Positions 1 through 64,000 of a DNA stretch of 64,000 nucleotides are shown piece after piece (positions within the stretch are counted from its first letter, which is position 1; each line of letters opens with the position of its first letter). Source of the stretch: Scyliorhinus canicula (taxonomy: Eukaryota); contig NC_052151.1 of assembly GCF_902713615.1 (NCBI RefSeq), positions 200,969,703 through 201,033,702 of the forward strand, written 5' to 3'. The notes beneath the pieces were generated by a model that worked only from the letters and a program-made list of their open reading frames with translations, made no database searches and had not been told where the DNA came from. Position numbers and translations under genes: made by a program.

Positions 1-904
1 GAAGCAAATACAGTTAAAGAGAATAGTGCACTTTTAGGGTTATAAACGAAAAGGAGTAGTTGACAATTCATGGGATTGTCCTGTGCATTTTCAGGCCTGA
101 TGGAATCGCCAATGCCTCTCTCTAAGTGTAATTGAAGGAGGATCAACAGTCCACGGCCACAATTCTGTGCCGCCCCCCCCCCATTGGTTCTTCGGTGAGG
201 GGGAGCACGAGATTGAAGGGATTTGACTAGACAGCTATTTTAGGCTGAGGCAGGGACGACCTCGGACAGGAAACTCACTGTTGTCTCAGTTACGGCCCTG
301 AAGTGGCCAATTCGTAGCATGTCAATGGCTGCTTCCCGCCCTGCCTCAAATGTTAGGCCAGTGGGAGGATTGAACTCACATGGAGGAAGGCCGAATGCCA
401 AGAGAGCAGGAATTGACGGTGTGGAGGGTGGTGGGTGCCTCCATCAGAAGCTTCCTTTTGAAGTCGGCAGACTCCCCCCCCCCCCCCCCCCCCCCCTTCC
501 AAAACGCAAGACCTGGTGGCCTCCGAGCGGCCCTCCCCATCCCCTGCCTGAGAACCAGATCATCCACCTCCCCCCCCCCCCCCACCGCACCCCCCCCCTC
601 CCCCCCCACTTCTCCTCAAGCCTTCCCTATCCTCCCCCGCCCTAGGACCTCACAAATTTACCTGCTCCCCCAGTGCCCGGATATAGTCTCAGGTGCCCGG
701 CTGCATTTCTTCTTCTGACCACTTGCAGCGCTGATACGGGGAGGACCGGAGAGATGCCGGCCAATCAGATTGGCCAGCAGTTCTCCAAGGCGGGTCCTCC
801 TCCGGAGCGAGGTGTGCAGATCCTGCCTGCGGCCGATTGACGCTTACTGGAGCGTGAAAAGACTTCGAGGCTGGCGGGAAGCCAGATACCTCAAAAATTC
901 ACAG

Positions 905-980
905 TAAAGGGGCTTTTCACAGTAATTTCATTGCAGTGTTAATGTGAACCTACTTTTGGCTAAAAAAATTATAAAAAATA
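905..980 (+). mobile_element. 3' tail fragment of a SINE with L2-type tail
   Basis: ggggcttttcacagtaatttcattgcagtgttaatg matches the tail at 49800-49860. Confidence 0.7.
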
Positions 981-981
981 A

Positions 982-1686
982 GGGCCGGGATTCTCCCCTA
1001 CCCGGCGGGATCGGGATGGCGTAGGGGAGTGGCGCCAACCACTCTGGCGTCGGGCCTCCCCAAAGGTATGGAATTCTCTGCACCTTTAGGGACTAGGCCC
1101 GCGCCGGAGTGGCTCCCGCTCCGCCGGCCGGCACCAAAACCGGCGCCAACGGCCTTTGACGCCCGCCGCCCGGCGTCGGGGCTGGTCGAAAGGCCTTCGC
1201 CGGTCCGCGCATGAGCCGGTGCGTCAGCGGCCGCTGATGTCACCACCGGCGCATGCGCGGTGGAGGGGTTCTTTTCCGCCTCCTCCATGGTGGAGGCCGT
1301 GGCGGCGGCAGAAGAAAAAGAGCGCCACCACGGCACAGGCCCGCCCACCGATCGGTGGGCCCCAATCGCAGGCCAGGCTACTGTGGGGGCACCCCCCGGG
1401 GTCCGATCGCCCCGCGCCCCACCCCCAGGACCCCGGGGGCCCGCACTGCCAATCCCGCCGGCGCCAGAGGTGGTTTAAGCCACGTCGGCGGGATCGGCCT
1501 GTCAGCGGCGGGACTTCGGCCCATCGCGGGCCGGAGAATCGCCGCGGGGAGCCCGCCGACCGCCGCGGCCCGATTCCCGCCCCCGCCGATGCCAGGGTGG
1601 CGGAGAATTCCGGCCAAGGCGGGGCGGGATTTACGCCGGCCCCCGGGCGATTCCCTGACCCTATGGGGGGTCGGAGAATTCCGGCC
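982..1686. mobile_element. GC/CpG-rich non-autonomous DNA transposon (MITE, possibly PIF/Harbinger type)
   Basis: TIR ggccgggattctcc (983-996) versus ggagaattccggcc (1673-1686), 13/14 match; TAA on the left flank; no transposase; right end repeated at 1602-1619. Confidence 0.6.
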
Positions 1687-1759
1687 AAGGGCTGAAGTGG
1701 TTTTTGTACTCTCTCAGGAGAATGGGTGAAAGTGTGAGTGGCCAGTCGAATGCAAGGAG

Positions 1760-2019
1760 GCTTCAAGGTGATAGAGGCAAGTTTAGTGAGTGGACGAATA
1801 CATGACAGATGCAGTAACGTGTGGCTTAATGTAAAGTTATGCACCAGTGTGAAACTTAGAAAGGAAGAGTATTATTTAAATGGTGATATATTGGGTAGTG
1901 TGGTGTCCTTGTACACCAGTCAGTGAAAGTGAAGAGGCAGGTGCAGCAAGTAATTAGGAAGGCAAATGGTAAGTTGGCCTTCATTACAAGAGGATCTCTG
2001 CAGTTATACAGGGTCTTGG
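1760..2019 (+). mobile_element. CR1 LINE RT fragment
   Basis: Degenerate CR1 ORF2 similar to the CR1 copies at 9000-9120 and 22800-23040. Confidence 0.65.
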
Positions 2020-2867
2020 TATTTACATTATGATTCGTTCACATTCCTAAAGTAGGTTACTGTATTAAACTATGCTATCTCTACCTACAGAACTCTCAAG
2101 TATACAATTGCTCTCTCATGTCTCACCATCTTCTCTACCATCTGTCCCACAAGGCTCACCTTATATACTCAGAGGACTAGCTCCCTCTAGTGGCTGTCTG
2201 TCTACATTTCATTAACCCTTGCATTCATGTATGATAATACCACAAAGGGAGTCCATTGGAGGTTCCCTCGTCTGATCGCCGGGGTTGGCAGTACTGACCT
2301 ATGAGGAGAGATTGGGCCTGTGTTCAACATAGAACATGCAGTGCAGAAGGAGGCCATTCGGCCCCTCGAGTCTGCACCGACCCACTTAAGCCCTCACTTC
2401 CACTGTGATAGTGTGGTACATAAGCACAAACTATCAGTTCAAATTGATCAGGTGTTCGACTGGTTGATCCGTTTTTGTGGTCTGACCTGATCTTTTTTTC
2501 TGTGCTTGTCGATTTTGTGTCTCCTTTACCTGTTTGCTTTCTGTTTTTTCTTTAGCAAGGACCAACTCTTCTAGACTGTTGGGATAATGTCTTTTATGTC
2601 CAAACAATGTCCCTTTTGTTTCTGGATTTTGTGCCTTCATGCGTGAACTTGGTATGTCCTGCAAACACAGCTGTCTGTGTTATCTCAAACAGATGTGCTT
2701 CACACACTGTCCTGCAGTCCTTTGCTCAGTTGCCATCTGGATTGCTTTCCATGCTGTATGGTTTGTCAAATGTGACTGTAAGTTCAAACACTTTCTTGTC
2801 GTTGAATTTCAAAGTGTTTAGTTGTCCTTTGGTTTCACCGTCGTACCTTTGTGTACATTCTGTCAGA

Positions 2868-4570
2868 GAACATAGAAAACATAGAGCATAGAAAAATACA
2901 GCACAGAACAGGCCCTTCGGCCCACGATGTTGTGCTGAACTTTTGTCCTAGATTGAGAACAAATTAATCTACACGCCATCATTCTACCGTAATAAGACCA
3001 TAAGACATAGGAGCGGAAGTAAGGCCATTCGGCCCATCGAGTCCACTCCACCATTCAATCATGGTTGATTTCAACTCCATTTACCCGCTCTCTCCCCATA
3101 GCCCTTAATTCCTCGAGAAATCAAGAATTTATCAATTTCTGTCTTAAAGACACTCAACGTCCCGGCCTCCACCGCCCTCTGTGGCAATGAATTCCACAGA
3201 CCTACCACTCTCTGGCTGAAGAAATTTCTCCTCATCTCTGTTCTAAAGTGACTCCCTTTTATTCTAAGGCTGTGCCCCCGCGTCCTAGTCTCCCCTGCTA
3301 ATGGAAACAACTTCCCTACGTCCATCCTATCCAAGCCATTCATTATCTTGTAAGTTTCTATTAGATCTCCCCTCAACCTCCTAAACTCCAATGAATACAA
3401 TCCCACGATCCTCAGACGTTCATCGTATGTTAGGCCTACCATTCCTGGGTAGGCCATGGCCATGGGTAATCCATGTACCTATCCAATAGCCGCTTGAAGG
3501 TCCCTAATGTTTCCGACTCAACTACTTCCACAGGCAGTGCATTCCATGCCCCCACTACTCTCTGGGTAAAGAACCTACCTCTGACATCCCCCCTATATCT
3601 TCCACCATTTATCTTAAATTTATGTCCCCTTGTAATGGTTTGCTCCAACCGGGGAAAAAGTCTCTGACTGTCTACTCTATCTATTCCCCTAATCACCTTA
3701 TAAACTTCTATCAAGTCGCCCCTCATCCTTCTCCGTTCTAATGAGAAAAGGCCCAGCTCCCTCAACCTTTCCTCGTAAGACCTACTCTCCATTCCAGGCA
3801 ACATCCTGGTAAATTTCCTTTGCTCCTATTCCAAAGCTTCCACATCCTTCCTAAAATGAGGTGACCAGAACTGCACTCAGTACTCCAAATGTGGCCTGAC
3901 CAAGGTTTTGTACAGCTGCATCATCACCTCACGGCTCTTAAATTCAATCCCTCTGCTAATGAATGCTAGCACACCATAGGCCTTCTTCACAGCTCTATCC
4001 ACTTGAGTGGCAACTTTCAAAGATCTATGAACAGACTCCAAGATCTCTCTGCTCCTCCACATTGCCAAGAACCCTACCGTTAACCCTGTATTCCGCATTC
4101 ATATTTGTCCTTCCAAAATGGACAACCTCACCCTTTTCAGGGTTAACCTCCATCTGCCACTTCGCAGCCCAGCTCTGCATTCTATCTATGTCTCTTTGAA
4201 GCCGACAACAACCCCCCTCACTATCCACTACTCCACCAATCTTCGTATCATCTGCTAATTTACTGATCCACCCTTCAACTCCCTCATCCAAGTCGTTAAT
4301 GAAAATTACAAACAGCAGAGGACCCAGAACTGATCCCTGCAGTATGCTACTGGTAACTGGGCTCCAGGCTGAATATTTGCCATCCACCACCACTCTCTGT
4401 CTTCTATCGGTTAGCCAGTTTGTTATCCAACTGGCCAAATTTCCCACTATCCCATGCCTCCTTACTTTCTGCATAAGCCTGCCATGGGGAACCTTATCAA
4501 ATGCCTTACTAAAATCCATGTACACTACATCCACTGCTTTACCTTCATCCACAAGTTGGTCACCTCCTCA
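2868..4570 (-). mobile_element. Stacked CR1 (HER1-type) LINE 3' fragments and SINE tail inserted in element A
   Basis: ORFs 3071-3463, 3436-3804 and 4025-4552 encode CR1 RT/C-terminal motifs (DFSKAFDKV, QGSVLGP, YEERL, RRLRGDLIE, NFFSQRVV); catagaa-type 3' tails. Confidence 0.9.
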
Positions 4571-4734
4571 AAGTGGAAGTGTAACTTGTAAGGCAAGACC
4601 CACCCCTCACAAATCAGTGAAAAAATGAAATGAAATGATCCCCGTCGGTCCGTAATTACTCCTTGTGTGCTCAGGGTCAGTTCCTGTTGGCTTGTCTGAT
4701 TCATTTTCCACCTTTATACTATCAGTGAATGAAA

Positions 4735-4890
4735 ATGAAATGAAAATCGCTTATTGTTATGAGTCGGCTTCAATGAAGTTACTGTGAAAAGCCCCTAGTC
4801 ACCACATTCCGGCGCCTGTTCGGGGAGGCTGGTACGGGAATTGAACCGTGCTGCTGGCCTGCCTTGGTCTGCTTTCAAAGCCAGCGATGT
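4735..4890 (-). mobile_element. Short SINE/LINE 3' fragment with L2-type tail
   Basis: caatgaagttactgtgaaaagcccctagtc shared with other L2-tailed SINEs in the window. Confidence 0.7.
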
Positions 4891-7300
4891 CCTTTGTATC
4901 ATCTGATGCATGTTTGAACTATATGATGTCAGGTCTCTTTGTGTGATCTGATGCATCGTTGAGCTTCGGACATCAGTTCCTTCTGGAAGATCCGATGTAT
5001 AGTGCTCTTGAGCTCTTAGTGCTTCTCATCTGGAGTCAACTTCTCCAAGATCTCATTTTCTTATAGGCTGTTCACAATAGACGTGCTCTCAATTGATCTG
5101 TTCAATGTTGCACTCTTGATTGTCAGCCTCTGTACAGTCCAGCTGAGATCTGTCAATCTCGCTTCTGTCCTGCACAGCTTGTGTGCTACTTGTGATCGAT
5201 TCATCACTAGTTGCAAATAAAGTGGATCGACCGTTACAGTCTTCTTTTTGTTGCTCATCATTTGTTTCTTCACTGTTGTCATTACTGGCAAATAAATTAG
5301 ATAGACTTTCATAGTCTTCTTCGTCTTCCTCTGGCTCTTCATCTGTTTCCTCATCGGATGATTGTGGCATCGTACCTCCTGTCTTCACCCTGTCTGGAAC
5401 GTGCAGTCGCTTAACGAGGTTCAGGGCTTTGCACACTTTCGCTCCCAGTATGGACTCTCCCTCTGTGTCCACAATGGCGAATTGTACGATGTGACTTCGA
5501 TTGTGCACCCATGCTTCTAGGTCACATACCCCCTCACGTTTCAATAGCATTTCCGCTGTAGGCGATCAGCCGTTTCGTTCGATCGAAAACCGCCGGTGGA
5601 ACATTCAGGCGGTTCAAATCGGAGAGGCTGAGGAAATTGTCACTTGTTCCGGTGACGAGCTTGCATTTGATTAATGTGGTATTCAGCATCTCTGCAATTG
5701 TCCATTCATCGAGATTTGGAACAAATTGGGTTTGATTTTTTTCAGCTTCTGAGATTTCCTGTGGATCTTTGTCCACACTTTCAATTGTATCCATATAGAA
5801 TATATCTTCCAAATCTTGTTCATCTACTGTGATGTTGAGTTTATACCCTTTATTTTTAGATTTGTTCAAATTTTCTTCTTGTTTTACGCTGCAAACGTCT
5901 CGTTCAGCTGTTTGTTTAAATTTCATCCCTGCTCTGCATTGCGAGGGAAAATGGTTCCGGTTTTTGCACTTCCGATTGACGGCCATTTTCTTCTTAAGTG
6001 GGCGTGGCCACAACGTCTGCCAGTCATCACGTCAATGATGGATGTCATGCGCAAACGTCTATTGCGCGTGCGCAAATCGATCGCTGCCCGGAGTGCGCTC
6101 TTTTCTCAAGTGTGCATGCGCAATCGTGTGCCCATGCGCAGAACGATCAACTTCCGGATCGCGTCATTTTTCAAAGTGTGCGTGTGCGAACTGGTCCCGC
6201 ACATGCGCAGAACGTTCAACATCCCGAATCGGGTTTTTTTCTTTAACTGCGCATGTCCGAAATGTCCAAATTCCGGAGTGTGCTATTTTTGTCAAGTGCG
6301 CGTGCGCAAACTGGCCTTTTTTTCTGGTGCGCTGAATTTCTAGCTGCACCACAGTTTCAACGGAGGCTAAATATTTCACATTACTTTGCCGATTCAACAT
6401 TTCAGAAGGTCTATTTTTCGTTGCTTTACTTGCATGGAACATTTTAATAGAATCCTCCAGCATTATGTCTTGTTTTTGCAATCGTTCATGCAGCTTTTCA
6501 TTTATTTTAAGCTCACAATAGATATCGAATTTTTCAATGACCACTTTAAACTTATTTTTCTCAATTTCATTCTCAAAGTGGAATGAAATATACACTCCTA
6601 TAGCATGCGGACCAGCCCAATTTAGTAACAGCGCAATCATTCACTTCTCACAGGTTTCTTGGAGGTTTGAGGCTGTGGGGTACAGTTTACATCTACATGA
6701 CCCGATGTGCTGACTGACTTTGGAGTCTGCAGACCTTCCATGAAGTTGCTACAGAGTCTGATTGTTGCTACTGGAGTCTGGTTGAGGTTTTTGTTGCAAG
6801 TTATTTATTTCTCCCTAAACCTGACGATTTGACTTTAAACAACTCCTGGTACCATGTTGGAACCTTCCACTCCTGGTATCATGTTGAGTTCTCTATTTTG
6901 CTTTACCTGGATGGCTTGGGTGCAAAGTGTTGAACAAAGAACACAAAGCTTTGTTAACCAACAAAACTATCAATTTATTTACACTACTAATGATTTGTTC
7001 ACATTCCGAAAGTAGAAGGTTACTGTATTAAACTATGCTATCTCTACCTACAGAACTCTCAAGTATACAACTGCTCTCTCTCATGTCTCACCATCTTTTC
7101 TATCATCTGTCCCACAAGGTTCAGCATTATCCCTTATGTACTCATAGGACTAGCTCCCTCTAGTGGCTGTCTGTATACATTTCATTAACCCTTGCATTCA
7201 TGTATGATAATACCACAAAGGGAGTCCATTGGAGGTTCCCTCGTCTGATCACCGGGGTTGGCAGTACTAACCTATGAGGAGAGATTGGGCCTGTGTTCAA

Positions 7301-7615
7301 CATAGAACATACAGTGCAGAAGGAGGCCATTCGGCCCATCGAGTCTGCACCAACCCACTTAAGCCCTCACTTCCATCCTCTCCCCGTAACCCAATAACCC
7401 CTCCTAACGTTTTTTGGTCACTAAGGGCAATTTATCGCAGCCAATCCACCTAACTTGCACATCTTAGGACTGTGGGAGGAAACTGGAGCACCCGGAGGAA
7501 ACCCACGCAGACACGGGGAGAACGTGCAGACTCCGCACAGTCAGTGACCCAAGCCGGGAATCGAACCTGGGACCCTGGCGCCGTGAAGCCACAGTGCTAA
7601 TCACTTGTGCTACTC
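7301..7615 (-). mobile_element. HE1-type V-SINE
   Basis: tRNA-like head, V-domain (gggtttcctccgggtgctcc) and CR1-shared tail. Confidence 0.85.
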
Positions 7616-7629
7616 GGGTTAAGAAATAT

Positions 7630-8010
7630 GAGGGGAGGTCCGATTGAAATTTAAAATTCTAACAGAGCTGGACGGACTCGATGCAGGGAGGATGTTTTCC
7701 CCGGTTGGGGAATCTGGAGCCAGGGGACAGTCTCGGGGTCCGGGGTAAACCATTCAGGACTGAGATGAGGCAAATTATCTTCACTCAAAGGGAGGGGAGT
7801 GGCGAACCTGTGGCATTCTCTACCACAGAAGGTGGTGGGGGACAAGTCACTGAATGTATTCAAGAAAGAGATACATATGGTTTTGATTTTGATGGCATTA
7901 AGGGGTGTGGGGGGATGTGAGAATATGGGATTGAGGTACAGGATCACAGTGAAAGGCGGAGCAAGCTTACGGGGCCTCCGCCGGCTCCTAGTTTCTTTGT
8001 TCCTATGTTT
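7630..8010 (+). mobile_element. Degenerate CR1 3' fragment
   Basis: CR1 C-terminal and 3' UTR motifs ending ttcctatgtt. Confidence 0.7.
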
Positions 8011-8309
8011 TGAGATGGGACGTTCGTCAAAATCGGTTTGCCTGTAGTCTCGTTACCAGGTCTGCTTGTATTGGTGGCCCTGCAGGAACAGACTGGGAGA
8101 GTTTGCGATGTTACAGTCTGCGGCTCTGCAGGTCTCAGTAATGCTGCCCGTGCTGCTGCTGCCGCATCCCTCTGCAGACGGCACTTCAAGATGGGACAGG
8201 GAGACCGACATGGCTGACCAACACTGTGGCTTCTCACTGTTACCCTTTCCCAATGATGACTGCTGTTTGATGAGATTCACCACAGCCGGGCTTATTGTTT
8301 GGGGGGCGG

Positions 8310-9885
8310 TTCAGGCAGATTGGAAAACAGCAAATGTGACGCCACTGTTTTAAAAAGGAGGTAGAAAAAAGGCGGGTAACTATAGGCCAGTTTAACTTCA
8401 GTAGTGAGGAAAATGCTTAAGTCTATCGTTAAAGAAGAAATAGCGAGACATCTGGATCGAAACTGTCCCATTGGGCAGACATCATGGGTTCATGAAAAGC
8501 AGGTCATGTTTGACTAATTTACTGGAATCGTTTGAGGACATTACAAACGCGGTGGACAACGGGGAACTGGTGGATAGATTTCCAGAAGGCATTCGACAAA
8601 GTGCTGCACAAAAGGCTGCTGCGTAAGATAAAGGAGCCCGGCGTTACGGGTAATGTATTAGCATGGATAGAGGAATGGTTAACGGACAGAAAGCAAAGAG
8701 TAGGGATAAATGGGTGTTTGGGCGATCAGTGGCTAGTGGTGTGCCTCAGGGATCAGTGTTGGGTCCACAATTGTTCATAATTTACATCAATAATGTTGAG
8801 TTGGCGACCAAGCGTCGAAGTTCGCAGATGATACTAAGATTAGTGGTGGAGCCACTGAAAGTTTGCAGAGGGATATCGATAGTTTAAGTGAGTGGGCAAA
8901 GGGTCTGGCAGATGGTGTTCAATGTTAGTAAATGTGAGGTCATCCATTTTGGGAGGAACAACAGCAAAATTGACTGTTATTTAAATGGTAAACAGTGTGC
9001 TGCTGTACAGAGGGACCTGGGTGTCCTTGTGCATGAATTGCAAAACGTTGGTTTGCAGATGCAGCAAGTAATTCAAAAGGCAAACGGATTTTTGTTCTTC
9101 ATTGCTAGAGGGATGGCGCTCAAATAATAGGGAGGTTATGCTGCAGCAGAAAGTAAGGAGGCATGGGACAGACATGGGAAATTTGGCCAGTTGGATAACG
9201 AACTGGCTAACTGATAGAAGTCAGAGAGTGGTGGTGGGTGGCAAATATTCAGCCTGGAGCCCAGTTACCAGTGGCGTACCGCAGGGATGTTGCAGCTGTG
9301 TAGGGTGCTGGTGAGGCCACACCTGGAGTACTGTGTACAGTTTTGGTCACCTTACTTGAGAAAGGATGTACTGGCACTGGAGGGGGCGCAGAGGAGATTC
9401 ACTAGGTGGATTCTGGAGTTGAGAGGATTGGCTTATGAGGAGAGATTGAGTAGACTGGGACTATACTCATTGGAATTTAGAATACTGAGGCGAGATCTTA
9501 TAAAAACATAAAATTATGAAGGGAATAGTTAAGATAGAAGCAGGGAGATTGTTTCCACTGATGGGTGAAACTAGAACTAGGGGGCACAGCCTCAAAATAA
9601 GGGAAAGCAGTTTAGGACTGAGCTGAGGAGGAATCTATTCACCCAAAGGGTTGTGAACCTGTGGTATTTCCTGCCCAGTGAAGCAGTTGAGGCTACCTCG
9701 TTGAATGTTTTTGAGGCAAAGATAGATTGATTTTGAACAGTAAAGGAATTAAGGGTTATGGTGAGGGTGAGTGGGCAGGTAACTGGAGCTGAGTCCACAA
9801 AAGATCAGCCATGATCTCATTGAATGGCGGAGCAGGCTCGAGGGGCCAGATGGCCTACCCCTGCTCCTAGTTCTTATGTTCTTAT
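8310..9885 (+). mobile_element. Mosaic of CR1 LINE ORF2 fragments to the 3' end
   Basis: [48 protein letters not shown] motifs; ends cttatgttcttatg. Confidence 0.9.
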
Positions 9886-9984
9886 GACATATACCCTGAT
9901 GGTGGATGAAGGCAATCACTGCCTTTTGTCTCAGAATGACCCATTCAATTCAGGAATGATGGTCTCAGGACAGAGTCAGAGGGT

Positions 9985-10320
9985 TATACAGTACGGAAGA
10001 GGCCCTTCAACCCATCCAGTCTGTACCAATAAAAAGTCCACTAAATCTGCACTGATCCCACTTTCCAGCACTTGGCCCATAGCCTTGAATGGTTTAATAT
10101 TCCAAGTTCTCACCCACGTACTTTTTAAATGTTGTGAGGTTTCTCCATCTCTACTACCTTCCCAGGCTGTGCATTCCAGACTCCCACCACCCTCAGGGTG
10201 GGAAAAAACGTTCCTCAAATCCGCTCTAAATCGCCCTGCCCCTCACCTTAAAATGATGTCCCCCTCGGTATTGACCCTTCAGCGAAGGGGAGCAGCTGAT
10301 TCCTATCCATGACCCTGTCC
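9985..10320 (-). mobile_element. CR1 3' fragment
   Basis: RNVFSHPEGGGSLE-type frameshifted CR1 end. Confidence 0.65.
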
Positions 10321-12279
10321 ATACCGCTCATCATCTTACACACCTCTTGACACCCTTTCATCCGGAATGTATCCTTATAGGAGAGGGTGGCAGTTTGCAA
10401 ACCCAACGATCAGGTCAAATCTGAGCCTCGGTGGCCCTCCTTTGCAGCAATATTCTCCATTTTGACAGAAACATCTGTCCCAAAAGATTGCACACTGAGT
10501 GAAGTTTATATTTTAAAATTGTGAACATGATACGCCTCTTTTTCCTGGGTTTAACCACCACAAAGCCTGGGCTCTATTTATGGATAGGCCACAAAGCCTG
10601 GGCCCTAAATCTGCATGGGTGAGGTCACACAACCTGGGACTGTCATTCTGGCTTCGGCCCTAAGGTATGCGGGCTGTTGTTCCAGGTCTCATGGCCTGGG
10701 GCAGTAGTTTCAGATTTTGTTTTGTCAGCAATCAATCCTGGGCCTAGACTGCAGAGGTCTGGGTCTGAGGCTTCAGGTTAGGCCGCACAGCCTGGGCCTC
10801 AGGCTCCAGGTTAGACTACACATCCTGGGCCTCAGGCTCCAGGTTAGACTGCACAGCCTGGGCCTCAGGCTCCAGGTTAGACTGCACAGCCTGGGCCTCA
10901 GGCTCCAGGTTAGGCTGCACAGCCTGGGCCTCAGGCTCCAGGTTAGACTGCAGAAGTCTGGGCCTGAGGCTCCAGGTTAGGCTGCACAGCCTGGGCCTCA
11001 GGCTCCAGGTTAGGCTGCACAGCCTGGCACTCAGGCTCCAGGTTAGGCTGCACAGCCTGGGCCTCAGGCTCCAGGTTAGGCTGCACAGCCTGGGCCTCAG
11101 CTCCAGGTTAGACTGCACAGCCTGGGCCTCAGGCTCCCGGTTAGGCTGCACAGCCTGGGCCTCAGGCTCCAGGTTAGGCTGCACAGCGTGGGCCTCAGGC
11201 TCCAGGTTAGGCAGCACAGCCTGGGCCTCAGGCTCCAGGTTAGGCTGCACAGCCTGGGCCTCAGCTCCAGGTTAGACTGCAGAAGTCTGGGCCTCAGGCT
11301 CCAGGTTGGGCTGCACAGGCTGGGCCTCAGGCTGCAGGTTAGGCTGCACATCCTGGGTCTCAGGCTTCTGATTAGACTGCACTGCCTGGGCCTCAGGCTT
11401 CTGAGTAGACTGCACAGGTTACACTGCACAGCCTGGTCCTCAGGCTGCAGGTTAGATTGCACAACCTGGGATCAGGTCCAGGTTAGACAGCACAGACTGG
11501 ACCTCAGGCTCCAGGTTAGGCTGCACAGACTGGGCCTCAAGCTCCAGGTTAGACTGCACAGCCTGGGCCTCAGGCTTCAGGTTAGACTGCACAGCCTGGG
11601 CCTCAGCTCCAGGTTAGGCTGCACAGCCTGGGCCTCAGCTCCAGGTTACACTGCACAGACTGGGCCTCAGGCTCCAGGTTAGACTGCACAGATGGGCCTC
11701 AGGCTCCAGGTTAGACTGCACAGCCTGGGCCTCAGGCTCCAGGTTAGATTGCACAGCCTGGGCCTCAGGCTCCAGGTTAGACTGCACAGCCTGGGCCTCA
11801 GGCTCCAGGTTAGACTGCACAGCCTGGGCCTCAGGCTCCAGGTTAGACTGCACAGCCTGGGCCTCAGGCTCCAGGTTAGACTGCACAGCCTGGGCCTCAG
11901 CTCCAGGTTAGACTGCACAGCCTGGGCCTCAGGCTCCAGTTTAGACTGCACAGCCTGGGCCTCAGCTCCAGGTTAGACTGCACAGCCTGGGCCTCAGGCT
12001 CCAGGTAAGGCTGCACAGCCTGGGCCTCAGGCTCCAGGTTAGACTGCACAGCCTGGGCCTCAGCCTCCAGGTAAGGCTGCACAGCCTGCGCTTCTGGCTC
12101 CAGGTTAACCTGCAGAGCCTGGGCCTCAGGCTCGAGGTTAGGCTGCACAGCCTGTGCCCTTTTTACCTGGTGCATAGTCGAATGCTCTACGTCTGTGTTA
12201 ATCCACAAAGGTTGGGGCTGTGCAGTTCCAGGATACATTAGGCCAGCAGTTTTGGTCTCGTTGCTTAACAGAATGACAT

Positions 12280-12730
12280 TAAAAGAAGTTCCAGCAGCTT
12301 CACTCAACCAGGGATGGGGAAGCTATCTTATGAGGAAAGGTTGGACAGTTTGGGTGTCTATCCTTTGGAGGTTCGAGCATTAAGAGGTGATGTTAGGCTG
12401 GGATCCTGAGAGGATTTGACAGGGTGGATGCTGAGAGCATTTTTCCTCTTGGGAGAGAGATTAGAACTGATGGAGGAGGGGTGGAATAGTTTTTAAATGA
12501 TCTCCATGTAGACAGAGATGGAGACGAATTTCATCTTTCCGTCGCTAGTTTGCTGAATTTTCTTCTTCAGAGAGCAAAGGGCGCCCATGGAGGTCATTGA
12601 ATACATTCAAGGGGGACAGACAGCTGAAATATTATTAAGTCCACAATCAGATCGGGCACGGTCTAATTGAATGGTGGACAGACCAAAGGAACCAAATAGC
12701 CTATTCTTCCTCCTATTCTTTTGTGTTCTT
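12280..12730 (+). mobile_element. Old CR1 3' fragment
   Basis: atgaggaaaggttggacag...ttaagaggtgat CR1 C-terminal motif, highly diverged. Confidence 0.6.
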
Positions 12731-13010
12731 ATGTTGCAGAACCTGGGACTATACTTCATTTAGGCCACAAATCCAAAGGCTGCAGTTCGGTTAGGCCTCA
12801 AAGCCTGGGACTGTAGTTCCAGGTCAGGCAGCAAAACCTTGGGGGTAGAGCTCAGTTAGGCCTTAAAGCCTGGTGTTTTCCTTCAGTTAGGCCATAACCC
12901 AGATAATGGAGATCAGTTGGGCCAGAAAGCCTGGGGGCTGTAGTTCAGCAAGGCCATAAAACGCGGGGTTGTAGTTCTAGGTTAAGCCACAAAGCCTGGG
13001 TTTTAGTTCT

Positions 13011-13337
13011 CATAGATTATCGTAGAATTTACAGTGCAGAAGGAGGCCATTCGGCCCATCGAGTCTGCACCGGCCCTTGGAAAGAGCACCCTACCCAAGG
13101 TCAACACCTCCACCCTATCCCCATAACCCAGTAACCCCACCCAACACTAAGGGCAATTTATCATAGCCAATCCACCTAACCCGCACATCTTTGAACTGTG
13201 GGAGGAAACCGGAGCACCCGGAGGAAACCCACGCAGACACGGGGAGGATGTGTAGACTCTGCACAGACAGTGACCCAAGCCGGAATCGAACCTCAGACCC
13301 TGGAGCTGTGAAGCAATTGTGCTATCCACAATGCTAA
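13011..13337 (-). mobile_element. HE1-type V-SINE
   Basis: Full head, V-domain and tail. Confidence 0.85.
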
Positions 13338-13492
13338 CGGGCTAGATTAGGTCACAAAACCTAGGACTGTAGTTTGAGGTTAGGTCACAAAACCTGGGGC
13401 TGGAGCTCAGTTAGGCTGCAAAGCCTTGGACTGTAGTTCAGTTTGGCCACAAAGAATGAGGCTGTAGATCAGCCAGGTTGTAAAGGCTGGGG

Positions 13493-13597
13493 CGAAAGGG
13501 AAAATGCTGGAAAATCTCAGCAAGTCTGGCAGCACCTATAGGGAGAGATAGGAGATAACGTTTCGAGTCCGATGACTCTTTGTCAAAGCTGGGGTCT
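13493..13597 (-). mobile_element. Short Penelope-like-derived element with degenerate minimal hammerhead motif
   Basis: Minus strand TTTGACAAAGAGTCATCGGACTCGAAACGT; flanked by a 15-bp direct repeat ttgtaaaggctgggg (13478-13492 and 13598-13612); second copy at 53815-53895. Confidence 0.55.
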
Positions 13598-15737
13598 TTG
13601 TAAAGGCTGGGGTCATCGTTCATCTTAACCACAAAGCCTAGGGCTGTAGTACAGTTAGGCCAGAAGTCTGTGACTCTTAGTCAGCCAAGCTGCACAGCCT
13701 GAGGATGTCATTTTAGATCAGGCCACGAAGCCTCAGGCTGTAGTTCTAGAGCAGGCCACAAAGCCTCGGGCTGTAGTTCTAGATCAGGCCACAAAGCTCG
13801 GGCCTGTAGTTCTAGATCAGGCCACAAAGCCTGGGGCTGTAGTTCTAGATCAGGCCACAAAGCCTCAGGCTGTAGTTCTAGATCCGGCCACAAAGCCCCG
13901 GGCTGTAGTTCTAGATCAGGCCACAAAGCCTGGGCCTGTAGCTCCAGGTCAGGCAGTAAAGCCTGGGCCTGTAGCTCCAGGTCAGACAGTAAAGCCTGGG
14001 CCTGTAGCTCCAGGTCAGGCAGTAAAGCCTGGGCCTGTAGCTCCAGGTCAGGCAGTAAATCCTGGGCCTCTAGCTCCAGGTCAGGCAGTAAATCCTGGGC
14101 CTCTAGCTCCAGGTCAGGCAGTAAAGCCTGGGCCTGTAGCTCCAGGTCAGGCAGCAAAGCCTGGGCCTGTAGCTCCAGGTCAGGCAGCAAAGCCTGGGGC
14201 TGTTGTTCGAGGTCAGGCCACAAAGCCTGGGGCTGTAGTTCTAGGTCAGGCCACAAAGCCTGGGGCTGTAGTTCTAGGTCAGGCCACAAAGCCTGGGGCT
14301 ATAGATCCAGGGAAGGCCATAAATCTGGGGCTGTAGTTGTAGGTCAGGCCACAAAGCCTGGGGCTATAGATCCAGGGAAGGCCATAAATCTGGGGCTGTA
14401 GTTCTAGGTCAGGCCACAAAGCCTGGGGCTGTAGTGCTAGGTCATGCCACAAAGCCTGGGGCTGTAGTTCCAGGGAAGGCCATAAAGCCTAGGGCTGTAG
14501 ATCTAGGTCAGGCAGCAAAGCCTGGGCCTGTAGCTCCAGGTCACCAGCAAAGCCTGGGCTTGGAGCTCCAGGTCAGGCAGTAAAACCTGGGGCTGTAGTT
14601 TTAGGTTAGGCCACAAATACTGAGGCTGAATTCAGTTACATTAGAAAGTCTTGGGCTATAGTTCCTGCAGGTCAGTCAACAAAGCCTATGGCTGTAGTTC
14701 TAGGTTAGGCCACAAAGCCTGGGGCTGTAGTTCTATGTCAGGCCACAAAGCCTGGGGCTGTAGTTCTAGGTCAGGCCACAAAGCCTGGGGCTATAGTTCC
14801 AGGAAAGGCCATAAAGCCTGGGGCTGTAGATCCAGGTCAGGCCACAAAGCGTGGGACTCTGCTCCAACTCAAGCTATAAAGCCTGGGACTGTTGTTCTAG
14901 ATCCGGCTGCAAAGAGTGGGGATGTAGTTCAGTCAGGCCACAAAGTCTGGAGCTGTAGTTCCAGATCAGAGCACAAAGCCTGGGGCTGTAGTTCCAGATC
15001 AGAGCTCAAAGCCTGGGGCTGTAGTTCCAGATCAGAGCACAAAGCCTGGGGCTGTAGTTCAAGATTAGGCCTGAATTGGGGCTGGAGTTCAGTTAGGCCA
15101 CCACACTGGGGCTGTTGTTCCACTTCAGGCCATTAAACCTGGGGCTGTAGTTCAGTTAGGCACAGAGGCTGCGGCTGCCATTCAGTTAGGCCACGACACT
15201 GAGGCTGTAGTTCTAGGTCATGCCACAAAGCCTGGAGCTGTAGTTCTAGGTTAGGCCACAACACTGGGGCTGTAGTTCTAGGTCATGCCACAAAGCCTGG
15301 AGCTGTAGTTCTAGGTTATGCCACAACACTGGGGCTGTAGTTCTAGTTCAGACCACTAAACCTAGGGCTTCAGTTCAGTTCAGCAACAAAGCCTACAGCT
15401 GCCATTCAGTTAGGCCACAACACTGGGGCTGTAGTTGCAGGTCAGGCACAAATGCTGGGACTGTAGTTCAGTTAGGCCACAAAGCCTGGGGCTGGAGTTC
15501 TAAGTTAGGCCACAAAGCCTGGGGCTGGTTCAGTTAGGCCACAAAGCCTGGGGCTGGAGTTCTAAGTTAGGCCACAAAGTCTGGGGCTGTGATTCTCGGT
15601 TAGGTCATAAAGCCTGGGGCTGTAGTTCAGTCAGGCTGCAAAGCCTGTGGCTGTGGTTCCGCAGACCAGGCCACAAAGTCCTGGGCTATAGTTGTCAGGC
15701 TGCAAAGCCTGGGGCTGTCGTTCCGCAGACCAGGCCA

Positions 15738-18700
15738 TGATGCGACCATCAATTCACTCGAGACAGAGGATAGAAGTGAACAGAGGCTTTAATCGACTAT
15801 GAACAGTGCCTGCCTGCCGCCTACAGGGCAGCTGCTCCTATACCTCCCCTCAAGGGGGCAGAGCCCACAAGGGCACCAACATGAGACAATTGTGTAGTAC
15901 AGTACAATGGTCCATAGGTGGAGCCCACATGGGCAACAGCATGGTAAAATGTAATACAGTGGTGAATGGGGCTGTAGTTCTAGATTAGGACACAAATCCT
16001 GGGGCTGTAGTTCTAGGTTAGGCCACAACTACAATACGTTCACCACATTCACCCCCTGTTAAAAAAGTGAAGTCCGATGGGGCTGAAGGGCTCACAGGTT
16101 CAGTCTGTCCGGCACCCGGATTGTGCGCTGCGATCGCTGGAGCTCTGGTATCACAGCTGGCCCGGGTGTCGAACTCGTCAGTGCGGGCATGGGTGGTAAA
16201 CTCGACGAAGCGGGCACAGGCGTGGACTCGGGGAGCGTGTCTTCAGGAGCTTCATTCCTGAAGGTCGGTGAAGAGGGGAGGAGGTGTAGAGGCCATGCAG
16301 GGGTGGGGCGCTGTTCGGTGTAGGTTGGGAGGGGGGGGGTAGGTTGGGGTGATGGTAGGGGATCCTACGGGTGCCAGGTCCCGGAGGGAGACCGTATCCT
16401 GTCGGCCGTCGGGGTGCTCCACGTATGCGTACTGGGGGTTAGTGTGAAGGAGCGGGATCCTCTCGCCCAGGGGGTTGGAATTATGGCTCCTGACATGTTT
16501 GCGGAGTAGGACAGGCCAAGGTGTCGTTAGCCAGGACGGAAGGGGGCGATCATGAGGGGTCTCGTTTGTGGCCGGGCAAAGGAGCGACCTAATAGAGTGG
16601 AGGGTGTCAGGGAGGACCTCCTGCCAGTGGGAGACTGGGAGATTCCTGGACCGTAGGGCCAGGAGGACGGTCTTCCAGACCATCGCGTTCTCCCTCTCCA
16701 CCTGCCCGTTCCCCCTGGCGTTGTAGCTGTTAGTCCCGCTCAAGGCGATGCCCTTACCGAGCAGGTACTGACGCAGCTCGTCGCTCATAAACGAGGAGCC
16801 CCGGTCACTGTGAACGTACGTGGGGAAACCAAACAGGGTGAAGACACTATGCAGGGCCTTAATGACGGTGGCTGCGGTCATGTCAGGGCAGGGGATGGCA
16901 AAGGGGAAACAGGAGTACTCGTCAATGACGTTGAGGAAATACGTGTTGCGGTTTGAAGTTGATACTGAGGCGCTCAAAGAGCCGGATGCCTTTACCAGGT
17001 GGGACATATCCGGTCGATAGAAGTGCGACTTACACTCAGCGCAGATTTGGCAGTCCCTGGTCATGGCCCTGACCTCCTCGGTGGAGTAGGGCAGGTTGCG
17101 GGCCTTGATGTAGTGGAGGAGCCGGGTGACCCCCGGGTGGCAGACGTCATCGTGGATGGCCCGAAGTCGGTCATCTTGCGGGCTGGCGCATGTGTCGCGG
17201 GACAGGGCATCTGGGGGCTCGTTGAGCTTCCCAGGACGATATACTATATCGTAATTATAGGTGGAGAATTCGATCCTCTACCTCAAGATCTTATCGTTCT
17301 TGATCTTGCCCCACTGTGTGTTGTCGACCGTTGGTCGGTGACGTGAGTAAACTGCCTACCAGCGAGGTAGTGCCTCCAGTGCCATTCAGCTTCCACGATG
17401 GCTTGGGCTTCTTTTTCGACTGAGGAATGTCAAATTTCGGAGGCGGTGAGGGTTCGGGAGAAAAATGCTACTGGCCGGCCCGCCTGATTAAGGGTGGCGG
17501 CGAGATCAACCTCTGACGCGTCACTCTCCACCTGGAAGGGGACGGACTTGCCCACCGCGCGCATCGCGGCTTTGGCAATATCCGCCCTGGTGCAGCTGAA
17601 GGCCTGGCGGGCCTTAGTCGCCAGTGGGAAGATGGTGGCTTTGATCAGTGGGCGGGCTTTGTCCACATAGTTGGGGACCCACTGGGCGTAATAGGAAAAG
17701 AACCCGAGGCACCTTTTCAAGGCCTTGGGGCAGTGGGGGAGGGGGAGTTGCTGGAGGGAGGTGCATGCGGTCAGGGTCGGGCCCTCGGACTCCGTTTTCC
17801 ACAACATAGCCGAAGATGGCCAGTCTGGTCGTGCGGAAAACGCATTTCTCCTTGTTATAAGTGAGGTTGAGGGATTGGGCGGTTTGGAGAAATCTCTGGA
17901 GGTTGGCGTCGTGGTCCTGCTGGTCGTGGCCGCAAATGGTGACGTTGTCCAGATACGGAAATGTGGCCCGCAGCCCGTACTGGTCCACCATTCGGTCCAT
18001 CGTTCTTGGAAGACCAAGACCCCGTGATGCCGAAGGGGACCCGGAGGAAGTGGAAGAGGCGGCCGTCTGCCTCGAACGCCGTGTAGTGGCGGACCTCTGG
18101 GCGGATTGGAAGCTGGTGGTATGCGGACTTTAGATCCACCGTGGAGAACACTCGGTAGTGCGCGATCTGATTAACCATGTCCGCTATCTGGGGGACGGGT
18201 ACGCATCGAGGTGCGTGTACCGGTTTATGGTTTGGCCGTAATCTACAATCATCCGTTTCTTTTCCCCGGTCCTGACGACCACCACCTGGGCTCTCCAGGG
18301 GCTATTCCTGGCCTCGATGATCCCCTCCCTCAAGAGTCACTGGACCTCGGACCTGATGAAAGTCCTGTCCTGGATGCTGTACCGCCTGCTCCTGGTGGCG
18401 ACTGGCTTACAGTCGGCGGTGAGGTTTGCAAAGAGCGGGGGAGGGGTGACCTTCAGGGTCGCGAGGCTACAGACGGTGAGTGGGGGTAGGGGCTCGCCGA
18501 ACTTCAGGGTCAGGCTCCTGAGGTTGCACTGGAAGCCCAGTCCCAACAGGAGAGGAGCGCAGAGATCGGGGAGTATGTGTAGCTTAAAGTTTGCGTGTTC
18601 GACGCCCTGTATCGCAAGGTTCGTGACAGTGTCCGCCCAGATCTGCACTGCGTGCGATCCGGAAGCGAGGGAGATTGTTTGAAGTGCGGGGGAGATTTGG

Positions 18701-20223
18701 AGCGAGCAGCGCCTTACCGTGTCTGGGTGAATGAAGCTCTCTGTGCTTCCGGAGTCAAACAGGCAAGGCGTTTCGTGTCCATTGACCCGGACGGTCATCA
18801 TGGAATTCCGGAGGTGCTTCGCGCGTGACTGGTCGAGGGTGACCGCGTCGAGTTGCGGGTAGCTGGCATGGTCAGAGGTGATGGGGTGGTCCCGAGATGG
18901 CTGCCCCCGTCGGTCGCAAGTGTCGGGCGGCGAGGAAGATGGCGTCCAAGATGACGGTCCCCATGAGTCGCACATGGCAGGCCGCGTGGGATACGGTGGC
19001 CAAGATGGCAGCCCCCTTGAGTCACACGTGTTGTGTGGCGTTGAAGATGGCTGGTCCCCACGGTCAACACGAGGCAGATGTCGCATCCGGAGGGGGCGGA
19101 GCCAGCAGGGCACGCAGCCACACTGCGGGTCTGCAGGCCTGTGAGTCCGAGAGTTGGGCCTGCGATTTGGAGGACTTGGACCTGGCCAGGCAAACTTTGG
19201 CAAAGTGTCCTTTCTTGCCGCAGTCGCTGCAGTTCGCGTTGCGAGCTGGGCAGCGTTGCCTGGGGAGCTGGTGCTAGCCGCAGAAATAGCAGGGTAGCCC
19301 CCCGGGTTGGGCAGGCAGCCACACGGCACAGGCCTGGGGTACTCTCTGGTCGGGGGTCCACGAGGGGGTCACGTGATCGGACGGGAACGCGTTGAGGCTC
19401 TGAAACACTACTTCTAGGGAGGTGGATAGTTTTACCGTCTCTTCTAGGCCGAGGGCGCCCTTCTCGAGCAGGCGCTGTCTGACGTAGTTGGACCTGACTC
19501 CAGCCACGTAGGCGTCCCGGACGGCGAGTTCCATGTGTTGGGAGGTTGTGACAGCCTGGTAGTTGCAGCTCCGTGCGAGTGTTATCAGGTCGCGTAGGTA
19601 CTCCTCCAGTGATTCCCCGGGCGTTGGCGGCGAGCGGTGAGGAGGTGCCGTGCGTACACTTCATTCACCGGCCTCACGTATAGGCACCAGCATCGCGAGG
19701 GCGTCTGCGTATGTGGTCGCTTCCTCGAGTTAGACGGAGAATCGATGGCTCACCCGGGCGTGGAGGAGGCTCAACATCTGATCGTTGGTGACGGAGGGCG
19801 AGGAGGAGACGACGAGGTAGGCCTCGAAACATCGGAGCCAGTGTGAAAAAAATCCCTTTGGTTTCCACAGCCTGTGGGTCGAGTTCCAGTCGGTCAGGTT
19901 TGAGGGCTGCTTCCATCGCGATATTGTTGTCGATTAAATTGATGCGACCATCAATTCCCTCGAGACAGAGGATAGAAGTGAACAGTGGCTTTAATCAACT
20001 AGAACAGTGCCTGCCTGCGACTGCTCTGCTATGAGGGCCGCCTACAGGGCAGCTGCTCTTATACCTCCCCTCAAGGGGGCGGATCCAGGGGCGGATTCAC
20101 AAGGGCACCGACATGAGACAATTGTGTAGTACAGTACAATGGTCCATAGGTGGAGCCCACATGGGCAACAGCGTGATACAGTGTAATACAGTGATGAATG
20201 GTTCCTATAATACGTTCACCACA
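15738..20223 (-). mobile_element. Full-length degenerate Gypsy LTR retrotransposon (element E1)
   Basis: LTRs 15738-16047 and 19940-20223; 5-bp TSD GGCCA; PPT at 16048-16066; gag (MEAALKPDRL, from 19916), protease (LFDSGS), RT (FPYLDN), RNase H and integrase (VHSDRG) with multiple frameshifts; no TGG PBS. Confidence 0.95.
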
Positions 20224-20489
20224 GGCCACAAAGCCTGGTACTGTAGTTCAGTTAGGCCGCAAAGCCCGGAGCTGTAGTTCAGTTAGGCCGCAAAGCCTGG
20301 GGCTGTAGTTCAGTTAGGCCGCAAAGCCTGGGGCTGTAGTTCAGTTAGGCCGCAAAGCCTGGGGCTGTAGTTCCGCTGGTCAGGCATCAAAGTCAGGAGC
20401 TGTATTTCAGTTAGGCCGCAAAGCCTTGGAGCTGTAGCTCCGCAGGTCAGGCTGCACACTTAACCCATACACAAAAGAAGATTTTAAAA

Positions 20490-21056
20490 CACTGGCTCAT
20501 GTTAAACTTAGTTTATTGCAATGTGAGAGCTCATGATACACTGGAATAGAAGTGAGGAATACAGCAATTCATGAAGCATCAAGCTGTTCGACCGACCTGT
20601 GGGATTTAATCGCCTTCCTGTATGCCCTCTGTCCCCAAACACCCCCTCAATCCCCCATTCCCCTCACCCAACTCCAGAGCAGCTTATACCTGCCCCTCCC
20701 ATATGCAAGGCACTGAAGAGCATCTGAAAAGCACTTTAACACATATTAATGCAAGAGAAATTGTCTCGAGAGGCGAATATCCTCCTTTCCTGTGTAACAG
20801 GCTCAAGAGAGAGAGGGGCTGAATGGCCCTCCTGTTCCTGTGGAGATAGGAACCTGGCTCTCCGAGTGACATTTGGTGCTGAGATAATAAACTCGAAGCG
20901 CAGCTCGATTGATGCAATGTTGATATATGTATATTGGTGAAGATTTGCCGATGTTAGTCTGACTTAAGTGTGATCAGCTTCGACTCAAACCCTCCTGACT
21001 CCCGACCCTCCACTTCCTGATCACTCCGAGTGGGTAGCCAGGGGCCGATCGGCAGC
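20490..21056 (-). terminator. FCER1G 3' UTR with AATAAA poly(A) signal (20512-20517)
   Basis: Unique sequence downstream of the stop codon; tttatt on + at 20512-20517; the minisatellite begins about 50 bp further on; cleavage site inferred. Confidence 0.65.
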
Positions 21057-21125
21057 TCACTGGGGCTTTTTAAACTTCTGAGGCTGCAACGACTCGTAGG
21101 TATCAAGCTGACGCCCTTCCAGACC
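21057..21125 (-). CDS. FCER1G: FcR gamma-type gene exon 6 coding part (GLEGRQLDTYESLQPQKFKKPQ*)
   Basis: ccctctccccaatag| acceptor; homologous to human [20 protein letters not shown]; completes ITAM YTGL-x7-YESL; TGA at 21057-21059. Confidence 0.95.
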   Translation of the reverse strand, partial: GLEGRQLDTYESLQPQKFKKPQ

Positions 21126-21139
21126 CTATTGGGGAGAGG

Positions 21140-21680
21140 GGGTGGGAGAGAGAGAGAGACGGGTTAGAGATAACGTCACAGGGAACAAGGGGGAGGAAAA
21201 GAGAGACAGAACACAGAGACAGAGAACAGAGAGAACGAGGCTGGTTAGAGATAATGCCACAGGTAGAGAGGCAGAGAGAGAGAGAGGCAGAGAGAGGAGA
21301 GGAGAGGCAGAGTGAGAGAGAGAGGCAGAGAGAGAGAGAGGTAGAGAGAGAGAAAGGTAGAGAACGAGACAGGCAGAAAGATAGGTCGACAGAGAGATGA
21401 GAAACAGACAGCAAAAGAGAGAGAGAGAGAGAGAGAAAGACACAGAAGAGAGACAGGCCGGGGGCGAGGGGAGGGGAGGCGAGGGGGGGGGGGGGGGGGG
21501 GAGACAAAGAAAAACAGAGAGAGATAGACATAGACAGACAGACAGAGAGAGAGAGACAGAGGGAGACACACACACACACAGAAACAGAGACAGACAGATA
21601 GATGGACAGAGGTAAACAGACAGAGACAGAGGGGCTAGAGAGAGAGAGAGAGAGAGAGAGAACGAGAAAGAGAGAACGAG
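21140..21680. repeat. GA-rich microsatellite/low-complexity tract
   Basis: (GA)n/GACA mosaics directly next to the exon 6 acceptor; source of spurious Ser/Leu ORFs. Confidence 0.9.
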
Positions 21681-21686
21681 ATTTTT

Positions 21687-22200
21687 GTAGACTACGAAGG
21701 GGTCCACACCGAGTTGAGAAAAGAAAATAAAGTTTTATCACAATAACTATTATTTAGACAGCACGAAAGATCCTCCCTCGTCGGTACCCAAACAGGCCGA
21801 CTGTATACTGAAGATAACTGTACATGGTTTAGGGTCCCCGCCCCCTTTAATGGGGGAGCTCATATTCAGTGAGGCTCATGGGAGTTTAATCATAGCCACC
21901 TTGTGTGATGGTATGGATTTGAGCCCTGCCATTGGTGCAGAGCACTGGCTTCCCATTGGCTCTGGCTGGTCATGTGCCTCTCGTCCGATTGGTTGGGACT
22001 AGTCATGTGACTGCTCTCCAATTGATCGAGAGGCAAGTAGGCCCTGCCTCCGAGGCGGGGTATAAGTACCCAGAGTTCCCGGCGGTCTGTCATTCTCTGT
22101 AGTCGACCACCGGGCTAACAACTAGCTGATTAAAGCCACAGTTCGGATCCTAAATGTGTCTTGAGTCGAATTGATGGTACATCACCTTGTAAGTCCCGTG
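21687..22200 (-). mobile_element. LTR-like fragment hosting a solo LTR
   Basis: tgtag end on +, LTR-like composition; right boundary uncertain. Confidence 0.4.
21904..22184 (+). mobile_element. Solo LTR (E1/E3-related family)
   Basis: TGTGATG...TACATCA termini; 5-bp TSD CCTTG; TATA (tataag) and ATTAAA 50 nt before the end. Confidence 0.9.
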
Positions 22201-22232
22201 TGGGGGGGGGAGAGAGAGAGAGACACACACAC

Positions 22233-22263
<31 letters not shown>

Positions 22264-22520
22264 CACACACACACACACACAAAGAAAGAGAGGGACAGAG
22301 AGAAATAGAGACACAGAGAAAGAGAGAGAAACACAGAGAAAGAGGGAGAGACAAAGAGAGAAACAGAGACACAGAGAAAGAGAGAGAGATACAAAGAGAG
22401 AAACAGAGAGAGAGACACGCACACAGAGAAGTGAGACAGAGAGAGAGAGACGGCGATAGAGACAGAGATAGAGGCAGAGACAGAGACAGAGAGAGAGATG
22501 GAGAGATTAGAAAGAGATAT
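22200..22520. repeat. GA/CA microsatellite tract
   Basis: Simple repeats. Confidence 0.9.
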
Positions 22521-23046
22521 AAAGACAGATAGACTGGTCCAGAAAGTGAAGTCGCAAAGGATCAGAATGAGTTGGCAAGATGGATACAGAACTGGCTCAG
22601 TCATAGAAGGCTGAGAATAGCAATGGAAGGGTGTTTTTCTGAATGGAGGGCTGTGACTAGTGGTGTTCCGCAGGGATCAGTGCTGGAGCCTTTCTCTTTT
22701 GTAATATATATAAATGATTTGGAGGAAAATGTATATTGTTATATGTAAATGATTATTAAGTTGGCGGACAACACAAAGGTGGGTGGAATTGCGGATAGCG
22801 ATGAGGACTGTCAGAGGATACAGCAGGATTTAGATTGTTTGGAGACTTGGGCAGAGAGATGGCAGATGGAGTTTTATCCGGACAAATGTGAGGTAATGCA
22901 TTTTGGAAGGTCTAATACAGGTGGGAAATATACCGTAAATGGCAGAACCTTTAAGAGTATTGACAATCAGAGAGATCGAGGTGTACAGGTCCACAGGTCA
23001 CTGAAATGGCAACACAGGGGAGAAGATAGTCAGGAAGGCATATGGC

Positions 23047-25902
23047 TTTAAGAGGGTGGGTAGGATAAGGCAGTGTCTCGGACATTTATAAGGAGCTTAT
23101 GGGGTCGGAGGAGACGCAGACCGAGGAGCTGAAGTGTAAGTGGGAGGAGGAGCTGGGAGGAGAGATAGAGGATGGTCTATGGGCAGACGCATTGAGTAGA
23201 GTCAACGCATCCGCAACATGTGCCAGGCTCAGCCTGATACAATTTAAGGTCGTTCATCGGGCTCATGTGACAGTGGCCCGGATGAGCAGATTCTTTGGGG
23301 TGGGAGACAGGTGCGCAAAATGTGCGGGAGGACCAGCGAACCATGTCCACATGTTCTGGGCATGTCCAAGGCTTAGGGGATTTTGGCAGGGGTTTGCGGA
23401 CGTCATGTCCACGGTGTTAAAAACAAGGGTGGCACTGAGTCCAAAGGTGGCGATTTTCAGGGTGTTGGAAGACCTGGGAATCCAGGAACAAAGAACAAAG
23501 AAAATTACAGCACAGGAACAGGCCCTTCGGCCCTCCCAGCCTGCGCCGATCCAGATCCTTTATCTAAACCTGTCTCCTATTTTCCCTCTGTTCCCGTCCG
23601 TTCATATACCTGTCCAGATGCCTCTTAAATGATGCTATCGTGCCCGCCTGTACCACCTCCGCTGGTAAAGCGTTCCAGGCACCCACCACCCTCTGCGTAA
23701 AAAACTTTCCACGCACATCTCCCTTATACTTTCCCCCTCTCACCTTGAAATCGTGACCCCTTGTAACTGACACCCCACTCTTGGAAAAAGCTTGTTGCTA
23801 TCCACCCTGTCCATACCTCTCATAATTTTGTAGACCTCAATCAGGTCCCCCGTCAACCTCCGTCTTTCCAACGAAAACAATTCTAATCTACTCAACCTTT
23901 CTTCATAGCTAGCACCCTCCATACCAGGCAACATCCTGGTGAACCTCCTCTGCACCCTCTCCAAAGCATCCACATCCCTCTGGTAATGTGGCGACCAGAA
24001 CTGCACGCAGTATTCCAAATGTGGCCTAACCAAAGTCCGATACAACTGTAACATGACCTGTCTACTCTTGTACTCAATACCCCGTCTGATGAAAGCAAGC
24101 ATGCTGTATGCCTTCTTGACAACTCTATCCACCTGCGTTGCCACCTTCAGGGTACAATGGACCTGAACTCCCAGATCTCTCTGTACATCAATTTTCCCCA
24201 GGACCCTTCAATTGACCATATAATCCGCTCTTGAATTTGATCTTCCAAAATGCATCACCTCGCATTTGCCTGGATTGAACACCATCTGCCATTTCTCTGC
24301 CCAACTCTCCAATCTATCTATATTTTGTTGTATTCTCTGAAAGTCCTCCTCGCTATCTGCAACTCCACCAATCTTAGTATCATCTGCAAACTTGCTAATC
24401 AGACCCCCTATACCTTCCTCCAGGTCATTTATGTAGATCACAAACAACAGTGGTCCGAGCACGGATCCCTGTGGAACACCACTAGTCACCCTTCTCCATT
24501 TTGAGACACTCCCTTCCACCACTAATCTCTGTCTCCTGTTGCCCAGCCAGTTCTTTATCCATCTATCTAGTACACCGTGAACCCCATATGACATCTTTTT
24601 CCATCAACCTGCCATGGGAAACCTTATCAAACGTCCATGTATATGACATCTACAGCCCTTCCCTCATCAATTAACTTTGTCACTTCCTCAAAGAATTCTA
24701 TTAGGTTTGTAAGACATGACCTTCCCTGCACAAAACCATGCTGCCTATCACTGATAAGTCTATTTTCTTCCAGATGTGAATAGATCCTATCCCTCAGTAT
24801 CTTCTCCAACAGTTTGCCTACCACTGACGTCAAGCTCACAGGTCTATAATACCCTGGATTTTCCCTGCTACCCTTCTTAAACAAAGGGACAACATTAGCA
24901 ATTCTCCTGTCCTCCGGGACCTCACCCGTGCTCAAGGATGCTGCAAAGATATCTGTTAAGGCCCCAGCTATTTCGACCCTCGCTTCCCTCAGCAACCTGG
25001 GATAGATCCCATCCGGTCCTGGGGACTTGTCCACCTTAATGTCTTTTAGAATACCCAAAACTTCCCCCTTCCATATGACAACTTGACCTAGAGTATTTAA
25101 ACATCCATCCCTAGTCTCAACATCCGACATGTCCCTCTCCTTGGTGAATACCGATGCAAAGTACTCATTAAGAATCTCACCCATTTCCTCTGAGTCCACG
25201 CATAAATTCCCTCTTTTGTCTTTGAGTGGGCCAATCCTTTCTCTAGTTACCCTCTTGCTCCTTACATATGAATAAAAGGCTTTGGGATTTTCCTTAACCC
25301 TGTTAGCCAAAGATATTTCATGACCCCTTTTAGCCCTCTTTATTGCGCGTTTGAGATTCGCCCTACTTTCCCGATATTCCTCCAAAGCTTCATCAGTTTT
25401 GAGTCGCCTCGATCTTATGTATGCTTCCTTTTTCATCTTAGCTCGTCTCACAATTTCACCCGTCATCCATGGTTCCCTAATCTTGCCATTTCTATCTCTC
25501 AGACGGTCTGGCCTTTGCTTCCCTGGTAGCCCGGAGACGGATACTATTAGCTTGGAGGGACTGAAAGCCCCCGAAGTCGGAGACCTGGCTATCGGACATG
25601 GCTAGCTTTCTCTGTTTGGAGAAAATCAAGTTCGCCTTGAGAGGGTCAATGTTAGGGTTCACCCGGAGGTGGCAACCGTTCGTCAACTTCTTCGCAGAAA
25701 ATTAATCGGCAGCAGAAGGTGGGGGGGGGGGGGGGGGGGGGGGGGGTAGTTTAGCTTAGAGTAGGGGGTTAATAAAGGTGGGGCCTGTAAGAGAGGGAGT
25801 CGGCTTTTGCACTATGTTTATAGTTTCATATCCATTGTTTATTGTGTTGTTGCTATAATACCAAAAAATACCTCAATAAAATGTTTACTAAAAAGAAAAA
25901 AA
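23047..25902 (+). mobile_element. 5'-truncated L1-clade LINE (ORF2 C-terminal Cys-rich domain, 3' UTR, A-tail), split by a CR1
   Basis: CAKCAGGPANHVHMFWAC motif; resumes at 25501 (LAFASLVARRRILLAW); aataaa plus A-tail; 13-bp TSD GAAGGCATAYGGC (23034-23046 and 25903-25915). Confidence 0.85.
23486..25500 (-). mobile_element. 5'-truncated CR1 LINE (about 2 kb)
   Basis: ORFs 24627-25466, 24208-24594 and 23740-24144 with KSPGPDGIYP, QHGFVQGRSCLTNL, YINDL, KFADDTK; 3' tail gaacaaagaacaaag. Confidence 0.92.
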
Positions 25903-26567
25903 GAAGGCATACGGCATACTTGCCTTCATCGGCTGGGGCATTGAGTTTAAAAATTGGCAAGTCATGTTGCAGCTGTATAGACCTTAGTTAGGCCTCATTT
26001 GGAGTATAGAGTTCAATTCTGGTTGCCACACTACCAGAAGGATGTGGAGGCTTTAGAGAGGGTGCAGAAGAGATTTACCAGGATGTTGCCTGGTATGGAG
26101 GGCATTAGCTATGAGGAGCGGTTGGAGAAGTTTGGTTTATTCTCACTGGAACGACGGAGGTGGAGGGGCGACCTGATAGAGGTCTACAAAATTATGAGGG
26201 ACACAGAGTGCATGATCAGAGGCTTTTCCCCGGGTAGAGGGGTCAATTACTAGGGGGCATAGGTTTAAGGTGCGAGGGGCAAGGTTTAGAGGAGATGTAC
26301 GAGGCAAGTGTTTTACACAGAGGTTAGTGGGTGCCTGGAACTCGCTGCCGGAGAAGGTGGTGGAAGTAGGTACGATAGTGACATTTAAGGGGCATCTTGA
26401 CAAATACATGAATAGGATGGGAATAGAGGGATATGGACCCAGGAAGTGTGGAAGGTTCCAGGTTAGACGGGCAGCATGGTCGGCATAGGCTTGGAGGGCC
26501 GAAGGGCCTGTTCCTGTGCTGTACTTTTCTTTGTTCTTTCACACAGAGAGAAACAGAGAAGAGAGAG

Positions 26568-26874
26568 TGTGGTGAATGTATAGTACTAGTAATTCACCAG
26601 TCTATCAGTATCATGTTCTGCCATTGTGTTACAGCTATGTTATGTTGTTGACCCTGTGGGCTCCACCTTTGGGCCATTGTGTGGCTTCACCCACAGGGGG
26701 ATATGTTGGGGGATGTACGGGCTCCGCCCATGGCTCCTCCCCTTGAAAGGAATTATAAAGAGCAGTTGACCTGTAGGCGGTCCACAGTATTGTACCAGTC
26801 GCAGGCAGGCACTGTTCTAAGCTGATTAAAACCTCGGTTTGATTCTGCTCGTGTCTTTGAGTGAATTGATGGTC
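26568..26874 (+). mobile_element. LTR of E1-related family, ending in an assembly gap (probably solo)
   Basis: Starts TGTGGTGAA; shares gcaggcaggcactgttcta..gattaaa..gaattgatggtc with the E1 LTR. Confidence 0.8.
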
Positions 26875-27167
26875 NNNNNNNNNNNNNNNNNNNNNNNNNN
26901 NNNNNNNNNNNNNNNNNNNNNNNNNNNNNNNNNNNNNNNNNNNNNNNNNNNNNNNNNNNNNNNNNNNNNNNNNNNNNNNNNNNNNNNNNNNNNNNNNNNN
27001 NNNNNNNNNNNNNNNNNNNNNNNNNNNNNNNNNNNNNNNNNNNNNNNNNNNNNNNNNNNNNNNNNNNNNNNNNNNNNNNNNNNNNNNNNNNNNNNNNNNN
27101 NNNNNNNNNNNNNNNNNNNNNNNNNNNNNNNNNNNNNNNNNNNNNNNNNNNNNNNNNNNNNNNNNNN
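26875..27167. other. Assembly gap (293 N) in FCER1G intron 5
   Basis: N run. Confidence 1.
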
Positions 27168-27242
27168 GATAGAGGCAGGGAGAGACACAGACAGACAGAG
27201 AGAGAGAGAGACAGAGGCAGGGAGAGATAGAGATGGTCTCAC

Positions 27243-27263
27243 CGTGTAGATTCCTTCTTCTTT
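27243..27263 (-). CDS. FCER1G: FcR gamma-type gene exon 5 (KEEGIYT)
   Basis: cctcttctcccaaacag| acceptor and ACG|GTGAGA donor; 21 nt, the same size as human KSDGVYT. Confidence 0.92.
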
Positions 27264-27344
27264 CTGTTTGGGGAGAAGAGGAAATGATAGTTTAAACTTT
27301 GGTAAATGGCATGAACACATATCACACATTGGAATATTCATTGT

Positions 27345-27560
27345 GTGGCCAGAGTTCAGACAGCACGATGTGTACACAGCTGGATAAATAGAAAATTCAG
27401 GACAGGTACAGCACGGGGTTAGATACACAGTAAAGTTCACTCTACACTGTCCCCATCAAACACTCCCAGGACAGGTACAGCACGGGGTTGGATACAGAGT
27501 GAAGCTCCCTCTACACTGTCCCCATCAAATACTCCCAGGACAGGTACAGCACGGGGTTAG
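27345..27560. repeat. 69-bp satellite (about 3 copies, reverse orientation to 52245-53463)
   Basis: cagcacggggttagatacacagtaaag...ccccatcaaacactcccaggacaggta. Confidence 0.85.
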
Positions 27561-30500
27561 TGTGGTAGTCACCACTGTTTGTATAATACGTGTATTGGAG
27601 GTAATACGGTATGGCTCCTGTATTACAGGTACGGGGGTAGATCCCTGCCAGCTGGCTCCGCCCAGTAGGCGGAGTATAAATGTCTGTGCACACCGAGCTG
27701 CTGCCATTTCTGGTAGCAGCTGCAGGAGGCAATACATCTCTGGCTAATAAAGCCTCGATTATTCTCTACTCTTGTCTCGTCGTAATTAATAGTGCATCAA
27801 TTTATTAAGCAGAGATATTACAGCGATGGAACTTCGTATCAAGCCTGATCGCCTACAGCTGCACCCGTAAGCAGCCAACGCCACGTCGACCTTCGACCAC
27901 TGGCTAGCCTGTTTCGAGAGCTACCTCCGATCCGCAAAGGACCAACCCTCGGAAGAACAGAAGCTCCGGGTCCTTTACGCACGGGTGAGCTCTGATATTT
28001 TTCCCCTTATCCGGGATGTGCCCACTTACACTGAAGCAATGCAGCTCCTGAAAAAACATTATATTCGCCCGATCAACAAACTGTACGGCAGGCACCTCCT
28101 GTCCACGAGACAGCTACTCCCTGATGAGTCTTTAGACGATTTCTGCCGTGCCCTGCACATCCTGGCGAGGAACTGTGATTGCCAGGCAGTTTTGGCAGTC
28201 GAACATGGAGAACTTTTAATCAGGGACACTTTTGTTATGGACATGGGGTCAGTGTACATGTGCCAGCGCCAATTGGACGGGGGTACGTTTGACCTTGCGG
28301 CAACCAGGCAGCTCGCGAATTCGCTAACAGTAGCCTCCCGTAACGTACAGTCGTACGCTCCCGACCGCTCGGCACCCTCATCGTGGGCCCCACCAGCTTC
28401 CGCCCCCAGCCCACCCCAAGCCTGCGCCGCAAGGCAGCCAGCCAATCCCAGGGGGCCCAAATGCTACTTCTGCGGGCAGACTAAACACCCCCGCCAGCAC
28501 TGCCCGGCGCGGAGCGCACCCTGCAAGGCCTGCGGGAAGAAGGGACCGCATTGCTGCGGTGTGCCAGGCCCGGTCGATCGCTGCTGTAACCAGCCCTATT
28601 GTTCCTGCAGCCGCCACGTGCGACCCTTGGCCGCCGCCATTTTCGCCCCCGCAACCCACATGCGTGGGCGCAGCCACTTTCCCTTCATCAGGCCCATGGG
28701 TGCCGCCATCTTCCCCCCCATCAGACCACTTGCGGCCTGTGGGCACCGCCATCTTTAAAGCCACCATCTTCGGCGCCATTTTGGACGGTGCCTCAGGACA
28801 CCTCATCGGGGCCACTCATCTCCCACAACCGCCGCCGACCAGCCCGGGGCCCACCAACGCCAGCCGCAGCTCGCCTCCATCACGCTCGACCAGTCACGGC
28901 CACACAACCTCGCAACCACGGAAACGACGGTGAAAGTCGATGGCCAGAAGACATCATGCCTTCTCAATTCCGGGAGCACCGAGAGCTTCATTCACCCCGA
29001 TACGGTAAGGCGCTGCTCCCTCACGGTCCATCCCATCAATCTCCCTGGCCTCCGGATCCAACTCCGTGTCGGTCCGGGGGTACTGCACCGCCACCCTCAC
29101 CATCCAGGGCATGGAGTTCAGCTGCTTCCAGCTCTACGTCCTCCCCAACCTCTGCGCTGCCCTGCTACTCGGCCTGGACTTCCAGTGCAACCTCCAAAGT
29201 CTAACCCTGAAATTCGGCGCGCCCCTACCACCCCTCACCGTATGCTGCCTCACGACCCTTAAGGTCGACCCGCCTTCTCTGTTTGCAAACCTCACCCCGG
29301 ATTGCAAACCCGTCGTCACCAGGAGCAGACGGTACAGCGCCCAGGACAGGACCTACATCAGGTCTGAGGTCCAGCGGCTGCTACGGGAAGGTATTATCGA
29401 GGCCAGCAACAGCCCCTGGAGAGCTCAACTAGTAGTTGTGAAGACTGGGGAGAAACACAGGATTGGTCATTGACTACAGTCAGACCATCGATCGGTACAC
29501 GCAGCTCGATGCGTACCCCCTCCCACGCATATCTGATACGGTCAATCAGATTGCGCCGAGTACCGGGTCTTCGCTACAGTGGACCTTAAATCTGCCTACC
29601 ACCAGCTCCCCATCCGCAAGGCGGACCGTCAGTACACTGCGTTCGAAGCAGACGGACGCCTTTACCACTTCCTTAGGGTTCCCTTCAACGCCACTAACGA
29701 GGTCTCGGTCTTCCAACGGGAGATGGACCGAATGGTTGACCGGTACGGACTGTGGGCCACCTTCCCATACCTGGATAACATCACCATCTGTGGTCACAAC
29801 CAGCAGGACCACGACGCTAACCTTTTCAAATTTCTCCACACCGCCAAACTCCTCAACCTCACGTACAATAAGGAGAAATGCGTGTTCTGCACCAACGGCT
29901 TAGCCATCCTCGGCTATGTTGTGGAAAATGGAGTTCTAGGGCCCAACCCCGGCCGCATGCGCCCCCTCATGGAACTCCCCCTCCCCCACTGCCCCAAGGC
30001 CCTCAAACGATGTCTGGGGATTTTCTCCTACTATGCCCAGTGGGTCCCTAACTATGCGGACAAGGCCCGCCCACTCATTCAGTCCACAGTTTTCCCCCTG
30101 ACGGCTGAGGCCCGCCAGGCCGTCAACCGTATCAAGGCCGACATCGCCAAGGCCACAATGCACGCGGTCGACGAGTCCCTCCCCTTTCAAGTCGAGAGCG
30201 ATGCATCGGACGTCGCTTTGGCCGCCACCCTCAACCAGGCAGGCAGGCCCGCGGCATTCTTTTCCCGCACCATCCGTGCCTCCGAAATTCGGCACTCCTC
30301 TGTCGAAAAGGAGGCCCAAGCTCATAGAAGCTGTGCGGCATTGGAGGCATTACCTGGCCGGCAGGAGATTCACTCTCCTCACTGACCAACGGTCGGTTGC
30401 CTTCATGTTTAATAATACACAGCGGGGCAAGATCAAAAACGATTAAATCTTAAGGTGGGAGGATCGAGCTCTCTACCTACAATTACGAGATTTTGTATCG

Positions 30501-31917
30501 CCCCAGCAAGCTCAACGATCCCCCGATGCCCTGTCCCGAGGTACATGTGCCAGCGCACAAGTGGACCGACTCCGGGCCCTACACAATAGTCTCTGTCACC
30601 CGGGGGTCACCCGGTTCTTCCATTTCATCAAGGCGCACAACCTGTCCTATTCCATTGAGGAGGTCAGGGCTGTCACCAGAGACTGCCAGGTCTGCGCGGA
30701 GTGCAAACCGCACTTCTACCGGCCAGACCGAGCACACCTGGTGAAGGCCTCCAGTCCCTTTGAACGCCTCAGCATGGACTTCAAAGGGCCCCTCCTCTTC
30801 TCCGACTGAAACACGTACTTCCTGAACGTGGTCGATGAATACTCCAGATTTCCCTTCGCCATCCCATGCCCCGATATGACGTCTGCCACGGTTATTAAAG
30901 CACTCAACAGCATCTTCTCCCTGTTCGGCTTCCCTGCCTACGTCCACAGCGACCGGGGATCCTCATTTATGGGCGATGAGCTGCGTCAGTTCCAGCTCAG
31001 CAAGGGCATTGCCTCGAGCAGGATGACCAGCTACAACCCCCGGGGAAACGGGCAGGTAGAGAGGGAGAATGGGACGGTCTGGAAGGCCGTCCTGCTGGCC
31101 CTACGGCCTACAAATCTCCCGGTCTCCCGCTGGAAGGATGTCCTCCTCGACCCACTCCACTCCATCCGATTGCTACTCTGCACCGCGACTAATGAACCCC
31201 CCATAAACGTCTCCTTGCCTTCCCTGGGAAGTCCACCTCCGGTGTTTTGCTCCCAACATGGCTGGCAGCTCCAGGACCCGTTCTCCTCCGCAAACATGTC
31301 CTGCTCCACAAGGCGGACCCGTTGGTCGAATGGGTACAGCTGCTGCTTGGGAACCCGCAGTACACCTACGTGGTGTACCCCGACGGCCGCAAATACACAG
31401 TCTCCCTCAGGGACCTGGCACCAGCTGGGTCCCCACCCATTACCCCACCACTCGGCACCCCCCCCCCCCCTCCGATTGCCCCGGCGCCACTCCCCCTCCC
31501 CCTAGCGCACCTCACTACAGCCCCCGCCCCAGGATGATCCGTCCTCCCATTGGTTCCACCAGGGGATGAGGATGAGGACTACAAGCTCCCGGTGTCACAG
31601 GCGACCATGCCGGCGCCTGCATCACCACCGGGACTGCGGCGCTCACAGCGGAGGATCAAGGCACCTGACCGGCTGAACTTGTAAATTTTCACCAGACTGT
31701 AAACTTTAAATTCTCACATACCTGTAAATAGTTTAACACCACCCTCGCTGGACTCTTTTTTTCACGGGGTGAATGTGGTAGTCCCCACTGTTTGTATAAT
31801 ACGTGTATTGGAGGTAATACGGTAAGGCTCCTGTACTACAGGTATGGGGGTAGATCCCTGCCTGCTGGCTCCGCCCAGTAGGCGGAGTATAAATGTGTGG
31901 CCTCTCCGATCAGCCAT
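27561..31917 (+). mobile_element. Degenerate Gypsy LTR retrotransposon (element E2) filling FCER1G intron 4
   Basis: 5' LTR 27561-27799; gag ATG 27826 with a premature stop; protease LNSGS, RT FPYLDN, RNase H, integrase VHSDRG with frameshifts; PPT; 3' LTR 31774-31917 truncated; no TGG PBS. Confidence 0.93.
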
Positions 31918-31995
31918 CAGACGCAGAAAGCAGTTCTAATGCTGCGTCTCAGATTTAAGAGAATTGAAAGGGTGGAAATTTAAATTTCAACTCAC

Positions 31996-32070
31996 TGGCA
32001 TTTCCTTCCGAGATTCCATTTTCCCTGGATTTATTCCAAGATAAATGTCCTTCTGGTGGGCTCGTATTTC
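31996..32070 (-). CDS. FCER1G: FcR gamma-type gene exon 4 (extra ITAM exon EIRAHQKDIYLGINPGKMESRKEMP)
   Basis: tttgtatatttgacag| acceptor and CCA|GTGAGT donor; 75 nt, phase 0-0, no stop; the only unique sequence between two repeat blocks; completes ITAM YEEI-x7-YLGI. Confidence 0.85.
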
Positions 32071-32095
32071 CTGTCAAATATACAAATCGCAGACA

Positions 32096-33817
32096 TTAAC
32101 CCCCTCACCCACCTCTCCCCATTTACACACACTGGGCAGCCTGTTCCCCTATCGGAGGGGGGATTAACCCCCTCACCCACCTCTCCCCATTTACACACAC
32201 TGGGCAGCCTGTTCCCCTATCGGAGGGGGATTAACCCCCTCACCCACCTCTCCCCATTTACACACACTGGGCAGCCTGTTCCCCTATCGGAGGGGGGATT
32301 AACCCCCTCACCCACCTCTCCCCATTTACACACACTGGGCAGCCTGTTCCCCTATCGGAGGGTGATTAACCCCCTCACCCACCTCTCCCCATTTACACAC
32401 ACTGGGCAGCCTGTTCCCCTATCGGAGGGGGATTAACCCCCTCACCCACCTCTCCCCATTTACACACACTGGGCAGCCTGTTCCCCTATCGGAGGGGGGA
32501 TTAACCCCCTCACCCACCTCTCCCCATTTACACACACTGGGCAGCCTGTTCCCCTATCAGAGGGGGATTAACCCCCTCACCCACCTCTCCCCATTTACAC
32601 ACACTGGGCAGCCTGTTCCCCTATCGGAGGGGGGATTAACCCCCTCACCCACCTCTCCCCATTTACACACACTGGGCAGCCTGTTCCCCTATCGGAGGGG
32701 GGATAACCCCCTCACCCACCTCTCCCCATTTACACACACTGGGCAGCCTGTTCCCCTATCGGAGGGGGATTAACCCCCTCACCCACCTCTCCCCATTTAC
32801 ACACACTGGGCAGCCTGTTCCCCTATCGGAGGGGGATTAACCCCCTCACCCACCTCTCCCCAATTACACACACTGGGCAGCCTGTTCCCCTATCGGAGGG
32901 GGGATTAACCCCCTCACCCACCTCTCCCCATTTACACAGACTGGGCAGCCTGTTCCCCTATCGGAGGGGGATTAACCCCCTCACCCACCTCTCCCCATTT
33001 ACACACACTGGGCAGCCTGTACCCCTATCGGAGGGGGATTAACCCCCTCACCCACCTCTCCCCATTTACACACACTGGGCAGCCTGTTCCCCTATCGGAG
33101 GGGGGATTAACCCCCTCACCCACCTCTCCCCATTTACACACACTGGGCAGCCTGTTCCCCTATCAGAGGGGGATTAACCCCCTCACCCACCTCTCCCCAT
33201 TTACACACACTGGGCAGCCTGTTCCCCTATCGGAGGGGGATTAACCCCCTTACCCACCTCTCCCCATTTACACACACTGGGCAGCCTGTTCCCCTATCGG
33301 AGGGGGATTAACCCCCTCACCCACCCCTCCCCATTTACACACACTGGGCAGCCTGTTCCCCTATCGGAGGGGGATTAACCCCCTCACCCACCTCTCCCCA
33401 TTTACACACACTGGGCAGCCTGTTCCCCTATCGGAGGGGGATTAACCCCCTCACCCACCTCTCCCCATTTACACACACTGGGCAGCCTGTTCCCCTATCG
33501 GAGGGGGATTAACCCCCTCACCCACCTCTCCCCATTTACACACACTGGGCAGCCTGTTCCCCTATCGGAGGGGGGATTAACCCCCTCACCCACCTCTCCC
33601 CATTTACACACACTGGGCAGCCTGTACCCCTATCGGAGGGGGATTACCCCCCTCACCCACCTCTCCCCATTTACACACACTGGGCAGCCTGTTCCCCTAT
33701 CGGAGGGGGATTAACCCCCTCACCCACCTCTCCCCATTTACACACACTGGGCAGCCTGTTCCCCTATCGGAGGGGGATTAACCCCCTCACCCACCTCTCC
33801 CCATTTACACACACTGG
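32096..33817. repeat. 67/68-bp minisatellite, about 25 near-identical copies
   Basis: ttaaccccctcacccacctctccccatttacacacactgggcagcctgttcccctatcggaggggga. Confidence 0.95.
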
Positions 33818-34135
33818 GCGACGATTGTATTTGGATTGAGTGGAGTGACGATTGTATTTGGACTGAGTGGAGCGACGATTGTATTTGGACTGAGTGAAGC
33901 GACGATTGTATTTGGATTGAGTGGAGCGACGATTGTATTTGGACTGAGTGGAGTGACGTTTGTATTTGGACTGAGTGGAGCGACGATTGTATTTGGACTG
34001 AGTGGAGCGACGATTGTATTTGGATTGAGTGGAGTGACGTTTGTATTTGGACTGAGTGGAGCGACGATTGTATTTGGATTGAGTGGAGTGACGATTGTAT
34101 TTGGACTGAGTGGAGCGACGATTGTATTTGAATTG
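33818..34135. repeat. 27-bp minisatellite, about 12 copies
   Basis: gcgacgattgtatttggactgagtgga. Confidence 0.92.
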
Positions 34136-34140
34136 AACAA

Positions 34141-34266
34141 TGATGCCCTGTTCCCGCCAGTCAGCTTCAGTCCTGTTTGATGCCGCTGTTCCCGCCAGTC
34201 AGCTTCAGTCCTGTTTGATGCCCTGTTCCCGCCAGTCAGCTTCAGTCCTGTTTGATGCCGCTGTTC
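34141..34266. repeat. 37/38-bp repeat, about 3.5 copies
   Basis: tgatgccctgttcccgccagtcagcttcagtcctgtt. Confidence 0.85.
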
Positions 34267-34344
34267 GTATTTTTTTGGGCCACCCAGGAAACATACCTCC
34301 CGTCTCCCAAAACACCAGCACACAAATGCCTCACAGTTTCTTAC

Positions 34345-34395
34345 CTCATAATCTGAGCCCTGAGCAGCTGCTGACTCCTTCTTGCGCATCTGGAG
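34345..34395 (-). CDS. FCER1G: FcR gamma-type gene exon 3 (LQMRKKESAAAQGSDYE)
   Basis: ctcttgatctttattcag| acceptor and GAG|GTAAGA donor; 51 nt, phase 0-0; homologous to human IQVRKAAITSYE. Confidence 0.92.
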
Positions 34396-34589
34396 CTGAA
34401 TAAAGATCAAGAGAATAGCATCAATTAACCTTTCTGTGCGAGACACAAGACCTCACTCCTGGCATTCCCTATTCCGCCCCTCTTCAAAAGGAACGCAATC
34501 AATCACCCTGTCCCCACTGGCTTCAAATTGAGTCTCGGCAAATCAGCTCTCACATAATTCCAAAAATCTGGGGACGCCTCACCCAACAC

Positions 34590-37500
34590 CGTGTTACTGA
34601 CTGTATCCCTACTGATGTTAATCCAGCTCCCTCACACTGTCACTCAGTAACCCCTCTCCCCCAGCACCCTGTGTTACTGACTGTATCCCTACTGATGTTA
34701 ATCCAGCTCCCTCACACTGTCACTCAGTAACCCCTCTGCCCCAGCACCCTGTGTTACTGACTGTATCTCTACTGATGTTAATCCAGCTCCCTCACACTGT
34801 CACTCAGTAACTGCTCTCCCCCAGCACCCTGCGTTACTGACTGTATCTCTACTGATGTTAATCCAGCTCCCTCGCACTGTCACTCAGTAACCCCTCTCCC
34901 CCAGTACCCTGTGTTACTGACTGTATCCCTACTGATGTTAATCCAGCTCCCTCACATTGTCACTCAGTAACCCCTCTCCCCCAGCACCCTGTGTTACTGA
35001 CTGTATCTCTACTGATGTTAATCCAGCTCCCTCACACTGTCACTCAGTAACCCCTCTCCCCCAGCACCATGTGTTACTGACTGTATCACTACTGATGTTA
35101 ATCCAGCTCCCTCACACTGCCACTCAGTAACCCCTCACCCCCAGCACCCTGTGTTACTGACTGTATCCCTACTGAGGTTAATCCAGCTCCCTCACACTGT
35201 CACTCAGTAACCCCTCTCCCCCAGCACCCTGTGTTACTGACTGTATCTCTACTGATGTTAATCCAGCTCCCTCACACTCACTCAGTAACCCCTCACCCCC
35301 AGCACCCTGTGTTACTGACTGTATCTCTACTGATGTTAATCCAGCTCCCTCACACTGTCACTCAGTAACTGCTCTCCCCCAGCACCCTGTGTTACTGACT
35401 GTATCTCTACTGATGTTAATCCAGCTCCCTCACACTGTCACTCAGTAACTCCTCTCCTCCAGCACCCTGTGTTACTGACTGTATCTCCACTGATGTTAAT
35501 CCAGCTCCCTCAGACTGTCACTCAGTAATCCCTCTCCCCAGCACCCTGTGTTACTGACTGTATCTCTACTGATGTTAATCCAGCTCCCTCACACTGTCAC
35601 TCAGTAACCCCTCTCCCCCAGCACCCTGTGTTACTGACTGTATCTCTACTGATGTTAATCCAGCTCCCTCACACTGTCACTCAGTAACTGCTCTCCCCCA
35701 GCACCCTGCATTACTGACTGTATCTCTACTGATGTTAATCCAGCTCCCTCACACTGTCACTCAGTAACCCCTCACCCCCAGCACCCTGTGTTACTGACTG
35801 TATCTCTACTGATGTTAATCCAGCTCCCTCACACTGTCACTCAGTAACTGCTCTCCCCCAGCACCCTGCATTACTGACTGTATCTCTACTGATGTTAATC
35901 CAGCTCCCTCGCACTGTCACTCAGTAACCCCTCTCCCCCAGTACCCTGTGTTACTGACTGTATCTCTACTGATGTTAATCCAGCTCCCTCACACTGTCAC
36001 TCAGTAACCCCTCTCCCCCAGCACCCTGTGTTGCTGACTGTATCCCTACTGATGTTAATCCAGCTCCCTCACACTGCCACTCAGTAACCCCTCACCCCCA
36101 GCACCCTGTGTTACTGACTGTATCCCTACTGATGTTAATCCAGCTCCCTCACACAGTCACTCAGTAACCGCTCTCCCCCAGCACCCTGTGTTACTGACTG
36201 TATCTCTACTGATGTTAATCCAGCTCCCTCACACTGTCACTCAGTAACTCCTCTCCTCCAGCACCCTGTGTTACTGACTGTATCTCTACTGATGTTAATC
36301 CAGCTCCCTCACACTGTCACTCAGTAACCCCTCACCCCCAGCACCCTGTGTTACTGACTGTATCTCTACTGATGTTAATCCAGCTCCCTCACTGTCACTC
36401 AGTAACCCCTCTCCCCCAGCACCCTGTGTTACTGACTGTATCTCTACTGATGTTAATCCAGCTCCCTCACATTGTCACTCAGTAACCCCTCTCCCCCAGC
36501 ACCCTGTGTTACTGACTGTATCTCTACTGATGTTAATCCAGCTCCCTCACACTCACTCAGTAACCCCTCACCCCCAGCACCCTGTGTTACTGACTGTATC
36601 TCTACTGATGTTAATCCAGCTCCCTCACACTGTCACTCAGTAACTGCTCTCCCCCAGCACCCTGTGTTACTGACTGTATCTCTACTGATGTTAATCCAGC
36701 TCCCTCACACTGTCACTCAGTAACTCCTCTCCTCCAGCACCCTGTGTTACTGACTGTATCTCCACTGATGTTAATCCAGCTCCCTCAGACTGTCACTCAG
36801 TAATCCCTCTCCCCAGCACCCTGTGTTACTGACTGTATCTCTACTGATGTTAATCCAGCTCCCTCACACTGTCACTCAGTAACCCCTCTCCCCCAGCACC
36901 CTGTGTTACTGACTGTATCTCTACTGATGTTAATCCAGCTCCCTCACACTGTCACTCAGTAACTGCTCTCCCCCAGCACCCTGCATTACTGACTGTATCT
37001 CTACTGATGTTAATCCAGCTCCCTCACACTGTCACTCAGTAACCCCTCACCCCCAGCACCCTGTGTTACTGACTGTATCTCTACTGATGTTAATCCAGCT
37101 CCCTCACACTGTCACTCAGTAACTGCTCTCCCCCAGCACCCTGCATTACTGACTGTATCTCTACTGATGTTAATCCAGCTCCCTCGCACTGTCACTCAGT
37201 AACCCCTCTCCCCCAGTACCCTGTGTTACTGACTGTATCTCTACTGATGTTAATCCAGCTCCCTCACACTGTCACTCAGTAACCCCTCTCCCCCAGCACC
37301 CTGTGTTGCTGACTGTATCCCTACTGATGTTAATCCAGCTCCCTCACACTGCCACTCAGTAACCCCTCACCCCCAGCACCCTGTGTTACTGACTGTATCC
37401 CTACTGATGTTAATCCAGCTCCCTCACACAGTCACTCAGTAACCGCTCTCCCCCAGCACCCTGTGTTACTGACTGTATCTCTACTGATGTTAATCCAGCT

Positions 37501-40500
37501 CCCTCACACTGTCACTCAGTAACTCCTCTCCTCCAGCACCCTGTGTTACTGACTGTATCTCTACTGATGTTAATCCAGCTCCCTCACACTGTCACTCAGT
37601 AACCCCTCACCCCCAGCACCCTGTGTTACTGACTGTATCTCTACTGATGTTAATCCAGCTCCCTCACTGTCACTCAGTAACCCCTCTCCCCAACACCCTC
37701 TGTTACTAACTGTATATTTACTGATATTAACATAGCTCCCTCACACTGTCACTCAGTAACTGCTCTCCCCCAGCACCCTGCGTTACTGACTGTATCTCTA
37801 CTGATGTTAATCCAGCTCCCTCGCACTGTCACTCAGTAACCCCTCTCCCCCAGTACCCTGTGTTACTGACTGTATCTCTACTGATGTTAATCCAGCTCCC
37901 TCACACTGTCACTCAGTAACCCCTCTCCCCCAGCACCCTGTGTTACTGACTGTATCCCTACTGATGTTAATCCAGCTCCCTCACACTGCCACTCAGTAAC
38001 CCCTCACCCCCAGCACCCTGTGTTACTGACTGTATCCCTACTGATGTTAATCCAGCTCCCTCACACTGTCACTCAGTAACCGCTCTCCCCCAGCACCCTG
38101 TGTTACTGACTGTATCTCTACTGATGTTAATCCAGCTCCCTCACACTGTCACTCAGTAACTCCTCTCCTCCAGCACCCTGTGTTACTGACTGTATCTCCA
38201 CTGATGTTAATCCCGCTCCCTCAGACTGTCACTCAGTAATCCCTCTCCCCAGCACCCTGTGTTACTGACTGTAACTCTACTGATGTTAATCCAGCTCCCT
38301 CACACTGTCACTCAGTAACCCCTCTCCCCCAGCACCCTGTGTTACTGACTGTATCTCTACTGATGTTAATCCAGCTCCCTCACACTGTCACTCAGTAACC
38401 CCTCACCCCCAGCACCCTGTGTTACTGACTGTATCTCTACTGATGTTAATCCAGCTCCCTCACACTGTCACTCAGTAACTGCTCTCCCCCAGCACCCTGC
38501 GTTACTGACTGTATCTCTACTGATGTTAATCCAGCTCCCTCGCACTGTCACTCAGTAACCCCTCCCCCCCAGTACCCTGTGTTACTGACTGTATCTCTAC
38601 TGATGTTAATCCAGCTCCCTCACACTGTCACTCAGTAACCCCTCTTCCCCAGCACCCTGTGTTACTGACTGTATCCCTACTGATGTTAATCCAGCTCCCT
38701 CACACTGCCACTCAGTAACCCCTCACCCCCAGCACCCTGTGTTACTGACTGTATCCCTACTGATGTTAATCCAGCTCCCTCACACTGTCACTCAGTAACC
38801 GCTCTCCCCCAGCACCCTGTGTTACTGACTGTATCTCTACTGATGTTAATCCAGCTCCCTCAACCTGTCACTCAGTAACTCCTCTCCTCCAGCACCCTGT
38901 GTTACTGACTGTATCTCCACTGATGTTAATCCAGCTCCCTCAGACTGTCACTCAGTAATCCCTCTCCCCAGCACCCTGTGTTACTGACTGTAACTCTACT
39001 GATGTTAATCCAGCTCCCTCACACTGTCACTCAGTAACCCCTCTCCCCAGCACCCTGTGTTACTGACTGTATCTCTACTGATGTTAATCCAGCTCCCTCA
39101 CACTGTCACTCAGTAACCCCTCACCCCCAGCACCCTGTGTTACTGACTGTATCTCTACTGATGTTAATCTAGCTCCCTCACACTGTCACTCAGTAACCCC
39201 TCTCCCCCAGCACCCTGTGTTGCTGACTGTATCCCTACTGATGTTAATCCAGCTCCCTCAGACTGTCACTCAGTAATCCCTCTCCCCAGCACCCTGTGTT
39301 ACTGACTGTAACTCTACTGATGTTAATCCAGCTCCCTCACACTGTCACTCAGTAACCCCTCACCCCCAGCACCCTGTGTTACTGACTGTATCTCTACTGA
39401 TGTTAATGCAGCTCCCTCACTGTCACTCAGTAACCCCTCTCCCCCAGCACCCTGTGTTACTGACTGTATCTCTACTGATGTTAATCCAGCTCCCTCACAC
39501 TGTCACTCAGTAACCCCTCTCCCCATCACCCTGTATTGCTGACTGTATCCCTACTGATGTTAATGCAGCTCCCTCACACTGTCACTCAGTAACCCCTCTC
39601 CCCCAGCACCCTGTGTTACTGACTGTATCTCTATTGATGTTAATCCAGCTCCCTCACACTGTCACTCAGTAACCCCTCTGCCCCAGCACCCTGTGTTACT
39701 GACTGTATCTCTACTGATGTTAATTCAGCTCCCTCACACTGTCACTCAGTAACCCCTCACCCCCAGCACCCTGTGTTACTGACTGTATCTCTACTGATGT
39801 TAATCCAGCTCCCTCACTGTCACTCAGTAACCCCTCTCCCCAACACCCTCTGTTACTAACTGTATCTTTACTGATATTAACACAGCTCCCTCACACTGTC
39901 ACTCAGTAACCCCTCTCCCCCAGCACCCTGTGTTACTGACTGTATCTCTACTGATGTTAATCCAGCTCCCTCACACTGTCACTCAGTAACCCCTCCCCCC
40001 AGCACCCTGTGTTACTGACTGTATCCCTACTGATGTTAATCCAGCTCCCTCACACTCTCATTCAGTAACCCCTCTCCCCCCAGCACCCTGTGTTACTGAC
40101 TGTATCTCTACTGATGTTAATCCAGCTCCCTCACTGTCACTCAGTAACCCCTCTCCCCAACACCCTCTGTTACTAACTGTATCTTTACTGATATTAACAC
40201 AGCTCCCTCACACTGTCACTCAGTAACTGCTCTTCCCCAGCACCCTGCGTTACTGACTGTATCTCTACTGATGTTAATCCAGCTCCCTCGCACTGTCACT
40301 CAGTAACCCCTCTGCCCCAGCACCCTGTGTTACTGACTGTATCTCTACTGATGTTAATCTATCTCCCTCACACTGTCACTCAGTAACCCTCTCCCCCAGC
40401 ACCCTGTGTTACTGACTGTATCTCTACTGATGTTAATCCAGCTCCCTCACACTGTCACTCAGTAACCCTTCTCCCCCAGCACCCTGTGTTGCTGACTGTA

Positions 40501-40610
40501 TCCCTACTGATGTTAATCCAGCTCCCTCACACTGTCACTCAGTAACCCCTCTCCCCCAGTACCCTGTGTTACTGACTGTATCTCTACTGATGTTAACACA
40601 GGTCCCTCAG
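34590..40610. repeat. 80-bp satellite, about 75 copies, filling FCER1G intron 2
   Basis: gtgttactgactgtatctctactgatgttaatccagctccctcacactgtcactcagtaacccctctcccccagcaccct. Confidence 0.97.
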
Positions 40611-40633
40611 TCCGTCACCCGTGTAAACCTTAC

Positions 40634-40725
40634 CTTCAGACGGCAGTAGAGTGCAGTTAACACTATCCCATAGACAAACAGGATAGCATCCAATACGTAA
40701 CAGACCTCAGGTGGCTGCAGTGCCT
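40634..40725 (-). CDS. FCER1G: FcR gamma-type gene exon 2 (ectodomain + transmembrane: [31 protein letters not shown])
   Basis: cttcatctag| acceptor and AAG|GTAAGG donor; 92 nt; aligns with human [30 protein letters not shown]; dimer Cys25, TM Asp29 and FcR gamma-type YCRLK are retained. Confidence 0.97.
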
Positions 40726-41997
40726 CTAGATGAAGAGAGAGGGGAGGTATTAGGACCATCGCAGATCAAATTACAGATACCGTGCACCGAGCACACACCT
40801 TGGAGTGAGCCACATTCATGGATATAAATTAGTGGCTTGTTTAGGCATTCTGGAGGACTTTAGATCACCCACCAGGTTACTGTGGGACTGGCATCACATG
40901 CAGGCTATACCGTGGGAAGGATGACAGATCCCCACTGTGGTATTATCATAAATGTAAGAACTGCAAGGGTTAATGAAATGTCTAGAACAGCCACTAGAGG
41001 GAGATACAGTTACAAGGATATAAGACATTGATGCTGAGCCTTGTGCGGAGAGAGTAGTGCAGGAGTTAGCTAGAGACAGACTGAAGTAAAGATAGTGTGA
41101 GTGAGAGCAGATCACAGTTTATAACAGCTGTAGATGAGTGTAGTTTCTATGTTAATAATCATTTGTGTATTTTTTTTTGAGTACATGTCGAATCCAAATT
41201 AGTTGTGTTAATAAATTTATAGCTTTGTTCAAGTTCAAGTTAGTTTGTGGTCTTTGTGAACACTACGCCAACCATCCTGAATTTAGCAACACAAAGGACA
41301 CCACATGGTACCAGGAGTAAGAAGCAGTTAGATTAGATAAATCAGTATAAGAAGATTGAAGATAACAATCAAGGCGCATCTACACAGAAGACAAATTGTA
41401 AGATGGAGAGGGTCAAGAAGCCTGACCACTTCAGGACAAACGGTAAACTATGTCAAAACTGGACATTCTCAAACTAAAAGAGCGTAAAATCTGGAAATGT
41501 GGATGAGATACCCTCAATTACAACACAGGAGAGAAGATAGATGATTCAAAGGCTTTAATCATCTGAGAACTGAACAGCAGCCGAGAAGTGTGCTCATCAC
41601 ATGCTGCCGAGTGAGCCTTATCTTATATACCGTTTCCTGGGGGCGGAGCCAGAGGCGGAGTCCCCCAGGGTTCCAAGCCTGGTCTTAAAGGGCCAATGCA
41701 TTAAAGGTAAGGTACCGTTACAGCAACTACTGATAACATTCATCACATTGACCCCCTGTTTAAAAAAAAACAAATAGTCCGTCGGGGGTGAAGTGGAGTT
41801 ATAAATTCAGTCTTGTGGGTGGTTTGACCGTCCGTGCTGACTTTCTCCGCTCCGGTGGTGGTGCCGTGGATATGGTCGGTTTTGATGGTGGTATATCCGG
41901 GAGCACGGTTGACTGAGCCTTTGCCCACCTTGGAGCGGAGGGGTATCCGGGGTGACTAGGGTGATCGGTGCCGGCGCCGGCTGGGGGGCAGGGGGCG

Positions 41998-44625
41998 CTA
42001 TGGGGGGGGAGCGCTGTCGGGGTCGGCAGTCGGTGCGGGGAGGGAAGGGGTCGGTGGGAGAGTCGGTAGGAGGGGGTCGGTGGGAGAGTCGGTGGGGTCG
42101 GTGGGAGAGCCAGCGGGTGCCAGGTCTCGCAGGGAAACGGTGTCCTGCCTGCCGTCGGGGTGCTCGACGTAGGTGTATTGAGGGTTTGCGTGTAGCAATT
42201 GGACCCTCTCACTTAGAGGGTCCGTTTTAGGGCTCCTCACGTGTCTCCGGAGCAGGACTGGTCCCGGAGTCGTCAGCCAACGTGGAAGCAAGGCCCCAGA
42301 GGTGGACTTCCTGGGGAAGACAAACACACGATTGTGAGGGGTCTCGTTCGTGGCCGTACAGAGGAGCGACCTAATGGAATGTAGGGCATCGGGTAGGACC
42401 TCCTGCCAGCGGGCGATTGGGAGACTCCTTGACCGGAGGGCTAGGAGGACGGCCTTCCAAACTGTTGCGTTCTCCCTCTCCACTTGCCCGTTTCCCCGCG
42501 GGTTATAGCTCGTCGTTCTGCTCGAGGCGATGCCCTTGCTGAGCAGATACTGACGCAGCTCATCGCTCATGAACGATGTACCCCGGTCGCTGTGGATATA
42601 AGCGGGGAAACCAAACAGTGTGAAAATACTGTGCAGTGCTTTGATCATGGAGGCCGAGGTCATATCGGGGCAGGAGACAGCGAAGGGGAAGCTGGAGAAC
42701 TCATCGATAACGGTGAGGAAATAGATGTTGCGGTTGGTGGACGGGAGCGGCCCTTTGAAGTTCACACTTAGTCGCTCAAAGGGCCCAGAGGCCTTTATCA
42801 GGCGGGCCCTGTCTGGTCGGTAGAAGTGTGGTTTGCATTCCGCACAGATCTGGCATGCCTTAGTCATGGCCTTGACCTCCTCTGTGGAGTAAGGTAGGTT
42901 GCGGGACTTGATGAAGTGGGCAAGCCGGGTGACCCCCGGGTGGCAGAGGTCATCGTGGATGGCTCTCAGGCGGTCTTTTTGTGCGTTGGCGCACGTGCCG
43001 CGGGACAGAGCAGCTGGGGGCTCGTTGAGCTTCCCCAGGCGATATTTAATATCGTACGTATAGGTGGAGAGCTCTATCCTCCACCTCAGAATTTTGTCAT
43101 GCTTTATTTTGCCCCGTTGTGCGTTATCGAACATAAAGGCGACCGACCGTTGGTCGGTGATGAGGGCGAACCTCCTACCAGTTAGGTAGTGCCTCCAGTG
43201 CCGCACGGCCTCCACTATGGCTTGTGCCTCCTTCTCGACTGCAGAGTGCCGGATTTCCGAGGCATTGAGGGTTCGGGAGAAGAACGCTACTGGTCTGCCT
43301 GCCTGGTTGAGGGGAGCAACCAGGGCGACGTCTGATGCGTCGCTTTCTACCTGGAAGGGAATGGCTTCGTCCACCGTGTGCATGGCAGCCTTGATGATGT
43401 CGGCCTTGATACGGCTGAAGGCTGACTGGGCCTCAGCCGTCAGGGAAAAAACCGTAGTCTTAATGAGTGGTCGGGCTTTGTCCGCATATCTGGGGACCCA
43501 CTGGGCATAATAGGAAAAGAGCCCCAAGCACCGTTTGAGTGCCTTGAGGCTACGGGGGAGGGGGAGTTCCTTAAGGGGACGCATGCGGTCGGGGTCCGAG
43601 CCTAGGACCCCGTTTTCCACGACGTAGCCGAGGATGGCGAGCCGGGTTGTGTGGAACACGCATTTCTCTTTGTTGTAGGTGAGGTTGAGGGCCCGGGCGG
43701 TCTGGAGGAACTTCCTCAGGTTTGCGTCGTGGTCCTGCTGGTCATGGCCGCAGATGGTGACGTTGTCCAAGTACGGGAAGGTCGCCCGTAAGCCGTACTG
43801 GTCCACCACTTGATCCATTGCCCTTTGGAAAACGGAGACTCCGTTTGTGACACCAAAAGGGACCCTGAGAAAGTGAAACAGCCGACCGGCAGCTTGGAAA
43901 GCCGTGTAGGGGCGGTCCTCTGGGCCGATAGGGAGTTGATGGTGGGCCGATTTTAGGTCGAATGTGGAGAATACTCGATACTGGGCGATTTGGTTCACCA
44001 TTTCTGATATGCGGGGAAGTGGGTACGCATCGAGTTGTGTAAAGCGGTTTATGGTCTGGCTATAATCCACTACCATTCGTTGCTTTTCCCCAGAGTGGAC
44101 TACAAATACTTGGGCCCTACAAGGGCTGTTGCTGGCCTCTATGACCCCCTCTTTTAGTAGCCGCTGAACCTCTGACTTGATAAAAGTCATGTCTTGGGTA
44201 CTGTACCGGCGACTCCTGGTGGCGACGGGCTTACAGTCGGGAGTGAGGTTCGCGAAGAGGCGGGGTGGCGCAACTTTGAGTGTCGCCAGGCTGCAGACCG
44301 TGAGTGGGGGCAGGGGTCCACTGAACTTCAGTGTCAGGCTCCGGTGGCTGCACTGAAAGTCCAGACCGAGCAGCAGGGGGGCGCAGAGTTGAGGAAAGAT
44401 GTAAAGTTTAAAACAAGTGTATTCAGCGCCTTGAATTGCGAGGTCCGCGACACAATACCCCGTGATCTGAACCAAATGGGACCCAGAGGCGAGGGCGATA
44501 GTTTGGGAGGCGGGATGGATGCGCAGGGAGCAGCGCCTTACCGTGTCTGCGTGGATAAAGCTCTCCGTGCTCCCGGAGTCGAATAGGCAGGGAGTGTCAT
44601 GGCCGTTGATTCGCACCCGCATCAT
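41998..44625 (-). CDS. Gypsy pol (protease-RT-RNase H-integrase), uninterrupted 875-aa ORF of E3
   Basis: LFDSGS, TFDLKSAHHQ, FPYLDN, ESDAS, HHCC zinc finger, IHSDRG and GNGQVER motifs; no chromodomain. Confidence 0.92.
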   Translation of the reverse strand: MMRVRINGHDTPCLFDSGSTESFIHADTVRRCSLRIHPASQTIALASGSHLVQITGYCVADLAIQGAEYTCFKLYIFPQLCAPLLLGLDFQCSHRSLTLKFSGPLPPLTVCSLATLKVAPPRLFANLTPDCKPVATRSRRYSTQDMTFIKSEVQRLLKEGVIEASNSPCRAQVFVVHSGEKQRMVVDYSQTINRFTQLDAYPLPRISEMVNQIAQYRVFSTFDLKSAHHQLPIGPEDRPYTAFQAAGRLFHFLRVPFGVTNGVSVFQRAMDQVVDQYGLRATFPYLDNVTICGHDQQDHDANLRKFLQTARALNLTYNKEKCVFHTTRLAILGYVVENGVLGSDPDRMRPLKELPLPRSLKALKRCLGLFSYYAQWVPRYADKARPLIKTTVFSLTAEAQSAFSRIKADIIKAAMHTVDEAIPFQVESDASDVALVAPLNQAGRPVAFFSRTLNASEIRHSAVEKEAQAIVEAVRHWRHYLTGRRFALITDQRSVAFMFDNAQRGKIKHDKILRWRIELSTYTYDIKYRLGKLNEPPAALSRGTCANAQKDRLRAIHDDLCHPGVTRLAHFIKSRNLPYSTEEVKAMTKACQICAECKPHFYRPDRARLIKASGPFERLSVNFKGPLPSTNRNIYFLTVIDEFSSFPFAVSCPDMTSASMIKALHSIFTLFGFPAYIHSDRGTSFMSDELRQYLLSKGIASSRTTSYNPRGNGQVERENATVWKAVLLALRSRSLPIARWQEVLPDALHSIRSLLCTATNETPHNRVFVFPRKSTSGALLPRWLTTPGPVLLRRHVRSPKTDPLSERVQLLHANPQYTYVEHPDGRQDTVSLRDLAPAGSPTDPTDSPTDPLLPTLPPTPSLPAPTADPDSAPPP

Positions 44626-44752
44626 TGAGTTCCGCAGGTGTTTCGGCCGCGATTGATCGAGCTTGATTGCTCCTAGTTGCGGGTAGTCAGAGTCCTCAGT
44701 TAAGTCGGACTCACAAAGTGGCTGCCTGGAGTCACAAAATGGCCACCTGGAG

Positions 44753-45683
44753 TCACAAAATGGCCGCCGCCGTCGGTCGCACGAGTCGGGCTTTCAAAGA
44801 TGGCCGCCGCCAAGATGGCCGCTCCCATGACTCGCACGAGGTCGATGACGCATCGGAAGTGGGCGTGTCCGACCACCGCGCGGCCGCGTTGCGGGGCCTG
44901 TGAGACCGGGAGCTTGATTTCTGGGCCTGGTGAGGATTTTGTTTGTGGCCTTTGGGCCCAGCCAGGCAGACTTTAGCGAAATGCCCTTTCTTCCCGCAGT
45001 CGTTGCAGATCGCGGAGCGGGCCGGGCAACGTTGCCGTGGGTGCTGACCTTGCCCACAGAAATAGCACGGGGAATCCCCGGAGTGAGCGGATCGCCGCGC
45101 GGCGCAGGCCTGTAGCGTGGCTGAGCCTGGAGGGGTTTGCAAGGTCCGTGGAGTATGTACGGAGGTTACGGTGGGCTGTTTCTAGAGAAGAGGCGAGCGT
45201 TACCGTGCCTTGGAGATCCTTTGCCCCGTCTTCTAGGAGCCGCTGCCGGATGTACGAGGACCTGATACCGGACACAAAGGCATTGCGAATATGCAAGTTC
45301 ATGTGTGTTTCTGCCGTCACTGCTTTATGGTTGCAGTTCCTCGCGAGCGCAGTAAGTCTCTTTGCGTACTCGTCCAGAGTTTCCCCGGAACGCTGGCTGC
45401 AGGTTGAGAGCAAATGTCTGGCGTATACCTCGTTAATCGGCTTCACAAAGCGTTTCGTCAGTATTTCGACCCCAGCTTCGTAATTTGCAGCGTTCTCGAT
45501 CGTGGAGGAGAGTCGGTGGCCCACCCGGCCATGTAGTAAACGCAGCTTGTGAGCGCCGTCGACATCAGTCGCTGAGGAGTCAATATAGTCCTCAAAACAC
45601 CGCAGCCAATATTTAAACATTTGCGGGGCTTCCGGCGACCGAGCGTCCAGGTTGAGTTTCTCCGGCTTTAGAGCGCTGTCCAT
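44753..45683 (-). pseudogene. E3 gag with CCHC knuckles, disrupted by single-base frameshifts
   Basis: ORF 44973-45683 switches frame near 45130 into 44753-45142 (CYFCGQGQH, CNDCGKKGHFAKVC); second shift near 44800. Confidence 0.8.
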
Positions 45684-47394
45684 CTTGATGCGTCTGATGA
45701 TTAAATTGAGGTACCCTCAATCACGGCACAGGAGAGAAGATAGATGATTCAAAGGCTGTAATCATCTGAGAACTGAACAGCAGCCGAGAAGGGTGCTCAT
45801 CACATGCTGCCGAGTGAGCCTCATCTTATATACCGTTTCCTGGGGGCGGAGCCAGAGGCGGAGTCCCCCAGGGTTCCAAGCCCGGTCTTAAAGGGCCAAT
45901 GCATTAAAGGTAAGGTACCGTTACAGCAGCTACTGATAACATTCATCACAGTGGCCGACGCCGTCAATGCCTTGTCGCAGCAAAGAAAACTGCGTACATT
46001 TTGAGAGTGACATCACAAGTGTGGTGACGTGCACACGCTGCAGCCAAAGGAAATTGATGGCAAAAGGCAAACAAGTTCCAATTGTTGCAAGTTCAACCAC
46101 TTTGAAACCACAGTGCCGTTTCTCAACAGCTTCTCCCGTAACCAAATTTTACAAAGTTCTACAATGACTCCAGAAGGATCCAAAATGTTCAGAGTGAAGA
46201 TAAAAAATATCTTGACTGATAGAGAGGATTTCTCACTGTACACTCTAAAGGATACTTTCATGATTGAAGCAATCACGAGGATTAATTTGCTGGATTTCAA
46301 TGACGGACCAGCAGAACAGCTCTCAAAGATAATTAAAGAGTGGACTGTAGTGTTAGAAATTAATGGCAAAGATATTCTATTTAAAACTGACACAGGGGCA
46401 CACACAAATGTTATCACAGAATTTTTGTAAAGACAAGCTTGTAGGACACCGCTAATAAAGAAATCTACCTGCCGACTGACCAATTACAATGGTAACACTA
46501 TAGTCACAAGAGGATCCTGCTGTCTCATTGTTAGAAATAGCGACATTGAAATGGCAATCGGCTTTGAGATAGTGGAAGATGATAAGTCATTGCTAATTGG
46601 GGTGGGCGCTTGTGAAAAATCACACCTAGTTGAAAGGGTTCACTTCACCAAGACTTTGACTGACCAACATGAAGAGCCAGGGAAAGACTTAGTGGCGAAT
46701 ACTTTATTCCGAGTTACCACTGATGCTGACAGATACAGAGATATGTATATAGTGGAAGCTCAAGCCTCATTCATTGCCGAGATACTTCCAGTGTCTGACC
46801 GAAAACTACCAATCATCAAAGCCGAAACAGAAAAGGATTGGATGCTCCAGAGGGTGATGACATATCTGAAAGGAGGATGGTCCAGTGGATGTCGCACCGC
46901 CTTTCGAAGTATAAAAGATGATCTTACCACAATAGATGGTTTCCTGCTCAAACAAGATGGGATAGTGATACCTGCAAGTCTCCGTCAAGGAATTCTGCAG
47001 CAGATTCGCATGGGTCATCAGGGTATAAAAACGTGACTGCTTAGACAATCAGCATATTGGCCTGGAATCAACAGAGATGTTGATCAATATGTGCAAGGAT
47101 GCACAATCTGCCAGGTGCATCAGCCTGTGCAGTGCAGAGAAAGTATGGAAGAAACTGAACTCATCACCAATCCATGGATCAAAGTTGGTGTGAATTTGTT
47201 TGACTTTAAAGGTCGTGACTATCTAGTCATCATTGACTATTACTCCAACTACCCCGAGGTGATGATGCTGAATGATTCGACAGCGAGATCTGTAATGCAT
47301 GTAGCAAATTCAATTTTTGCTTGCCATGGGATACCTTTACACGTTGTCTCTGACAATGGTCCCTGTTTCTCAAGCTGGGAGTGGGCACAGTTTA

Positions 47395-47692
47395 TTTTTC
47401 TAAATCTAGAGTACCCAATTCATTTTATCCGATTAAGGGGCAATTTAGCGTGGCCAATCCACCTAGCCTGCACATCTTTGGGTTGTGGGGGCGAAACCCA
47501 CGCAAACACGGGGTGAATGTGCAAACTCTTTCCAAGAGCCAGTGCAGACTCTATGGGCCGAATGGCCTCCTTCTGCACTGTAAATTCTATGACCTATGAA
47601 CTCCACACGGACAGTGACCCAGAGCCGGGATCGATGCTGGGACCTCGGCGCCGGGAGACAGCAGTACTAACCACTGAGCCGCCGTGCTGCCC
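47395..47692 (-). mobile_element. HE1-type V-SINE in the E4 integrase, with a small tail fragment inside
   Basis: V-domain; degenerate direct repeat ctgggagtgg..gttt on both sides. Confidence 0.8.
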
Positions 47693-48870
47693 TGGGAGTG
47701 GACCCCGTTTGCAGAGAAGTACAACTTCAATCATGTCACATCAAGCCCATGCTATCCTCAATCATATGGCAAAGCAGAGAATGGCATAGGAATAATCAAA
47801 AAATTATTCCATAAAGCAATCAATAATAATAAAGATCTAGAGTTGGCGTAAAGAGCAATGCCACTGTTATCTGGGTTATCACCTGCTCAGGTGCTAATGG
47901 GTAGAAGAATTCGCACCACATTACCTGAGATAACCATTCCAGGTGTGGATCAAGAGATAGACAACAGTATCACATCAAGAAAACAGAAGCAAAAAGAGGA
48001 CTATGACAAACAAACAAAACCTAAAATAAAAGAAGGAGACTTTGTACGCATCAGAATCCTGATGGTGGGTGGAAACACATAGCTAAAGTTTTAAGACAAG
48101 TCATACCAAGGTGGTACTTAGTTCAGACTGAACAAGGTTCTATATTCAGACGAAACAGAAGCACATCAAACATCATGTTCCGTCTCTACCTCAGAATATT
48201 ACTGGCCCAGATAACATCTTCAAGGACATTGACTTTCCCAATCCTTACTTGACACCAATGCAGCAAAAAGACACGGAAGAGGAATCGCGTACTTTGAAGA
48301 CACCGTTGAGAAGATCAACAGGAAAGAGGAGACCACCAGACAGGTTAAATTTGTGATGACTGTAATAATTATTCATTTTCATCAACAAAGTGATGTAACA
48401 TTATTTGAAAATGAATGTGCAAATTGATAACACGTTTATGATCAATACTAGCTAATGTATTGTTGAAAGAAAAATATTACAACCAAAGTTGACAATAAAT
48501 TTTCATTTATAAAGAAAGGGGGATGTGGTATTATCATAAATGTAAGAACTGCAAGGATTAATTAAATGTCTGGAACAGCCACTAGAGGGAGCTACAATTA
48601 CAAGTATATAAGACATTGCTGCTAAGCCTTGTGGGGGAGAGAAGTGAAGGGGTTAGCTAGAGCATAGACTGAAGGAAAGATAGTGTGAGTAAGAGCAGAT
48701 CCTAGTTTATAATAGTGTAGAGATTAGTTGTAGATGATTGTAGTTTATATGTTAATAATCAACTGTGTATTATTTAGGAGTATGTGTCGAATTCAAATTA
48801 GTAATGTTAATAAATTTATAGCTTTGTTCAAGTACAAGCTATTTTGTGGTCTTTGTGAACACTACTCCAA

Positions 48871-49470
48871 TGTCATGTGAGAGTACCTTTAAGAAATGAG
48901 TGTTTATAAATGGGTGTGTATATAAATATCTGTAGTGAGTACCTTGAAGAAATGGGTGTTTATTACTGCAGTGATGTCAAAGAGTGGGTGGAACTGGGCT
49001 GTCTGTCAGCTTTTTACTTTCGTTTTAGGCTGTTTCCTGCAGTTTTAGTTTTGTTGGATAGCTGCAGTCACAGCCAGAAGGTGTATTAGAGTCTACCTCT
49101 AATCTAAAGAATGTAAATCGATCCTTTAGTGATTTAAAACTAATAACTGCTCGCAATAGTGACTTTAACCTGATGTGCTTCTGTTTAAAGGTTTTTTTTA
49201 AACTCTTCTGTTACGGATTACTTAGTGTTGTATTCTTTGGGGGTTGTATTTGAATTGATGGTTGCTAAGATGTTCACTGTTTGTTTGAAAAAGGTGAACT
49301 TGAGTTCATAGACTAAACATTGTTTTGCTTTTGAAAAATACTTTTCTATTTCTGTTGTACCACACCTGTAGAGTGGGCCGTGTGCTCCCCACACCACAAT
49401 CTATTAAAAGTTGTGGGTCAGGTAAGTTCCATGATACACTTTGTGGTTCTCTAAACCCTGGCCCAGAACA
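48871..49470 (+). mobile_element. 600-bp solo LTR inserted in the E4 3' LTR
   Basis: TGTCATG...AGAACA termini; 4-bp TSD CCAA; the E4 LTR resumes exactly afterwards. Confidence 0.9.
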
Positions 49471-49649
49471 CCAACCACCCTGAATTTAGCAACGCAAAGA
49501 GCACGGCACCCACACCGTGAGCCTGATCAGGTTTTACAACATCTGGTGATCACCGTTGCTGAGAATAAATTTTGGTTCCAGGTTTTTACTAATTCAACTA
49601 CTTTCCGAGCTTGGATTACAACACTATTGTAACTCAACCTCACTCCCCT

Positions 49650-49863
49650 TTCTTCTGCACGTTCTCCTCGTGTCTGGGTGGGTTTCCTCCGGGTGCTCCA
49701 GTTTCCTCCCACAAGTCCCGAAAGACATGCTTGTTAGGTGAATTAGACATTCTGAATTCTCCCTCTGTGTACCCGAACAGGCGCCGGAATGTGGCGACTA
49801 GGGGCTTTTCACAGTAACTTCATTGCAGTGTTAATGTAAGCCAATTTGTAACAATAAAGATTA
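49650..49863 (+). mobile_element. 5'-truncated V-SINE with L2-type tail
   Basis: V-domain plus ggggcttttcacagtaacttcattgcag tail. Confidence 0.8.
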
Positions 49864-49864
49864 C

Positions 49865-50695
49865 AGTCTTTCTTGCTGCCTCATCTCCATTTCTCTCTCT
49901 CGCTCCATCTCACACTCTCTCTCTCTTTCACATTGTCTTGTGCTCTGACTATCCCTTTCTCTTGCTTTATATGTCTCCCCATCTTTGTATCTCTGCATAT
50001 CTCTCACTTTGTCTGTCTGTCTGTCTGTCTCTCCCTCTGACTCCCTCTCTCTCATTCTCTTTATGTCTGCCTGTCCTAGTCCCTCCCTACCCCCCCACCC
50101 CTCACTCTCCCTACCCATCTGCCTGTTTCTGCCTCCCTCTGTCTCTTTCGCTCTGCCTCACTCTGTCTATCCCCCGTCTCTATCTCATTCAGTCTTTCAG
50201 CTTTACCCCAGTTTTGTCACTCTGTATTTCTCTCACACTCTCTTGTTTGTCTCTTTTTCTCTCTGTCTCTATCTCTGAGTTTATTTTTAGTGCTATATTT
50301 CTCTCGCTGTCTCCCCCTCTGTCTCTTTCTCTCCATCTCTCAGTCTCCGTCTCTTCCTCTCCCTCCAGCTCTCTCTCACACTGTCTAGCTCCATCTGTTT
50401 TTGTCTCACTCTGTCAGCTCCTGTTTAACACTATATGTCTCTGTATCTCTCCACCTGCTTGCCTGTCTCTCCCTCTCCTTGTCTGTCTCTTCCTCTCTTT
50501 TTCTGTCTGTCCGTGTCTCCCTTTTCCCCGTATCTCTCTCTCTCCCTATCTATCTCCCTCACTCTCCGTCTTGCTCCTTCTCCCTGTCTCTCTCTCTCCC
50601 TGTCTCTCTCGTTTTGTTTGTCTTTTTCTTCGTCTGTCGTTTTCTCTCCCCACGTCTCTCTCTCTCTCTCTCTCTCTTTCTCACTCACTCTCTGG
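49865..50695. repeat. CT-rich low-complexity/microsatellite tract
   Basis: (CT)n/CTGT mosaic. Confidence 0.9.
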
Positions 50696-51299
50696 TGTTA
50701 GTGATTCTATTTCTGGAAAGTAACACCCTTCGGACAGAACGAGGAAGTTGTGCACAAAGTCACACAGAATGAAAAGCCCCACGAAAATGTCTGTGAGTGT
50801 GGTGATCTATTACAGTCTCCATCCCGACTACAAAATCAAAATGGTGGATTTGCTAATCCAGTCGCCCTGGCCTTTAGTGGACCGTTCTGGACCCACGTTG
50901 CCTCATCAAGGAGGAAGGAGACCGTCAGGGCCCTGTCCAGGGCCTGACCATTTTCAGCTGCCTCTTAAATATCTTCCCACCATCAGAAAGTGAGGAGGAA
51001 GTTCCAGTAATACTGGTACCAGCTGGAGCCAATTCCAAAGGGGGAAATGAGAACTGATTTTCAAGTAGAAAACGGCAGTTAATACTGATGATGATACCAG
51101 GCCAGCAGGACAGGCCAGTGTTGATAGTGATATGTCTGGTACTGGTCAGAACTGGTTATTTTCCAGCCTATCTGCTGTTTCTTATCGTTTTGCATTTATT
51201 TTTAGTGCTTATGCATTTATTAATCGTATTCATTACTGTGCAGACTTGAGCATCAACTTGTCAATAACTCATCCATCCAAAGTGTTTTTTGGTGGACAA

Positions 51300-52075
51300 T
51301 CGCTGATAATTGCACAATGTTCAACACCATTCGCGACTCCTCCGACACTGAAGCAGTCCGTGTCCAAATGTGTCAAGACCTGGACAATATCCAGGCTTGG
51401 GCTGACAAGTGGCAAGTTACATTCGTGCCTGATGCACGATCAATTGCACGAAAGACTCAGATTGGTACAACTGTGGCTTTATTGCAGTCAGATGCGTGGC
51501 CTCCTGCTGCGGCTGGCGAAATGGCTGATCAGGAGGAGGACACGCATATTTATACTCCTCCTACTGGGCGGAGCCAGCCGGCAGGGGCTACCGGCGAACC
51601 TGTAGTACAGGTCCTACCGTACATCCCCTAATACAGGTGCACAGTGGTTCACCACAGTGCCAAACAAGTGCCAGGCAATGTCCATCTCCTACAAGAGAGG
51701 ATCTAACCGCTGCCCCTTGTCATTCAATGGCATTGCCATCGCTGAACCCCCACAATCAACATCCTGGGGGGGCGACCATTGATCAGAAATTGAATTGGAC
51801 TAAACATATAAATACTGTGGCTACCAGAGCAGGTCAAAGGCTGGGAATCCTGGGTGGAGTAACGCACCTCCTGACCATCCCAAAGCTTGTCCATCACCTA
51901 CACGGCCAAGTCAGGAGTGTGATGGAATACTCTCCACTTGCCTAGATGAGTGCAGCTCCAACAACACTCAAGAAGCTCGACACCATCCAGGACAAAGCGT
52001 GATCGGCACCCCTTTCATAAACATTCACTCCCTCCACCACCAACCCACATCTGCAGCCTGATGGACCGTCTGCAA
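51300..52075 (+). mobile_element. CR1/L2-clade LINE RT fragment split by a solo LTR
   Basis: QDLDNIQAWADKWQVTF, IDQKLNWTKHINTVATRAGQRLGIL. Confidence 0.8.
51430..51656 (-). mobile_element. Solo LTR (E2-related family)
   Basis: TGTGGTG...GCATCA on minus; 5-bp TSD GTGCC; AATAAA 48 nt before the end. Confidence 0.9.
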
Positions 52076-52244
52076 CAGTGATTTTCAAACTTTTTTTTTC
52101 CCGGGTGCACTTTTACCAATTGGTCCACCTTCTGGACCCACGTCAGGTGCGCTTACCCAGTCTATCCTGAGACAAGACAGTGTCAGGGACACTAACGTTT
52201 TCTTCCCCCGAAGGGAGAGAAAGAATATCATCTAGTTTTCTTGC

Positions 52245-53463
52245 TTAACCCGGTGCTGTACCTGTCCTGGGAGTGTTTGATGGGGACAGTGTAGAGGGAG
52301 CTTTACTCTGTATCTAACCCTGTGCTGTACCTGTCCTGGGAGTGTTTGATGGGGACAGTGTAGTGGGAGCTTTACTCTGTATCTAACCCCGTGCTGTACC
52401 TGTCCTGGGAGTGTTTGATGGGGACAGTGTAGTGGGAGCTTTACTCTGTATCTAACCCCGTGCTGTACCTGTCCTGGGAGTGTTTGATGGGTACAGTGTA
52501 GAGGGAGCTTTACTCTGTATCTAACCCCGTGCTGTACCTGTCCTGGGAGTGTTTGATGGGGACAGTGTAGAGGGAGCTTTACTCTGTATCTAACCCCGTG
52601 CTGTACCTGTCCTGGGAGTGTTTGATGGGGACAGTGTAGAGGGAGCTTTACTCTGTATCTAACCCCGTGCTGTATCTGTCCTGGGAGTGTTTGATGGGGA
52701 CAGTGTAGTGGGAGCTTTACTCTGTATCTAACCCCGTGCTGTACCTGTCCTGGGAGTGTTTGATGGGGACAGTGTAGAGGGAGCTTTACTCTGTATCTAA
52801 CCCCGTGCTGTACCTGTCCTGGGAGTGTTTGATGGGGACAGTGTAGTGGGAGCTTTACTCTGTATCTAACCCCGTGCTGTACCTGTCCTGGGAGTGTTTG
52901 ATGGGTACAGTGTAGAGGGAGCTTTACTCTGTATCTAACCCCGTGCTGTACCTGTCCTGGGAGTGTTTGATGGGGACAGTGTAGAGGGAGCTTTACTCTG
53001 TATCTAACCCCGTGCTGTACCTGTCCTGGGAGTGTTTGATGGGGACAGTGTAGAGGGAGCTTTACTCTGTATCTAACCCCGTGCTGTATCTGTCCTGGGA
53101 GTGTTTGATGGGGACAGTGTAGTGGGAGCTTTACTCTGTATCTAACCCCGTGCTGTACCTGTCCTGGGATTGTTTGATGGGGACAGTGTAGAGGGAGCTT
53201 TACTCTGTATCTAACCCCGTGCTGTACCTGTCCTGGGAGTGTTTGATGGGGACAGTGTAGAGGGAGCTTTACTCTGTATCTAACCCCGTGCTGTACCTGT
53301 CCTGGGAATGTTTGATGGGGACAGTGTAGAGGGAGCTTTACTCTGTATCTAACCCTGTGCTGTACCTGTTCTGGAAGTGTTTGATGGGGACAGTGTAGTG
53401 GGAGCTTTACTCTGTATCTAACCCCGTGCTGTACCTGTCCTGGGAGTGTTTGATGGGGACAGT
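52245..53463. repeat. 69-bp satellite, about 17 copies
   Basis: ctgtacctgtcctgggagtgtttgatggggacagtgtagagggagctttactctgtatctaaccccgtg. Confidence 0.95.
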
Positions 53464-53814
53464 ATGATGGAGGTTACTGTATAATTACTATGCTCTGCCC
53501 CAGACTGCCCTGTGGGTTTGTGTGAGATGTGATGCATTTCCGCTCATTCTCACCGGCTGCTGGATACAGCGCTGCACTGTACTGAGAGGCAAGTGGAAAG
53601 ACTGGTGCCCAAGCTGTGGTCAGAGGCAGAGAATTGGAATTGATTACTATCTGATGTGAGGGTCACTTCCTCTCCAGGCCCCACTCCTGTCTGCAGCATC
53701 AAATGAATGCAGTTCCTCCGAGATGAAGTGACACACATCTCACGCTCTTGGCATTGGCCCAAATCTTTAACCATCAACGTTCCCGGTCTCCCCACCCACC
53801 CACCCACCCACCCA

Positions 53815-53895
53815 CCCAATCTCAGCAACTCTGGCAGCATCTGTAGGGAGAGAAAAGAGCTCACGTTTCGAGTCCGATGACTCTTTGTCAAAGCC
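53815..53895 (-). mobile_element. Second Penelope-like-derived fragment with degenerate hammerhead
   Basis: Same TTTGACAAAGAGTCATCGGACTCGAAACGT core as 13557-13590. Confidence 0.55.
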
Positions 53896-53949
53896 CTCAA
53901 TTTAACATCTACATTAAATGGCATGCAATACATTCTCTGCATTTCTTCT

Positions 53950-54660
53950 GTGACAGAGCAGCACTTCCTCAGTACTGACCCTTTGACAGTGCAGCTCTCC
54001 CTCAGTACTGACCCTCTGACAGTGCAGCGCTCCCTCAGTACTGACCCTCTGACAGTGCAGCACTCCCTCAGTACTGACCCTCTGACAGTGCTCCACTCCC
54101 TCAGTACTGACACTCTGACAGAGCAGCACTCCCTCAGTACTGACCCTCTGACAGTGCAGCACTCCCTCAGTACTGACCCTCCGACAGTGCAGCACTCCCT
54201 CAGTACTGACCCTCTGACAGTGCAGCACTCCCTCAGTACTGACCCTCCGACAGTGCAGCACTCCCTCAGTACTGACCCTCTGACAGTGCAACGCTCCCTC
54301 AGTACCGACCCTCTGACAGTGCAGCACTCCCTCAGTACTGACCCTCTGACAGTGCAGCACTCCCTCAGTACTGACCCTCTGACAGTGCAGCACTCCCTCA
54401 GTACTGACCCTCTGACAGTGCAGCGCTCCCTCAGTACTGACCCTCTGACAGTGCAGCGCTCCCTCAGCACTGACCCTCTGACAGTGCAGTGCTCCCTCAG
54501 TACTGACCCTCTGACAGTGCAGCGCTCCCTCAGTACTGACCCTCTGACAGTGCAGCACTCCCTCAGTACTGAACCTCTGACAGTGCAGCACTCCCTCAGT
54601 ACTGACCCTCTGACAGTACAGCACTCCCTCAGTACTAACCCTCTGACAGTACAGCACTCC
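53950..54660. repeat. 33-bp minisatellite, about 21 copies
   Basis: cactccctcagtactgaccctctgacagtgcag. Confidence 0.95.
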
Positions 54661-54719
54661 TCGGTACGGACTCTTTGGAAGAGCAGTTCAAACTACTTGA
54701 CTCCTGAAGTCTGAAATAA

Positions 54720-55151
54720 TTTTAATTTTGTCGTGTGATGGGAGCATTCCTTGCCCATCCGTAATTGACTCTTGTGTAGGTGGTGGTGAGCTGCCTTGAA
54801 TCACTGTAGTACATGTGGTTTAGGTACACCCCCAGTGCTGTTAGGGAGTTGTTGAGTGACTTGGAGGGGAACCTCCAGGTGGTGGGGTTCCCAGGTATCT
54901 GCTGCTCTTGCCCTTCTAGATGGTAGTGGTTGTGGGTTTGGAAGGTGCTAAGGAACCTTGGTGAGTTATTGCAGTGCCTCTTGTAGACGGTACACACGGC
55001 TGTTACTGGTCGTCGGTGGTGGAGAGAATGACTGTTTGTGGAAGGAGGAGCAATCAAGCAGGGCTGCTTTGTCCTGGACGGTGTCGAGTGGAGAGTATTC
55101 CGTTACACTCTTGTCTTGTGCCTTGTCCATGGGATGGGGGATAGACTTTGG

Positions 55152-55184
<33 letters not shown>

Positions 55185-55760
55185 GAGGAGGTGAGTTACT
55201 TGCCGCAGGATTCCCAGCCTCTGGCCTGTTCTGGTAGCCACAGTATTAATATGACTAGCCCAGTTCAATTTCTGCTCAATGCTAATGGCCAGGATGTTTA
55301 GTGTGGGGGATTCAGCGATGGTAATGCCATTGAATATCAAAGCACGATGGTTGTACCTTATTGGATATAATAATCTTTATTTGTGTCACAAGTAGGCTCA
55401 CATTAACACTGTAATGAAGTTACTGTGAAAATCCCTAGTCGCCACATTCCGGCTCCTGTTCGGGTACACAGAGGGAGAATTCAGAATGTCCAATTCACCT
55501 AACAGCACGTCTTTCGGGACTGGAGGAGGAAGAAACCGGAGCACCCGGAGGAAACCCACGCAGACACGGGGAGAACGTACAGACTCTGCACAGAGTGACC
55601 CAAGCCGGGAATTGAACCGGACACCCTGGAGCTGTGAAGCCACAGTGCTAACCACCGTGCTACCATGCAGCCCACATGGTCTTTGCCCAGCCCTGGCGTG
55701 GTGTGAATGTTACTCGTCACTTGTCAGCCCAAGCCTGGATATTGTCCAGGTCTTAAACTT
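54720..55760 (-). mobile_element. CR1/L2-clade LINE fragment interrupted by a V-SINE (55365-55675)
   Basis: SIEQKLNWASHINTVATRTGQRLGIL; the SINE has a V-domain and L2-type tail. Confidence 0.78.
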
Positions 55761-56320
55761 CAAATTTGAATTTTAAAGTGGTCATCGGGCAGGGAGGGGG
55801 TTGGGCCGACATGGCGACCTCTGACATCGGCATTGCATAGAGCCCCCCACCCCCCCCCCCCCCATCCCCTGAAAACCTCTCCAACCCCGCCGGCCATCGA
55901 GTTTCCAATTCTGACACCAATTATTTTGCAACGGCAGGGTTATTAGAGAAGGAACAGCCATTTTGACAAGTTAACCCCAATCACCACTTCTTAAAATAAA
56001 CAGCCAACCATGTTCAGGTCAACTTCCTTTTTGATCACTTACTCTCGCCCGCTTTAGCTTTCCGTCGAGTTGACAACATTCTCGCTTTTTAAAGCTACAC
56101 GAGGAAGATTTGCAATCTTGCGTCCGAGAAAGAGGTCATATTTTTCTCTCGGTCGGTGACCATGCGCTGGCTCCAGCATCCATTTCCTCCATTCGGCCCA
56201 TCATGTCCATGCTAGCTCATTGTAAAGAGCTCCCCAATTAATTCCACCCCTTCACTCTTCTCCTCCCCCCCCCCCCCCCCCCCGTGTAAATTTGCCCCCT
56301 TCCAGTGTTTCTCCCATTTG

Positions 56321-56670
56321 GGGCAGCACGGTAGCATTGTGGATAGCACAATCGCTTCACAGCTCCAGGGTCCCAGGTTCGATTCCCGGCTTGGGTCACT
56401 GTCTGTGCGGAGTCTGCACATCCTCCCCGTGTGCGCGTGGGTTTCCTCCGGGTGCTCCGGTTTCCTCCCACAGTCCAAAGATGTGCAGGTTAGGTGGATT
56501 GGCCATGATAAATTGCCCTTAGTGTCCAAAATTGCCCTTAGTGTTGGATGGGGTTACTGGATTATGTGGATAGGGTGGAGGTGTTGTCCTTGGGTAGGGT
56601 GCTCTTTCCAAGAGCCGGTGCAGACTCGATGGGCCGAATGGCCTCCTCCTGCACTGTAAATTCTATGAAA
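56321..56670 (+). mobile_element. Full-length HE1-type V-SINE
   Basis: gggcagcacggtagc head with pol III B-box ggttcgattccc, V-domain and CR1 tail. Confidence 0.9.
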
Positions 56671-56872
56671 TACTCCCCCTTTCTGGAAGTTCCTATTGAG
56701 TCTGCTCCCACCGCCCTTTCAGACAGAACCTTCCAGATCACAACAACTCTCTGTGTAAAAACATTTCTCCTCATCCTCATCTCCCCCTCTGCTTCTTTTA
56801 CTGATTCTCTTCAATCTGTGTCCCTCTGGTTCCCCACCCTCCTGTCACTGGGAACACTCCCTCCTTCTTTAA

Positions 56873-57560
56873 GGGCAGCACGGTAGCATTTGGGGGCAGC
56901 AGGGTAGCATAGTGGTTAGCATAAATGCTTCACAGCTCCAGGTCCCATGTTCGATTCCCGGCTGGGTCACTGTCTGTGCGGAGTCTGCACGTCCTCCCCG
57001 TGTGTGCGTGGGTTTCCTCCGGGTGCTCCGGTTTCCTCCCACAGTCCAAAGAGGTGCGGGTTAGGTGGATTGGCCATGCTAAATTGCCCGTAGTGTCCTA
57101 ATAAAAGTAAGGTTAAGGGGGGAGGGTTGTTGGGTTACGGGTATAGGGTGGATGCGTGGGTTTGAGTAGGGTGATCATGGCTCGGCACAACATCGAGGGC
57201 CGAAGGGCCTGTTCTGTGCTGTACTGTTCTATGTTATAGAATTATAGAACAGTACAGCACAGAACAGGCCCTTCGGCCCTCGATGTTGTGCCGAACAATG
57301 ATCACCCTACTTAAACCCACGTAACCCGTATACCCATAACCCAACAATTAACCTTACACTACGGGCAATTTAGCATGGCCAATCCACCTAACCCGCACAT
57401 CTTTGGACTGTGGGAGGAAACCGGAGCACCCGGAGGAAACCCACGCACACACGGGGAGGACGTGCAGACTCCACACAGACAGTGACCCAGCCGGGAATCG
57501 AACCTGGGACCCTGGAGCTGTGAAGCATTGATGCTAACCACCATGCTACCGTGAGGCCCC
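56873..57560. mobile_element. Two HE1-type V-SINEs tail-to-tail (56873-57235 +; 57236-57560 -)
   Basis: Inverted pair sharing a perfect arm of about 50 bp. Confidence 0.9.
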
Positions 57561-57959
57561 TTTACTCCATCTGAACACTGACCGTCTCGATTCAACCCCC
57601 CCCCACCCCCACCCCCCCACCCAACCATCTCTGCTGGAAGGAGAAGAACCCCAGCTTCTCCAGTCTCTGTTTACCTCGCACCTTCCCGGGCTCTTTATGG
57701 GGACGTGCCAAAACAGAATTTGACACGTGCTTCCTCAGAAGGCAGGTGGGGCAGCGAACCGACAGCTCGGTCAATGGAGCTGCTTCAAAGGAGAGTCTGA
57801 GGAGGAGGAGAAGGTTAGTGAGTGGTGGAAGGGTTTGGGGAGGGGATCCCAGAGTTTAGGTCCCAGGCAGCTGAAGGCACGCCCGCCAATAGCGGGGCGA
57901 TGGGAATGGGCTGATGGTCACCAGGCTGGAATCGGAGAAACTCGGAGATCCCGGGGGGG

Positions 57960-60945
57960 GGTTACAGTGATAGGGAGGGTTGTAGGGGCTGGAGGATGTG
58001 ACACAGATAGGGAGGGTTGTAGGGGCTGGAGGAGGTTACAGAGATAGGGAGGGTTGTAGGGGCTGGAGGATGTTACAGAGATAGGGAGGGTTGTAGGGGC
58101 TGGAGGAGGTTACAGAGATAGGGAGGGTTGTAGGGGCTGGAGGAGGTTACAGACATGAGGGGGTTGTAGGGGCTGGAGGAGGTTACAGAGATAGGGAGAG
58201 TTGTAGGGACTGGAGGAGGTTACAGAGATAGGGAGGGTTGTAGGGGCTGGAGGATGTTACAGAGATAGGGAGAGTTGTAGAGGCTGTAGAGGCTGGAGAG
58301 GGTTACAGAGATAGGGAGGGTTGATGGGGCTGGAGGAGGTTACAGAGATAGGGAGGGTTGATGGGGCTGGAGGAGGTTACAGAGATAGGGAGGGTTGTAG
58401 TGACTGGAGGAGGTTACAGAGATAGGGAGGGTTGTAGAGGCTGGAGGAGGTTACAGAGATAGGGAGGGTTGTAGGGACTGGAGGAGGTTACAGAGATAGA
58501 GAGGGTTGTAGAGGCTGGAGGAGGTTACAGAGATAGGGAGGGTTGTAGGGGCTGGAGGAGGTTACAGAGATAGGGAGGGTTGTAGGGGCTGGAGGAGGTT
58601 ACAGAGATAGGGAGGGATGTAGGGCTGGAGGATGTTACAGAGATAGGGAGAGTTGTAGAGGCTGTAGAGGCTGGAGAGGGTTACAGAGATAGGGAGGGTT
58701 GATGGGGCTGGAGGAGGTTACAGAGATAGGGAGGGTTGATGGGGCTGGAGGAGGTTACAGAGATAGGGAGGGTTGTAGTGACTGGAGGAGGTTACAGAGA
58801 TAGGGAGGGTTGTAGAGGCTGGAGGAGGTTACAGAGATAGGGAGGGTTGTAGGGACTGGAGGAGGTTACAGAGATAGAGAGGGTTGTAGAGGCTGGAGGA
58901 GGTTACAGAGATAGGGAGGGTTGATGGGGCTGGAGGAGGGTTACAGAGATAGGGAGGGTTGGAGAGGCTGGAGGAGGTTACAGATAGGGAGGATTGTAGG
59001 GGCTGGAGGGGGTTACAAAGATAGGGACAATTTTAATAATTTTTCCTCGTGTCACACATTAGACTCACATAAACACTGCAATGAAGTTACTGTGAAAAGC
59101 CCCTAGTCGCCACATTCCGGCGCCTGTTCAGGTACACGGAGGGAGAATTCAGAATGTCCAATTCACCTAACCTACGCGTCTTTTCAGACTTTGTGGGAGG
59201 AAACCGGAGCATCCGGAGGCAACCCACGCAGACACGGGGAGAGCATGCAGACTCTGAACAGGCAGTGACCCAAGCCGGCTCCTGGCTCTGTGAAGCAACA
59301 TTGCTAACCACTGTGCTACCATGCTGCCTGGAAGGGGGTTAGAGATAGGGAGGGATGTAGGGGCTAGAGATTACAGAGATAGAGAGGGTTGTAGGGGCTG
59401 GAGGAGGTTACAGAGATGGGGAGGGTTGTAGGGACTGGAGGAGGTTACAGAGATAGGGAGGGTCGTAGGGGCTGGAGGAGGTTACAGAGATAGGGAGGGT
59501 TGTAGGGACTGAACATAGAACATAGAACAGTACAGCACAGAACAGGCCCTTCGGCCCTCGATGTTGTGCCGAACAATGATCACCCCACTTAAACCCACGT
59601 AACCCGTAACCCAACAATCCCCCCATTAACCTTACACTACGGGCAATTTAGCATGGCCAATCCACCTAACCCGCACATCTTTGGACTGTGGGAGGAAACC
59701 GGAGCACCCGGAGGAAACCCACGCGCACACGGGGAGGACGTGCAGACTCCACACAGACAGTGACCCAGCCGGGAATCGAACCTGGGACCCTGGAGCTGTG
59801 AAGCATTGATGCTAACCACCATGCTACCGTGAGGCCCCTGGTTGTAGGGCTGGAGGAGGTTACAGAGATAGGGAGGGTTGTAGGGACTGAGAGAGGTGAC
59901 AGAGATAGGGAGGGTTGTAGGGACTGAGAGAGGTGACAGAGATAGGGAGGGTTGTAGAGGCTGGAGGGGGTTACAGAGATTGGGAGGGTTGCAAAGTCTG
60001 GAGGGGGTTACAGAGATAGGGACAATTTTAATCATAATTATTACTAGTGTCACACATTCGACTCACATTAACACTGCAATGAAGTTACTGTGAAAAGCCC
60101 CTAGTCGCCACATTCCGGTGCATGTTCGTGTACACTGAGGGAGAATTCAGAATGTCCAATTCACCTAACAGCACGTCTTTCGGGACATGAGAGGAGGAAA
60201 CTGGAGCACCCGGAGGAAACCCACGCAGACACAGGGAGAACGTGCAGACTCCGCATAGACAGTGATTCATGCCTTGTCCTGGCTCTGTGAAGCAACATTG
60301 CTAACCAGTGTGTTACCATGCTGCCTGTAAGGGGGTTAGAGATAGGGAGGGATGTAGGGGCTGGAGGAGGCTACAGAGATAGGGAGGATTGTCGGGGCTG
60401 GAGGAGGTGACAGAGATAGGGAGGGTTGTAGGGGCTGGAGGAGGTTACAGAGATAGGGAGGGTTGTAGGGACTGGAGGAGGTGACAGAGATAGGGAGGGT
60501 TGTAGGGGGTGGAGGAGGTTACAGAGATAGGGAGGGATGTAGGGGCTGGAGGAGGTTACAGAGATAGGGAGGGTTGTAGGGACTGGAGGAGGCTACAGAG
60601 TTAGGGAGGGTTGTAGGGGCTGGAGGAGGTTACAGAGATAGGGAGGGTTGTAGGGGCTGGAGGAGGTTACAGAGATAGGGAGGGTTGTAGTGGCTGGAGG
60701 AGGTTACAGAGATAGGGAGGGTTGCAGGGTCTGGAGGAGGTTACAGAGATAGGGAGGGTTGTGGGGGCTGGAGGAGGTTACAGAGATAGGGAGGTTGTAG
60801 GGGCTGGAGGAGGTTACAGAGATAGGGAGGGTTATAGGGGTTGGAGGAGGTTACAGAGATAGGGAGGGTTGTAGCGACTGGTGGAGGTTACAGGGATAGG
60901 GAGGGTTGTAGGGGCTGGAGGAGGTTACAGAGATAGGGAGGGTGA
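57960..60945. repeat. 37-bp G-rich minisatellite with three embedded SINEs (59040-59328, 59511-59838, 60026-60326, all minus)
   Basis: gagatagggagggttgtaggggctggaggaggttaca. Confidence 0.92.
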
Positions 60946-61233
60946 AAGGACCATGGAGGGATTTGAAAATTGAGGCGTTGCCGGATGAGGAGTAAATAGG
61001 TCCAGTCCGAGTGTGACCATCAGCATTTCTGGGAACTGAAGACATTAGTGATATCTCGAGGTTGGCCACATTCTAATAAAACCCTTATCGTGTGTTGATA
61101 AATTAACACTGGAAAGGGAAGGGGGTGGGGTGGTGAGAATTGGAATGGGTTTCGTGGGAGAGGTGCTGGGCCTTGCGGGAGATTAAGAAATGGAAAAAGA
61201 AATAATCAGGAAATAAGGAAATGAATGACCCAC

Positions 61234-61282
61234 CTGCTGGCACCACCTGAAGCAGGAGGAACAGGGTCCAGATGTACTGCAT
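61234..61282 (-). CDS. FCER1G: FcR gamma-type gene exon 1 (signal peptide MQYIWTLFLLLQVVPA + phase-1 G)
   Basis: gacagccATG context; 49 coding nt ending CAG|GTGGGT donor; same 49-nt leader-exon size and phase as mammalian FCER1G; joins in frame to exon 2. Confidence 0.9.
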
Positions 61283-61440
61283 GGCTGTCTCCTTCCACTG
61301 TCCCTCCGCAGAACAATCTCACACACTCTGTACTGTACAAGCTGCAGCCTGCCTTGTGTCAGTACAGGAGGAAGTACTCACACAGTGGACCTTACAAAGG
61401 GAGAGTGTGGTCAGAGTTTCAGGAAGTGGAAGAGAGAGAC
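61283..61440 (-). promoter_or_regulatory. FCER1G 5' UTR/proximal promoter with ETS (PU.1/GABP-like) and RUNX motifs
   Basis: GAGGAAGT 61368-61375, TGTGGTC 61406-61412, CAGGAAGTG 61420-61428 directly upstream of the ATG; no clear TATA box; TSS unknown. Confidence 0.55.
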
Positions 61441-61564
61441 AGATACATATTGAAAGTCAAGAGTGGGGAAAGAGGGCCAGGGGAGTAAAGAATGGGACTG
61501 GTCGGGGAGTAGGATAGGGGCAATGGAAAGGTGGAGAGAGAGCGCGGGGCCAGAGGGGGTAGAA

Positions 61565-62443
61565 AAGAGAGAGAGAGAGCAGAGAGGGGAGGGAGAGAGC
61601 AGAGAGCAGAGGGGAGAGAGCAGAGGGGAGAGAGCAGAGGGGAGAGGGCAGAGGGCAGAGGGCAGAGGGCAGAGGGCAGAGGGCAGAGGGCAGAGGGCAG
61701 AGCGCAGAGGGCAGAGGGCAGAGCGCAGAGGGCAGAGCGCAGAGCGCAGAGCGCAGAGGGCAGAGCGCAGAGGGCAGAGCGCAGAGGGCAGAGCGCAGAG
61801 GGCAGAGCAGAGGGCAGAGCAGAGGGCAGAGCAGAGGGCAGAGCAGAGGGCAGAGCAGAGGGCAGAGCAGAGGGCAGAGCAGAGGGCAGAGCAGAGGGCA
61901 GAGCAGAGGGCAGAGCAGAGGGCAGAGCAGAGGGCAGAGCAGAGGGCAGAGCAGAGGGCAGAGCAGAGGGCAGAGCAGAGGGCAGAGCAGAGGGGAGAGC
62001 AGAGGGGAGAGCAGAGGGGAGAGCAGAGGGGAGAGCAGAGGGGAGAGCAGAGGGGAGAGCAGAGGGGAGAGCAGAGGGGAGAGCAGAGGGGGAGAGCAGA
62101 GGGGAGAGAGGGAGCAGAGGGGAGAGCAGAGGGGAGAGCAGAGGGGAGAGCAGAGGGGAGAGCAGAGGGGAGAGCAGAGGGGAGAGCAGAGGGGAGAGCA
62201 GAGGGGAGAAGGAGAGCAGAGGGGAGAGGGCAGAGCAGAGGGGACAAGGAGAGCAGAGGGGACAAGGAGAGCAGAGGGGACAAGGAGAGCAGAGGGACAA
62301 GGAGAGCAGAGGGGACAAGGAGAGCAGAGGGGACAAGGAGAGCAGAGGGGACAAGGAGAGCAGAGGGGACAAGGAGAGCAGAGGGGACAAGGAGAGCAGA
62401 GGGGACAAGGAGGGCAGAGGGGAGAGGGCAGAGCAGAGGGGAG
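61565..62443. repeat. GA-rich simple repeats (gagcagagggca / gagcagagggga / ggggacaaggagagcaga)
   Basis: Short-period repeats running into the gap. Confidence 0.92.
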
Positions 62444-62943
62444 NNNNNNNNNNNNNNNNNNNNNNNNNNNNNNNNNNNNNNNNNNNNNNNNNNNNNNNNN
62501 NNNNNNNNNNNNNNNNNNNNNNNNNNNNNNNNNNNNNNNNNNNNNNNNNNNNNNNNNNNNNNNNNNNNNNNNNNNNNNNNNNNNNNNNNNNNNNNNNNNN
62601 NNNNNNNNNNNNNNNNNNNNNNNNNNNNNNNNNNNNNNNNNNNNNNNNNNNNNNNNNNNNNNNNNNNNNNNNNNNNNNNNNNNNNNNNNNNNNNNNNNNN
62701 NNNNNNNNNNNNNNNNNNNNNNNNNNNNNNNNNNNNNNNNNNNNNNNNNNNNNNNNNNNNNNNNNNNNNNNNNNNNNNNNNNNNNNNNNNNNNNNNNNNN
62801 NNNNNNNNNNNNNNNNNNNNNNNNNNNNNNNNNNNNNNNNNNNNNNNNNNNNNNNNNNNNNNNNNNNNNNNNNNNNNNNNNNNNNNNNNNNNNNNNNNNN
62901 NNNNNNNNNNNNNNNNNNNNNNNNNNNNNNNNNNNNNNNNNNN
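62444..62943. other. Assembly gap (500 N, probably a placeholder size)
   Basis: N run of round length flanked by simple repeats. Confidence 0.95.
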
Positions 62944-63590
62944 CCCCTCGCCCCACACCTCCCCCCTCCCTTGCCCCATACCTCCCCCCTCGCCCCATAC
63001 CTCCCCCTCCCTCGCCCCATACCTCCCCCCTCCCTCGCCCCATACCCCCCTCCCTCCCTCGCCCCATACCCCCCTCCCTCCCTCGCCCCATACCTCCCCT
63101 CGCCCCATACCTCCCCCTCCCTTGCCCCATACCTCCCCCCTCACCCCATATCTCCCCCCTCGCCCCATTCCTCCCCCTCGCCCCACACCTCCCCCCGTCC
63201 CACACCTCCCCCCACAGCACACCTCCCCCAACATCACCCCCTCCCCCTAACTCCCCACTCTGCCCCACCTCCTCTCACCCACTCCCCTCTCCCCCACTCC
63301 CCTCTCCCCATCCTCTCTCCCCTGCCCCTCATCTCCCCCTCCACCTCGCCCTCCTCTCTCCCCCTCCCCTCCTCTCTCCCCCTCCCCCTTCCCCCTCTTC
63401 TCTCCCCCTCCCCCCTTCCCCCTCCTCTTTTCTGCTCCAACTCTCTCTATGGTCCTTCTCCCCCTCCGCTCTCGTCCCCTCTCCGCTCCCACTCTCTCTC
63501 TGATCCCTCTCCCCTCTCCTCTCCCCCTCTCCACTCCACACTCTCTGTAGTCCCTCTCCCCCTCCTCACATCCCTCTATCCCGCCATAGT
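62944..63590. repeat. C/T-rich low-complexity tract
   Basis: cctcgccccatacctcccc-type repeats. Confidence 0.85.
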
Positions 63591-63627
63591 GAAACAAATA
63601 CACTGACCTCATTCCTCACCTCCACAG

Positions 63628-63732
63628 GCTGCAGTTGGCTGGGATGAGGATTTCCCGCCCACCCCTCTCACTGGGACGGTACAAAATGATCAAACACAAA
63701 CTGGATCGGGGAAATGAGGAGAATCCAAAAAG
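63628..63732 (+). CDS. B4GALT3: beta-1,4-galactosyltransferase 3-like penultimate exon ((R)LQLAGMRISRPPLSLGRYKMIKHKLDRGNEENPK(R))
   Basis: cctcacctccacag| acceptor and AAG|GTAGGT donor; 105 nt; closest to human B4GALT3 RVRLAGMKISRPPTSVGHYKMVKHRGDKGNEENPHR; B4GALT3 is a mammalian FCER1G neighbour. Confidence 0.88.
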
Positions 63733-63740
63733 GTAGGTCA

Positions 63741-64000
63741 GGGTGGGGGATGGGGCGGTTCAGGGCGGGGGATGGGGCGGTTCAGGGCGGGGGATGGGGC
63801 GGTTCAGGGCGGGGGATTGGGCGGTTCGGGGAGGGGGGTGGGACGGTTCAGGGCGGGGGATGGGGTGGTTCAGGCCGGGGGATGGGGCGGTTCAGGGCGG
63901 GGGGTGGGGCGGTTCAGGGCAGGGGATGGGGCGGTTCAGGGCGGGGGATGGGACGGTTCAGGGCGGGGGATGGGGCGCTTCAGGGCGGGGGATGGGACGG
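63741..64000. repeat. 22-bp G-rich minisatellite
   Basis: gggcgggggatggggcggttca starting about 10 bp after the B4GALT3 donor. Confidence 0.9.

Follow-up and report, generated by a model that had tools for sequence, protein, structure and literature searches.

A six-exon FCER1G orthologue in the catshark Scyliorhinus canicula whose transcribed additional exon completes a second ITAM

The stretch of catshark DNA analysed here (64,000 nucleotides; referred to simply as the window) very likely contains the Scyliorhinus canicula orthologue of FCER1G, the mRNA of which includes a fourth exon and encodes a type I membrane adaptor of 118 aa that bears two canonical ITAMs. This layout is of the type described for Xenopus and is probably ancestral.

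The gene was read from the minus strand of the window, where it extends over about 40 kb as six exons of 49, 92, 51, 75, 21, and 69 nt (Table 1). The exons are flanked throughout by acceptor AG and donor GT, except that exon 1 lacks an acceptor and exon 6 closes at TGA. The CDS of 357 nt encodes 118 amino acids, with ITAM1 as Y63EEI-x7-Y74LGI and ITAM2 as Y95TGL-x7-Y106ESL, and the product matches the NCBI model 'FCER1G-like' of S. canicula at 100%. The first-pass annotation, which had proposed six GT-AG exons, 118 residues and two ITAMs, was thus right in its coordinates. The flanks of the gene inside the window hold retrotransposon-derived ORFs only.

Table 1. Features of the catshark two-ITAM gamma gene, in positions of the window.
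Feature	Position	Length	Strand	Remarks
Exon 1, coding part	61234..61282	49 nt	-	Start codon and signal peptide MQYIWTLFLLLQVVPA; ends in phase 1; donor gtgggt
Exon 2	40634..40725	92 nt	-	Short extracellular stub, interchain Cys25, transmembrane helix with Asp29
Exon 3	34345..34395	51 nt	-	Juxtamembrane linker; Tyr63-Glu64 at its end form the first half of ITAM1
Exon 4 (cassette exon)	31996..32070	75 nt	-	Phase 0/0; completes ITAM1 (E-I, 7-residue spacer, Y74LGI), followed by linker
Exon 5	27243..27263	21 nt	-	KEEGIYT, first half of ITAM2
Exon 6, coding part	21057..21125	69 nt with stop	-	GL..Y106ESL, second half of ITAM2 and C-terminus
Probable 3′ UTR (inferred extent)	20495..21056		-	AATAAA at 20517-20512
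Assembly gap (N run)	26875..27167			Non-coding; wholly within intron 5 (27242-21126)
Minisatellites, most of intron 3	32095..34266			67-bp unit x25.6, 27-bp x11.6, 37-bp x3.4

The assembly gap begins 75 nt beyond the exon-5 donor and stops 5749 nt short of the exon-6 acceptor. As it is entirely intronic, the frame and continuity of the CDS do not depend on it. No coding sequence was found between exons 5 and 6 at the little skate locus, and the alignment of shark orthologues showed no additional residues at the exon 5/exon 6 join. The extent given for the 3′ UTR is in keeping with the geometry of the RNA contigs, in which 640 nt lie 3′ of exon 4 compared with about 650 nt expected; 18 runs contain 52–95% of the words sampled from region 20480-21130. 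The first minisatellite array begins 24 nt upstream of the exon-4 acceptor.

Contigs from all four of four runs, belonging to four studies, carried the exon 4–exon 5 junction (27263 to 31996), which reads CT..AC, that is, GT..AG on the minus strand. For three of these runs, the contigs (657–895 nt) covered exactly 31996-32072. In two runs, the loose end of the contig past 32072 was the reverse complement of the 3′ end of exon 3, so that exon 4 is linked to exon 3 as well. All four of the exon-4 words were present in 19 runs from seven studies; the runs were classed as RNA by inference and are kept as contigs, and these figures stand for presence and not for inclusion ratios. Since the contigs are spliced, their source was not genomic DNA. 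The 75-nt exon 4 belongs to the catshark mRNA. Its inclusion, which the first-pass annotation had left to depend on the appearance of the exon in transcripts, was thereby borne out.

Pfam family PF11628 is recorded for the catshark protein. The ectodomain of the chain is a short stub bearing a Cys, and the transmembrane helix that comes next bears an Asp (C-Y-x-L-D..L-F-x-Y-G), and the hallmark residues of exon 2 do not vary among the aligned gamma chains; C25, Y26, L28, D29, L32, F33, Y35, G36, T40, L42, Y43, and C44 were invariant in both gamma alignments. It also has the gamma-type juxtamembrane motif LYC[RH]LK (LYCRLK in catshark) and the C-terminal ITAM Y-T-G-L-x7-Y-E-[TS]-L, where zeta chains have LF/LY-[LIF]-[RK]-x-K-F and YQGL..YD[AS]L instead. 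When a tree of 60 chains was built, 37 gamma rows were split from 23 zeta and zeta-like rows at 100/100, with the catshark chain inside gamma; the alignment kept the exon-4 columns, and the split rests on the common N-terminal, transmembrane and last-ITAM columns. The zeta side held the CD3 zeta of Callorhinchus, that of lungfish and the CD247-like chain of catfish, and chimaera and lungfish each have a CD3 zeta of their own besides a gamma chain. By tree placement and motifs, we assign the catshark gene as an orthologue of FCER1G and not as CD247-like. The first-pass annotation had likewise called it FcR gamma, while accepting that a grouping with CD247-like genes would speak against the name, and the call held.

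Two other readings of these data appear very improbable. According to one, exon 4 is nothing more than an open frame that happens to be bounded by GT-AG, or an artefact of annotation, and is absent from the mature mRNA. Its acceptor has a mediocre pyrimidine tract, and the motif alone is no rarer than chance would have it: the window has three AG..GT phase-0 ORFs with x[LI]-x6-8-Yxx[LI], where shuffles gave 5.9 on average, so that such frames come up at least as often in shuffled sequence. We accept exon 4 as real because of the RNA and the conservation, not the motif: the spliced contigs, which refute the artefact, join it to exon 5 (four runs, four studies) and in two runs to exon 3, and its frame and both tyrosines are conserved in sharks, rays, and amphibians. 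It is just as hard to maintain that the gene is CD247 (CD3 zeta), or a CD247-like paralogue, that is short of one ITAM. The two ITAMs of the catshark chain and a Pfam family that it has in common with zeta would fit, but the 100/100 split places it in gamma, LYCRLK and the last ITAM (YTGL..TYE[ST]L) are gamma-specific, and the exon sizes 49/92/../21 fit gamma genes. CD247 identity was rejected on the tree; the chain has neither three ITAMs nor a zeta-type juxtamembrane motif, and it lies outside the zeta clade.

With the gene taken as FCER1G, the extra exon was traced among other vertebrates. It was found with a canonical YxxL/I-x7-YxxL/I in five sharks and four rays (one with YEQM as the first half), and in four caecilian-type sequences, three salamander-type sequences and more than 15 frogs. 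In chimaera the exon is present, with the first half of the ITAM degenerate and one residue missing. Across chondrichthyans and all three amphibian orders it occupies the same intron, in phase 0, with a length of 54–78 nt by gene map or protein length. The extra exon of little skate measures 75 nt (exon 5, 21 nt) and that of X. tropicalis 54 nt; in both, it lies directly after TATGAG, 220–375 nt below exon 3, in phase 0/0. Exon 3 of X. tropicalis has 51 nt and ends in TATGAG, like catshark exon 3, and the 111-aa form of this frog is encoded by a Logan transcript contig, which puts the extra exon in its mRNA. S. torazame, a caecilian and a newt have annotated isoforms that skip the exon, and the caecilian X1 and X2 isoforms are 25 aa apart. 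When exon 4 of sharks was compared with that of amphibians, the anchored similarity was weakly above that to other ITAM halves.

The exon is missing from the gene models of amniotes, ray-finned fishes (bichir, sterlet, and teleosts), coelacanth and lungfish, the last two by automated gene models only. A search seeded with lungfish returned no longer isoform, and no relic of exon 4 was detected in the introns of alligator or sterlet. The terminal Tyr of exon 3 is kept without exon 4 in coelacanth, lungfish and 13 of 13 non-avian reptiles. Among the 15 mammals sampled, exon 3 ends in Tyr in six, and in H, F, N, R or C in the others.

From the conserved residues of the family and the established biology of mammalian FcR gamma, a mode of action may be proposed. 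The catshark gamma chain would form a disulfide-linked homodimer, and its membrane Asp would dock onto activating receptors with a basic residue in the transmembrane part. On clustering of the receptors, Src-family kinases would phosphorylate the ITAM tyrosines, to which Syk/ZAP-70 would then be recruited through its tandem SH2 domains. With exon 4 included, a dimer would present four ITAMs rather than two; with this symmetric, phase-0 exon skipped, a 93-aa chain with one ITAM, of the mammalian type, would result. Because skipped forms are annotated in S. torazame, caecilian and newt, exon 4 is probably a switch of signal strength.

We consider that a two-ITAM FcR gamma was probably ancestral to jawed vertebrates, a claim on which we would put roughly two chances in three. 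Ray-finned fishes, amniotes and, per current gene models, coelacanth and lungfish would then probably have lost the exon. In a fuller version, to which we lean only slightly, a six-exon gamma gene with a skippable ITAM exon was the original jawed-vertebrate state and came from a multi-ITAM gamma/zeta ancestor. Inclusion and skipping would have tuned signal strength, and the skipped form would have become fixed separately in ray-finned fishes, coelacanth, lungfish and amniotes. The lone exon-3 Tyr of reptiles and many mammals, humans included, would be what remains of the lost ITAM. That this Tyr is such a relic, as the first-pass annotation held, is consistent with the data and unproven; since it has lasted hundreds of millions of years in the lineages named above, where exon 4 is absent, it could equally have a function of its own.

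The claim of ancestry, also made in that annotation, has to be set against a rival that we regard as distinctly less likely, though by no means negligible. The second-ITAM exon may have arisen twice, on the chondrichthyan and the amphibian stems, by exonisation beside an existing Tyr-Glu, from an ancestor with one ITAM like mammals and teleosts. Plain parsimony favours this course, which takes two gains on the species tree as compared with one gain and at least four losses, and it agrees with the gene models that lack the exon, with the missing relic in alligator and sterlet, and with a shark–amphibian likeness that is weak outside the ITAM-defining residues. 'Emergence' is also the word that the Xenopus authors used for the motif (PMC4536121). 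A single origin is argued only because the position and phase of the exon are identical and its length similar: the same intron in phase 0/0 right after the TATGAG codons, with 75 nt in catshark and skate and the same 25 aa as the caecilian isoform difference. Two gains must further contend with the core K-[DQ]-[IVL]-Y-x-E-[IL] that the exons have in common. A cassette exon already skipped in some transcripts, moreover, can be lost in one harmless step, and for coelacanth and lungfish the absence comes from automated models.

A further reading, which we think improbable, is that the membrane-proximal pair of tyrosines does not recruit Syk as an ITAM and would serve instead as separate docking sites, or as an inhibitory, partly phosphorylated ITAM. 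YEEI is the preferred motif of Src-family SH2 domains. The first half of ITAM1 is YEEI in six of six sharks and variable elsewhere (YEHL, YEQM, and YEPL), it is degenerate in chimaera, and the catshark second half, YLGI, is without the acidic residue common at +1/+2. Against this, nearly every species that bears the exon has canonical spacing and Leu/Ile at +3, as one would expect if selection acted for tandem-SH2 binding.

FcR gamma is the signalling chain common to Fc receptors, many NK and myeloid receptors, and C-type lectins. In a 2014 survey, cartilaginous fish were left without any gamma chain (PMC4016189), and the sole published gamma chain with two ITAMs, that of Xenopus, was treated as a peculiarity of the genus (PMC4536121). 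Sharks do have a gamma gene, and its transcripts include the extra ITAM exon. With the same exon in sharks, rays, chimaera and all amphibian orders, what looked like a frog oddity becomes a probable ancestral design. The gene also offers a model for change in ITAM number, in which symmetric exons are gained or lost and alternative splicing is the intermediate step, and the isoforms of 118 and 93 aa are a natural pair for testing how the number of ITAMs sets signal strength. For comparative immunology the advance is modest, and the system is not of a new kind.

Among known systems, mammalian FCER1G has, according to the first-pass annotation, exon sizes that include 49, 92, and 21 nt. It is the orthologue by tree. 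Both chains have a signal peptide, the Cys, an Asp in the membrane helix, LYCRLK and, as last ITAM, YTGL-x7-YE[TS]L, but mammalian FCER1G has five exons and one ITAM. CD247 (CD3 zeta) is a paralogue of the same Pfam family and the same Cys/Asp transmembrane design. It differs in its three ITAMs, its juxtamembrane motif and its separate clade (100/100). Each of its ITAMs is divided over two exons (PMC4536121). In the joint alignment, the exon-3 Tyr of gamma stands opposite the first half of zeta ITAM1 and exon 4 opposite the second half of zeta ITAM2, as if the part from the second half of ITAM1 through the first half of ITAM2 were missing from the two-ITAM gamma tail; 'architectural intermediate' between FCER1G and CD247, as the gene had been called, is on this alignment a fair description. 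The teleost genes fcer1gl and cd247l also encode small adaptors of the gamma/zeta family with a variable number of ITAMs. The former (Pygocentrus, Epinephelus) lies in the gamma clade with one ITAM and no equivalent of exon 4, and the latter (catfish, sardine-type) in the zeta clade; neither corresponds to the shark gene.

The FcR gamma of X. laevis has six exons and a second ITAM (Guselnikov et al. 2015, PMC4536121, section 3.1), which, going by the citation there, was already in Guselnikov et al. 2003, and which was called 'unique' to Xenopus (PMC4536121). In the literature searched, no report was found of the two-ITAM copies of shark, ray, chimaera, caecilian or salamander. Like the catshark gene, that of Xenopus has six exons and not five, with the extra phase-0 exon placed after the exon that closes with Tyr-Glu and before the short ..YT exon. 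In both, the added ITAM is membrane-proximal and split in its first YxxL module, and the transmembrane parts are alike. The exon maps read 51/75/21 nt in catshark and 51/54/27 nt in X. tropicalis, the extra exons thus differing in length (75 and 54 nt) and being loosely alike in sequence. Hence the two-ITAM layout itself is not new, and the closest known case is the FcR gamma of Xenopus, not a teleost gene.

Six-frame motif searches of the window (G+C 52%, two N runs) placed both the gamma-chain transmembrane segment and the C-terminal YESL on the minus strand, and AG/GT borders delimited six exons when this strand was read. The product was a protein of 118 aa containing Y63EEI-x7-Y74LGI (ITAM1, membrane-proximal) and Y95TGL-x7-Y106ESL (ITAM2, C-terminal). 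The six-exon model with two ITAMs, proposed in the first-pass annotation, was thus borne out. When exon 4 was omitted, translation stayed in frame and gave a 93-aa protein with one ITAM. The 118-aa translation was 100% identical to the S. canicula NCBI protein 'high affinity immunoglobulin epsilon receptor subunit gamma-like', for which Pfam PF11628 is recorded; the gene model was therefore already present in automated annotation. One N run lies within intron 5, from 75 nt below the exon-5 donor to 5.7 kb above the exon-6 acceptor. Since this gap is wholly intronic, no coding sequence depends on it. Nothing additional was found between exons 5 and 6 in the little skate locus, nor, at the protein level, in shark orthologues.

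Exons of the catshark FCER1G gene and repeated or undetermined segments around them (positions in the window)
Feature	Position	Strand	Description
Exon 1	61282-61234	minus	49 nt
Exon 2	40725-40634	minus	92 nt
Exon 3	34395-34345	minus	51 nt
Exon 4	32070-31996	minus	75 nt
Exon 5	27263-27243	minus	21 nt
Exon 6	21125-21057	minus	69 nt, stop included
N run, intron 5	26875-27167		
Gypsy-type LTR retrotransposon, intron 1	41998-45683	minus	uninterrupted 875-aa pol ORF (protease, RT, RNase H, integrase); gag ORF upstream
Decayed Gypsy relatives	16252-19664, 24627-25466, 27985-30385 (plus strand), 4025-5550		
Intron 2 tandem repeat	34591-35900		80-bp unit x16.4
Intron 3 tandem repeats	32095-34266		67-bp x25.6 at 97% identity, 27-bp x11.6, 37-bp x3.4
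Intron 4 repeated element	27333-27662		69-bp unit x2.4 at 27398-27560

Remains of Gypsy-type retrotransposons crowd the introns and flanks of the gene. No host neighbour gene was found within the window, all long ORFs beside the gene being retrotransposon-derived. Intron 3 consists almost entirely of tandem repeats, the first array beginning merely 24 nt upstream of the exon-4 acceptor. The repeated element of intron 4 showed a contig depth of 10^4 to 10^5 in the runs aligned to this region, with numerous short contigs and loose ends; it is a highly repeated, transcribed element that lies outside the gamma mRNA.

The hallmarks of gamma chains, namely Cys25, Asp29 (within C-Y-x-L-D), the LYCRLK motif and the ITAM YTGL..YE[ST]L, were all invariant. 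A maximum-likelihood tree of 60 rows was built from gamma chains together with CD3 zeta (chimaera, lungfish, lizard, frogs and mammals), teleost zeta, catfish CD247-like and fcer1gl sequences. The 37 gamma chains, catshark included, separated from the 23 zeta and zeta-like sequences with a split support of 100/100. Hence, the catshark gene is an FCER1G orthologue, and the tree did not place it with CD247-like genes, an outcome that would have refuted the first-pass reading.

Judged by sequence alone, exon 4 is not convincing, because phase-0 AG..GT frames carrying x[LI]-x6-8-Yxx[LI] were equally common in shuffled sequence (3 observed in the window, 5.9 expected). The RNA data decide in its favour. 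The 3' exon and UTR were represented in 18 runs from nine studies, and all four of the exon-4 words sampled were present in 19 runs from seven studies; the contig totals of these 19 runs were transcriptome-sized. When contigs of four runs, each from a different study, were placed on 27168-32094, the joint 27263->31996 was observed in all four and was the sole joint, with CT..AC ends that correspond to GT..AG on the minus strand. Contigs of 657-895 nt in three runs (X3, X11 and X12) spanned exactly 31996-32072, and in X3 and X11 the sequence past 32072 matched the end of exon 3 in reverse complement. This link between exons 3 and 4 was derived from loose ends of contigs in the two runs. The contigs extend 178 nt 5' and 640 nt 3' of exon 4, a geometry that fits a full mRNA. 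It is clear from the exon 4-exon 5 joint and the contigs running into exon 3 that a transcript joining exons 3, 4 and 5 exists, as the first-pass annotation required, and this is the form retained by the contigs, which show the presence of exon 4 but give no inclusion ratio.

A search with a profile built from the long (two-ITAM) forms recovered the extra insert, with canonical ITAM spacing almost throughout, in five sharks besides the catshark, four rays, the chimaera Callorhinchus (first half degenerate, one residue short), caecilians (25-26 aa), salamanders (23-26 aa) and more than 15 frogs (20-24 aa). The Callorhinchus milii protein P0056 ('ITAM-bearing signaling subunit', 116 aa) has D-Y-G-I as the first half of ITAM1 instead of Y-E-x-[LI], its second tyrosine module being the sole canonical part of that ITAM. 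Exons 3, 4 and 5 measure 39, 75 and 21 nt in little skate and 51, 54 and 27 nt in X. tropicalis; in both, exon 4 has the position and phase seen in catshark, following immediately on TATGAG and lying a few hundred nt downstream of exon 3. Isoforms that skip exon 4 are annotated for S. torazame, Geotrypetes and Lissotriton. The insert was absent from the gene models of amniotes, bichir, sterlet, teleosts, coelacanth and lungfish, and exon maps gave five exons for FCER1G of alligator and sterlet. A protein search seeded with lungfish gave no longer isoform and no further lungfish sequence. Among the proteins collected, two look like faulty models: P0007 (Rhincodon typus, 147 aa), in which the reading frame continues beyond the donor of exon 5 and ITAM2 is lost, and P0132 (Protopterus annectens, 256 aa), which has a gene range of 594 kb and about 160 unrelated residues at its N-terminus. 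A third, P0129 (UniRef, 'Rattus norvegicus', 119 aa), is an engineered construct among natural sequences, consisting of the rat gamma chain followed by a Strep-tag and a FLAG-tag.

The residue that ends exon 3 is at a position homologous to the first Tyr of the shark ITAM1. It was Tyr in coelacanth and lungfish, in 13/13 non-avian reptiles read and in six of 15 mammals (H, F, N, R or C in the rest); none of the 12 birds had it, nor did any ray-finned fish read at this position. The scatter in mammals and birds is consistent with relaxed constraint, and the long persistence in reptiles and lobe-finned fishes with either a slow decay or a function of the Tyr itself. The lone Tyr may plausibly be the relic of a lost ITAM, as had been proposed.

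It had further been proposed that the ancestral gnathostome gamma chain possessed two ITAMs. In favour of a single origin, the extra exons of sharks and amphibians share the intron and the phase, are placed right after identical Tyr-Glu codons and have a common K-[DQ]-[IVL]-Y-x-E-[IL] core. The length is 75 nt in both catshark and skate, and the X1 and X2 isoforms of caecilian also differ by 25 aa. Moreover, the exon behaves as a cassette, which makes its loss cheap. The zeta paralogue is modular, and in a joint alignment the exon-3 Tyr of gamma matched the first half of zeta ITAM1 while exon 4 matched the second half of zeta ITAM2. In the same alignment, frog gamma exon 4 (..KQIYSEIGKGE..) resembled tetrapod zeta ITAM2 (..AEAYSEIGMKGE..), and shark gamma exon 4 (..YHELKPGK..) resembled chimaera zeta ITAM2 (..YGELKPTQ..); these resemblances could stem from common ancestry, from constraint acting in parallel or from exchange between these two linked genes.

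Against a single origin, the absence of the exon from the coelacanth and lungfish models means that one gain would have to be followed by at least four losses, as opposed to two independent gains. When the second halves of the ITAMs were compared by anchored BLOSUM scoring, exon 4 of sharks also showed weak similarity to that of amphibians; the chondrichthyan exon was the top non-self class for the amphibian one, but the converse did not hold. Nor did the alligator and sterlet loci yield a relic: an HMM of 35 exon-4 peptides, run against all frames, found none in intron 3, the best scores (6.4 and 4.1 bits, respectively) both lying outside that intron. When exon 4 of catshark, skate and Xenopus was compared with intron 3 of alligator by nucleotide Smith-Waterman alignment, the scores equalled those of control introns and shuffles. 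A 'KDIYL' fragment in the Alligator sinensis locus (L001:17211, 322 nt below exon 3; 0.4 bits) was rejected as chance. The surrounding stretch (L001:17190-17250) has a pyrimidine tract and AG, the frame ..IKDIYLKRQEK and then GT, about at the skate/Xenopus exon-4 position; its scores are at chance level and it was not counted as a relic. Taking both sides together, we consider a single origin of the shark and amphibian exon reasonably likely, and an ancestral two-ITAM gamma chain probable.

The transcript is expressed and codes for a gamma chain in which both ITAMs are canonical. From conserved family residues and mammalian FcR gamma biology, the chain would form a disulfide-linked homodimer via Cys25, and Asp29 would pair with activating receptors having a basic transmembrane residue. 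Src-family kinases would then phosphorylate the ITAMs, and Syk/ZAP-70 would be recruited through tandem SH2 domains, each dimer presenting four ITAMs with exon 4 and two without it. YEEI, which forms the first ITAM1 half in all six sharks, is the preferred Src-family SH2 ligand; the tyrosines of ITAM1 may have a use other than in a Syk-recruiting ITAM.

Akula et al. (2014, PMC4016189) reported cartilaginous fish to lack a gamma chain. A literature search covering few subscription journals yielded no paper on the gamma chain of a shark or other cartilaginous fish, or on a wider range of the second ITAM. The two-ITAM architecture itself is not new, as the Xenopus type has been described (Guselnikov et al., PMC4536121). 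The catshark gene, an established FCER1G orthologue with a transcribed exon 4, places this Xenopus-type architecture in a new, much older lineage.
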